Shown: piece after piece, positions 1 through 42,919 of the stretch
Position numbering within the stretch: the stretch's first letter is position 1
Layout: each line of letters opens with the position of its first letter
DNA from: Candidatus Hadarchaeum sp.
Lineage (GTDB): Archaea > Hadarchaeota > Hadarchaeia > Hadarchaeales > Hadarchaeaceae
Reading direction: 5' to 3'
DNA length: 42,919 nt
Assembly (NCBI GenBank): GCA_020725055.1
Contig: DYFS01000004.1
Coordinates: 1-42,919 of the forward strand
Notes under the pieces: generated by a model
The model's input: only the letters and a program-made list of their open reading frames with translations
Database searches by the model: none
What the model was told of the DNA's origin: nothing
Program-made: the position numbers and the translations under genes

Positions 1-21
1 TGCACGGCTACCTGTTCTCTC

Positions 22-29
22 TTTATAAA
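22..29 (+). promoter_or_regulatory. Putative archaeal TATA box (TTTATAAA) for the OB-fold/TctA operon
   Basis: TTTATAAA about 30 nt upstream of the ATG at 59. Confidence 0.55.
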
Positions 30-58
30 CCACCTCCGCGCAAATGCTCGGCGGGTAA

Positions 59-718
59 ATGGAGGGGATAACTAAGATGAGCTTGCTGTGCTCGCTAGCC
101 GGATTGGCGGCGCTCTACGCAGGCGCGGTGCAAATGCAGCCCTCGGTGACCGCGATCGCAAAGCTCGACAACGATTTCCTCGGACTCAAGGTCATCGTCT
201 CCGGCCAAGTTGTGGATCTGCGCGAGTCCAACGGCCACCTGTTCTTGAAACTGAAGGATGACTCCGGCGGCATGGTTTCGGTGCCTGTCTTCTCACGGAT
301 CCGCTCCCAGCTCGGGGGGCCAGTCGAGCTGCTCGACGTGGTGCAGGTGACCGGAGTGGTGAAGGAGTACAACGGCGAACTGGAGGTTCTGCCCGGGAAG
401 GCTGGCGACATCGTCGTCGTGCGCTCTCCGTGCGCGGCCATCTCCACACTCAGCGAGGAAAATCTCGGTGCCCTCGTCAAGGTGCGGGGAGTCGTGGTAG
501 AGCGGGAGATCGTCGGCAGGGGCAACCTGGTCCTGGCAATGAGGGAGGACGGGTGCCAACTGCGGGTGTTCGTGCCGGCTTCCGTCGCGAGAAACGGCTT
601 CCCGGAGCTGCACGTGGGCTACACCGTCAAGGTGAGCGGCTGGCTCCAGCTCTACAGGGAGAAACTCGAACTCAAGCTGGGCAACGCTAGCCACATCTGC
701 GTGCTCGAGGCGGCGTGA
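59..718 (+). CDS. Membrane-anchored/exported protein with two tandem OB-fold (nucleic-acid-binding-like) domains
   Basis: N-terminal hydrophobic segment, then two repeats of the V.V.G.V...GHLFL.L.D.SG...V.VF...V.V.G.V..Y.G.LE OB-fold pattern. Confidence 0.75.
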   Translation: MEGITKMSLLCSLAGLAALYAGAVQMQPSVTAIAKLDNDFLGLKVIVSGQVVDLRESNGHLFLKLKDDSGGMVSVPVFSRIRSQLGGPVELLDVVQVTGVVKEYNGELEVLPGKAGDIVVVRSPCAAISTLSEENLGALVKVRGVVVEREIVGRGNLVLAMREDGCQLRVFVPASVARNGFPELHVGYTVKVSGWLQLYREKLELKLGNASHICVLEAA

Positions 719-765
719 TGCTCGAAGCCCTGGCTTACACGCTGCTGGGTGTGGGGCTGGGCGCC
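715..765 (+). pseudogene. Orphan duplicate of the 5' end of the TctA-family gene (MLEALAYTLLGVGLG)
   Basis: Overlaps the upstream stop (GTGATG) and matches MLETLAFVVLGVGLG at 1019; similarity stops after about 15 codons. Confidence 0.6.
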
Positions 766-1018
766 CCCATAGCTACAAAACGGTGGGATCAAATGCTGGA
801 AACAGGCGGAACCCTTCATCTATGGCATCTGCCGAGAGGCAAGGTCCACGTGGGGTTAGATGAGTTTTTCAAACGCCAACTATGCGTTGCAGTAAAAGCG
901 TTGTTCGGAGGGTGTAGAAAAGAATTTAGCAGTTTTACTAAGGGACACTTGCGGTTGGCTGAATCCGGCTCTGGATCGAGACCAAATGTTTATGCCTTGA
1001 ACTCTGGCTGGGCATCCA

Positions 1019-2254
1019 ATGCTTGAAACGCTCGCGTTCGTTGTGTTAGGCGTTGGTTTGGGTACATTCACAGGTTTGATCCCAGGCATTCACTCGAACA
1101 ATATCTCCCCTTTTCTCGCCGCACTTGCTGTGGCATCCAGCCTGTCATCCATGAACCTCGCGGCCGCCGTCGTGGCGATGGCGATCACCAACGTATTCAT
1201 TAGCTACATCCCATCGACCTTCCTAGGGGCCCCGGAGCCCGGGACCGAGCTCTCGGTGCTGCCAGCGCACCGCCTGCTACTCCAAGGCGAGGGCTACGAG
1301 GCGATCAAGCTCACGGCTCTCGGCTGCCTAGGTGGCTTGCTCCTAGGTGCCGCGCTGCTCCCGCCCGCGCTGTTTTTCATCTGGCCCGCCTACGGCATCC
1401 TCAAGCCGCAGATGCACTGGCTGTTGTTGGCCGTTGTCGTTGTCATGATCGCCCTCGAGCACTCCAGAGCCAGGATTGGTTGGGCAGCGCTGATCTTTCT
1501 GCTTTCGGGCTTGCTCGGCCTGCTCACCTTGGACACGAACCTGTGCGGGGGTGACAAGGCGCTGATGCCCCTTTTGTCCGGTTTGTTCGGCTTGAGCGTG
1601 TTACTGCCCAGCCTGGCGGGCAAAAATAGCCTGCCCGAGCAACGGGTCGAGGAAAAGCCGCTCGAGGTGCGGCCCAACCTCCGGCCGCTTTGCGCGGGAA
1701 CTGCAGCTGGGGCCCTGACCGGTATCATTCCCGGGATAGGACCATCCCAAGGCACGGTACTCGCGCAGCTCGCGACCCGCTCGAGGGGGATGCGTGAATT
1801 CCTCGTAGCAGTGAGCGGTGTCAACACCGCGAAGGCCCTTTTCTCCTTTGTCGCTCTCTACGCCGTCGGCAGGCCTAGGAGCGGCGCAGCGGTTGCGGTT
1901 GGGCAGCTCATGGAGGTCGGCGCAAGGGAGCTCGTGTTCCTCGTCGGCGTTGCGTTGCTCGCGGGAGGGATAGCAGCCGTGCTCCACCTGAGGCTCGGGC
2001 GCCTCGCCGCAAAGCATATCTGGCGCCTGCCACACCGCGCGGTTTGCCTCGCGGTCGTTGTTGGCATCACCTGCCTAACGGTTTTTTACTCCGGCCTCAT
2101 CGGCCTGCCAATCCTTGTGACCGCTACTGCAATCGGTTTACTCCCGGCGGTGACTAAAGTCAAGCGCACCCACTGCATGGGCGTGATCATGCTGCCTTGC
2201 ATCCTTTACTTCGCGGGAGCAAAGGATGGTGTGCTCACAGCGTTGGGGCTTTGA
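1019..2254 (+). CDS. Tripartite tricarboxylate transporter TctA family (archaeal DUF112-type) permease
   Basis: Polytopic membrane protein with repeated G..TG.IPG(I/L) motifs, IPSTFLGAP and VLPAHRLL..G.G signatures. Confidence 0.85.
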   Translation: MLETLAFVVLGVGLGTFTGLIPGIHSNNISPFLAALAVASSLSSMNLAAAVVAMAITNVFISYIPSTFLGAPEPGTELSVLPAHRLLLQGEGYEAIKLTALGCLGGLLLGAALLPPALFFIWPAYGILKPQMHWLLLAVVVVMIALEHSRARIGWAALIFLLSGLLGLLTLDTNLCGGDKALMPLLSGLFGLSVLLPSLAGKNSLPEQRVEEKPLEVRPNLRPLCAGTAAGALTGIIPGIGPSQGTVLAQLATRSRGMREFLVAVSGVNTAKALFSFVALYAVGRPRSGAAVAVGQLMEVGARELVFLVGVALLAGGIAAVLHLRLGRLAAKHIWRLPHRAVCLAVVVGITCLTVFYSGLIGLPILVTATAIGLLPAVTKVKRTHCMGVIMLPCILYFAGAKDGVLTALGL

Positions 2255-2258
2255 GGTT

Positions 2259-2624
2259 CTAACCGCGTCTTCCCTTTATCAACATGGCGAGCACAGCCGC
2301 TGGAACTACAATCAGCGCGAGCCCCGCCACCAGTAAAATGCCCTTATGAACAGATGTAAGCGCACCCGTGAGTGCTTGAACAAGCGTGAAAACCCCCAAC
2401 ACGAGGAGAACGGGCATAAACGGCGCCGCGCTCGACTCGGTTTTGAGAAGGCGGTTGAGGCCGTCGCCGACCAACGCGCAGTAGCTTAGAATCAGTGCCG
2501 CCCCAAGCACAATCGCCGCCCAACCAGCGTGTGTTGCCGGCGTGGGCGTCGCACCCCAAAGTAACAGATACATACCTATGACAAGAACGACGATTGCCGC
2601 ACCCACCTTACCGGATTGCCGCAC
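2259..2624 (-). CDS. Small hypothetical membrane protein (~121 aa, ~4 TM)
   Basis: Only the C-terminal part of the 2259..3410 ORF; GTG at 2624 preceded by GGGGCTGAG; four hydrophobic segments; fills the gap between tctA and dph6. Confidence 0.6.
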   Translation of the reverse strand: MRQSGKVGAAIVVLVIGMYLLLWGATPTPATHAGWAAIVLGAALILSYCALVGDGLNRLLKTESSAAPFMPVLLVLGVFTLVQALTGALTSVHKGILLVAGLALIVVPAAVLAMLIKGRRG

Positions 2625-2678
2625 CTCAGCCCCCAATAGAGATATTTGTAGGGGTTTAAATTGTTTTGCGGGATTGAG

Positions 2679-3350
2679 ATGAGAGTTGCTGCCCTTTGTT
2701 CTGGAGGCAAGGATTCGTGCTATGCGCTTTGGCTGGCGGTGCAGAGGGGGCACGAAGTCGCGCAAGTAGTAGCGATGTTGCCGAAGCGGGAGGACTCTTG
2801 GATGTTTCACGCGATCAACATTCACCTCATTGACCTCTTCGCAGAGTGCGCTGGCTTGCCCATCATCAAAGCCGAGACGGGCGGGGCCAGGGAGGAGGAG
2901 CTCGAGGACCTCAAACGCGCACTCCGGGGGCTCGACGTCGGAGGTGTCGTCAGCGGCGCGGTGGCCTCGACCTACCAAAAGAGCCGCATCGACCGGATTT
3001 GCGAGGAGCTTGGTTTGGCGTCGGTAGCACCCCTTTGGGGGAGGGAGCCGGTTGAGCTCTTGCGTGAGATCATCGGCGCCGGGTTCGAAGTTATGATCAC
3101 AGGCGTCGCGGCCCAGGGTTTTGATGAGGGGTGGCTGGGCAGGAAAATCGATGAAGATACGCTGCGCGATTTGATTGAGCTGAACAAGAAGCATGGGATC
3201 AACCTCGGCGGAGAGGGTGGCGAGTACGAGAGCATGGTGCTCGACGCGCCTTTCTTTCGCAAGCGCATCGAGGTGTTGGGGGCCGAGCGGGTGTGGCGGG
3301 GCACCTATGGGCACTTGCTCATCACCAACGCGAGGGTGAGGGAGAAGTAA
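2679..3350 (+). CDS. dph6: Diphthine--ammonia ligase (PP-loop ATPase)
   Basis: SGGKDS PP-loop, S.MFH, STYQKSRI, PLW and GEGGEYES motifs; ATG at 2679. Confidence 0.92.
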   Translation: MRVAALCSGGKDSCYALWLAVQRGHEVAQVVAMLPKREDSWMFHAINIHLIDLFAECAGLPIIKAETGGAREEELEDLKRALRGLDVGGVVSGAVASTYQKSRIDRICEELGLASVAPLWGREPVELLREIIGAGFEVMITGVAAQGFDEGWLGRKIDEDTLRDLIELNKKHGINLGGEGGEYESMVLDAPFFRKRIEVLGAERVWRGTYGHLLITNARVREK

Positions 3351-4412
3351 ATGGGGACGGCGCTCGTCTACTCGGAAAAGTACTTGCAGCACAGGCCGGG
3401 GCAGGGGCACCCAGAGCGGCCCGAGCGCCTTGAGGCAATCGTGGGTGCGCTGAAGCGAGCAAAACTCTGGGGGGAGCCAAACACGAAAGTGATCGAGCCA
3501 GCACTCGCGAAGCGTGAGAACATCGAGCTAGCCCACGATGCCGAGTACATAGCCTTGGTCGAGAAGCTCAGCTCGTTCGAAAAACCGCTCGACGTCGACA
3601 CCTCCGTGCGCAAGAACACATTCGAGCTCGCGATGCTCGCCGCGGGGGGGGCAATCGATGCCGGGCGTGCGGTGCTATCGGGAGAAGCCTCGAACGCGTT
3701 TGCCCTCGTGCGCCCCCCTGGACATCATGCCGGTAGAAACCGCGGTGGCGGATTTTGCTACTTCAACAACCTTGCGGTGATGGTCGAGCGGCTAAAGAGG
3801 GAGTTCAAACTAAAGCGAATTTTCATCTTGGACATCGACGCCCATCACGGTAACGGTAGCCAAGATATTTTTTTCAACGACCCGAGCGTTCTCTACATGT
3901 CGTTGCACCAAGATGGGCGAACGCTTTACCCGGGGACGGGCTTCGTGGATGAATTGGGCGCTGGTGAAGGTGAGGGTTACACGGTCAATGTTCCCTTCCC
4001 TCCAGGTAGCGGTGATGCCGAATACGCGGGCGTCATGCGGGAGCTCTTCGTCCCGCTCACTAGGGAGTTTAAGCCGGAGCTCATCGCGGTTTCCGCCGGA
4101 TTTGATGCCCTCGCCGATGATCCGTTGACACAGCTGGGGCTCACGACTCAAGCATACGGTTGGTTGACGAGCTGCGTGGTCGAGCAGGCGAACAGGCTCT
4201 GCGGCGGCAAAGTAGTGCTTACGCTAGAAGGCGGATATGCTTTGAAGCTCCTCGCGGATGCGGCGGTGAATGTTGTGAAAGTTCTCGTTGGGCAGGAGCT
4301 AGAGCCACCACAGGAAAGCAGGAGATTACCCGTAATCGACGAGCTCAAAAAGAAGCTAGCGAGCTACTGGCGCCTAGAACAACATCTCAAAATTGTACAC
4401 ACATGCGTATAA
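3351..4412 (+). CDS. Histone deacetylase family (class II-like) Zn-dependent deacylase
   Basis: HPERPERL, RPPGHHA, GFCYFNN, DIDAHHGNGSQ, SAGFDA and LEGGY motifs. Confidence 0.93.
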   Translation: MGTALVYSEKYLQHRPGQGHPERPERLEAIVGALKRAKLWGEPNTKVIEPALAKRENIELAHDAEYIALVEKLSSFEKPLDVDTSVRKNTFELAMLAAGGAIDAGRAVLSGEASNAFALVRPPGHHAGRNRGGGFCYFNNLAVMVERLKREFKLKRIFILDIDAHHGNGSQDIFFNDPSVLYMSLHQDGRTLYPGTGFVDELGAGEGEGYTVNVPFPPGSGDAEYAGVMRELFVPLTREFKPELIAVSAGFDALADDPLTQLGLTTQAYGWLTSCVVEQANRLCGGKVVLTLEGGYALKLLADAAVNVVKVLVGQELEPPQESRRLPVIDELKKKLASYWRLEQHLKIVHTCV

Positions 4413-4464
4413 TTCTGAAAGCTAAACATTTTAACGCCCGCCGCAAATCGATGCTTGTGGTAAG

Positions 4465-5850
4465 ATGGACGAGGTTCTGAAGGCGGTGCTCAAGCGCATC
4501 AAGCCAACGCAGGCCGAGCGCAGGCAGCTCGAGCGGGTTGCTAACGAGATAGTGGCGCGAGTGAACCTAGCCTGCGCCAAGCTGGGGGTTCCGGCGCGTG
4601 GGGTGCTCGTGGGCTCAGCCGCGCGCAATACCTGGCTTCGGACCGAGCGTGACATCGACATCTTCATCCTCTTCCCCCCAGAAACCTCTCGCGAGGCCCT
4701 CGAGCAAAAGGGCTTGGCGGTCGGGTGGGAGGTGGCGGGAAAGCGCGGGAGAGAGCGGTTCGCCGAGCACCCCTACGTGACGATGGAGTTCAAGGGGTTC
4801 GAGGTCGACCTCGTCCCATGCTACGATATCGCCGACCCAAGCAAAATCAAGAGCGCCGTTGACCGCTCCCCCCACCACCAGCGTTACATCGGCAAGCACC
4901 TCACCCCCGCGCTTGCTGATGAGGCGTTGCTTTTGAAAAAGTTCATGGACGGCATCGACGTTTACGGTGCCGAGCTTAGGGTGCAGGGGTTCTCGGGCTA
5001 CCTCTGCGAGTTGCTCGTGCTCCGCTACCGCACGTTCGAGGGGGTCGTCGAAGCCGCGAGCCGCTGGCCGCCGGGTGAAGCGATTGACCTGGCGAAGAGC
5101 TACCACGATGTCGGCGAAATCAAAGCCCTCTTTTCGGGGCAGCCGCTCATCATCATCGACCCGGTCGACCCGAATAGAAACGCTGCCGCAGCGGTTTCGA
5201 TGCAGAACTTCGCGACCTTCGTCCGCGCGTGTCAAGATTTCATCCGCAAGCCGAATACGCGCTTTTTCTTCCCGGCCCAGGCGAGGGTGTTGGGCCCCCA
5301 AGAGGTCAAGCGCGCGCTGAGACAACGGGGTACGGCACTCTTCTGCCTCACGTTTGACTCACCAAACGTGGTCGAGGATATACTCTACCCGCAGCTGCGC
5401 AAGACAGAACAAGCGCTCGTGATGCGGCTCGTGCGCGAGGGCTTCGAGGTGCTCCGCAGCGATGTCTGGGCGAACTCAAAGGCGGCGATCCTTGTCGAGC
5501 TGTCATCTGAAAAGCTGCCCAAGGTGCAAAGGCGCCTCGGACCACCGATCACCGTCGAAGCGGGCGATTTCATAGAAAAACACCTCGCATCGAGAAAGAG
5601 GTTCAGCGGCCCGTTCGTTGATCAGGTCGGGAGGCTGGTGTTCGAGGTCGAGCGCAGGCACGTTAACGTCAGGCAAGTGCTCGAGGCGGCGCTGGAGGAG
5701 CGGGCGGCTTTTGGAAAGCACGTAGCCGAATCTCTGGCCGAGGACTACAAGATTTATGGGGGAAAGCAAATCGTCAAACTGTGTGCTGATAAAAAGTTTT
5801 CCAAATTTTTATCCGAGTACCTCACGCGTTGCCTGCCGTGGCATCGCTAG
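4465..5850 (+). CDS. cca: Archaeal (class I) CCA-adding tRNA nucleotidyltransferase
   Basis: GSAARNTWL...DIDIF, AEHPYV, VDLVPCY, SAVDRSP.H, GFSGYLCELL and DPVDP.RN.AAA motifs. Confidence 0.95.
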   Translation: MDEVLKAVLKRIKPTQAERRQLERVANEIVARVNLACAKLGVPARGVLVGSAARNTWLRTERDIDIFILFPPETSREALEQKGLAVGWEVAGKRGRERFAEHPYVTMEFKGFEVDLVPCYDIADPSKIKSAVDRSPHHQRYIGKHLTPALADEALLLKKFMDGIDVYGAELRVQGFSGYLCELLVLRYRTFEGVVEAASRWPPGEAIDLAKSYHDVGEIKALFSGQPLIIIDPVDPNRNAAAAVSMQNFATFVRACQDFIRKPNTRFFFPAQARVLGPQEVKRALRQRGTALFCLTFDSPNVVEDILYPQLRKTEQALVMRLVREGFEVLRSDVWANSKAAILVELSSEKLPKVQRRLGPPITVEAGDFIEKHLASRKRFSGPFVDQVGRLVFEVERRHVNVRQVLEAALEERAAFGKHVAESLAEDYKIYGGKQIVKLCADKKFSKFLSEYLTRCLPWHR

Positions 5851-5855
5851 GAAAG

Positions 5856-5871
5856 TGTCCAACGTTGGACA
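5856..5871. repeat. Perfect 16-bp palindrome TGTCCAACGTTGGACA between convergent cca and thpR
   Basis: The sequence equals its own reverse complement. Confidence 0.8.
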
Positions 5872-5881
5872 GGGCACGACA

Positions 5882-6439
5882 TCAAGCCAGTTCGATGTGC
5901 GCAAGGGTGCTGTAAATCGGCCCCTTGGGGGTGAGGGTGCTCTGCTTCAGCTCGACCGCACCAACACGGCACGACCCGAACTCAACGTTTGTCACGCTTT
6001 TTAAGAATGCGACGAGCCGTTCTTTCCCCGCCGCCGATTTCGCCCTAGCCAGGGTGAGGTGTGGCACGAAATCCCGCTCCGGTTTGAAGCCGAGCTTCAC
6101 CAAGTTCTGGTCGATGCGTCTTTGAACAGAGGTAACTTGCTCCCTGCCGTCGGAAACGCCAGCCCAAATCACCCGGATGTATCGCAGATCTGGGAAGACA
6201 CCGATCCCCCGCACGCTGATGTCAAATGGCCCAATCCCAGCTACGGCCGCCCGCATGGCGTCAGTTATCGCGCCGATCTGGTCTTCTCGAACCTCTCCAA
6301 GAAATTTCATCGTCACGTGGATGTTTGGCGGTTCGACGAGCTTGAGCTGCGCTCCGGTTGCTGCGAGCTGCTTCTGAGCAGCCACAAGCTTCTGCCTGGC
6401 CGCCTCGTCGATGTCGATCCCGATGAAAGCTCGCACCAT
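5882..6439 (-). CDS. thpR: RNA 2',3'-cyclic phosphodiesterase (2H family, LigT/ThpR)
   Basis: RAFIGI start, two HxT motifs (HVTMKFLG, PHLTLAR) and C-terminal S.LTP.GPIY. Confidence 0.92.
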   Translation of the reverse strand: MVRAFIGIDIDEAARQKLVAAQKQLAATGAQLKLVEPPNIHVTMKFLGEVREDQIGAITDAMRAAVAGIGPFDISVRGIGVFPDLRYIRVIWAGVSDGREQVTSVQRRIDQNLVKLGFKPERDFVPHLTLARAKSAAGKERLVAFLKSVTNVEFGSCRVGAVELKQSTLTPKGPIYSTLAHIELA

Positions 6440-6447
6440 TTAGACAC

Positions 6448-6789
6448 CTAGCATGTGACGTGGAAGGCGCCGGCCACCTTGCGCCCAGCCTTGACCACCT
6501 CGTTGTACTTCTCGAGGGCGTTCGGTGTGATGTCGTCAATCATCTTGACCCCTTGTTTCACCGCTAACTCAGCGGCTTCTTTGTCTACCTGGACGCAACC
6601 CGACTGACCGGTCCCGACGACGACCAGCTCTGGCTTTCCTTTGAGCAGGAGGTCGAGCTCATCCAGCGTGAACTCATGGTCTCGATCCCGCCGCCTGATC
6701 GAACCGTCAGCGAAAATCCAGACATCGTGTGGGTAGCGCTTGCCGTCTACGGTTATGCTTCCGAAGCTCGCCCCATCGATGTGAACCAT
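6448..6789 (-). CDS. Mth938-like (DUF498) domain protein
   Basis: SFGSITVDGK.Y.HD, VVGTGQSG and terminal HVTC; ATG at 6789 with GAGGTGA RBS. Confidence 0.88.
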   Translation of the reverse strand: MVHIDGASFGSITVDGKRYPHDVWIFADGSIRRRDRDHEFTLDELDLLLKGKPELVVVGTGQSGCVQVDKEAAELAVKQGVKMIDDITPNALEKYNEVVKAGRKVAGAFHVTC

Positions 6790-6805
6790 CCAATCACCTC
6801 TATAA

Positions 6806-7486
6806 CTATCGGGTTTCAAATTTAACAACCTTCGGCAAGTCACGAACGCTCTCGATGATTGCGTCGGGCCCGAACTTTTCTAAAAGCTCCCGCCGCATCA
6901 AACCCGTCAGCACGGCGACGGTTCGGGCGCCCAAGGCCTTGCTATCCCTTATATCATTCCAGTAGTCCCCAACCACAACACAGTCCCGAGGATCAACCCC
7001 GAGCCTCCCGGCCGCTAGCCTGAGAATCTCAACCTTGGAGAAGTGGTGTCCTTCCTCCAAATCCCCCGAGACATCATCCCCGGTGGCGGCCGTGTTCACA
7101 AATTTGTCGAGCCCAAAACTCGCTAGCTCATCCTTCACCTTGGTCACGGGAGTGATGCAACTTGTGATGACCGCGATCGGGACGCCCGCCTGGCTCAGCT
7201 CCCTGAGGACCTCCTTCGCCCCCGGGATGAGCTTGCTGCCTGAGTCATCCGCACGGTACCGGCGGAGGAACTCGAGCCAGAATTCGTGCAGCTTCCTCTC
7301 TTTGTCGGGAGGCGCAGATATCACATCGTCAAGGGTGTCTGCAACATAGTGTTTGAAAAAATTATCCCATGTGAGAGGTTCGCTTCCGCGCTCCTTTAGC
7401 AACTCGTTGAAGACATCGTAGAACCGCTTGAGGGTATCGACCAGCGTGCAGTCGAGGTCGAAGATTACAGCTTTCGCGGTGATCAT
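6806..7486 (-). CDS. HAD-superfamily hydrolase (phosphoglycolate phosphatase-like)
   Basis: FDLDCTLVDT motif I, ITS motif II, VVGDYWNDI motif IV. Confidence 0.9.
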   Translation of the reverse strand: MITAKAVIFDLDCTLVDTLKRFYDVFNELLKERGSEPLTWDNFFKHYVADTLDDVISAPPDKERKLHEFWLEFLRRYRADDSGSKLIPGAKEVLRELSQAGVPIAVITSCITPVTKVKDELASFGLDKFVNTAATGDDVSGDLEEGHHFSKVEILRLAAGRLGVDPRDCVVVGDYWNDIRDSKALGARTVAVLTGLMRRELLEKFGPDAIIESVRDLPKVVKFETR

Positions 7487-8328
7487 TTGTATAACCCTAA
7501 CTTCCCGCTAGAAAGTTTGTGCTCCGCCTTGAGCTTTTCAACGAGCTCATAGGGCACCCGAACGGTTCCCACGGGGTCCTTAGATCCATGGCTATTTGTC
7601 CCACCCGTGATAAGCAACCCGTACTTCCGCGCAAGCTCCTCGTAGCGCCTGTTCGCCGACTCATCGTGTTTGATGTGGTAGACCTCAAGGCCCCGGAGTC
7701 CCAGTTCGACGTATGCTGGCAACATCTCGTCAGCTTGGGCGAAGATGGGGTGGGCGAGCACCGGGATGCCCCCAACCCTGCGGACGGTCTGAATTGCATC
7801 CGCGGGCGACATCTCGTATCGCTTTACGTATGCAGGCCCATCGCTCTTCAAGTATAGGTCAAAGGCGTCTTGAAATTTTTCAATGTAGCCGTGCTTCAGC
7901 AACACTCGGGCGATGTGGGGCCTACAGATCGCCTTTGCGTCACCAGCTTCCGCGAGCACCTCATCATAGGCGATATCGAGCCCTAGCCCCTGGAGCTTCT
8001 CCACCATCTTGCGGGCCCGCCACTTTCGAACGTCTTGAATTATGTTGAGGAGGACTCGGAGTTTTTTATCGTGCCAGTCGATGAAGTAGCCGAGCACGTG
8101 AATCTCGGACGTTCCCAGTTCGGAGCTCAGCTCTATCCCAGGGATTACCTCAACGCAAAATTTTTCGCCAGCCTCAAGTGCAGCATCGATGCCGTCTACT
8201 GAGTCATGATCTGCTATGCCGACCGCCGCCAGCCCTACCTCGCTGGCCTGCCTGATTACCTCGTCGGCCGGGTATTCCCCATCGGAGGCGTTGGTATGAA
8301 CGTGCAAGTCCACGAATTTTTGAGCCAT
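7483..8328 (-). CDS. PHP-domain phosphoesterase (TrpH/YciV-like), paralog 1; GGTNSHG variant
   Basis: DLHVHTNASDG, ADHDS, HVLGY, RPH, LAHP; last motif has N in place of D; ATG at 8328. Confidence 0.88.
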   Translation of the reverse strand: MAQKFVDLHVHTNASDGEYPADEVIRQASEVGLAAVGIADHDSVDGIDAALEAGEKFCVEVIPGIELSSELGTSEIHVLGYFIDWHDKKLRVLLNIIQDVRKWRARKMVEKLQGLGLDIAYDEVLAEAGDAKAICRPHIARVLLKHGYIEKFQDAFDLYLKSDGPAYVKRYEMSPADAIQTVRRVGGIPVLAHPIFAQADEMLPAYVELGLRGLEVYHIKHDESANRRYEELARKYGLLITGGTNSHGSKDPVGTVRVPYELVEKLKAEHKLSSGKLGLYK

Positions 8329-8403
8329 CTGGCAACCACCAACCTTTTTTTCACGGTGGCTTAAAAGCATCGTAGCACACTTACTTAGTGGGGGGCCAAC
8401 AAG

Positions 8404-9282
8404 ATGGATTTGGTTTACTACTTCGTCGTCGCGCTCGCAGCACTACTTTTTGCCACAACCGCGCTGATGGTGCTTTCAATCCGCCGTACGCGGGAGTTGC
8501 TCACACAAGTGAAGAGGGGTGAGGAGGCGCTGATGAGGGCCCATCAAAGGCTAAAAAGCGCCCATGAGGAGCTGAAATCCGTAGACAAGCTAAAAACAGA
8601 CTTCATGAACATCGCCGCCCATGAGCTGAAGACCCCCCTCGTCCCAATGGTCGGTTACCTCCACTTGATAAATCGGAAAAAGTTGGGGCCAGAGGACAGA
8701 GAGAGCCTCGATATCGCACTCAGAAACACCAAAAGGCTACAAAGGCTGGTCGATGATATCTTGGACATCGCGAAGCTCGAGTCAAAGGTGATGAAATTTA
8801 GGGTGGAGGATGTTCAACTTGCTGACCTCGTGAGGGACTCGGTGGCAGGCGCAAGACCCTTTGCTGGGGAAAAGGGAATTACCCTCAAGGCGGTGGCGCC
8901 GCGGAGGCTGCAATTGGTTCACGGCGACCCAGGGAGGCTCGCTCAAGTCCTGACCAACCTCATCAACAATGCGATAAAATTTACGGATCGGGGTAACGTG
9001 GTAGTTGAAGCTCGCGCTAGGAGGGGCGACGTGGCGGTCGAGGTGAGGGACACGGGGATAGGGATAGCTAAAGAGGATATTCCAAAGCTGTTCACGAAGT
9101 TCTTCCAAGCTGAGACTTCCGCCCGGCGCAAGTATGGCGGTACTGGGCTGGGCTTGGCGATATGCAAAGAGATCGTGCAGGCCCACGGAGGCAAAATATG
9201 GGCCGATAGCGAGCCGGGGAAAGGCTCGACCTTCAGCTTCAGCCTGCCGATAAAGGGCAAGGCGTTAATAACCACCGAATGA
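8404..9282 (+). CDS. Histidine kinase (single N-terminal TM, HisKA + HATPase_c)
   Basis: AHELKTPL H-box, [10 protein letters not shown]-box, DTGIGI G1, F box, GGTGLGL G2. Confidence 0.93.
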
Positions 9283-9301
9283 AACGGGACTTGGGGATAG
9301 T

Positions 9302-9661
9302 ATGGTAAAAATAATGGCCGTGGACGATGAACCGGACATCATCAGGTTGCTCACGAGGATCTTGAAGAGGGCCGGGTACGAGGTGGTAGCGTGCTCGAGT
9401 GGAGAGGAGTGCTTGAAGAAATTCCGGGCGGAGAAGCCGGACTTGATCCTGCTCGACATCATGATGCCAGGCATGGATGGCTGGCACGTTTACAAACGGA
9501 TAAAAGAGATCGATGAGGGGCAGAGGGTTGCTTTCCTCACCGTTTTAGGGGTTCCCGAGCCATCCCGGGAGGCTATGATCGAAATGGGCGCCGCCGATTA
9601 CATAATGAAGCCGTTCACCCCGGATGAGCTGTTGAAAAGGGTAAAAGCTATTTTGAAGTGA
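9302..9661 (+). CDS. Stand-alone response regulator receiver (CheY-like)
   Basis: VDDE, LLDIMMPGMDG, FLT and KPF motifs; no output domain. Confidence 0.93.
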   Translation: MVKIMAVDDEPDIIRLLTRILKRAGYEVVACSSGEECLKKFRAEKPDLILLDIMMPGMDGWHVYKRIKEIDEGQRVAFLTVLGVPEPSREAMIEMGAADYIMKPFTPDELLKRVKAILK

Positions 9662-10469
9662 GCTTTGCGCCCCTCAGCTTCTCGACCAGCTCGTAGGGTA
9701 CCCGGATAGTACCGATTGAGACATCGAACCCGTGCGAGTCCGTGCCACCCGTGATTAACAGGTGGAGTTCCTTCGCGAGCGCCTCGTAACGCTCGACCGT
9801 TGCCGAATCGTGCTCGCTGTGGTAGACCTCTATTCCCCTGAGGCCCCACTCGGCGAGATCGTGTATCAAATCGTCGACCTGCGCGAATACCGGATGTGCC
9901 AGCACAGCGACCCCGCCTATGCGACAAATCATGCGGATCGCCTCCCTCGGTGAGAGCCTGTATTTCGGCACGTGCGCTGGGCGACCGTCGCCGATGTAGC
10001 GCTCGAACGCCTCGTCCATCGATCGCACGTAGCCGTGCTTTATCATGACCTGCGCGATGTGCGGGCGACCGATAACCTCCCCCCTCGCGGCCGCCGCTAC
10101 CTCTTCGTAGGTGATTTCAACACCGAGCTTCCGCAGTTTCGCAATCATCCTCTTCGCCCTAGCCCTCCGCGCCTCTTGGAACTTGCGCAGCCTGTTCCCG
10201 AACTCGCGGTCGCGCCAGTCGATGAGGTAGCCGAGGATGTGGACTTCCGCTGGGCCAAACTCAGAGCTGAGCTCCACTCCCGGTATGACCTCAACGCCAT
10301 ATTTTTCGCTGGCCACCAGCGCTTTCTCTATTCCGTCGACGCTGTCGTGGTCAGCTATGCCAATTGCCGCTAATCCTAGCTCGTGGGCCCGCTTGACCAC
10401 TTCCTCCGAGCTAAGCCAGCCATCCGACGCGTTGGTGTGGACGTGCATGTCTGCGAATTTCTTGGCCAT
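9648..10469 (-). CDS. PHP-domain phosphoesterase (TrpH/YciV-like), paralog 2
   Basis: DMHVHTNASDG, ADHDS, HILGY, GRPH, LAHP, GGTDSHG; ATG at 10469 with AGGTGA RBS. Confidence 0.9.
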   Translation of the reverse strand: MAKKFADMHVHTNASDGWLSSEEVVKRAHELGLAAIGIADHDSVDGIEKALVASEKYGVEVIPGVELSSEFGPAEVHILGYLIDWRDREFGNRLRKFQEARRARAKRMIAKLRKLGVEITYEEVAAAARGEVIGRPHIAQVMIKHGYVRSMDEAFERYIGDGRPAHVPKYRLSPREAIRMICRIGGVAVLAHPVFAQVDDLIHDLAEWGLRGIEVYHSEHDSATVERYEALAKELHLLITGGTDSHGFDVSIGTIRVPYELVEKLRGAKLTSK

Positions 10470-10474
10470 GTTTT

Positions 10475-11704
10475 TCACCTTTTCAGTGTTTTTCGTGAGA
10501 CGTTCTCGGCGAGTATTTTTCCGCCCTTGATTACCCAGCGCCTGTCCGGTTGTATTCTAATAGCATCTTTCGGTGATGTGGCGTCGATTATCACAAGGTC
10601 GGCGCGCTTGCCCACAGCAATGCCATAATCGTCCAGCACCCCCAGCGTTCGGGCTGCGTTCGTCGTCGTCATCTTGAAGACAGCCTCAATCTCTTCGGGC
10701 GTCGTGAGCTGCGCGGCGTGGGCGCTTATGTTGGCGACCTCAAGCATGTCCGCCTTCCCGAATGGGTAGAAGGCATCGTTCACGCAGTCCTGCCCGAATG
10801 TCACGTTGACCCCCGCTGCGAGCAGCTCTTTCACGCGGGTGATGCCGCGCCTTATCGGCTGCTTGTCCCCGCGCCCTTGAATCACGAGGTTCGTCACAGG
10901 GTTTGTAATCATATTGATGTCCGCGAGCTTTACTTTTCGAATAACCTCGCGCGCGTAGTCGTCCGGGTAGGCCGCGAGCGCACACGTGTGGCCAGCGGTC
11001 ACCCTCCCTTGATAGCCTTCTTTGATCGTTTTTTCAGCGAGGTACTCGAGTGAGCGCGAGTTTGGGTCGTCTGTTTCGTCGACGTGCATATCTATGTTCG
11101 CGCCGAACTCCTTCGCGATTTCAAAACAGATGTCGATGTGGGGCCTCGCTTCCGAGTACGGGCGCTCGTGGTGCGGCATCCCACCGACCAAGTCCGCGCC
11201 GAGCCCCATAGCTTTCCTCATGAGCTCCTCCGTGCCCGGGTCTTGCAGAATCCCCTCCTGCGGGAAAGCAACAACTTGAATGTCCATGATGTTTTTGAAC
11301 CTCTCTCGAGCTGCCAGCAGCCCCCTGATGGGAGTCAGTCCGCCTATGGTGTCAACATCCGCATGCGTCCGCATCCTCGTTGTGCCGTTGAGGGCCGCGA
11401 GTTCGATTACCTTGTCCGCGCGCTTCACGATGTCGGCTACTGTATACTTACGCTTCTTCTCCCAGATGATCTCGATTGCTTCCTGTAGGGTGCCGGAGAC
11501 GTTCGGCCTGATGTCGTCGCCTATCATGCATTTATCCAAGTGGATGTGGGGGTCGATGAAGGCGGGTGAAACCAACATTCCCTCGGCGTCGATCACCTTC
11601 CGTGCTTTGCCCCGAATTTTACCTATCTTAGCGATTTTGCTACCCTCGATGCCGATATCCGTTAGCCCGCGTTCGCCCACGATATGTGCGTTTCGAATTA
11701 CCAA
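10475..11704 (-). CDS. codA: Cytosine deaminase (bacterial-type amidohydrolase)
   Basis: DPHIHLDK, VAFPQEG, HVDETDDP.SR, QGR.D..P.RRG.TRVKEL and GQD motifs; start uncertain (TTG 11704 or ATA 11710). Confidence 0.82.
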   Translation of the reverse strand: MVIRNAHIVGERGLTDIGIEGSKIAKIGKIRGKARKVIDAEGMLVSPAFIDPHIHLDKCMIGDDIRPNVSGTLQEAIEIIWEKKRKYTVADIVKRADKVIELAALNGTTRMRTHADVDTIGGLTPIRGLLAARERFKNIMDIQVVAFPQEGILQDPGTEELMRKAMGLGADLVGGMPHHERPYSEARPHIDICFEIAKEFGANIDMHVDETDDPNSRSLEYLAEKTIKEGYQGRVTAGHTCALAAYPDDYAREVIRKVKLADINMITNPVTNLVIQGRGDKQPIRRGITRVKELLAAGVNVTFGQDCVNDAFYPFGKADMLEVANISAHAAQLTTPEEIEAVFKMTTTNAARTLGVLDDYGIAVGKRADLVIIDATSPKDAIRIQPDRRWVIKGGKILAENVSRKTLKR

Positions 11705-11789
11705 GTCTATGACAATACCCCGTACGACTTATATCGAACTACTTATTAACGGCTGTAAAGTGGTTTTTGTTTCAAACTCGGGATAGACC

Positions 11790-12410
11790 CTAAATATATC
11801 CTCCCGATCTCATCCTCCCTTTCCTTACAAACAAGAGTGGGAACACGATGTCGCTCGTGCAGCACGGGACCCACACAGCTATGAAAAGCACCACGAACAT
11901 GAGCGGGAATATCGGGAGCCAGTCCACCACCCCGAACGCCATGAGGTAGAAGAGTGACGCCAATGTGCTTATCAACACGTGGGCCGCGTGCGGGCAGCGG
12001 GTCCAGCGCCCCGTCAAGGCCCCCAGCGCCGCCCCCACGAGCCCAGGTATGACAGCAAACCACGGGTGCGTTAGTAAACAAATGTGTAGTTCCATCTCGG
12101 CTCCAAGCAACGCTCCCCCCATGTAAGGGAATAAAATATCACTTATCATGCATATCCCCACTGCCCCCAAGAATCCGACGGCCACCGACCCCGTGAGTCC
12201 TCCTCGGTGCGACCTGAACATCGCAGCAGTCACGATTGAACTCAGCAGCATGTGGGCGGGGTACAAAAGGTGGAAGGAGTGGTGAGACACCTCTGGGTCA
12301 AGCCTCGCTAGGGACATGACAGCCATCACGACTACCCCTACTGCAGCCCCCAGGGCCGTGAAGGGTGCGTGCTCCTTGAGCTCAGCCGCGATGTGTTTAA
12401 GTCGACTCAT
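11790..12410 (-). CDS. Hypothetical His/Cys-rich integral membrane protein downstream of feoB
   Basis: About 6 TM segments; EHAPFT, PAH, HICL..H, PHAAHVLIS and VPCCTSDIVFP motifs; ATG at 12410. Confidence 0.7.
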   Translation of the reverse strand: MSRLKHIAAELKEHAPFTALGAAVGVVVMAVMSLARLDPEVSHHSFHLLYPAHMLLSSIVTAAMFRSHRGGLTGSVAVGFLGAVGICMISDILFPYMGGALLGAEMELHICLLTHPWFAVIPGLVGAALGALTGRWTRCPHAAHVLISTLASLFYLMAFGVVDWLPIFPLMFVVLFIAVWVPCCTSDIVFPLLFVRKGRMRSGGYI

Positions 12411-12509
12411 GGGTATCCCCGAGCAATGACCCAGAAACATGGGGCATCGTCCTGCAAACCGTTTTCGTTATATGGCATGTTTTCTTTCACTCCGCCGATA
12501 ACCTTTTTC

Positions 12510-14432
12510 CTACACTAGAGTCAGCAGCCTGAACGCGATGCCGCCTAGGAGGAGGGCGAACGCTATCTCGAACACCGTGATGTAGGCAGCCTTCTTCCAG
12601 CCCAGCTCCTTCACCAACGCAGCAATGGTTGCGATGCAGGGGATGTAGTACATCACGACTATGGCGAAGACTATCATTTGAGTCGGGGTTAGGACTGTTG
12701 CAAAATTTGCCGTGCCCATAAGTGTCGCGAGCATGACCAGCGTGAGCTCCTTCCTGAGGACTCCGAAGATGAGCAGGACGCCTGCGATTGCGGGTAGCCC
12801 CAGCCACCCAACCGTGACGGGGCTCATGGCACTTCCGATGGGCCCCAGCAACCCCCCGACCTTTAGCCCCGTAAGCACGACGCTGCCGATGATGATCAGT
12901 GGAAACGCGATGTAGATGAAATCTTTCAGCCTCATCCAAGTCTCCTTGAGTACCGAGCGAGCGTGCGGCTTTCGGTAGGGCGGCATCTCCATGATCAGCC
13001 CCATGGGTTCGCCTGGCAGGACCTTGAACGCGACCCTCCCTAGGATGAAGATCATCGCCAAGTTTAGCAGATACAGTGATAGTGCCCAGTGGATACCCAC
13101 ATAGGCCCCAACCAAGCCAAAGACCACGACCGTCACGGCGGCGCATGGGACAAGCGTCACGACGAACGCGGCGATCGTCCGCTCTCGCTCGGTCTCCATT
13201 ATCCTGCATCCCAGGCACGCAGGGACATTGCAGCCGTAGCCTAGGATAAACGGGATGAAGGCTTTGCCGTGAATTCCCATCTTGTGCATGAGGCTATCGG
13301 CAATAAACGCGGCTCGGGGCAAGTATCCTGAATCCTCGAGAACCGTCAGGATCAGGTAGAATGGCAGGATGAACGGCAACACTATGGCGATCCCAGCTAT
13401 CAATCCGCCGAGCAGCCCCTCCCCAATCAACTCCCCCGCCCCACCTCCAAACGCGCCTCGAACTGGCTCCATCACGTCCTCAAAAAATCCACTCAGGTGG
13501 CCACCGACGGTAAAAACCGCGAGTAAAGTCAAAAATATAACGCCAACCAATACTGGGTAGCCCAAGACCGGGTGGGTTGTCACCGCGTCCAGCTTCTCCG
13601 TGAGAGTCGGTCCCTTGGGCGGCGTAATCCGCTGGCTTCCCCTAGAAATCTTGTTCGCGATGTTGTAGCGCTCCGACGTTATTATGGTTGAACATCGCTC
13701 GCCGTGGATTCGTTCCAAATCCCTAGCGTGCTTCTCAGTGGCAGAAACTATTTTCGGATCGATTCCACCGACAATTCCCCTAATCTCCTCGTCGCCTTCG
13801 AGGAGTTTGATCGCGACCCATCTCGGCGGGTACTTGATGGGGATTTTCTCTACAAGCTTTGTGACCCTGCGAATTTTTTCTTCTATTTCCCTGCCGTATC
13901 TGGCTGGCTTCGCTTTCTCTTTACTCTTTACGATCCTCACGGCTTTGTCCAGTAGCTTGTCTAGGCCGGTTCCCCTCGTGGCAATGGTCGGGGTTACGGG
14001 TACGCCGAGGGACTTTTGTAGCTCAGGAACATTGATACTTATCCCCTTCCCCTCTGCCACATCCACCTGGTTCAGCGCCACGATCATCGGCGTCTCCAGT
14101 TCGAGCAGCTGGAGGGTAAAGAAGAGGTTTCTTTCGAGTGCTGAGGCGTCGACGATGTTTATGACGATGTCTGGCTTTTGGATTGCGATGTACTCCCGGG
14201 ATATCCGCTCCTCAATCGAGAACGCGGAGAGTGAATAGATGCCAGGCAGGTCGAGGATATCTATCGTGTGCCCTTTGAAGTAGAGCGTCCCCTCGGCCTT
14301 TTCAACAGTTTTTCCTGGCCAGTTTCCGATGTGCTGGTGTAGCCCGGTAAGATAATTGAAGACGACCGATTTCCCGACGTTCGCATTGCCAGCTAGGGCT
14401 ACAGTCAGGGATTTTCTCCCGGCGGTTGGCAT
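12510..14432 (-). CDS. feoB: Ferrous iron transport protein B
   Basis: GNANVGKS, GNWPGKTVE, DLPGIYSL GTPase motifs; LEDSGY..RAAF, GYGCNVPA, VPC and YIPC membrane motifs. Confidence 0.96.
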   Translation of the reverse strand: MPTAGRKSLTVALAGNANVGKSVVFNYLTGLHQHIGNWPGKTVEKAEGTLYFKGHTIDILDLPGIYSLSAFSIEERISREYIAIQKPDIVINIVDASALERNLFFTLQLLELETPMIVALNQVDVAEGKGISINVPELQKSLGVPVTPTIATRGTGLDKLLDKAVRIVKSKEKAKPARYGREIEEKIRRVTKLVEKIPIKYPPRWVAIKLLEGDEEIRGIVGGIDPKIVSATEKHARDLERIHGERCSTIITSERYNIANKISRGSQRITPPKGPTLTEKLDAVTTHPVLGYPVLVGVIFLTLLAVFTVGGHLSGFFEDVMEPVRGAFGGGAGELIGEGLLGGLIAGIAIVLPFILPFYLILTVLEDSGYLPRAAFIADSLMHKMGIHGKAFIPFILGYGCNVPACLGCRIMETERERTIAAFVVTLVPCAAVTVVVFGLVGAYVGIHWALSLYLLNLAMIFILGRVAFKVLPGEPMGLIMEMPPYRKPHARSVLKETWMRLKDFIYIAFPLIIIGSVVLTGLKVGGLLGPIGSAMSPVTVGWLGLPAIAGVLLIFGVLRKELTLVMLATLMGTANFATVLTPTQMIVFAIVVMYYIPCIATIAALVKELGWKKAAYITVFEIAFALLLGGIAFRLLTLV

Positions 14433-14433
14433 T

Positions 14434-15051
14434 TTATTCCGCCTTCACAAAAACTTTTGCCGCCACGCCACGGCCGATCGCCAGAGTGGTGCCTCTCACA
14501 GAGACCATAAGCGGGCCGCGGAACAGCGCCGACTTGACGACCTTTATTTCCGTGCGAGGTGTCAGCCCTAGATCGGCAAGCCTCTGGGAAGCTCCCCACC
14601 CGCCCCCGATGAAAGACACCACACATTTCTGCCCGTCCAACACGCTGGTGAGCGGCACAACGTTACTGGGAACCCCTGGGGGCAGTGGTCTTTCACCTTC
14701 AACTCTTTGGTAGATAGCCCGCTCGAGATCATCAGGGATGTGGTGTTCCAGCTCACACGCATTTCTGTGGAGTCTGGATTTTGGTAAGCCAAGATTGCTT
14801 AGAAACTTTTCCATCACCCGATGCTTCCTCAGAATTTTTTTCCCGGTTTTTTCCCCTTTGGGTGTTAAAGTGACCCCTCGGTAGGGAGTATATTTTAGGT
14901 ATCCCCGCTTGGCCAATTTTTTCAACATCTGGGTTACACTTGCGGGCGCTACCTTGAGCTCCCTAGCTACGCTTGTGGTAGTAGCGGCGTCCCCTCGCTC
15001 GCGCAGGTTGTAAATCGCCTCTAGATACTCTTCGGTACTCTCGGTAATCAT
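14434..15051 (-). CDS. DtxR/MntR-family metal-dependent repressor with C-terminal FeoA domain
   Basis: EEYLEAIY, ASVTQML..L, RKHR..E.FL, ACELEH; C-terminal RLADLGL.P...GPL.V.VRG. Confidence 0.92.
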   Translation of the reverse strand: MITESTEEYLEAIYNLRERGDAATTTSVARELKVAPASVTQMLKKLAKRGYLKYTPYRGVTLTPKGEKTGKKILRKHRVMEKFLSNLGLPKSRLHRNACELEHHIPDDLERAIYQRVEGERPLPPGVPSNVVPLTSVLDGQKCVVSFIGGGWGASQRLADLGLTPRTEIKVVKSALFRGPLMVSVRGTTLAIGRGVAAKVFVKAE

Positions 15052-15057
15052 CAGTTA

Positions 15058-15079
15058 AAGTTTAAGTGTGCCTAAATTT
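15058..15079. promoter_or_regulatory. Putative DtxR-type operator (near-palindrome AAGTTTAAG-TGTG-CCTAAATTT) abutting the TATA box
   Basis: Imperfect inverted repeat TTTA(A/G)G...C(C/T)TAAA between a minus-strand TTTAAA and the ATG at 15051. Confidence 0.6.
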
Positions 15080-15096
15080 AAAAATGTTTGGTCAAC

Positions 15097-15726
15097 CTAA
15101 ATTTTGAGTGCTTCCGTGACTTTTTCTAACGCCTGCCTTAACCTCTCCAACCCATCGACATCGTTGCGCACCACCACTAGCGGCGCCGGAGCTTGTCGCT
15201 TCAACCCCGCTTCAGATTTCAGATAAAGCTCCTCGTAATCGTCGTATTTGTAGTACCGCTCCATGATGTCGCTGGGGGCAATGTGGTCGTCAAGGGTTTT
15301 GCTGCGGGCCTCCCTGAACCTGCGGACATTTCGCTGCACGCAGACATCGTAGGGGCAATATATGTAAAGGAGCAGCGAGCGCCCAAGCACCTCCCGGTCG
15401 AAGTTCTTCAACGCTTTAATGTAACGATCTCGGGCGAATTCTACGAAGATCATTTTCCCTGGCCGCTCGAGTTCCTTTAGCTTGCGGTTGATTTCTTTGA
15501 GCACGTCGTCGAGAATCGCAAAATCTGTGACGACGAAGCCGCCCTCCTTCCTGTAGTGGCGTTTGAACTCTGTGTCGCGGTCGAGGAGTTCCTGCAGCAC
15601 CGGGAAGTCGTCGATGCGCATGACCTCTTCAGCCAGCCCCTCAGCCCGCAGCCGCTCAGATAGGAGGCGGCAGATGGCGGATTTACCGGAACCCGGGCGC
15701 CCGAGCAGAAACACGTAGCTAAACAT
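15097..15726 (-). CDS. P-loop NTPase, nucleoside-monophosphate-kinase-like
   Basis: N-terminal Walker A GRPGSGKS, hhhE Walker B-like strand, lid-like RN.RR; ATG at 15726 just after the upstream stop. Confidence 0.7.
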   Translation of the reverse strand: MFSYVFLLGRPGSGKSAICRLLSERLRAEGLAEEVMRIDDFPVLQELLDRDTEFKRHYRKEGGFVVTDFAILDDVLKEINRKLKELERPGKMIFVEFARDRYIKALKNFDREVLGRSLLLYIYCPYDVCVQRNVRRFREARSKTLDDHIAPSDIMERYYKYDDYEELYLKSEAGLKRQAPAPLVVVRNDVDGLERLRQALEKVTEALKI

Positions 15727-15727
15727 C

Positions 15728-16711
15728 TCAAACACCGAAGACCTCGCACACGTACCTGCTCTCCGCCGCCAGCAGGTCGTGCCGCGCCAGCACCTGCTCG
15801 ACGTTCTTCAACGCGGTCTCGAGCACCACCACCTCAACCCCCTTCCGCTTGACGATCTCGGCGTAGCGCCCCAGGTTCTCGCGCTTCAGCTCCCCCCACT
15901 CCAAGTGGAGCGGCGGATGGAACATGCGCTTGCCGGGTACGTAGTCGTTGAGGTGTAGCTCCTTGAGCAGCTCGGGGGGCAGTATCTCCATTACCTTCTC
16001 CGGCGACGGTGGGATCTCCTTGCCGGCGTCGGCGCGGGTTAGCCAGTGCCCGATGTCGAGGTTGAAGTAAACGTCTACCCCCTGCCGCCGCGCGTCCTCG
16101 ATCGCGAGCACACATTCCCCTATCTCGCTAAAGACGTTGTCAAACACCGTGTTGTTCTCCATGCAAAAATTAACCCCGAGCCGCGATGCGAGCTCCGCAA
16201 GCTCAACCAAACTCCGCACGAGGGCCCCGCGCATGCGCTCGCGGTACCTTCCAACCGCGTGGTAGAACGGCGCGCTGCCCGGGTGGGCGTTGACATGCTT
16301 TGCCCCGATGTCGGCGGCAAACTCTATGCACTGCTTGTGGAGCTCCACGGCGATTGCGCGGTCGTCCTCCTGCATGCAGCAAAGCGCACCGCCAACGTAG
16401 CTGTACGGCAGGTGGAGCGAGAGCGTGATGTCGTTGTACTCGGCCACGCGCTTGATCTTCTCACGGTGTTCGCGCGGCAGGCCCAAGTACGGGTTTGGTG
16501 GGTCAGCGTCGAGCTCGACGTGGCCAAAACCGAGCTTGCGCGCGACCTCAATCTGGCGCGTGGTGTCGAGCTTGGTTTTGTGGAGCGCAGCGGCGTTCAT
16601 CGAGCCCAAGTCGAGCGTGCCCGCAGCGAAGGCCTTCTTTTCCTCATCTGAGAGGTAATCGAAAACCAAGCAGTTCGTGAAGTCGCGCCCTAGCCTCATT
16701 GCACCACGCAT
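15728..16711 (-). CDS. Sugar phosphate isomerase/epimerase (xylose isomerase-like/AP endonuclease 2 TIM barrel)
   Basis: SLHLP, HPG, MENN, DIGH, ELHLND, HPPL and VLE metal-ligand pattern. Confidence 0.78.
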   Translation of the reverse strand: MRGAMRLGRDFTNCLVFDYLSDEEKKAFAAGTLDLGSMNAAALHKTKLDTTRQIEVARKLGFGHVELDADPPNPYLGLPREHREKIKRVAEYNDITLSLHLPYSYVGGALCCMQEDDRAIAVELHKQCIEFAADIGAKHVNAHPGSAPFYHAVGRYRERMRGALVRSLVELAELASRLGVNFCMENNTVFDNVFSEIGECVLAIEDARRQGVDVYFNLDIGHWLTRADAGKEIPPSPEKVMEILPPELLKELHLNDYVPGKRMFHPPLHLEWGELKRENLGRYAEIVKRKGVEVVVLETALKNVEQVLARHDLLAAESRYVCEVFGV

Positions 16712-16766
16712 TTAAACTCCCCTCACACTTTTATTAACCCGTGTCCTAATCGTGCTGGGTAGGTGA

Positions 16767-17591
16767 ATGAAGATTGTTTCAACCGAGCGCCCTGCCACAA
16801 AGGAAAAGCGGCAATACCACATCGCATGCGCCCCGGGGGAGGTCGCCCCCTGCGTGCTTTTGCCCGGCGACCCGGAGCGCGTGCCGAAGATCGCGCGCCT
16901 GTGGGACGAGGCCAAGAAAGTCGCTTACCACCGGGAGTATCAAACTTACACCGGCAAGGCTGGGGGAGTGCCGATCTCAGCAACTTCTACGGGCATAGGC
17001 TGCCCTAGCCTCGCGATAGCTGTCGAGGAGCTGGCGGCGGTTGGGGCCAACACCTTCATTCGGGTGGGAAGCTCTGGCAGCATACAACGGGATGTCAAGG
17101 TCGGGGATGTTGTGATCTCAAACGCTGCGGTCAGGCTGGAGGGGACGAGCAAGCAGTACGTGCGCGTCGAGTACCCCGCGGCGGCAAATTATGAGGTGCT
17201 GCTGGCATTAATTCAAGCTGCCGAGAAGCTCGGGCACCGCTACCACGTTGGGATAACCGCTTCGACCGACTCCTTCTACCTTGGTCAGGGCAGACCTGGC
17301 TTGGGCGGGTACACCCAATCGTTTGCGAAAGACGTAATGCAAGATCTGCAGGCAGCGCGGGTCATGAATTTCGAGATGGAGACTGCGTCGCTCTTCACGA
17401 TTGCTGGCGTTTATGGCTTCCGTGCAGGGAGCGTTTGTGCGATTTTCGCGAACCGCGTTACCGGCGAGTTCGGAGTTGGTGAGGGGGAAATGGCGAGTGC
17501 TGAAATCGCGACTGAGGCTGTAAAAATTTTGGCGAAGATGGACAATGAGAAACAAAAATCTAAGAAAAGGCATTGGGTACCCTCTGTTTAG
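16767..17591 (+). CDS. udp: Uridine phosphorylase (NP-I family)
   Basis: QYHI, LPGDPERV, REY, STGIG.PS..IAVEEL, RVGSSG, SFY.GQGR and NFEME motifs. Confidence 0.9.
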   Translation: MKIVSTERPATKEKRQYHIACAPGEVAPCVLLPGDPERVPKIARLWDEAKKVAYHREYQTYTGKAGGVPISATSTGIGCPSLAIAVEELAAVGANTFIRVGSSGSIQRDVKVGDVVISNAAVRLEGTSKQYVRVEYPAAANYEVLLALIQAAEKLGHRYHVGITASTDSFYLGQGRPGLGGYTQSFAKDVMQDLQAARVMNFEMETASLFTIAGVYGFRAGSVCAIFANRVTGEFGVGEGEMASAEIATEAVKILAKMDNEKQKSKKRHWVPSV

Positions 17592-17609
17592 GTTGATTTC
17601 GGTGGGCTG

Positions 17610-18770
17610 ATGAGGGGCGTTGCAATCATAGGCTGCGGGATGACAAAATTTGGGCGTCGGGAGGAAGACCTGGTAGAGCTGCTCGCCGAGGCCTCGCTAC
17701 GCGCGATCGAACACGCGGGAGTCAGCGATAAAGATTTCGATTCGGTTTACGTGGGGAACATGATGGCTGGAGAACTCGTCCACCAGACTGCCATCGCGAG
17801 CTCTTTGGTTGACCGAATTAACCTCGCCCCCGCCGCCGCTGAGCGAGTCGAGAACGGTCCAGCCTCAGGGGCCTCCGCCTTCAAGAATGGACTTCTGGCT
17901 GTAGCATCCGGTGCAGCAGACTTGGTGCTCGCCGCGGGCGGGGAGAAGATGACGGCTGCGGACACCGATGTCATCACCGACTTAGTTTCAACGATGACCC
18001 ATCCCATTGCAGAGTATGTGCACGGGGTGACCCTACCCGCGATGGCTGCTATGCTTGCCCGCCTCTATATGGAGCGCTACGGCCTTACCGAGCGCCACCT
18101 AGCCATGGTCGCCGTGAAAAATCACACCAACGGGATGAAGAACCCCTACGCCCACATCCAGAGGTTATGCACGGTTGAGGGCGCCATGAGTTCGGGCGTG
18201 ATTGCGGATCCCATACGGCTTTACTACGCCTGCCCCATTAGCGACGGTGCCGCAGCCGTGGTCCTGTGCCCATTGGAGAAAGCCCGGGAATTCACAGATA
18301 AGCCGATTCGAATCGCCGGCTTCGGGCATGCGACCGATGTGCAAACCCTCCAGGAGCGGGAGGACCCCGCTGTGCTCAAATCTGTCAAGATAGCCTCGCA
18401 GCAAGCGTTCAAAATGGCCAAGCTTACGCCAAAGGACATAGATGTTGTGGAGTTGCATGATGCATTCGAAATCTTGGAAATAGTGCAGAGTGAGGACGCT
18501 GGGTTCTTTGAGAAAGGAAAGGGGCATCTGGCGGTTGAAAAGGGCGTGACCGCGCTCGATGGCGAGTTGCCGATCAATCCTTCGGGCGGACTGAAGGCCA
18601 AGGGACATCCTGTAGGGGCTACTGGTGTAGCCCAAATAACCGAACTCGTCTGGCAGCTGCGGGGTGAGGCGGGGGAGCGACAGGTCAAAGATCCCAAGCG
18701 GGCTTTCGCGTGCAACTTTGGTGGGTTTGGGAATAACACTGTCATTCACATTTTGGAAAGGGCGTGGTGA
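17610..18770 (+). CDS. Thiolase-superfamily (SCP2/archaeal type) protein lacking the nucleophilic Cys
   Basis: GMTKFG, VKNH.NG..NPYAH, DGAAA, VELHDAF and NPSGGL..KGHPVGATG present; RVE..CASG reads RVENGPASG. Confidence 0.85.
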   Translation: MRGVAIIGCGMTKFGRREEDLVELLAEASLRAIEHAGVSDKDFDSVYVGNMMAGELVHQTAIASSLVDRINLAPAAAERVENGPASGASAFKNGLLAVASGAADLVLAAGGEKMTAADTDVITDLVSTMTHPIAEYVHGVTLPAMAAMLARLYMERYGLTERHLAMVAVKNHTNGMKNPYAHIQRLCTVEGAMSSGVIADPIRLYYACPISDGAAAVVLCPLEKAREFTDKPIRIAGFGHATDVQTLQEREDPAVLKSVKIASQQAFKMAKLTPKDIDVVELHDAFEILEIVQSEDAGFFEKGKGHLAVEKGVTALDGELPINPSGGLKAKGHPVGATGVAQITELVWQLRGEAGERQVKDPKRAFACNFGGFGNNTVIHILERAW

Positions 18771-18771
18771 G

Positions 18772-19119
18772 ATGCAGGAAAAATTCATGGGGTTCAAGTG
18801 TAGAAAATGCGGCCGGGTGATGTACCCCCGCCATGACCGCTGTCTGAGCTGTAGAGGCAGGGAGTTCGAGGAGGCAGAACTGGGAAAGGAGGCCGCACTT
18901 GTAACATATACAAAGGTCTATGCTATTCCCGAGGGGATTGAAATGCCGCCGCTGGTGCTCGGGATAGTTGAGTTCCCGGGAGGCGTCAGAGCGATGGGGC
19001 AACTTACTACAGACGACCCGAAAATTGGGGTGAAGCTCCGCCCCGTATGGGGGAAGCTCCGCAAAATAGGTGAAAAAGAGGTTTACGGGTTCAAGTTCGA
19101 GCCAGTCGAAAAAGGTTAA
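18772..19119 (+). CDS. DUF35 family Zn-ribbon/OB-fold protein (thiolase partner)
   Basis: CRKC...P...CLSC ribbon followed by an OB fold; ATG at 18772, 1 nt after the thiolase stop. Confidence 0.88.
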   Translation: MQEKFMGFKCRKCGRVMYPRHDRCLSCRGREFEEAELGKEAALVTYTKVYAIPEGIEMPPLVLGIVEFPGGVRAMGQLTTDDPKIGVKLRPVWGKLRKIGEKEVYGFKFEPVEKG

Positions 19120-19154
19120 ATGTTTTGCCATGAGAAAAAAACGGAGGGATTGTG

Positions 19155-19748
19155 ATGGAGGTTGACTGGGGCAAAATAATGAAGCCATACCCGAAAAGGA
19201 ACATCACTCTACCAAACGGCGAGGAGATGATCGTCTATTCTCAGGGAAAGGATGAAATCGAAAAAGTCGCCGATGTTTTGCTGCCGAATGTGAAATACCA
19301 CGCGGACCTCTTCGACCTCGTGAACGCCGAGATAATCACTGAGCTCTACCTCTGGCGGGAGAACCGGGAGATCTGGGGTTGCCCGGCCGCGAGCCACTTC
19401 AACTTGGTCGGCAAGGTCGGCGATGAGATTGTCGGAGTCTCGAACGGCGTGCTCCGCGATCCGAAAGTCGGCTGCAGCCTTCACACCACCACGCTGAAGC
19501 GCGGGCTGCAGATAGGCGCTTACCTCTGGCCGTGCAAGCTAGAGCATTACTTCGATGTGCTTGGGATTGAAAGGCTTGAAGCGAGTGCAGAGAGCGCGAT
19601 CGGCGGCAGAAAATTGTTCGCCACATACGGGTTTACAGTCATGCCGTTCCCAGAATACCGCAGCCACTTCGGCACACAGCTGCAGGTAATGACGAAGGAA
19701 CAGTGGAATCGAATAAAGGCCGGCAAGCTCGCGGGCGAACGGATTTAA
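19155..19748 (+). CDS. Hypothetical protein, probable GNAT-fold acyltransferase
   Basis: VGKVGDEIVG strand, KRGLQIG motif-A-like segment, LF..YGF motif-B-like segment; GGAGG RBS. Confidence 0.55.
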   Translation: MEVDWGKIMKPYPKRNITLPNGEEMIVYSQGKDEIEKVADVLLPNVKYHADLFDLVNAEIITELYLWRENREIWGCPAASHFNLVGKVGDEIVGVSNGVLRDPKVGCSLHTTTLKRGLQIGAYLWPCKLEHYFDVLGIERLEASAESAIGGRKLFATYGFTVMPFPEYRSHFGTQLQVMTKEQWNRIKAGKLAGERI

Positions 19749-19780
19749 TCCTCGCAGAGCAAGGCCTTCTGGGGTTTATT

Positions 19781-20710
19781 CTGGCACGATTAGCGAGGGC
19801 GACTTTCATAGCCCCTGCTGTGCTCGAAGCGTTGGGGTCAGGAGCCGCGGGCGAAATTCACAGCGTTTTCGAGCGGACTTTCAACATCTTGATAGGCGGC
19901 GAACTTGTGGGTGTCGCTCGGAGTGGTGTCTCACGGGGCCCGATTAATTTGATCACCGATATCCCTGCGAGCGAAAGCATGTCCGCGCTCGGCGTCGGCA
20001 AGGGAATGCATGTTCGAAAAGTCGGTAGTCGGTTACTCATCGACGAGGTGCTCGAGATTTCGCTAGAGGGGGCGGAGCTCTGGCGGCCCAAAACTCGCGC
20101 CGAACGGTGTCTCGACCTCGAGCTCATCAAACGCAACCTAGAGCTGGCAAAGAAGCTAGCCGCAAGCAATGCCGGGCGCGAGGGACTGGGCCAATTGTTG
20201 TCGCATGTCGACGAAATCTCCGTAGGCAAAGTGAATCCAACGCCTGACTTAAACGCGGTGGCTAGGACTGTTTTACCTCTGTTGGTTCAGCTTTCGGGAG
20301 CGGTCAAATCTGGAGATGTTAGGGGTATCGAGAGGGTTGCTCAAAAACTCATCGGGCTTGGTCCCGGGCTTTCCCCCTCCGCTGACGACGCGCTGTCCGG
20401 CTTCACGGCTGCTCTTTGGTGGGTCTCCCATTCAGTAAACAGGGGTGTTGACCGCGTGGAGGAGATTAATCGAGCAATCGCCGGTCAAGCAAGTGGCACG
20501 ACTTTGTTGAGCGGACAGCTCTTACGGCATGCCGCTCGTGGTGAGGTCAACGAACGGGTGGAGAAACTGCTCGGAAAACTGCTGGATGGCGCGCCATCCG
20601 AAATCGAGCCATTGGTAAAGCAGGTCCTAAAAATCGGTGAGACTTCTGGAATCGATATGATGGTTGGACTTCTGTTGGGGATGCGGGTTGGGCTGGAGAT
20701 AGGAGAGTAG
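19781..20710 (+). CDS. DUF2877 family protein (YahE/YlbF-like)
   Basis: G.IHSVF.R..N, LIGLGPGLSPSADD.L.G, TT.LS and IG.TSG.D...G motifs; start uncertain (CTG 19781 after GGGGT, or GTG 19703). Confidence 0.82.
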   Translation: MARLARATFIAPAVLEALGSGAAGEIHSVFERTFNILIGGELVGVARSGVSRGPINLITDIPASESMSALGVGKGMHVRKVGSRLLIDEVLEISLEGAELWRPKTRAERCLDLELIKRNLELAKKLAASNAGREGLGQLLSHVDEISVGKVNPTPDLNAVARTVLPLLVQLSGAVKSGDVRGIERVAQKLIGLGPGLSPSADDALSGFTAALWWVSHSVNRGVDRVEEINRAIAGQASGTTLLSGQLLRHAARGEVNERVEKLLGKLLDGAPSEIEPLVKQVLKIGETSGIDMMVGLLLGMRVGLEIGE

Positions 20711-20724
20711 AAGAGGGGCACTCG

Positions 20725-21219
20725 TCAGGACATAGATTTTTGTATAAACTCATGTTCTACTAAGTATTTCAGAGTTCTTGTCATGGGGTGTTCCTGCATT
20801 GTAGTAACCTTTCTAAGTAGTTTTAAGAAGTTTCTCATTAACTCCTCCAAAAGATAAACTTCAATCCCTCGCTTCTTGAGATTCCTTTCAACCTTCTTGA
20901 TTGAGGAGTCAACTACTAAAATTTTCTTAATTGATTTATTACCAACTAACCGCGCGTTCTTGATTGCGCGCTCTGCTTGTTTGAAGTCTTCAGAAAGCTT
21001 CTTGGTTGTTTCTCTTGAAGAACGATAGCCTGTGAATGCTTTACATTCAATAATCAATACTTCTTTATCAGTGATAGCTAGGACATCGATGTCTTTCCAT
21101 CCACTTACTTTCTTTCCTGTTACTTCTTTAGGCACCCGATACTTCCAGTCTTTAGATATGAAGTACCCTTTCAATCGATAGTATTCTGATACAATCTCTT
21201 CAACATAGCTTACTACCAT
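20725..21219 (-). CDS. Solitary PD-(D/E)XK-superfamily nuclease, low GC
   Basis: EE....Y...GY, DIDVLA and IIECK pattern; 16/60 G+C in 20881-20940. Confidence 0.7.
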   Translation of the reverse strand: MVVSYVEEIVSEYYRLKGYFISKDWKYRVPKEVTGKKVSGWKDIDVLAITDKEVLIIECKAFTGYRSSRETTKKLSEDFKQAERAIKNARLVGNKSIKKILVVDSSIKKVERNLKKRGIEVYLLEELMRNFLKLLRKVTTMQEHPMTRTLKYLVEHEFIQKSMS

Positions 21220-21285
21220 AAACTAGGCACCATCTGGATTTAGAAGCCAGATTATTTAACGGATGGGGGTACGCGAGGTGTTCAG

Positions 21286-22080
21286 TTATTCTTCTGCCGC
21301 GACCTTCTTCAGGAAGATGCCTTCTGGGTCCACCTTCTCCCGCAGGATTTTTATCTCGGCCTCGGTCGGCGGTTCCGTCTTTTTTGCCCGCGAAACATCG
21401 AGCTTAAAACCTGTGTTCTTTTTGACCTGCTTGGGCGTCACCCCCGGGTGGTACGAAGCGAGGTAGGCCCGCTTCGTCCGCTCGTCAAACCTCAGCACCC
21501 CTAGGGTGGTGATGACTGCGGAGGGACCACCCCAGGGCAACCCGGCCCGCTTCCGCCCCTCAGGCCCATCGATCCAGCCGGGACTCGTGATGTAGTCGAC
21601 GCGCTCGGGAAACCTCCGCTTCTCGTGGACGGCGATGATTATCGTTCGCTTCGAAAGGCAGGCGATGTCCCCGGAACCCCCGCTTCCCGGAAAGCGGACC
21701 TTCGGGCGATGGTAGTCACCGATGCAAGTTGCGTTTATGTTTCCGTACGCGTCGATCTGCGCCCCGCTGAGGAACCCGACATCGATGTACCCCCGCTGCA
21801 GGATTGTGGAGAAAACGTCGAAGAGCCCCGTCGCAGTCGAGGCAAAACGCATCGTGCGAGGGTCTCCCACCGACATCGGGAGGTGGGCGAGCTTGCAGTC
21901 GACGGCCCCCGCCTCGAAGACTATGGTGCAGTTGGGAGCATGGGTGTGCTGGGCGAGCATGGCCCCGAGCATCGGCAGACCGGTCCCAGCAAAAACGATT
22001 TCTCGATCCTTGATTTCCCGCGCCGCAGCCACCGCCATGAGTTCAATCAGCGTATAATCCTTCGCGTATTTTTTCTCCAT
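21286..22080 (-). CDS. Family I CoA-transferase beta subunit (glutaconate CoA-transferase-like)
   Basis: FAGTGLP, FEAG (catalytic Glu position), GAQID.YGNIN.T, GSGG..DIA and DYITSPG motifs. Confidence 0.9.
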   Translation of the reverse strand: MEKKYAKDYTLIELMAVAAAREIKDREIVFAGTGLPMLGAMLAQHTHAPNCTIVFEAGAVDCKLAHLPMSVGDPRTMRFASTATGLFDVFSTILQRGYIDVGFLSGAQIDAYGNINATCIGDYHRPKVRFPGSGGSGDIACLSKRTIIIAVHEKRRFPERVDYITSPGWIDGPEGRKRAGLPWGGPSAVITTLGVLRFDERTKRAYLASYHPGVTPKQVKKNTGFKLDVSRAKKTEPPTEAEIKILREKVDPEGIFLKKVAAEE

Positions 22081-22084
22081 CTCC

Positions 22085-23053
22085 CTACCCCCGCTTTAGT
22101 TTTGGCGCGTACCCCAGCTTCTTGTCCGCCTTGAGCTTCCTGAGTTTCTCGGCACCGCCTATTTTCCCGAGGTACTCCTCCCAGTCCCCAACACCGTAAA
22201 TGTATTCGTTGAAAAATTCTCTGAAAGATGCATCATCCCTTGCTCGCTCGTGATACAGCCGCAGGAACTCTGGATCGTAATCGTAGTACCTATAGCACGC
22301 ATACGGGTGGGCGCCGTACGGAACCTTGATGATTGCGTTCACCCTGAAAAACGGGATGAGGTTGTGCTCTGGGTACTCGCGCAGCTCCTCCGGCTGCACG
22401 ATTTCCTCACATGTGACGATTAGTTTTTTTGCACACTTCGCCTGTTGTTCGTCACCAAAGTTCTGCCCATAGATTCGAACGGTCCCTTGGGCATCCACAA
22501 CCTGGGCATGGATGATGGTCACGTCGGTTTGAATCGCCGGAAGAAGCACTATTTTGTCTCCGGTGAATGGGCAGTTTATGGTGGCGAGCTTTTTCGGGGC
22601 GATCTTTGGATCACTCCTCCTCGTTTTCTCGCTGAAGCCCTCTTTTTTCACTATGTCGGACCCGAGCATCGTCCTGGTTGGGATGAAAGGTATCCCCATC
22701 GCCCCCGCCGCGAACCTTTGTACCATCCCGAAGTTACTGTAATCCTCCCATTCGATCAGACCCCCCTCAACAGCACGCCTGAACCTAGGTCCGATTCTGG
22801 CAAACGCCTCATCCGCCTCGTAAGCGAGCTCAACCCTTCGAACGCATCCGGCCCCGATCAACATGTCGAGGTCGCCGCCGGGGGAGTGCCCATAGAAATG
22901 GAGGTTTCGCCTTTTTTGCCTGATTAGCTCGTAGACGAATGCCATCGGGTGGCGCTGGGTTGTGAAACCGCCAAGCGAGATGTGAGCGCCGTTCGGCACG
23001 AGTTTTGTAGCCTCGCGCAAGCTCATGATTTTATCATCAACCTTGGACGCCAC
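22085..23053 (-). CDS. Family I CoA-transferase alpha subunit (glutaconate CoA-transferase-like)
   Basis: GGFT..RHPMA...ELIRQ, DMLIGAG, AGAMG.PF.P, GSD and PYGAHP motifs. Confidence 0.9.
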   Translation of the reverse strand: MASKVDDKIMSLREATKLVPNGAHISLGGFTTQRHPMAFVYELIRQKRRNLHFYGHSPGGDLDMLIGAGCVRRVELAYEADEAFARIGPRFRRAVEGGLIEWEDYSNFGMVQRFAAGAMGIPFIPTRTMLGSDIVKKEGFSEKTRRSDPKIAPKKLATINCPFTGDKIVLLPAIQTDVTIIHAQVVDAQGTVRIYGQNFGDEQQAKCAKKLIVTCEEIVQPEELREYPEHNLIPFFRVNAIIKVPYGAHPYACYRYYDYDPEFLRLYHERARDDASFREFFNEYIYGVGDWEEYLGKIGGAEKLRKLKADKKLGYAPKLKRG

Positions 23054-23102
23054 ACATTCACCCCCATTCCAAATTTTTGGAGCTGTATAAAAAGAGGTGG
23101 GG

Positions 23103-24491
23103 CTAGTACTTCTCAGCCATCGCTTTCAGCGCCTTCTTGAAGCACTCCATCGGCGCACGGAGCACGCCGAAGCCCACCGTGCCAAAGCCCGGCTTCTTGT
23201 GAGCCACGCCGGTGTTGATGAACGGCAGGATGCCCGTGTCAATGACCTTCCGCAGGTCGATGCCGCGCGGTATGCCCTCGAAGTTCATGAATGGGATCGG
23301 CAGGTTGCCGTCCTTCACCAAGCATATCTCGCCCATCTCGCGGGTGTAATCGGCTGCGATGCTAGGCGACCCCCCTACCACTTGGACAACGGCTGGTGCT
23401 GCTGCTGAAGCGAAGCCCCCGAAGCCGGCAGTCTCCATTATCGCGCTGTCACCGATGTCTGGGTTGGCGTCCGCCTCACTGAACCCCGGGAAGAAGAGCG
23501 TCTTCGGAACCTCCGCAGGCGCCGTGAACCACTGACCGGGCAACCCGCTCCCCCTGATGCCGAAGTCCGTGCCGTTCCGCGAGAGGGTGGTGACGACGGT
23601 GCTGTGCTCGATACCGTGCGCCGCGTCGAGCGTCGCTTTGCACGCAGCCATCGCCGGGTTCAGGAAGAAGAGGAAGTTGTCACCCATGAACTTTAGAACC
23701 TCGTCGATTTCGCGCTTGTCGAAGCCCGTCTCGGCTAGGTGCGGCGCCATGATTTTCAGGAGGATCAGGCTGCTCGCGACGTTCCTGCAGTGGAGCTCGT
23801 CGCCCATCTGCAGCGCCTGGGCCATTATCGCCTTAATGTCGATCGGTCCAGAGTACTTCAGCGCCTCGGCGAGCATCGGCGCGAGTGTTTTTTCCATCCA
23901 CTTCAGCCTTTTGATCACGCTTTCCTCATAGGCGCCGTAACGCAGCACCTTGCCGAGCCCCTCATTGAAGTTCGAATACGAGCGGTTGCCGTGCTCCTTG
24001 TTTTCGATGACGAAGACCGGCATCGAGGGCGAGATTATGCCAGCCATTGGCCCCACGGAGTCGTGGTCATGACAAGCCCCAAACTTTATCTCCCCGCTTG
24101 AGGCCAGCTTGTCCGCCTCCTTCTGGTCTTTCGCCAAGCCTTCGTAAATCAGTGCCCCCCACACCGCTCCCTTGGTTGGGCCGGACATCCGCTCCCACCT
24201 AATCGGCGGTCCGGAGTGCAGAATCGTGTGCCCAGTCATTCCGGGGATTACATCCTTCGCTGTTTTGATGTCGACGAGCGCCGGCTTTACAGCAAGGATT
24301 TTTGCGACGGCGCGCTCGTTCGCCTCGTCGATTTCTGGGCGGTCGAGTTTCGCAAGCAACCGCGCTAGCTCGGGGTCACCTCCAGCGGGCGGGCGCCAGT
24401 CGACGTGGGCAACATCCGCGCCCTGGGCACGCATACTGTCGTAGAAGGAGCGCAGCCCGACGTTTACCAGCTTCGGCCGATCCAGTCTCAT
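23103..24491 (-). CDS. DUF1116 family protein (YahG/YlbE-like, YahG architecture)
   Basis: ILHSGPP, VGPMAG..S.SM, NEGLGKVLRYGA, MGDELH.RN, RNG..FGI, D.GDSAI.ET and INTG.AH; ATGA overlap with the fdrA stop. Confidence 0.9.
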   Translation of the reverse strand: MRLDRPKLVNVGLRSFYDSMRAQGADVAHVDWRPPAGGDPELARLLAKLDRPEIDEANERAVAKILAVKPALVDIKTAKDVIPGMTGHTILHSGPPIRWERMSGPTKGAVWGALIYEGLAKDQKEADKLASSGEIKFGACHDHDSVGPMAGIISPSMPVFVIENKEHGNRSYSNFNEGLGKVLRYGAYEESVIKRLKWMEKTLAPMLAEALKYSGPIDIKAIMAQALQMGDELHCRNVASSLILLKIMAPHLAETGFDKREIDEVLKFMGDNFLFFLNPAMAACKATLDAAHGIEHSTVVTTLSRNGTDFGIRGSGLPGQWFTAPAEVPKTLFFPGFSEADANPDIGDSAIMETAGFGGFASAAAPAVVQVVGGSPSIAADYTREMGEICLVKDGNLPIPFMNFEGIPRGIDLRKVIDTGILPFINTGVAHKKPGFGTVGFGVLRAPMECFKKALKAMAEKY

Positions 24492-26053
24492 TTCAGCTTC
24501 CCCCATGCCTTGCCCTTCGTGGATATCAGCGCGGCGATTCTCGCAGCCTCAGCATTGCTGGGCATCACCACAACGCCCGCGTCTTCAAGCTTCTTCTTCT
24601 GCACCTCGAGGCTCTGCGGGTCGCGGGCCGTGCCACAAACAGAGGTGATGACCGACAGATAACCGTTGCTCTTCTCCACGATTTTCTTCGCCTCAGCGAT
24701 TGCGCCAACGAGTTCACCAGCCGGATCGGGGTTTGCACCGTAGCCGAGAACGTTGTCAAGCAACATAACGGCCACCTCCCAATCCTTCGCCTCGCGTAGC
24801 AGGCGCTCGCACCTCGGTTTGAAGAAGATCATCGGGTGAGGGGTGCCGCGCGTGAACTCCTCGGTGCCCATGTCAACGCACGTGTGGCGCTTGCTCTTGT
24901 AGGTGCTCGGCAGCCTGAGCCTCGGTTTGAGTGGGACGTTTGAGTAGATGTCGCCCACGAGCTCCTGCAAGATAAGCATGGCCTCCGTGCACAGCGTTCC
25001 CCCCGAGAAGAGGCCGCGGATGTACTTTTGACCGGGGGCGAAATTTTCAGTTTCGCGCTCGACGATGGCTTCGATTTGCTTCCGTGGGGCGGTGAACGTA
25101 ACTTCTTTCGGCTTCTTGCCCTGAGCGATGGCAATGGCTTTTGCGGCAGCGTCTCCGAGCGTGGCGGCATAAGTTGCACCTTGGCGTGCGACGAGCGACT
25201 CGGGCGCACCGAGCAGGCATGCGACAATCGGCTTGCGGGTTTCTTTCGCCGCTTTGAGCACCCCCTGTGCGACGCTCGTTGCAGGGGCTTTTGCGACGAG
25301 CACAATTACCCTCGTCTCTGGGTCGTTGGCGAGGAATCGGATGGCGCCCAGAGTGCCGAGCCCATCCACCTTCTGCGAGAGGTCGCGACCACCGACACCT
25401 AACGCGTGTGTAACCCCAGATTCAACGTCAATCAATCGCGTGATCTCTTGGATGCCGGTGCCAGCAGCCCCAACTACTCCGATTGGGCCGCGCTTGACGG
25501 CGTTCGCGAAGCCTAGCCCGACTCCACCGATGATAGATGTCCCAGCTTCGGGCCCAAGCAAGAGCAGATTTTTATCGAGCGCGGTCCGCTTCAGCTCAAT
25601 CTCATCTTCGAACGGCACGGCGTCGCTGAATATCATGACGTGCTTGCCGGCGTTGATGGCGCGCATCGCCTCTCGCGCCGCAAATTCTCCGGGGGTTGAT
25701 ATGACCACTAAATTGGCGTCGGGCAAAGCCGAAAGTGCGGAGCCAAGAGTTTTGTACACGATTTCGCCCTTTTCTGCCTCCTTCGCGGTGAGCAACCCCT
25801 CAACCTTCGAGAGAGCCTGCTTCGCCGCCTCCTCGCTTGTGGCGTCGATCGCGATGACGAGGTCGTTAGCACCAGCGCTCCGCACCTCATCCATGAACAG
25901 CCCGGCGTCTTTCAACATCTGCTTGTTGTTGTCGGTGCCCATCATCACAGACGCCTTTCGCACCCCCTCGAGTTCCTCAAGCTCCTTCGAGATGCGCATG
26001 AGGACTACGGAATCGCGGTACTCGTTCTTGCGTACCAAACTTTTCGTTACCAA
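24488..26053 (-). CDS. fdrA: Acyl-CoA synthetase-like FdrA/YahF protein
   Basis: YRDSV.LM, MMGT..NK, GP..GT, GA.GTG.QE, GVGGRDLS, GLFSGGTLC.E and G.PHPMI motifs; TTG at 26053 after GGAGGT. Confidence 0.9.
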   Translation of the reverse strand: MVTKSLVRKNEYRDSVVLMRISKELEELEGVRKASVMMGTDNNKQMLKDAGLFMDEVRSAGANDLVIAIDATSEEAAKQALSKVEGLLTAKEAEKGEIVYKTLGSALSALPDANLVVISTPGEFAAREAMRAINAGKHVMIFSDAVPFEDEIELKRTALDKNLLLLGPEAGTSIIGGVGLGFANAVKRGPIGVVGAAGTGIQEITRLIDVESGVTHALGVGGRDLSQKVDGLGTLGAIRFLANDPETRVIVLVAKAPATSVAQGVLKAAKETRKPIVACLLGAPESLVARQGATYAATLGDAAAKAIAIAQGKKPKEVTFTAPRKQIEAIVERETENFAPGQKYIRGLFSGGTLCTEAMLILQELVGDIYSNVPLKPRLRLPSTYKSKRHTCVDMGTEEFTRGTPHPMIFFKPRCERLLREAKDWEVAVMLLDNVLGYGANPDPAGELVGAIAEAKKIVEKSNGYLSVITSVCGTARDPQSLEVQKKKLEDAGVVVMPSNAEAARIAALISTKGKAWGKLK

Positions 26054-26091
26054 AAATCTAACCTCCAGAATTTTCAGGTAAAAATCGCTGA

Positions 26092-26154
26092 AACCCCTTA
26101 TAAACCTACTCGGAATCGTTTTGACGAACTCCTCCTCCCCGCAACCCTTATAAA
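26092..26154. promoter_or_regulatory. Divergent promoter region with two CCCTTATAAA TATA-like elements 50 bp apart
   Basis: TTATAAA at 26098-26104 and 26148-26154 between the divergent fdrA and cyclase genes. Confidence 0.55.
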
Positions 26155-26189
26155 TTCTCTGGCACACCTTCAGCCAGGAGGTTGGAAAA

Positions 26190-27020
26190 ATGGCAAAAAT
26201 AGACCAACTGCTTCAACTGGTTGAGAAAAAGAAGGTGAAAGCGTACGACCTCTCGCAGCAGCTAGGGATCCACACGCACTTCTGGCCGTACTATCCCCCC
26301 TTTGAGATGAAGTACTTCAAGCGCAAGCCGGAGCACGGGGTGAACGCCCAGTACATCCAGAGCTCATGGCACATCGGCACCCACCTCGACGCGCCCCGGC
26401 ACTTCCTGACGCGGGGCAGAACCATCGATCAGTTACCCTTGGAGTGGACATTTGGCCCGGGTGTAATCGTGGATTTGAGGGACGAGATGGACGACTTGGC
26501 TGTCTATACCCCGAAGATGATAGAGGAAAGGGTGGATGTGCACGACGGGGACATCCTCATCCTCCACACAGGTTGGTACAGGTACGCTGCGTACGGACCG
26601 GAGCCAGACGAAGAGCGCTACATACACCGACATCCTGGATCTCACCCAGACATGGTCGATTGGTTGATCAAGAAGAAGATACACATCTGGGGTGTTGACG
26701 CCGTTTCCACGGATCACCCGATGGACTTGCCGATAGGCAGGTTTCTGGGCAAGGGCACGTTCGGCCAGTGCGACAGGGTCCGGGCCCTCTGCGAGAAAAA
26801 GTTCGGTGGTGAGGAAGCCGTGGACAAGCTCTTCCCACCCGAGGACTACCAGCTGACCCACAACAAACTGTTCCCGCACGACTGCATCCACTTGGAGAAC
26901 CTGGGCGGACAGATAAGCAAACCAGAGCTTCAAAACAAGCGTCTGACCATCGTGTGCTCTCCGATCTTGATTGAGGGCGCGGAATCGGCTTGGACGCGGG
27001 TGCTGGCGTTACTCGGGTAA
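26190..27020 (+). CDS. Cyclase-family (kynurenine formamidase-like) metal-dependent amidohydrolase
   Basis: HIGTHLDAPRH (HxGTHxDxPxH), GVD..S.D and H...ENL motifs; AGGAGG RBS. Confidence 0.9.
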   Translation: MAKIDQLLQLVEKKKVKAYDLSQQLGIHTHFWPYYPPFEMKYFKRKPEHGVNAQYIQSSWHIGTHLDAPRHFLTRGRTIDQLPLEWTFGPGVIVDLRDEMDDLAVYTPKMIEERVDVHDGDILILHTGWYRYAAYGPEPDEERYIHRHPGSHPDMVDWLIKKKIHIWGVDAVSTDHPMDLPIGRFLGKGTFGQCDRVRALCEKKFGGEEAVDKLFPPEDYQLTHNKLFPHDCIHLENLGGQISKPELQNKRLTIVCSPILIEGAESAWTRVLALLG

Positions 27021-27032
27021 GTCAAGCTTCGG

Positions 27033-27070
27033 CCCCGCAAAGCACAAAATGCGGGGGCGCGCTTATTTTT
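27033..27070 (+). terminator. Hairpin CCCCGCA-N10-TGCGGGG followed by a T-rich tract after the cyclase gene
   Basis: 7-bp stem at 27033-27039/27050-27056, then TTATTTTT. Confidence 0.5.
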
Positions 27071-27109
27071 CGAGGAGCTGGAGGGGTCGCATAGGTTTGT
27101 CTGTCGAAT

Positions 27110-27310
27110 CTAGGGGATGAGTTGATATCGCTCGCCACATTTAGGGCAAGTAAAATCGATAACTGGTTTGCCGGTGGGAGCGGGGACTAGACCGCCGGAC
27201 AAGCACGATAAACAATACAAATTCTTTCGGCCCCATTTTTCCGTTATTACTCGCGTCCGCTGAGATGGACTTTAATCGGCTGCTATTTCCGGCACCAGTT
27301 CCAGCTTCAT
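27110..27310 (-). pseudogene. Truncated DpnI/Dam-replacing family endonuclease remnant
   Basis: Manual translation: MKLELVPEIAAD*SPSQRTRVITEKWGRKNLYCLSC...KPVIDFTCPKCGERYQLIP*; resembles the DpnI N-terminus; internal TAA at 27272-27274. Confidence 0.75.
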
Positions 27311-27374
27311 GATAACACACGGTATATTCTGCATGATGCGGGATCTAAAACTTTGCGCAAGCTATTTAAAAATT

Positions 27375-28943
27375 CTAAGCTTCCTCAGCCCACGTGAACT
27401 TCCTCTGCAGGGTATTCGGGTAGATTTTCTTCCAGTCGTACCCGATCTCTTTCGCCCACCTCACGTAGTGGCGCGGGTCGATGTAGCTCTTGAGCGATGT
27501 CCCTAGGTTGTAGTCCCGCGTGGCCTTGACCAGCTTCAACTTTAACTTGGCGGCCTTTATCTTCTCGTGGAGGCTCTTCATTTGCTTTGTGCGTGAGCGT
27601 GAGCGCGGCCTCGCCTTGACCTCTTTCAGCTTGGCCTCTAATGCTTTCAGCCTGTCCACCATTTTTGCCAAGGACTCCTTCCAGTTCTTCGGGAGCTTTC
27701 GCTTGTGGTTGCAGGTGATTGCTGCCTCGAGGTTTGCCATCGTGGCCACATATTTCTTTTCAATCTCTGGGCTCTCGGGTCGAACCTTGGTACTTGCCAA
27801 GTAGCCCCTGACCACTTTCGACGCATGGTATGTCCTGAAAACCTTCGCCGTGAGCCAGGGTGCCGCCTCGCCCAGAAAGGCATTGACCATCTCCGAGCAA
27901 ATCCCCGAGAAGACCTGCTCCCTAGACTTCCCAATAAAAGATCTCAGGTTGTCCACGACCTCGGGCGGAGGCCTGATTGTTTTTACCCACCTCACATAAT
28001 CCTTGCCGATGAAGTCAAACTTCACGTTTCCGGAGTCGTCTACCTTGATATGTGAGCCCCTGAGGGTGCTGGCCCCGACGGTGTTCGCTTCATCCTTGTC
28101 TTTCTCATCGCCGACCCTCATCTTCAAGGTGTCTATCAGGTATGCTACGGTGGCTATCTTGCGCCGGGTGATGTCCTCAGATGTAAGGTTTGTGTGGATG
28201 TGATGTCGGATCTTTTCAAGGAGTTGTCCCAATTCCAGTGCCTTGTTAAACTTCTCGATCTCTCGCTCCTGTTTGAAGCGCGCGCTGTCGGCTATCCAAA
28301 CGTACTTGAGTTCTCCGCTCAGCTTGTCCCGCCATTTAGCTATCCAGAGGGCGTCAGGGTCGAATTCCCTGCCGCCCCAATGCCCCCCGCCAGGAGGCCT
28401 CGGGGTTGGGGCATCAGGCGACAGATTCAGAATTGTGTCACCATAAGCGGCCTTCGGCTTCCACCTGCCTCTGAGCGGATGTTTTCCCCGCCCCATAAAA
28501 ATGCAGGGCGGCTCGACGGTGTAGTTGCTGAGTTCCACCCGCTCCCCGTTGAGGGTGGCGTACCCGTACTTCTCCTTGTTTGCCTCACGAGTCTTCTTCC
28601 TCATCTCGGCAAGCTTCTTTTTCTCCTCACGCGACATGCCCTCGCGCTTGGCCTTTTCCTCCTCGACCTCGCGCTGAATCTCAGAAAAATCGAAGTCCTC
28701 TATCCGGGAGGAGGTTTCGATCCCCAGAGCCTTGGAGAAATCGCCCACGAAGTTTTTGACGAAGACAGGATCTTTCACATAGTCCGTCCCCAGCTTTTTG
28801 ACCCACGATACCGCCATTTCTTCCTGGTCAGGGGTCAACGAGAGCTTCCTCCCTCTGTGGCTAATGGTAAAACATTTGGGTTCGTATGTCGGGACTAGAA
28901 CCCCATTATGAATCAACTGGTGTATCCTCGCAGACTGACGCAT
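27375..28943 (-). CDS. DNA topoisomerase IB (eukaryote/Thaumarchaeota-like)
   Basis: L.HNGV, EPP.IF.GRG.HP.RG, RVGDEK, DF.GKD, KVFRTY.AS, CNHK and TS..SYIDPR with catalytic Tyr. Confidence 0.93.
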   Translation of the reverse strand: MRQSARIHQLIHNGVLVPTYEPKCFTISHRGRKLSLTPDQEEMAVSWVKKLGTDYVKDPVFVKNFVGDFSKALGIETSSRIEDFDFSEIQREVEEEKAKREGMSREEKKKLAEMRKKTREANKEKYGYATLNGERVELSNYTVEPPCIFMGRGKHPLRGRWKPKAAYGDTILNLSPDAPTPRPPGGGHWGGREFDPDALWIAKWRDKLSGELKYVWIADSARFKQEREIEKFNKALELGQLLEKIRHHIHTNLTSEDITRRKIATVAYLIDTLKMRVGDEKDKDEANTVGASTLRGSHIKVDDSGNVKFDFIGKDYVRWVKTIRPPPEVVDNLRSFIGKSREQVFSGICSEMVNAFLGEAAPWLTAKVFRTYHASKVVRGYLASTKVRPESPEIEKKYVATMANLEAAITCNHKRKLPKNWKESLAKMVDRLKALEAKLKEVKARPRSRSRTKQMKSLHEKIKAAKLKLKLVKATRDYNLGTSLKSYIDPRHYVRWAKEIGYDWKKIYPNTLQRKFTWAEEA

Positions 28944-29003
28944 GGAAATCATCCTAGTCGTCTGTCGTTTTTAACCTCATAAAATTAATCGAAACAGGGG
29001 GCT

Positions 29004-29471
29004 CTAAACTTTTCTAGAAGCGTCCAAAATAGCATCGATTATTTGCCGGTAGCCCGTACAACGACAGAGGATCCCACCTATCGCCTCTTTTATCTCTTCC
29101 TCGGTGGGGTGGGGATTGCGCTTGAGAAAAGCGGTGGCAGCGATGATGAATGCCGGGGTGCAGAAGCCGCACTGCACCGCCCCGTGCTCTATAAAAGCCC
29201 TTTGCACGGCGTTGAGCTCCTCCCCCTTGGAGATGCCCTCCACCGTTGTGACCTCCCGCCCGTCAACCTCTACTGCCAGCGCCAAGCATGATTTCGTGGG
29301 CACCCCGTCGATCAGCACTGTGCAGAGACCGCAGTCCCCGCGCTCGCACGCGTGCTTTGTGCCGGTCATCTCCAATTCCTCCCGCAGAACTTGGAGCAGG
29401 GTTCGGTTCGCCTCAACCTCAAGCTCGTAGCTCTGCCCGTTTACCCGAAGTGAAATCTTGTGTCTTGACAT
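29004..29471 (-). CDS. Xanthine dehydrogenase family (2Fe-2S)-binding small subunit
   Basis: GTK.AC..GDCG.CTV...SC and QCGFCTP...CRCTGY. Confidence 0.94.
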   Translation of the reverse strand: MSRHKISLRVNGQSYELEVEANRTLLQVLREELEMTGTKHACERGDCGLCTVLIDGVPTKSCLALAVEVDGREVTTVEGISKGEELNAVQRAFIEHGAVQCGFCTPAFIIAATAFLKRNPHPTEEEIKEAIGGILCRCTGYRQIIDAILDASRKV

Positions 29472-30329
29472 CTAGCTACCTCCCAAAAGCTCCTCAAGGG
29501 CTCGCCGAGTTAGGGCCCCCGCCATGTGCAGGCGGTACTCCTTGCCACCCCGCACGTCCGTGATCGGGGCGATTTTCTCTCGAACTACTGAAACAGCTCG
29601 CTCGATTTGCTCACCCAACGGACCTTCTCCCTCAAAAATTTTCTCAACCTCGAAAACGCGGAGCGGAGTTTTGAACACAGAGGACAAGGCAACCCGCATT
29701 ATTCGCCTCCCCGAGTTCGCCACTAATGCTGCCACCCCAACTACTGCCAAATCCTCGCCGCGCGTGCGCCCCCATTTGTAATAACCTCCTTTGGCCCCCT
29801 CAGGCGGATTTGGGATTCGCACGGCGCGGACGAACTCCCCTGGCTTGAGCGAGGTTCGCTTGACGCCCGTGAAGAAATCTCGAATCGGGATGATCCGCTC
29901 GCCATCCTTTCCCGCGACTTCTACCTCGGCGTCGAGCACGAGCAACGCTGGGGCTGTGTCGGCCGCCGGGGAAGCGTTGCAGATGTTCCCAACCAGCGTG
30001 GCGCGGTTTCTTAGTGTTGGATCTGCCAGCACGCCCACAGCGCTCCAAAGCACCGAGAAGCGCTCTTTGACAACTTCTGATTCAAGGAGCTCGTTCAGCG
30101 TAGCGGTTGCCCCAATCCTCAGCCCGCGTTTTTCATCCCACGAGAGCCCGCGTAGCTCCCCGATGCCTTTGAGATCGATTACGTATCTCGGCCGGATGAG
30201 CTTGTCCCGCATTAGCACGAGCAGGTCGGTGCCCCCCGCAAGTAGCTTCGCGTCTTCTCCATACTCAGCCATGAGGCCAACGAGTTCCTCCGTCGTCTTG
30301 GGTCTGAGGTAATCGAATTTGGGTATCAT
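29472..30329 (-). CDS. Xanthine dehydrogenase family FAD-binding medium subunit
   Basis: LAGGTDL, RNRAT..GN.CNASPAAD and DVRG..EYR motifs. Confidence 0.94.
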   Translation of the reverse strand: MIPKFDYLRPKTTEELVGLMAEYGEDAKLLAGGTDLLVLMRDKLIRPRYVIDLKGIGELRGLSWDEKRGLRIGATATLNELLESEVVKERFSVLWSAVGVLADPTLRNRATLVGNICNASPAADTAPALLVLDAEVEVAGKDGERIIPIRDFFTGVKRTSLKPGEFVRAVRIPNPPEGAKGGYYKWGRTRGEDLAVVGVAALVANSGRRIMRVALSSVFKTPLRVFEVEKIFEGEGPLGEQIERAVSVVREKIAPITDVRGGKEYRLHMAGALTRRALEELLGGS

Positions 30330-32659
30330 TTTCGCCCCTCCGCTCGCTTGAGCTCCAACCAGACCTTTTCCCGGCTCATGGGCAGGTCGTAGAGGTCCAC
30401 CCCAGTTGCATCGTAGATAGCATTCGCAACCGCTGGTCCGATCGATATCGTTGGGTGCTCGCCTATCCCTCGGGCGCCGTAGGGGGCGTTATGCTTGGGG
30501 TTTTCGATCAAAATGGGCACGAATTCGTCAGGGATATCAGGCGCCCGGAAAATCTTGTAATCCGTGAGGTTGTTGTTGAGCAACACTCCCTTTTCGTTAA
30601 AAATGAATTCCTCACTGAACGTCGTTCCAAGACCCTGAACAACGCCTCCATAGATCTGGCCCCTCACGAGCAATGGGTTGAGGGCTTTTCCGAGGTCAAG
30701 GGCTGTGACCACTTTCAACACACGGACTTCACCGGTTTCCGTATCAACCTCAACCTCGGCCCCTTGCGCTCCAAAGGTCCACATGAGCGCGGGTAACCCT
30801 TGGCCGGTTTCAGGGTCCAAACCCGTTAGCCCTTCGGCGGTGTAATAACCATAACCGAGGATCGGCCCCTTGATGCCCGAGCCACTCGGCAGGATGCCAC
30901 ATGTCGCGATTGTTCCCAGCGGCAAACCTTTTTCTGGTCTACCTTCTGCGAGAACCTTTCCATCGGCCAGGGTTAGCTTGTCTTTGGATACCCCTAGAAG
31001 CTCGGCTGCTGTTTCCTTTATCTGTCCCCTTGCATCCTCGATCGCACGAAGCACCGCGTTACCATCCATGAAAGCGCCGCGACTTGCGACCGTTTGCCAG
31101 GAGTAAGGCGCGTAGTCTGTTTCCTGCCTGCTCACCACTTTGACTTTTTCGACTGGAATTTGCAGCCCCTCCGCCACCATTTGGGCGAAGGCGGTTGCGG
31201 TTCCTTGGCCCATCTCAATCAGGCTAATTGAGAGGGTGGCCGTCCCGTCCTCGTTGAGCTTCACGATGGCTGAAGAAGATGTGTAGGGGGGCATCGCGGG
31301 GGCTTTCCACAGAGCAGCTATCCCAATCCCCCTAACCTTCGTGCCTTTCCGCTCGGGCTTTTTCTTCCCCCACCTCAGCTCTTTTGCAACAGCCTTGATG
31401 CACTCGTCAACTCGCCCACAATCCTCACGGAGTTTTTCACCCGTAACGGTGATGCACCCCGGCAGAGCTGCGTTTTTCAGGCGGAACTCGACTGGATCCA
31501 TCCCAATCGCTCGGGCAACCAAGTCCATCTGTCGCTCGATCGCCCAGTGGAACTCGACATGGCCGAACCCCCGATAAGCCGTGCCGTACGGGTGATTCGT
31601 ATAGACGGTCAGGCTATCGCACTTCACATTCGGGATCTCGTAAGGTCCACTGCAAGAATAGCCTGCTGCGCGCCCGATGTTCACGCCGTAATCCGCGTAG
31701 GCCCCCGAGTCCCAGATGTACTCAATCTCCCCGGCGACGATTTTCCCATCTCGTTTAACCCCCGTCTTTATGCGCGCGTGCATCCCCTGGCGAACCGCCG
31801 CGGTGTTGAACTCCTCCTCGCGGGTCATCACGAGCTTCACCGGCCTCCCCCCAGCTTTCTTGGAGAGGAGGACGACAAGCGGCTCCCAGTGAAGCCCCGC
31901 TTTTCCACCAAACCCCCCGCCGACGTAAGGCACCTGAACGTTGATTTTGTGAATCGGCACGCCCAACCCGACGCTCAGCAGGTGCCGAACGGCAAAGGGC
32001 GATTGGGCGCTCGACCAGACGTTTATCTGTCCGCTTGGCAGCCACTGCCCAATCGACGCGTGGGTTTCCATTTGAACGTTTTGAACCATGGGCTGGTTGA
32101 ACTCGTTCTCCACGATCACGTCTGCCCCCTTGAAGCCGCGCTCCACGTCGCCCTTTCGGAGCTTGAAGTGGTTTGCAATGTTCGTGTGCGGCTTCGGGAA
32201 CACGAATGGAGCGTGTAAGTACTCGTGCAAGTTCTCGTGGACGAGCGGAGCATCGGTTTTCAACGCTTCACAGGGGTCGAAAACTGCGGGGAGCTCCTCG
32301 TATTCGACCTTGATCAACTCGACCGCTTGCTCGGCTATCTCCTCGGTATCTGCGGCAACTGCGACAACGGGCTCTCCGACGTGTCGAACCTTCTCGCGGG
32401 CGAGCATGTATTTATCCGTCATGTAGATTCCGAACTGGTGGGGAATCTCCTCCCCAGTTAGAATAGCTCGAACGCCCGGGAGCTTCTCCGCTTCAGATGT
32501 GTCTATCTTAAGGATGCGAGCGTGAGCATGTGGACTCTTTAGCAACCTGGTGTAGAGCATCCCCTGGAGTTTCATATCGGCGGTGTAGAGGGCTGTGCCC
32601 GTCACCTTCTCACACGCATCGATGCGCGAGATTTCTTTACCGACGTATGAATACTTCAT
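30326..32659 (-). CDS. Xanthine dehydrogenase family molybdopterin-binding large subunit
   Basis: KVTG.A.Y..D, GGGFGGK, AYRGFG, EMGQG, TVASR, GQ..GG..QG.G and GARGIGE motifs; ATG at 32659. Confidence 0.94.
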   Translation of the reverse strand: MKYSYVGKEISRIDACEKVTGTALYTADMKLQGMLYTRLLKSPHAHARILKIDTSEAEKLPGVRAILTGEEIPHQFGIYMTDKYMLAREKVRHVGEPVVAVAADTEEIAEQAVELIKVEYEELPAVFDPCEALKTDAPLVHENLHEYLHAPFVFPKPHTNIANHFKLRKGDVERGFKGADVIVENEFNQPMVQNVQMETHASIGQWLPSGQINVWSSAQSPFAVRHLLSVGLGVPIHKINVQVPYVGGGFGGKAGLHWEPLVVLLSKKAGGRPVKLVMTREEEFNTAAVRQGMHARIKTGVKRDGKIVAGEIEYIWDSGAYADYGVNIGRAAGYSCSGPYEIPNVKCDSLTVYTNHPYGTAYRGFGHVEFHWAIERQMDLVARAIGMDPVEFRLKNAALPGCITVTGEKLREDCGRVDECIKAVAKELRWGKKKPERKGTKVRGIGIAALWKAPAMPPYTSSSAIVKLNEDGTATLSISLIEMGQGTATAFAQMVAEGLQIPVEKVKVVSRQETDYAPYSWQTVASRGAFMDGNAVLRAIEDARGQIKETAAELLGVSKDKLTLADGKVLAEGRPEKGLPLGTIATCGILPSGSGIKGPILGYGYYTAEGLTGLDPETGQGLPALMWTFGAQGAEVEVDTETGEVRVLKVVTALDLGKALNPLLVRGQIYGGVVQGLGTTFSEEFIFNEKGVLLNNNLTDYKIFRAPDIPDEFVPILIENPKHNAPYGARGIGEHPTISIGPAVANAIYDATGVDLYDLPMSREKVWLELKRAEGRK

Positions 32660-32711
32660 CCTACCCCATCTCTGTCGAGTAAGGGGAATTAAAAAGTTTA
32701 TGCCAAAAGCT

Positions 32712-32930
32712 CTAGCCACCGCCGACCGTCGGAACCAGAAGCAACTCGTCTCCATCCTTCAATTCGCTTTTTTTATCGGCGGGGATTCCATTCAACCTGA
32801 TCAAAGCGATAGAGGCGGGGTGGTACCTGAGCTCTTTTAAAACGTCTTCTACCCTCATGCCCTCTTTATATCCTATTTCTTTCCACTCTCTGCCCGCGGC
32901 GATTTTTACCCTTATCATGAGGCTTCCCAT
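32712..32930 (-). CDS. MoaD/ThiS family sulfur carrier (ubiquitin-like)
   Basis: About 70 aa, NG...LKDGDE.....VGGG C-terminal di-glycine; alternative ATG at 32918. Confidence 0.85.
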   Translation of the reverse strand: MGSLMIRVKIAAGREWKEIGYKEGMRVEDVLKELRYHPASIALIRLNGIPADKKSELKDGDELLLVPTVGGG

Positions 32931-32995
32931 TTTTGATATCTGACCGAGATGTCCAAAAGTTTATTCCCTCATCCATTTTCTCTTTTTTTGGGATC

Positions 32996-33412
32996 TCAGA
33001 TGACCTCGACCATCCCCTCTTTGCTGACCATAACGGCGAAATCTCTGAGGGCCTTTCTGCGCTTGAGGTTTTTCCACCCGAGTGTTTCCGTAATCAGCCT
33101 CACGACCTCAGAGTAGTTGTGGGAGACCTTTATGCGCTTCCTGTCGGCTTTGCTGAAGACTCGCTCGGAGACTTCGTAGACGTTGGAACCAGCTTTTACG
33201 TCTATTTTGATCGGCCACTTGATGGTCTCGATAAGCTTCAAGGTATTCCTCGCCCTGCCGATGTTTTCTTCCGCCGTCTTCAGGATAGCGCTGACATTAG
33301 ACCGGCTCGTGCGCAGTTCCGCCGCTATTTTCGCTAAAGTCCGCCCCTCGCGCCTCATCCTGAGAACTTCGAACTGCCTTTTCGTGAGATGAGTATCTTT
33401 GATGTTAACCAT
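32996..33412 (-). CDS. tfx: Tfx family DNA-binding protein
   Basis: T.LT.RQ.EVL..R..G.T...IA..L.TSR.NVS.I...A.ENI..ARNTL signature. Confidence 0.85.
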   Translation of the reverse strand: MVNIKDTHLTKRQFEVLRMRREGRTLAKIAAELRTSRSNVSAILKTAEENIGRARNTLKLIETIKWPIKIDVKAGSNVYEVSERVFSKADRKRIKVSHNYSEVVRLITETLGWKNLKRRKALRDFAVMVSKEGMVEVI

Positions 33413-33484
33413 TTTTGGTTCACATTTGTCTATTTATTGACTTTTTTATTTAAATTTTTGGATGCGGATGCAGGGGGGCCAAAT

Positions 33485-34642
33485 TTGACCCGCTTCAGGT
33501 TTAACCGAATAGAGCTCGCTGGCTCCCTCGGCGACTTGGGGACAATGCTGCCACTGCTAATCCCTCTAGTCGTGATAAACGGGGTCAACGCCACGATAGC
33601 CCTGCTTTTAGTTGGGCTCTTCTATCTGGGGGCTGGGCTCTATTACAAGATCCCGGTCCCGGTGCAACCGCTCAAGGTTATGACAGTAATCGCCATCACT
33701 GGGGGCTTCTCCGCCCAGATGATTGCCGCTGCAGGATTAATCATGGGCATTTTCATGCTGTTTTTGGGTGCGACGGGACTAATCGACCAAGTCGCCAAGG
33801 TGTTTTCAAAACCGGTCGTTCTGGGGATACAGGTTGCTCTCGGCATTCTCCTGTTCATGAAGGGTGTCCAGTTTATCCTAAACTCAAAGCTGTTCGTCAG
33901 CGGTGAAACTGTCCTCCTCACAGGGGTTCCGCTAAATCCCATAGCCGGCTTGGCTGGCATGTTGATCGCGGCGCTTCTCCTCACAAATAGAAAAATCCCA
34001 GCGGCGATCGTGTTGGTCCTCTTCGGGTTTTTGGTCGGCTTAGCCCTCAAGCCCCCAAGCCTCACCTTTGGACCGCAAATTTCTCCCCCACAAGTGCCAA
34101 CGATGGCCGACCTCCAAGCAGCGTTTTTGTTTCTGGTCATCCCCCAGATTCCGGTCACGCTTTCCAACGCTGTGATCGCGACCTCCGACCTCGCCAAGAA
34201 GTACTATGGAAAGAGGGGCAGGAAGGCTTCTCCCCGGGCGCTCACCAGCACCATTGGGGCCGCAAACCTGGCTGCGGGAGGGCTGGGCGGCATGCCGATG
34301 TGCCACGGGGCCGGGGGCTTGGCCGCGCACTACCGCTTCGGAGCAAGGACCGGTGGAGCAAATCTGATAATCGGTGGAATTTTCGTGGCATTGGCCCTGA
34401 TATTCGGCTCAAGCGCAGTTTCTGTCCTCGGGGCTATTCCCCTATCAATTTTGGGCGTTCTCTTGGTGATCACAGGGATTCAACTGATGATGTTGGCTAT
34501 TAATGTCAGGGAACAAAAGGACTTTCTTGTGGTGTCAGTGATTGTGGGCCTATCCGTGGTCGTAAACATGACAGTCGCTTTTATGGCTGGCATAGTACTT
34601 CACTATATGCTGAAGTGGTGGAGCCCATGGTCAAGCGGGTGA
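33485..34642 (+). CDS. MOT1-family putative molybdate/sulfate transporter
   Basis: ELAGSLGDLGT..P, P.PVQP.K, PQIP.T..NA.IAT and PMCHGAGGLAAHYRFGARTGGA; TTG at 33485 after GGGGGG. Confidence 0.88.
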   Translation: MTRFRFNRIELAGSLGDLGTMLPLLIPLVVINGVNATIALLLVGLFYLGAGLYYKIPVPVQPLKVMTVIAITGGFSAQMIAAAGLIMGIFMLFLGATGLIDQVAKVFSKPVVLGIQVALGILLFMKGVQFILNSKLFVSGETVLLTGVPLNPIAGLAGMLIAALLLTNRKIPAAIVLVLFGFLVGLALKPPSLTFGPQISPPQVPTMADLQAAFLFLVIPQIPVTLSNAVIATSDLAKKYYGKRGRKASPRALTSTIGAANLAAGGLGGMPMCHGAGGLAAHYRFGARTGGANLIIGGIFVALALIFGSSAVSVLGAIPLSILGVLLVITGIQLMMLAINVREQKDFLVVSVIVGLSVVVNMTVAFMAGIVLHYMLKWWSPWSSG

Positions 34643-35601
34643 AAGCCGAGGACGCAATCGGGAAGCGGCTTGCCCACGATGTTGTCCGCTACGGGCCCGG
34701 GCTCAAGTCCGTCCTGTTCAAGAGGGGGCATGTGATCACTATCGCGGACGTGGAGCGGCTGAAAGACACCGGGAATTACTCCGTCTACGCCGCAGGGAGG
34801 GGGGAAGAGGGGGTCCACGAGGACGAAGCTGCGACTAGGATGGCTCAGGCTTCGGCGGGTGAAAACGTTTTTTGGGTGAGACCAAACCAGGGAAAAGTAA
34901 ACTTGCTTGCAAAGGTCCCCGGGCTCTTGAAGGTCAAGGCCGATGTCATCAAGCAGATCAATCTCATCGATGATTTCATTTTCTCCACCCGGCCCAACTA
35001 CACAGGGGTTAAAAAGGGAGGGCTCGTGGGCTCCGTCAAGATAGTTCCGCTGATGGTGGGCGGGGGCCGCATGAGGAAGGTGGAAGAAATCTTGAAACGA
35101 AACAAGCCCGTCCTCAAGGTGACCCCCACAAAGGTCAAGAAGATTGGTATCGTTATAACAGGAACTGAGGTTTACGAAAAAAGGATAAAGGACGCTTTCC
35201 TGCCGGCCCTGAGGGAGAAACTCGCGGGCTACGGTTTGAAGGTTCGGGAAACAGTCGTTGTGCCAGACGACGAGGAAAAAATAAGAGAGAAAATCATCGG
35301 CTTCAAGCGGGAGGGCTGTGAACTCATCTTGGTCGCGGGCGGGATGGCGGTCGACGCAGGGGATGTTACACCAGCCGCGATAAGGAAAACCGGTGCAGAA
35401 GTCATCTCACGCGGCGTCCCGGTCTTCCCTGGCTCTATGATGATGCTCGCCTACCTCGGCAGCACGGCGATTATGGGCCTCCCCGCGTGCGTGTTCGTCG
35501 ACAAGCGAACGAGCTTTGACCTGCTCCTGCCGCGGGTCCTTGCGAAGGAAAAAGCAACGAAGGCCGAGCTCGCGGAACTCGGGCACGGTGGGCTACTGTG
35601 A
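34627..35601 (+). CDS. Molybdopterin-binding protein (MoeA-like)
   Basis: AIG..LAHD, HEDEAA, TGTEV....I.D.F, GGM.VD..D.TP and PV.PG.M motifs. Confidence 0.82.
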   Translation: MVKRVKAEDAIGKRLAHDVVRYGPGLKSVLFKRGHVITIADVERLKDTGNYSVYAAGRGEEGVHEDEAATRMAQASAGENVFWVRPNQGKVNLLAKVPGLLKVKADVIKQINLIDDFIFSTRPNYTGVKKGGLVGSVKIVPLMVGGGRMRKVEEILKRNKPVLKVTPTKVKKIGIVITGTEVYEKRIKDAFLPALREKLAGYGLKVRETVVVPDDEEKIREKIIGFKREGCELILVAGGMAVDAGDVTPAAIRKTGAEVISRGVPVFPGSMMMLAYLGSTAIMGLPACVFVDKRTSFDLLLPRVLAKEKATKAELAELGHGGLL

Positions 35602-36158
35602 TAGGCGCTATCGTGCTTGCCGCTGGTGAGTCGAAGCGGATGGGCGAGCCGAAGCCGCTTGTCAAAATCAAAGGTAAGCGCATGATCGAGTGGGTAATCT
35701 GTTCCTTCGAGGGCACGGCCGATGATATAATCGTCGTGTTGGGGCATGAACCAGAGGCCGTAAAGCCGGTGCTGGAGAAGCTCGGGGTGCAGTGGGTGGT
35801 GAACGAAAATTACCACGAGGGAATGGCTTCCTCGTTCAAGAAGGGTCTCAAAGAACTTGAGGGTTGTGACGCGGTTTTTTTGGCGTTAGGGGACCAGCCG
35901 CTCATCGATCGAGATTTTTTGAAAAGGGCAATTGGTGTTTGGAAAGGCGGAGCGAAAATCGTAAGCCCGGTGTACAAAGGGAAGAAAGGGCACCCAGTTC
36001 TCTTTGATAAAAGTTTATTCAGCGAAATTCTCTCACTTAAAAAACAAGAGACAGTTCGAGATATCATTCACCGACACACCGGCGAGCTTCAACTCATCGA
36101 AGCAGAAAAATGGGCCCTTGTAGACATCGACACGCCCGGAGACCTTCAAAAGATTTGA
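35598..36158 (+). CDS. mocA: Molybdenum cofactor cytidylyltransferase (MocA-like NTP transferase)
   Basis: LAAG.S.RMG.PK, GM..S...G, LGDQP, GHPV.F and DIDTP.D motifs; XDH context. Confidence 0.82.
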   Translation: MIGAIVLAAGESKRMGEPKPLVKIKGKRMIEWVICSFEGTADDIIVVLGHEPEAVKPVLEKLGVQWVVNENYHEGMASSFKKGLKELEGCDAVFLALGDQPLIDRDFLKRAIGVWKGGAKIVSPVYKGKKGHPVLFDKSLFSEILSLKKQETVRDIIHRHTGELQLIEAEKWALVDIDTPGDLQKI

Positions 36159-36169
36159 AAGTTTCGTGA

Positions 36170-36985
36170 TCAACAGGGGTGTTTAGTTCCAGACGCTTTT
36201 CTCTTCTCTTTTATCAGCTCAGCTGCTATGCTCACGGCTATCTCTTCAGGCGTTTTCGCGTTTATGTCGAGGCCGATCGGAGCTTTTATCCTCTTTATCG
36301 CCTTTGCCAGCACCCTATCCTTTCGCAAAACCTCTTTCAGTTTGGCGATTTTGCGCGCGCTCCCGAGCAGGCCGAGGTAAGCCGTTCGCTCGCGGACGAA
36401 TCTGCGCAGGGCAGCGAGGTCGTGTTTCGGCTCCCCATGCACAATCGCCACGCAGGTGCGCCCATCGACCTTCACCTCTTTCAAAGCTTTTTCAAAATCC
36501 TCGCGATAAACTAGCTTCGCGTTCGGGAATCGGCTTTTTGTCAGGGTGTCTTCGTTGTCGTCAACCACTGTTATGTCAAAACCCAAGAGGTCGGCCACGG
36601 TGTAAGTTGGGAGAGCTATATGGCCGGAGCCGACGATCACCAACTTGGGCTTTGGCTCGACCACGTCCACGAACACCGTCATCGCCCCACCACACCACAA
36701 CCCCGTATCCAACTCACCCTCCTTTGCCCCGCCATAAAAGGAGAACTTCAAGCTCCTCGACTTACCCCCCCTAATCGCCTTCAGCGCCTCTTGCCTGAGC
36801 CCCCTCTCGAAGCACTCGCCACCGCCTATTGTTCCGATGATTTCCCCGTCCTCGGTAACAAGCATCTTCCTTCCCGGCTCGGCTGGCCCTGAGCCTATTT
36901 TCTCCACCACAGTGCAGAGCGCCACTCTCTTCCCCTCCTCCAGGAGTTTTGGGAGCCGTTCGAAAATGTTTACAGGGTTTGACAT
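36170..36985 (-). CDS. xdhC: XdhC/CoxI family xanthine dehydrogenase accessory protein
   Basis: GS.P...G.KM.V, GTIGGG, CGG, GSGHIA, YLG.LGS.RK and PIGL.I...TPEEIAVSI.AE. Confidence 0.9.
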   Translation of the reverse strand: MSNPVNIFERLPKLLEEGKRVALCTVVEKIGSGPAEPGRKMLVTEDGEIIGTIGGGECFERGLRQEALKAIRGGKSRSLKFSFYGGAKEGELDTGLWCGGAMTVFVDVVEPKPKLVIVGSGHIALPTYTVADLLGFDITVVDDNEDTLTKSRFPNAKLVYREDFEKALKEVKVDGRTCVAIVHGEPKHDLAALRRFVRERTAYLGLLGSARKIAKLKEVLRKDRVLAKAIKRIKAPIGLDINAKTPEEIAVSIAAELIKEKRKASGTKHPC

Positions 36986-36996
36986 CCTCCCCCACC

Positions 36997-37518
36997 TCAC
37001 TTCTTCTTCCTCGCCGCCGCCAGGTAGCCACCGTGCCGTGCCCTAACGTCCAATATCGTGTAAAAAGCGTCCTTGTCGTGGGTCTTGAGCAAGTTCAAGA
37101 ATCTCCGCGTCTCCCTCCTCTCAAATAGCACGTTGTAGATCGGCTGCACCCCCTCCAGGCCAAGCCCCTCGACGACCGTGACCCCGAAGCCGGCGCCCCT
37201 GAGTTTTTGCGCGAGCCCCATATTCTTCGGCACCACGTGGGCGAAAACGTACCCCAACGCGATTTTTTCTTCGATGAGGCTCCCGAGGTAATTTCCGGTG
37301 GCGAAGCCAGCGGCAAACGCAAACATGTAATAGATCTTATCCAGCTGTGTGATCACACGGCTTACCGCGAGCACCCAAATCAATATCTCAAAGAAAGCTG
37401 TTAATGAGGCCACGTTCCTCTGCCCCCTGAAAATCAAAATTTGCCGGGTTGTGCCCATCGAAACATCGGTCATCCGGGCTAGGAAAATTGCAAGACTCCA
37501 GAGGAAGGCTTCGAGCAT
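36997..37518 (-). CDS. DUF2179/DUF5698 (UPF0316) membrane protein
   Basis: IFLAR..DVS.GT.R, FFE..IW, GFATGNYLG..IEE and P-II-like C-terminal GFGVT...G.G. Confidence 0.85.
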   Translation of the reverse strand: MLEAFLWSLAIFLARMTDVSMGTTRQILIFRGQRNVASLTAFFEILIWVLAVSRVITQLDKIYYMFAFAAGFATGNYLGSLIEEKIALGYVFAHVVPKNMGLAQKLRGAGFGVTVVEGLGLEGVQPIYNVLFERRETRRFLNLLKTHDKDAFYTILDVRARHGGYLAAARKKK

Positions 37519-37611
37519 CTGTTTACCATCGACTCATTCGTTTACCAGCTATAAAACTCGTTTCCCCGTTTTTTTTCGATTTGTCACATCTCTGGGTTAT
37601 GCTGAGCGCGA

Positions 37612-38415
37612 CTAGATCATTTCTCTGCGCTTTGTCACCCAGATGCTCAACTGGAACAGGATAACTGCGTACGTCAACAGCACTAAGAAGCTCAGGGTTG
37701 GTTCTGGGTTCCACTTGAATCTCAACCGTTGACCGGGCATTCCACCGAACGCTTGCTGGAGAGGAACCCCATAAGTGTTGGCAACCGCGTCTCCGGCATA
37801 GTCGGGCATAAACCAGGGAGCATAGCCCGCGTAAGACAAACTCGTTGAGATGATCGGGAAAATCAGCATGAAAGTTAGAAGCGTGGCTATCGTCGCCCCC
37901 ATGCTCCCCTTTAGCAGGGAACTAAAGGTGAATGCTATACTTAGTACACAGCACGCTAGCATCAACGCAATGGCAAACGACCCCAATATCCCGCCCGGTA
38001 ATCGTCGGTAGAACCCCAGCAACGCGCCCGTCGAAATCAAATATGCTAGCGCAAGTATCGCGGCCGTGGCGATGAAGCAGGCGATGTATTTTCCCGCCAC
38101 CAGGGTAATCCGCCTCACCGGGTTCGGGAACAATATGTATCCGGTTTTGCGCTCGAACTCGGATGCAATGGCATCCCCTGCAAAGAACACCGCGCCGAGG
38201 ATGGCTATCGTACTCATCGACGTCACGAATATCGCGAAGAGTTCTGGGGTATCTGGAGCACCCATCTGCCTAGGTAGATCTAGCCCCTTGTAAAGCCCAA
38301 TGGTTAAAATGACGGCAATAACTGTGATAGCCAAAGCTCCGTAGAACCGCCTCCTCCGGAACTGCTTCAACAACTCGTACCGCGTGACTGTTTTTAACTT
38401 CTCGAACTCGCTCAA
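37612..38415 (-). CDS. ABC-2 type transporter permease
   Basis: About 6 TM segments; D.IASEFE..TG..L...PV.R.....GK motif; overlaps the ATPase stop. Confidence 0.85.
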   Translation of the reverse strand: MSEFEKLKTVTRYELLKQFRRRRFYGALAITVIAVILTIGLYKGLDLPRQMGAPDTPELFAIFVTSMSTIAILGAVFFAGDAIASEFERKTGYILFPNPVRRITLVAGKYIACFIATAAILALAYLISTGALLGFYRRLPGGILGSFAIALMLACCVLSIAFTFSSLLKGSMGATIATLLTFMLIFPIISTSLSYAGYAPWFMPDYAGDAVANTYGVPLQQAFGGMPGQRLRFKWNPEPTLSFLVLLTYAVILFQLSIWVTKRREMI

Positions 38416-39134
38416 ATGGTCACCTCCGTGAGCTTGAGATACGCCCGCTCTAACGAACGGTATTTTTTCTTCAGGTGGGCGATGTTGTCATAGGCGCGCA
38501 GTTTTCCGTGGTCGATTATCGCCACTTTTTTACATATTTGGGCGACCTCGGTGAGCAGGTGGGAGGCGAAGAAAACCGTTTTTCCCTTCCTTGCTTCCTT
38601 TAGAATCTCCCGCACCTCCATCATGCCCCTGGGGTCTAGGCCCAAGGACGGCTCGTCGAGGATGAGGATCGGCGGGTCGTGGAGCAAGGCTTGCGCGAGG
38701 GCGAGGCGCTGCTTCATCCCCCGCGAGAATTTTTCTACCCTCACATTGGCCCATCTCTCAAGACCGACGAGTTTGAGGACTTCCTTTATCCTGTGCCTCA
38801 GCTCACGCCCGTGCATCTTTCGAAGCCTCCCCAAGTAATTCAGGGTCTCATCTGGAGTGAAGAAGGGGTAGAACTCGGGCGTCTCCAAAATAGCCCCCAC
38901 CATCGAAACCGCCCGTTCGCGCTCCTCGGCTACGTTGGCACCGTTGATGTAAGCCGTGCCCGAAGAAGGGCGTAGGAGGCCGCATAGGAGCTTGAGGGTG
39001 GTGGTCTTCCCCGCGCCGTTCGGGCCGAGCAACGCAACGTCTTCGTTCCTCCTCACCTTGAGCGAGAGGTTGTCGAGGGCGAGAAAGCTGTTGTAGTACT
39101 TACTCAACCCCTCGATGACGATTGAACCGTCCAT
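38412..39134 (-). CDS. ABC transporter ATP-binding protein
   Basis: GPNGAGKTT, FSRGMKQR, ILDEP and SH motifs. Confidence 0.93.
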   Translation of the reverse strand: MDGSIVIEGLSKYYNSFLALDNLSLKVRRNEDVALLGPNGAGKTTTLKLLCGLLRPSSGTAYINGANVAEERERAVSMVGAILETPEFYPFFTPDETLNYLGRLRKMHGRELRHRIKEVLKLVGLERWANVRVEKFSRGMKQRLALAQALLHDPPILILDEPSLGLDPRGMMEVREILKEARKGKTVFFASHLLTEVAQICKKVAIIDHGKLRAYDNIAHLKKKYRSLERAYLKLTEVTI

Positions 39135-39221
39135 TTTTAACACCGGTCACTTTTTCAAGCCCCTATCAAATCGAAACGCTTTAAACTCTGCGTCTGTAAA
39201 CCAATTTGGCTCGGTGATTGT

Positions 39222-39686
39222 TTGCCGTACGTGTACTGTGACCCGAAGCTATGCACCGGTTGCAGGGCCTGCGAACTCGTTTGCGTTGGTTTTCACGAGC
39301 GTGTGTTTAACCCTAAGATAGCGCGCATCCGCGTGGTGAGATCCGAGCCAGCTTCGGATATCACGATCACGTGCCACCAATGCGAAGACCCCCCATGCGT
39401 GAAGGTATGCCCAGCTGGCGCCATCCGCAAGCTCAAGAGCGGCTTGGTTGAGGTCATCGATGCCCGCTGCGTGGGCTGCGGCGTGTGTGCCGAGGCATGC
39501 CCGTTCGGGGCGATCTGGCTGCACCACGAGCGGGGGAAAGCGACAAAGTGCGACCTGTGCGGCGGTGACCCCCAGTGCATCAAGCATTGTGTACCCGGTG
39601 CGCTGAAGCTTACGGCACCTGAGGGGGTAGCCATCGAAAGGCGCTTCGCAGCCGCGGTGCGCCGAGCGCCGGAGCGCGGGGGATGA
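39222..39686 (+). CDS. 4Fe-4S dicluster (poly)ferredoxin, AOR small-subunit-like
   Basis: Four cluster motifs CxxCxxCxxxC, CHQC..PPC..VCP, CVGC..C..ACP and KCDLC...P.C..HC. Confidence 0.92.
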   Translation: MPYVYCDPKLCTGCRACELVCVGFHERVFNPKIARIRVVRSEPASDITITCHQCEDPPCVKVCPAGAIRKLKSGLVEVIDARCVGCGVCAEACPFGAIWLHHERGKATKCDLCGGDPQCIKHCVPGALKLTAPEGVAIERRFAAAVRRAPERGG

Positions 39687-39690
39687 GGAA

Positions 39691-41622
39691 ATGGCATTCA
39701 CCTACAAAGGTTACGCTGGCAAATACCTGCGCGTTGACCTCACGCGGGGCAAGACCCTCGAGCTCGAGCTACCGAAGGAGTGGGCGCGCGGCTACATAGG
39801 AGGGAGCGGGATGGGGGCGCGCATCTTGTACGATGAGGTGCCGCGCAACGTTGGGCCCCTCTCCCCAGATAACATTTTGATTTTCGCGACGGGCCCGGTG
39901 ACCGGCACGGCGTACCCGCCCTCCGGGCGCTACTGCGTCGTCACCAAGGCGCCGCTGACTGGCATTTGGGGCGAGGCTCACTCGGGCGGCTACTGGGGCC
40001 CCGAGCTGAAGTACGCCGGCTACGACCTGATTATCATCCGGGGGAGGGCGCCGAGGCCCATGTACCTTTTCATCGAGGACGGCAAAGTAGAGCTGCGCGG
40101 TGCTAAACGGCTCTGGGGTAAAAACACCGCGGAGACGACTGACGCTATCGAAGGAGAACTGGGCCGCGATGTGAGGGTTGCGTGCATCGGCATGGCTGGC
40201 GAGCGACTCGTGAAGTTCGCGTGCATAATAAACGAGCGCAGCAGGGCGGCAGGGCGGACCGGCGTTGGGGCGGTGATGGGGAGCAAGCGCTTGAAGGCGG
40301 TTGTGGTGCGCGGCAGCGGCAGCATCGAGGTCGCGAACTTCGACCGGGTCTGGGAGCTGACCAAGGAGGCGCACGAGCGGTACACCGGGGGCGAGTGGGG
40401 GAAGGCATCACACGACGCCCTCTACCGGTTCGGGACTCCGGGGCTGGTGAGCTGGGAGAATGAGATAGGCCGCCTGCCGACGAAGGGGCACCGCACCGGC
40501 GTCTTCGACCGGGCCGCGGATATAGGCCCGGAGGTCTTCGAGCGCGAGTTCATAATCCACCGCCGCTCCTGCATGAACTGCCGCATCCAGTGCAAGAAGG
40601 TCGCCAGGGTGGGGCGCTCCGGCCCGTACGCCGGCTTGATAACCGAGGGCCCGGAGTACGAGACCATCGTCGCGCTCGGCTCGAACTGCTTGGTCAGCAA
40701 TTTCCCCGCTGTGATGCAGGTAAACCAGCTCTGCAATCTGCACGGCATGGACACGATTTCATGCGGGGGGGCGGTGAGCTTCGCGATGGAGTGTTTCGAG
40801 CGCGGCGCTTTGAGCGAGCGCGACATAGGCTTCGCGCTGGGGTGGGGGGATGGGGATGCGATGGTCAGGCTCGTTGGGATGATGGCGTCGCGCGAGGGGG
40901 TGGGCGATGTCCTCGCGGAGGGTATTAGAGCCGCGGCGAAGCGCATAGGCAAGGGCTCGGGGCGGTGGGCGATTCAGGTGAAGGGGCTTGAGGCCTCTGG
41001 GCAAGACGGCAGGGCCCACCAATCGGTCGGGCTGACCCACGCCATCTCGGTGATAGGGGCCGCTCACCTGCGGGCGCTTTCCTCTCTCGATGAGCTCGAC
41101 TACAGGAAGACTATAACCGAGCGGTACGGCAAGGCAAGAGCCGCGGCGCTTGGTGACCGACTCTCAACGAAGTACAAAGGGATGCTCGTCAAGGATGTCG
41201 AGGACCTCTACGCGGTGGTCGACGCGCTTATCACCTGCAAGTACGGCACGATGTGGCCGCCGATCTTCTACTTTGAGGACTACGCTGAGATCCTGCCCGC
41301 TGTCACGGGTGTCGAGGAGTTCGGGAGCGTCAAGGAACTTCGAATCATCGCCGAGCGCATCGTCAACCTCAAGCGCGCCTTCAACGCTAGGCTTGGTCTG
41401 GGCCGCAAGGACGACACGCTGCCCGAGCGCATGCTGAAGGAGCCGATGCCAGAGGGGCCGGCAAAGGGCAGGGTGGTCGACCTGAAGCCGATGCTGGACG
41501 AGTACTACCGCGAGCGGGGGTGGGACGTTCGCACGGGGTTGCAACGCCGCGCTACTCTCGAGCGGTTTGGGCTTGCCGACGTTGCGCGGGATTTAAAGAG
41601 GGTAGGCGCCCTAGCAAAATAG
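39691..41622 (+). CDS. Aldehyde ferredoxin oxidoreductase family (tungsten/molybdopterin) enzyme
   Basis: GY.GK.LRVDL, KAPLTG, GR.G.GAVMGSK.LKA, CxxCxxxC, GPEYET, GMDTIS and D.LP.R motifs. Confidence 0.93.
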   Translation: MAFTYKGYAGKYLRVDLTRGKTLELELPKEWARGYIGGSGMGARILYDEVPRNVGPLSPDNILIFATGPVTGTAYPPSGRYCVVTKAPLTGIWGEAHSGGYWGPELKYAGYDLIIIRGRAPRPMYLFIEDGKVELRGAKRLWGKNTAETTDAIEGELGRDVRVACIGMAGERLVKFACIINERSRAAGRTGVGAVMGSKRLKAVVVRGSGSIEVANFDRVWELTKEAHERYTGGEWGKASHDALYRFGTPGLVSWENEIGRLPTKGHRTGVFDRAADIGPEVFEREFIIHRRSCMNCRIQCKKVARVGRSGPYAGLITEGPEYETIVALGSNCLVSNFPAVMQVNQLCNLHGMDTISCGGAVSFAMECFERGALSERDIGFALGWGDGDAMVRLVGMMASREGVGDVLAEGIRAAAKRIGKGSGRWAIQVKGLEASGQDGRAHQSVGLTHAISVIGAAHLRALSSLDELDYRKTITERYGKARAAALGDRLSTKYKGMLVKDVEDLYAVVDALITCKYGTMWPPIFYFEDYAEILPAVTGVEEFGSVKELRIIAERIVNLKRAFNARLGLGRKDDTLPERMLKEPMPEGPAKGRVVDLKPMLDEYYRERGWDVRTGLQRRATLERFGLADVARDLKRVGALAK

Positions 41623-41657
41623 AAGGGGTATCATAATAATCAAAAAGAGGTGATCTG

Positions 41658-42680
41658 ATGGTCGAGCTCTACGGCAAGGATTTCATAACGACGCAGGACT
41701 GGAGCGTCGATGAGCTGGTGCACGCGATAAAAGTTGCCAGAAAATTCAAGGACATCGTGAAGAAAGGCGGGCGCCCGCCGAGGGTCTTGGACCGCAAGAA
41801 TTTCTTCATGCTTTTCTATGCCCCGTCGACCAGGACGCGGGGGGCGTTCGAGGCGGCGGCGTCGATTTTGGGGGGCCACCCCGCCTTCATAGACGTTTCA
41901 ACCACCCGGATGGAGGAGGCCGTGAAGGACGCCGCCAAGATGTACGACTCGTACGCGGATGGGATTGGGGTGAGGATTCTGGACAAATACATCGACTTCG
42001 TCTACGGCGCTGGGTACAAGGTCGTCGCCGAGTTTGCACGGGTCGCGAAGGTGCCGGTGATCAACATGGCGTGCTGTACCTACCACCCGACGCAGGGGCT
42101 CGGGGACATCATGACCGTAGAGAACAAAATCGGCAAGGTGAGGGGGAAGAAGTACACGATAACTTGGGCCTACTCGAGCAAGCCTCGCGGGCGCTGCAGC
42201 ATCCAGGAAGAAGTGCTAATCGCGACGCGCTTCGGAATGGATGTCGTGCTCGCACACCCGAAGGGCTTCGAGATCGACCCGACAATTGTCGGGGCGGCGA
42301 AGCGGAACGCGAAGGAGAGCGGGGGCGGCTTCAAGATAAGTAACGATTTTGAGGAAGGGCTCGAGGGCGCGAACGTCGTGTTCCCGCGGAGCTGGGGCAC
42401 TTCGGAATTCCTCAGGGTCGGGGCGACGAAATTCGGCGTGGGCAAGGAGGTCGCGGTCTACAACAAGCACAAGGACTGGAGGCTAGATCAGCGCCACGTC
42501 GAAGACCTAATGGCCAAGCCGGCGATCGTCACGCACGTGTTGCCTGTGATGCGCGGCGAGGAGGCGACGGACGAGGTCATGGACGGGCCGAACTCCGTCA
42601 TCTACGAGCAGGCGGACGACAACTTCTACGCGAAGATGGCCTCGATTGCCCTGACCATGGCGAAAGAAGTGCCGCTTTGA
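41658..42680 (+). CDS. Ornithine carbamoyltransferase-superfamily enzyme, YgeW/ArgF'-like
   Basis: PSTRT carbamoyl-phosphate motif, HPTQ, TWAYS, SWG and HVLP (in place of HCLP). Confidence 0.85.
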   Translation: MVELYGKDFITTQDWSVDELVHAIKVARKFKDIVKKGGRPPRVLDRKNFFMLFYAPSTRTRGAFEAAASILGGHPAFIDVSTTRMEEAVKDAAKMYDSYADGIGVRILDKYIDFVYGAGYKVVAEFARVAKVPVINMACCTYHPTQGLGDIMTVENKIGKVRGKKYTITWAYSSKPRGRCSIQEEVLIATRFGMDVVLAHPKGFEIDPTIVGAAKRNAKESGGGFKISNDFEEGLEGANVVFPRSWGTSEFLRVGATKFGVGKEVAVYNKHKDWRLDQRHVEDLMAKPAIVTHVLPVMRGEEATDEVMDGPNSVIYEQADDNFYAKMASIALTMAKEVPL

Positions 42681-42768
42681 AATTTAGGATGAAAGATGGT
42701 GATGTTTCAGTTTAACAATCAGAGGGAACCGCTTGCTAACTCTCACCTAACCTCGAACATTACATTAT

Positions 42769-42919
42769 ATGTCACGAAACCCGACCATCCACTTCCGCGT
42801 AAAGCGCCTCCAGCAGATCGGGGTGCTCAAGGGGTTCACCGCTGCGGTCGACCCACGCGAGGCCGGGCTCCCCGATGTAGCCTTCATCAAGCTCAAAATC
42901 GCGAGTGGGGTGATGCCAC
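42769..42919 (+). pseudogene. N-terminally truncated Lrp/AsnC-family regulator fragment (runs off the window)
   Basis: MSRNPTIHFRVKRLQQIGVLKGFTAAVDPREAGLPDVAFIKLK resembles the Lrp HTH end and linker; in-frame TAA at 42748 leaves no room for the first helices. Confidence 0.6.

What the first reader, a model, noticed from the sequence alone, without database searches (positions are those of the whole stretch)
10475..42680. Candidate undescribed anaerobic oxidative pyrimidine/nucleobase catabolic pathway in an archaeon
Seen: within ~32 kb are cytosine deaminase, uridine phosphorylase, a three-subunit xanthine-dehydrogenase-family molybdoenzyme with maturation genes, a cyclase-family amidohydrolase, the FdrA/DUF1116/DUF2877 trio, a two-subunit CoA-transferase, a Cys-less thiolase plus DUF35, an AOR and a YgeW-like carbamoyltransferase. 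Known: XDH-family enzymes hydroxylate uracil to barbiturate in the oxidative pyrimidine pathway. E. coli FdrA/YlbE/YlbF lie in the allantoin locus and have been linked to oxalurate to oxamate + carbamoyl phosphate conversion. YgeW belongs to anaerobic purine catabolism. Inference: cytosine/uridine are converted to uracil, then to barbiturate (XDH). Ring opening by the cyclase follows, then phosphorolytic carbamoyl removal from a ureido-acid, then CoA-dependent handling of the C3 skeleton. This would be an energy-conserving route for feeding on nucleic-acid debris. A purine or other N-heterocycle substrate is the alternative.
Basis: partly seen in the sequence, partly recalled or inferred. Interest (0 to 1): 0.85.

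Follow-up and report, generated by a model that had tools for sequence, protein, structure and literature searches.

The report
Probable anaerobic uracil-to-carbamoyl-phosphate gene module
A small uncultured archaeon carries a conserved set of genes, also found in many anaerobic bacteria, that most likely oxidises uracil, opens the ring and splits off carbamoyl phosphate, a route I did not find in print.

Summary
The window is a whole contig of a 1.09-Mb Hadarchaeia genome. Not all 32 kb belongs together: FeoB, the iron repressor, topoisomerase IB and a NERD protein are bystanders.

The core is real and conserved. Of 80 loci fetched through AllG, 67 hold the cyclase, 67 AllF, 51 XdhM/XdhS and 41 XdhL. 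In 61 Hadarchaeia genomes AllG, cyclase, window-type XdhL and a GNAT-fold protein are present or missing together.

Accessory genes in bacterial versions point to uracil and malonate:
- a uracil-permease equivalog above its cut-off;
- an amidase nearest malonamidase E2;
- a ligase reaching the malonyl-CoA-synthase cut-off;
- CodA-like deaminases and carbamate kinase.

XdhL has Ala where bovine xanthine dehydrogenase has Glu802. E. coli's proven oxalurate enzyme AllG lies outside the cyclase-linked clade.

Best reading (about 0.5): uracil to barbiturate, to ureidomalonate, to malonamate plus carbamoyl phosphate. The archaeon lacks the amidase. It has instead a CoA-transferase, a Cys-less thiolase-like protein with DUF35, and the GNAT-fold protein. 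No enzyme was assayed. My 10 literature searches found no description, but one paper on the purine rival was unreadable.

The parts
10475..11704 (-). CodA-like amidohydrolase (probable cytosine deaminase); loosely attached member
   Evidence: Amidohydro_3, E 4e-49. NCBIfam cytosine deaminase PRK07572, 409 bits, below the cut-off of 438. Homologues lie in 7-8 of the 80 AllG loci, next to the NCS2 permease in L087 and L083.
16767..17591 (+). Uridine phosphorylase; first gene of the + strand operon
   Evidence: TIGR01718, 301.9 bits, above the cut-off of 280.3. A 77%-identical partial copy lies beside AllH in G053. A second paralogue is on C52.
17610..18770 (+). Thiolase-like protein without the nucleophilic cysteine (motif ENGPASG)
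   Evidence: PRK06064, 461.7 bits, above the cut-off of 420. Pro stands where the mevalonate thiolase on C28 has Cys. The same motif is in 5 of 6 Hadarchaeal cluster copies examined (the sixth was read on the wrong strand) and in the Coriobacteriales locus L058.
18664..19119 (+). DUF35 (zinc ribbon plus OB fold, ChsH2-type). The true start is probably near 18770.
   Evidence: OB_ChsH2_C, E 2.2e-9; zf-ChsH2, E 4.7e-7. It follows the thiolase-like gene in L058 and in the Hadarchaeal regions.
19152..19748 (+). GNAT-fold protein of a rare family ('unk198'); faithful neighbour of AllH and AllG
   Evidence: No Pfam hit. Only 44 representative clusters in 1.84 billion proteins. AlphaFold2 pLDDT 91.9. 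Foldseek top hit 1yre_B, E 1.5e-8, followed by many GNATs. Found in 26 of 61 class genomes, 23 of them shared with AllG.
19703..20710 (+). AllH/DUF2877-type subunit
   Evidence: PF11392, E 9.9e-25.
21286..23053 (-). Family-I CoA-transferase, subunits B (21286-22080) and A (22085-23053)
   Evidence: PF01144, E 2e-35 and 1e-32. Adjacent to AllG in L011, G016, G022, G053 and G012. Homologues of subunit A at 75% identity or more are in 6 of 61 class genomes.
23103..24506 (-). AllG/DUF1116-type subunit
   Evidence: PF06545, E 8e-96. 47-48% identical to E. coli YahG and YlbE.
24488..26167 (-). AllF/FdrA-type subunit (succinyl-CoA-synthetase-alpha-like)
   Evidence: NF004760 FdrA, 473.8 bits, above the cut-off of 433.
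26190..27020 (+). Cyclase-family metal hydrolase; proposed ring-opening amidohydrolase
   Evidence: PF04199, E 8.9e-36. HIGTHLDAPRH metal motif. In 67 of 80 AllG loci with a median identity of 62%.
29004..32755 (-). Three-subunit molybdenum hydroxylase: XdhS 29004-29471, XdhM 29472-30329, XdhL 30326-32755
   Evidence: Pfam hits. Below every NCBIfam equivalog cut-off. It is the only XDH-family enzyme in the genome. Bovine Glu802 is Ala here. The catalytic-Glu motif GIGEHP is present.
32996..33412 (-). TFX-type regulator upstream of xdhL (possible regulator)
   Evidence: TFX_C, E 1.3e-16. A weak homologue lies in the G032 cluster.
33389..37000 (.). Molybdenum supply and cofactor maturation: MOT1 transporter 33389-34642(+), MoCF_biosynth protein 34615-35601(+), MocA-like transferase 35598-36158(+), XdhC 36170-37000(-)
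   Evidence: Pfam hits. XdhC is in 35 of 80 loci. MocA, the MoeA-like gene and XdhC lie beside XdhL in G032.
39222..42680 (+). Ferredoxin 39222-39686, AOR 39691-41622 and OTC/AOTC-like carbamoyltransferase 41658-42680: a separate block, linked only by co-occurrence
   Evidence: A paralogous carbamoyltransferase-ferredoxin-AOR block is on C29. The carbamoyltransferase lies beside AOR in 6 of 30 class loci, beside AllF in 1, and is shared with AllG in 22 genomes.

Best explanation
The window holds the archaeal version of a widespread anaerobic module for breaking down uracil by an oxidative route.

**Proposed steps (all inferred; none assayed)**
1. Uridine phosphorylase and a CodA-like deaminase deliver uracil.
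2. The three-subunit molybdenum hydroxylase XdhLMS hydroxylates C6 to give barbiturate. Electrons go to an unknown acceptor.
3. The cyclase-family metal hydrolase opens the ring to ureidomalonate. This acylurea is one carbon longer than oxalurate.
4. The AllF/AllG/AllH-type enzyme splits it with phosphate into carbamoyl phosphate and malonamate.
5. Carbamate kinase can turn the carbamoyl phosphate into ATP. In this genome, where no carB was found, it could equally feed arginine and pyrimidine synthesis.

**The C3 remainder**
- Bacterial versions finish with a malonamidase-like amidase or a CN-hydrolase, followed by a malonyl-CoA-synthase-like ligase or a family-III CoA-transferase.
- The Hadarchaeia version has none of these. 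It has a family-I CoA-transferase, a Cys-less thiolase-like protein with DUF35, and a GNAT-fold protein. I propose these convert the C3 acid or amide to acetyl-CoA as CoA esters. This last part is the least certain.
For: **Co-location**
- Among 80 loci fetched through AllG: cyclase 67, AllF 67, XdhM 51, XdhS 51, XdhL 41, XdhC 35.
- ORF clustering of the same loci: amidase 46, CoxG 24, NCS2 permease 23, AllH 21, PucR 11, AMP-ligase 8, family-III CoA-transferase 8, CodA-like 7.
- The AllG loci span several phyla: Hadarchaeota, Chloroflexota, several Bacillota families, Coriobacteriales, Thermoproteota, Bathyarchaeota and Elusimicrobiota, though not every locus holds the other genes.

**Co-occurrence in 61 Hadarchaeia genomes**
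- AllG is in 26, cyclase in 24 (22 shared with AllG).
- XdhL at 74% identity or more is in 18, and 17 of those have AllG.
- The GNAT-fold protein is in 26 (23 shared with AllG).
- Compact clusters occur: G016 has CoA-transferase B/A, AllG, AllF, XdhLMS and cyclase within about 10 kb. G053 has Udp, AllH, MOT1, CoA-transferase, thiolase-like, GNAT, AllG and AllF.

**Pointers to the substrate**
- The L073 permease is a uracil-permease equivalog (612.7 bits, cut-off 477). The L087 and L047 permeases score highest for uracil permease, then RutG, then xanthine permease.
- The L042 ligase scores 565.8 bits for malonyl-CoA synthase (cut-off 558). The L016 ligase scores 545.
- The eight best solved-structure matches of the amidase are all malonamidase E2 (163 bits).
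- Isocitrate lyase and malate synthase sit inside the operon in 3 loci, which fits a C2 end product.
- Carbamate kinase lies in L087 and L054.

**Enzyme features**
- XdhL has Ala at bovine Glu802. The Chloroflexota XdhL has Ile there.
- The catalytic-Glu motif is kept.
- The cyclase metal motif is kept in 60 of 62 sequences.
- In the quick tree, E. coli AllG (YlbE), the proven oxalurate enzyme, lies outside all cyclase-linked AllGs.
- AllFGH chemistry on an acylurea is established for oxalurate (PMC11326118; I read the abstract and outline only).

**Lifestyle.** The genome has AMP phosphorylase and a RuBisCO large subunit, which fits feeding on nucleotides.
Against: - No activity has been measured for any protein of the module.
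- The XdhL of the Chloroflexota loci is only about 30% identical to the window's. Only 6 Bacillota loci reach 46-49%. Two XDH subfamilies are therefore involved and might act on different substrates.
- The nearest solved structure to XdhL is 4-hydroxybenzoyl-CoA reductase alpha, 389 bits against 268 for bovine XDH.
- PucR regulators (11 of 80 loci) are named after purine catabolism.
- The ligase evidence is borderline. One of 3 tested ligases passes the cut-off, and the model is of 'subfamily' type.
- The amidase is only moderately close to malonamidase E2. The next structure scores 149 bits.
- The family-III CoA-transferases score almost as well for CoA:oxalate CoA-transferase (303-348 bits) as for their best family.
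- The window genome has no amidase, CN-hydrolase, NCS2 permease or MatB-like ligase (tblastn). Uptake and the fate of malonamate are unexplained there.
- Its carbamate kinase sits in the arginine operon.
- 54 of the 75 locus AllG rows in the tree fall in one clade that is Chloroflexota apart from one Bacteroidota-labelled record, so the raw counts overstate independence.
- Schaedlerella (L087) has the AllHFG-cyclase-permease-CodA-carbamate kinase set with no XDH within 10 kb.
Confidence: 0.5

Rival explanations
1. A purine route of the clostridial 'xanthinase' type. XDH interconverts purines and xanthine. The cyclase is the metal-dependent xanthine amidohydrolase. The AllFGH-type enzyme removes the ureido group of 4-ureido-5-imidazolecarboxylate as carbamoyl phosphate. 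CodA-like amidohydrolases act on aminoimidazole or imidazolone.
For: - The cluster holds an XDH-family enzyme, PucR-family regulators in 11 of 80 loci and NCS2 permeases.
- As of 2012 the genes of this pathway were unknown in C. acidurici (PMC3519856, passages read).
- A 2025 paper says the cluster was identified in 2023 in Clostridia and Bacilli (PMC12507026, passages read). I could not read that 2023 paper, so I cannot exclude that it names these families.
- Tissierellia and Peptostreptococcaceae loci carry the module.
Against: - XdhL has Ala or Ile where xanthine enzymes have Glu802.
- It stays below every XDH equivalog cut-off.
- The best-scoring permease family is uracil permease, once above its cut-off.
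- The malonyl-CoA-synthase-like ligase, malonamidase-like amidase and glyoxylate-shunt genes have no role in a route that ends in glycine.
- No decarboxylase or formiminotransferase recurs among the 150 of 226 unlabelled neighbour proteins that I scanned.
Confidence: 0.13
2. An oxalurate route, as in E. coli. The AllFGH-type enzyme is a true oxamic transcarbamylase. XDH and the cyclase make oxalurate from another ureide, for example a parabanate-like trione. The amidase then hydrolyses oxamate, and the CoA enzymes activate oxalate.
For: - Oxalurate is the only proven substrate of this enzyme family (PMC11326118, abstract).
- The window AllG is 48% identical to E. coli YlbE.
- The family-III CoA-transferases score 303-348 bits for CoA:oxalate CoA-transferase.
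- Malate synthase in 3 loci could point to glyoxylate.
Against: - No allantoinase, allantoate amidohydrolase, ureidoglycine aminohydrolase or ureidoglycolate dehydrogenase recurs in the neighbourhoods.
- YlbE lies outside all cyclase-linked AllGs on a long branch, whereas YahG joins them (quick tree only).
- The ligase matches malonyl-CoA synthase, and the amidase is nearest malonamidase E2.
- I know of no XDH-type reaction that yields a parabanate-like precursor (inference).
Confidence: 0.12
3. Catabolism of another N-heterocyclic or aromatic acid as its CoA ester. A CoA-transferase activates the acid. The 4-HBCR-like molybdoenzyme hydroxylates or dehydroxylates the acyl-CoA. The thiolase-like protein with DUF35 cleaves a side chain, as in BbsAB or Ltp2-ChsH2.
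For: - The nearest solved structure of XdhL is 4-hydroxybenzoyl-CoA reductase alpha (389 bits). NCBIfam 4hydrxCoA_A scores 567 bits, close to the best hit of 585.
- CoA-transferases, the thiolase-like protein, DUF35 and a GNAT-fold (CoA-binding) protein are all in the archaeal cluster.
- The benzoylsuccinyl-CoA thiolase subunit is among the structural relatives of the thiolase-like protein.
Against: - XdhM is 285 aa and matches the 4-HBCR beta profile only in two pieces at 153 bits (cut-off 404.55). The cluster-bearing insertion of that enzyme therefore seems absent.
- 567 bits is far below the 994.55 cut-off.
- This reading gives no role to the cyclase plus the AllFGH-type carbamoyl chemistry, which are the most conserved parts.
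- Most bacterial versions have no thiolase-like gene (5 of 80 loci).
Confidence: 0.1

Closest known systems
Oxidative pyrimidine pathway of aerobic bacteria (uracil/thymine dehydrogenase, barbiturase, ureidomalonase; recalled from the literature and mentioned in passing in PMC12507026)
   Same: The proposed intermediates are the same: uracil, barbiturate, ureidomalonate. The first step is likewise carried out by a molybdenum-iron-flavin hydroxylase.
   Different: - No barbiturase (AtzD/TrzD family) homologue was found, although the control for that search was silent.
- A cyclase-family hydrolase is proposed to open the ring instead.
- The ureido group would leave as carbamoyl phosphate by phosphorolysis, not as urea by hydrolysis.
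- The host is an anaerobe.
E. coli oxamic transcarbamylase AllFGH with carbamate kinase AllK (Kim and Kim 2024, PMC11326118)
   Same: The three protein families are the same: FdrA, DUF1116 and DUF2877. The chemistry is the same: acylurea plus phosphate gives amide plus carbamoyl phosphate. Carbamate kinase is a partner in some bacterial loci.
   Different: - AllG is 48% identical to the E. coli protein and falls outside the E. coli YlbE branch.
- There is no allantoin gene context.
- The subunit boundary is YahF/YahG-like: the AllG N-terminus matches the FdrA C-terminus.
- The genes are split over two convergent operons.
- A GNAT-fold gene is an extra partner.
E. coli yahE-yahF-yahG-yahI-yahJ cluster (uncharacterised; annotation seen)
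   Same: It has a DUF2877, FdrA-like, DUF1116 trio in the same order as the Bacillota clusters, plus a carbamate-kinase-like gene and a CodA-related amidohydrolase. YahG joins the Bacillota cyclase-linked AllG clade with support 92 in the quick tree.
   Different: No cyclase or XDH gene is annotated in the 14 kb shown. YahG sits on a long branch. I found no function for it in print (listing read only).
Reductive uric acid (2,8-dioxopurine) pathway: XdhD, YgfK, SsnA, HyuA, YgeW, YqeA (PMC12507026; bioRxiv 10.1101/2025.04.24.650524)
   Same: The logic is the same: an XDH-family enzyme, ring-opening amidohydrolases, a ureido group released as carbamoyl phosphate, and carbamate kinase.
   Different: - The carbamoyltransferase there is YgeW of the OTC fold, not FdrA/DUF1116/DUF2877.
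- No YgfK, SsnA, HyuA, YgeX or YgeY homologue recurs in these neighbourhoods.
- The product there is diaminopropionate and pyruvate.
Ltp2-ChsH2(DUF35) aldolase and KS-Q / GNAT-type malonyl decarboxylases (recalled, not tested)
   Same: These are precedents for thiolase-fold proteins without the nucleophilic Cys working with a DUF35 partner, and for Cys-less condensing-enzyme folds or GNAT folds that decarboxylate malonyl thioesters.
   Different: No sequence-level membership was shown here. This is a lead for the role of the archaeal accessory genes only.

Membership tests
Oxamic transcarbamylase AllFGH (E. coli type) | Three subunits of the FdrA, DUF1116 and DUF2877 families | tested here: met
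   NF004760 FdrA 473.8 bits (cut-off 433); PF06545 E 8e-96; PF11392 E 9.9e-25.
Oxamic transcarbamylase AllFGH (E. coli type) | Orthology with E. coli AllG (YlbE) | tested here: inconclusive
   48% identity. In the quick tree YlbE lies outside all 81 other rows on a branch of 2.4-2.6 changes per site. The careful tree did not finish.
Oxamic transcarbamylase AllFGH (E. coli type) | Allantoin-pathway context (allB, allC, allD, allE) and an adjacent carbamate kinase | tested here: not met
   No such family recurs in the 80 neighbourhoods. In the window genome the carbamate kinase is on contig C39 at the end of the arginine operon. Carbamate kinase is in the cluster in 2 of 80 loci.
Oxamic transcarbamylase AllFGH (E. 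coli type) | Activity on oxalurate or oxamate | not testable with these tools
   Needs an enzyme assay.
Xanthine dehydrogenase (purine hydroxylase) | Molybdopterin, FAD and 2x[2Fe-2S] subunits, with the catalytic Glu | tested here: met
   Pfam domains. GIGEHP motif at the C-terminus. The identity of the motif with bovine Glu1261 is recalled, not tested.
Xanthine dehydrogenase (purine hydroxylase) | Substrate-binding Glu802 and Arg880 (bovine numbering, recalled) | tested here: not met
   The HMMER alignment to bovine chain 3sr6_C puts Ala at Glu802 (GGGFGGKA) and Ala at Arg880, with an Arg one residue earlier.
Xanthine dehydrogenase (purine hydroxylase) | NCBIfam equivalog cut-offs (XdhA, PucD, XdhB-type) | tested here: not met
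   585.1 bits against 780; 573.9 against 916; 466 against 783.65; 336.4 against 849.5.
4-Hydroxybenzoyl-CoA reductase | Alpha subunit above the family cut-off; beta subunit with the extra Fe-S insertion | tested here: not met
   Alpha: 567.1 bits against 994.55. Beta: 153.3 against 404.55, matched in two pieces, and the protein is 285 aa against a profile of 321 positions. It is nonetheless the nearest solved structure.
Classical oxidative pyrimidine pathway | Barbiturase of the AtzD/TrzD family | tested here: inconclusive
   PF09663 found nothing in G000, but it also rang in none of the 14 control genomes.
Cyclase family (kynurenine formamidase / isatin hydrolase) | Pfam PF04199 and the HxGTHxDxPxH metal motif | tested here: met
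   E 8.9e-36. HIGTHLDAPRH in the window. The motif is in 60 of 62 cluster cyclases.
Cyclase family (kynurenine formamidase / isatin hydrolase) | Arylformamidase equivalog | tested here: not met
   TIGR03035, 52.9 bits against a cut-off of 223.05.
YgeW knotted carbamoyltransferase | NCBIfam YgeW equivalog cut-off | tested here: not met
   143.7 bits against 453 and 141.8 against 500. The best family is N-acetylornithine carbamoyltransferase, 219.5 against 288. The best solved structure is P. furiosus OTC, 166 bits.
Thiolase (acetoacetyl-CoA thiolase of the archaeal mevalonate pathway) | Nucleophilic cysteine; neighbour of HMG-CoA synthase | tested here: not met
   Pro replaces Cys (ENGPASG against EAACASG in the C28 paralogue). 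HMG-CoA synthase lies beside the other thiolase on C28.
GNAT acyl-CoA N-acyltransferase superfamily (gene at 19152-19748) | GNAT fold | tested here: met
   AlphaFold2 pLDDT 91.9, pTM 0.89. 358 Foldseek matches at E 0.001 or below, led by GNAT proteins with TM about 0.5-0.6. No Pfam hit by sequence.

The most novel reading that the evidence does not exclude
The module is a complete, undescribed, energy-conserving anaerobic uracil fermentation. It would also supply the genes for two orphan steps: a uracil dehydrogenase and a non-homologous barbiturase.

In Hadarchaeia and Coriobacteriales the three proteins that replace the amidase and ligase are the Cys-less thiolase-like protein, DUF35 and the rare GNAT-fold protein. 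Together with a CoA-transferase they would convert malonamate or malonate to acetyl-CoA without spending ATP. One uracil would then yield both carbamoyl phosphate and acetyl-CoA, each worth one ATP.

In an archaeon without carbamoyl-phosphate synthetase, the same module would double as the source of carbamoyl phosphate for arginine and pyrimidine synthesis.
Probability: 0.2. Interest if true: 0.88.

Novelty: new variant of a known kind. Interest (0 to 1): 0.77.

Why it matters
If right, it matters in five ways.

- **A fifth route for pyrimidine breakdown.** It would join the reductive, Rut, URC and aerobic oxidative routes, and would be the first oxidative one for anaerobes. It seems common in Anaerolineae, Clostridia and several uncultured archaeal groups of sediments, digesters and guts.
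- **A second substrate for a poorly known enzyme family.** FdrA/DUF1116/DUF2877 has thousands of members and one proven reaction. This would also give a lead for E. coli yahEFG-yahIJ.
- **Genes for orphan activities.** It would link genes to uracil dehydrogenase and to a new kind of barbiturate-opening enzyme.
- **Archaeal physiology.** Hadarchaeia already carry the AMP-phosphorylase/RuBisCO pentose route. This would explain how they could also use the base moiety of nucleic-acid debris.
- **Directly testable.** Every step can be tested with purchasable substrates.

Tried and rejected
**Tried without a useful result**
- Complex prediction of AllH (alignment A5) with the GNAT-fold protein (alignment A3): 'no answer', score 0.01 against a mark of 0.32. 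It counts neither for nor against binding.
- Barbiturase family search in the genome: nothing found, and the control was silent, so it is uninformative.
- Census of 150 of the 226 unlabelled neighbour proteins. I aligned them only to use the tool's batch mode (A4). No further family recurred in more than 4 members. Single Carboxyl_trans and OAD_beta hits were not located. I first guessed that the 526-aa and 440-aa operon genes of L050, L063 and L086 were those decarboxylase subunits. They are malate synthase and isocitrate lyase.
- The careful AllG tree did not finish in 288 s. Only the quick tree is reported.
- I did not build an XdhL tree with characterised references, because I had no allowed source for their sequences.

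**Readings I dropped**
- That thiolase plus DUF35 is the mevalonate-pathway enzyme. A second, Cys-bearing thiolase lies beside HMG-CoA synthase on C28.
- That AOR is a specific member of the module. It has 9 paralogues.
- That topoisomerase IB belongs to the module. It is found in genera without AllG.

**Literature**
- None returned a paper that links a cyclase, FdrA/DUF1116/DUF2877 and XDH, or that describes ureidomalonate phosphorolysis.
- The library lacks most subscription journals. Supplements are closed, so Supplementary Fig. S1 of PMC12507026 and the supplements of PMC12625717 were not seen.
- Tong et al. 2023 (Cell Chem Biol) was not held.

Full report
**What is in the window.**
The window is a whole contig (C27) of a 1.09-Mb assembly in 53 contigs, rated 90% complete. 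The nearest AllG and XdhL relatives come from Hadarchaeia and Hadarchaeota MAGs.

- a CodA-like amidohydrolase at 10475-11704;
- uridine phosphorylase at 16767-17591, above its equivalog cut-off;
- a thiolase-like gene at 17610-18770, followed by a DUF35 gene;
- AllH/DUF2877 at 19703-20710;
- a two-subunit family-I CoA-transferase at 21286-23053;
- AllG/DUF1116 at 23103-24506 and AllF/FdrA at 24488-26167;
- a cyclase-family hydrolase at 26190-27020;
- XdhS/M/L at 29004-32755;
- a molybdate transporter, two cofactor genes and XdhC at 33389-37000;
- ferredoxin plus AOR at 39222-41622, and a carbamoyltransferase at 41658-42680.

Interspersed are FeoB, an IdeR/FeoA repressor, an AAA kinase, a TIM-barrel protein, a NERD protein, a eukaryote-type topoisomerase IB and an ABC pair.

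**Corrections to the observation.**
- The carbamoyltransferase is not YgeW-like. It scores highest for N-acetylornithine and ornithine carbamoyltransferases, below their cut-offs.
- The thiolase-like protein does lack the nucleophilic cysteine. It reads ENGPASG where the genome's other thiolase reads EAACASG. That other thiolase sits beside HMG-CoA synthase on C28.
It has no Pfam hit and only 44 representative clusters among 1.84 billion proteins. It folds with pLDDT 91.9 into a GNAT fold.

**Is the grouping more than chance?**
I fetched 80 loci through AllG from one-genome-per-species contigs, with up to 10 kb on each side.
- By tblastn with the window's proteins: cyclase in 67, AllF in 67, XdhM and XdhS in 51 each, XdhL in 41, XdhC in 35.
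- By ORF clustering, families the window lacks: an amidase-signature protein in 46 loci, CoxG in 24, an NCS2 permease in 23, PucR regulators in 11, an AMP-forming ligase in 8, a family-III CoA-transferase in 8 and a CN-hydrolase in 3.
- Many loci are short contigs, so these counts are minima.
- The loci are not independent. 54 of the 75 locus AllG rows in the tree fall in one clade that is Chloroflexota apart from one Bacteroidota-labelled record.

Two stereotyped bacterial architectures appear:
- Chloroflexota: permease, CoxG, XdhC, XdhM, XdhS, amidase, AllF, AllG, cyclase, XdhL, AllH, ligase.
- Bacillota: XdhM, XdhS, XdhL, permease, PucR, AllH, AllF, AllG, cyclase, CN-hydrolase and/or family-III CoA-transferase, XdhC.

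**Relatives of the window's organism.**
I searched a sample of 61 Hadarchaeia genomes.
- AllG is in 26.
- The cyclase is in 24, of which 22 also have AllG.
- XdhL at 74% identity or more is in 18, of which 17 also have AllG.
- The GNAT-fold protein is in 26, of which 23 also have AllG.
- Whole genera have none of these genes.

Regions fetched from ten relatives show the same genes reshuffled.
- G016: CoA-transferase B/A, AllG, AllF, XdhLMS and the cyclase with nothing in between.
- G022: XdhLMS, AllF, AllG, CoA-transferase.
- G053: uridine phosphorylase, AllH, molybdate transporter, CoA-transferase, thiolase-like, GNAT, AllG, AllF.
- G032 adds the cofactor genes and an AMP-ligase.
- A Coriobacteriales locus (L058) has GNAT, thiolase-like (same ENGPASG motif, 53% identical), DUF35, AllH, AllF and XdhM/S.

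**Which substrate?**
AllFGH was shown in 2024 to be E. coli's oxamic transcarbamylase. It splits oxalurate into oxamate and carbamoyl phosphate (PMC11326118; abstract and outline read). Ureidomalonate, the product of barbiturate ring opening, is the next higher homologue of oxalurate. This is established chemistry that I recall, not a result of a call.

Several independent annotations of accessory genes point to uracil and malonate.
- The permease of a Peptostreptococcaceae locus passes the uracil-permease equivalog cut-off (612.7 against 477). Two others rank uracil permease above RutG and above xanthine permease.
- One cluster ligase passes the malonyl-CoA-synthase subfamily cut-off (565.8 against 558). 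A second just misses it (545). A third, from Coriobacteriales, does not resemble it.
- The amidase's eight best solved relatives are all malonamidase E2.
- CodA-like proteins lie beside the permease in several loci.
- Three Anaerolineales operons include isocitrate lyase and malate synthase, as expected if the carbon ends as acetyl-CoA.
- Carbamate kinase is in the Schaedlerella locus and one other.

**The molybdoenzyme.**
XdhL is the genome's only XDH-family enzyme and stays below every NCBIfam equivalog cut-off.
- In the HMMER alignment to bovine xanthine oxidase it keeps Gln767 and Phe914. It has Ala at Glu802 and Ala at Arg880, with an Arg one position earlier (residue numbers recalled).
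- The C-terminal GIGEHP matches the catalytic-Glu loop (motif recalled).
- Its nearest solved structure is 4-hydroxybenzoyl-CoA reductase alpha (389 bits, against 300 for quinoline oxidoreductase and 268 for bovine XDH).
- However, the FAD subunit lacks the extra segment of that enzyme's beta subunit.

One caveat matters. The XdhL of the Chloroflexota clusters is only about 30% identical to the window's and reads GGGFGPKI at the Glu802 loop. Six Bacillota loci carry a 46-49% identical XdhL reading GGGFG[GS]KA. By contrast the cyclase has a median identity of 62% and AllG 56%. The downstream pair is therefore the conserved heart, and two XDH lineages feed it.

**Relation to the E. coli enzymes.**
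The window AllG is 48% identical to YlbE (the proven AllG) and 47% to YahG. In a quick maximum-likelihood tree YlbE lies outside all other rows on a very long branch. YahG joins the Bacillota cyclase-linked clade with support 92. The careful search did not finish and long branches make this provisional.

The split between the window's AllF and AllG follows YahF/YahG: the N-terminus of AllG matches the C-terminus of the FdrA profile. A second, paralogous AllG-cyclase pair exists in seven class genomes, with AllG 48-50% and cyclase 38-43% identical to the window's. The four copies I fetched (G010, G019, G027, G036) lie beside thiolase-like, DUF35 and GNAT genes, with no AllF detected nearby.

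**The archaeal ending.**
By tblastn the window's genome has no homologue of the bacterial amidase, CN-hydrolase, NCS2 permease, malonyl-CoA-synthase-like ligase or family-III CoA-transferase. In their place are the family-I CoA-transferase, the Cys-less thiolase-like protein with DUF35 and the GNAT-fold protein.

From recalled precedents (the Ltp2-ChsH2 aldolase, Cys-less condensing enzymes and GNAT-type malonyl decarboxylases) I propose that they handle malonamate or malonate as CoA esters down to acetyl-CoA. No result here tests that proposal.

**Fate of carbamoyl phosphate.**
The only carbamate kinase (446 bits, above the cut-off of 358) closes an argG-argH-argC / argJ-argB-argD-argF operon on C39. 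No carB was found in this 90%-complete genome, although the same search rang in all 14 controls. The module could therefore serve biosynthesis as much as ATP formation. AMP phosphorylase and a RuBisCO large subunit are present, which fits nucleotide scavenging.

**The periphery.**
AOR has 9 paralogues. The carbamoyltransferase has a paralogue on C29 beside another ferredoxin-AOR pair. Across 30 class loci it lies:
- downstream of AOR in 6;
- beside the ABC pair in 6;
- beside AllF in 1 (G042);
- beside an XdhL paralogue in 1.

It is present in 26 of 61 genomes, 22 of which also have AllG. I treat it as a possibly related but separate block.

**Known or new?**
Ten literature searches found no paper that joins these families or describes phosphorolysis of ureidomalonate.

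The main blind spot is the 2023 paper that identified the clostridial xanthinase gene cluster. It is cited in PMC12507026, of which I read passages, but I could not read it. If its enzymes were these families, the purine rival would win.

On present evidence I rate the uracil route at about 0.5, purine at 0.13, oxalurate at 0.12 and another heterocycle or aryl-CoA at 0.1. The remainder is unassigned.

Noticed in passing
window 27375-28952 (-): A eukaryote-type topoisomerase IB (Topoisom_I_N, Topoisom_I and Topo_C_assoc domains) sits between the cyclase and the XDH operon. The family is in 39 of 61 Hadarchaeia genomes sampled, including genera without the module. It also lies next to the cyclase in G009, G018 and G028.
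   Followed up: partly
G000 contig C39 13312-23117 (locus L008): An arginine operon (argG, argH, argC, then argJ, argB, argD, argF) ends in a true carbamate kinase. No carbamoyl-phosphate synthetase large subunit was found in the 90%-complete genome. The source of carbamoyl phosphate in this organism is therefore open.
   Followed up: partly
G000 contigs C14, C29 (two copies), C33, C37, C39, C45, C52 and window 39691-41622: There are nine AOR paralogues in a 1.09-Mb genome, several with an adjacent 4Fe-4S ferredoxin gene.
   Followed up: no
L122 (G010 C6), L123 (G019 C2), L124 (G036 C1), L125 (G027 C152): A second, paralogous AllG (48-50% identical) lies beside a cyclase (37-40% identical by tblastn) in L122 and L123, and in all four loci is preceded by thiolase-like (ENGPASG), DUF35 and the GNAT-fold gene. 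No AllF was detected nearby. In G019 a ferredoxin-AOR pair lies inside this cluster. It may serve a different substrate.
   Followed up: partly
G030 C6, G013 C7, G026 C2, G027 C171, G010 C5 (coordinates): Paralogues of the OTC-like carbamoyltransferase (39-51% identical) lie within 0.2 to 2 kb of XdhL paralogues (36-40% identical) in one genus. This pairing recalls XdhD with YgeW in E. coli and hints at further heterocycle pathways in Hadarchaeia. G030 alone has 11 XdhL-like matches.
   Followed up: no
L121 (E. coli K-12, 335925-342507): The uncharacterised yahE-yahF-yahG-yahI-yahJ cluster has the same subunit order as the Bacillota clusters, plus a carbamate-kinase-like gene and a CodA-related amidohydrolase. 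YahG groups with the cyclase-linked Bacillota AllG clade in the quick tree.
   Followed up: partly
L050, L063, L086 (Anaerolineales): Malate synthase and isocitrate lyase genes occupy the place that the NCS2 permease holds in sister loci, inside the XDH-amidase-AllFG-cyclase operon.
   Followed up: partly
window 7483-10478: Two PHP-domain proteins flank a histidine kinase and a receiver-only response regulator. This is an uncommon arrangement for such a small archaeal genome.
   Followed up: no
21 of the 80 AllG loci, e.g. L032 11450-11995: A '23S rRNA intervening sequence protein' family gene (PF05635) is inserted between AllG and the cyclase in many Anaerolineales operons.
   Followed up: no
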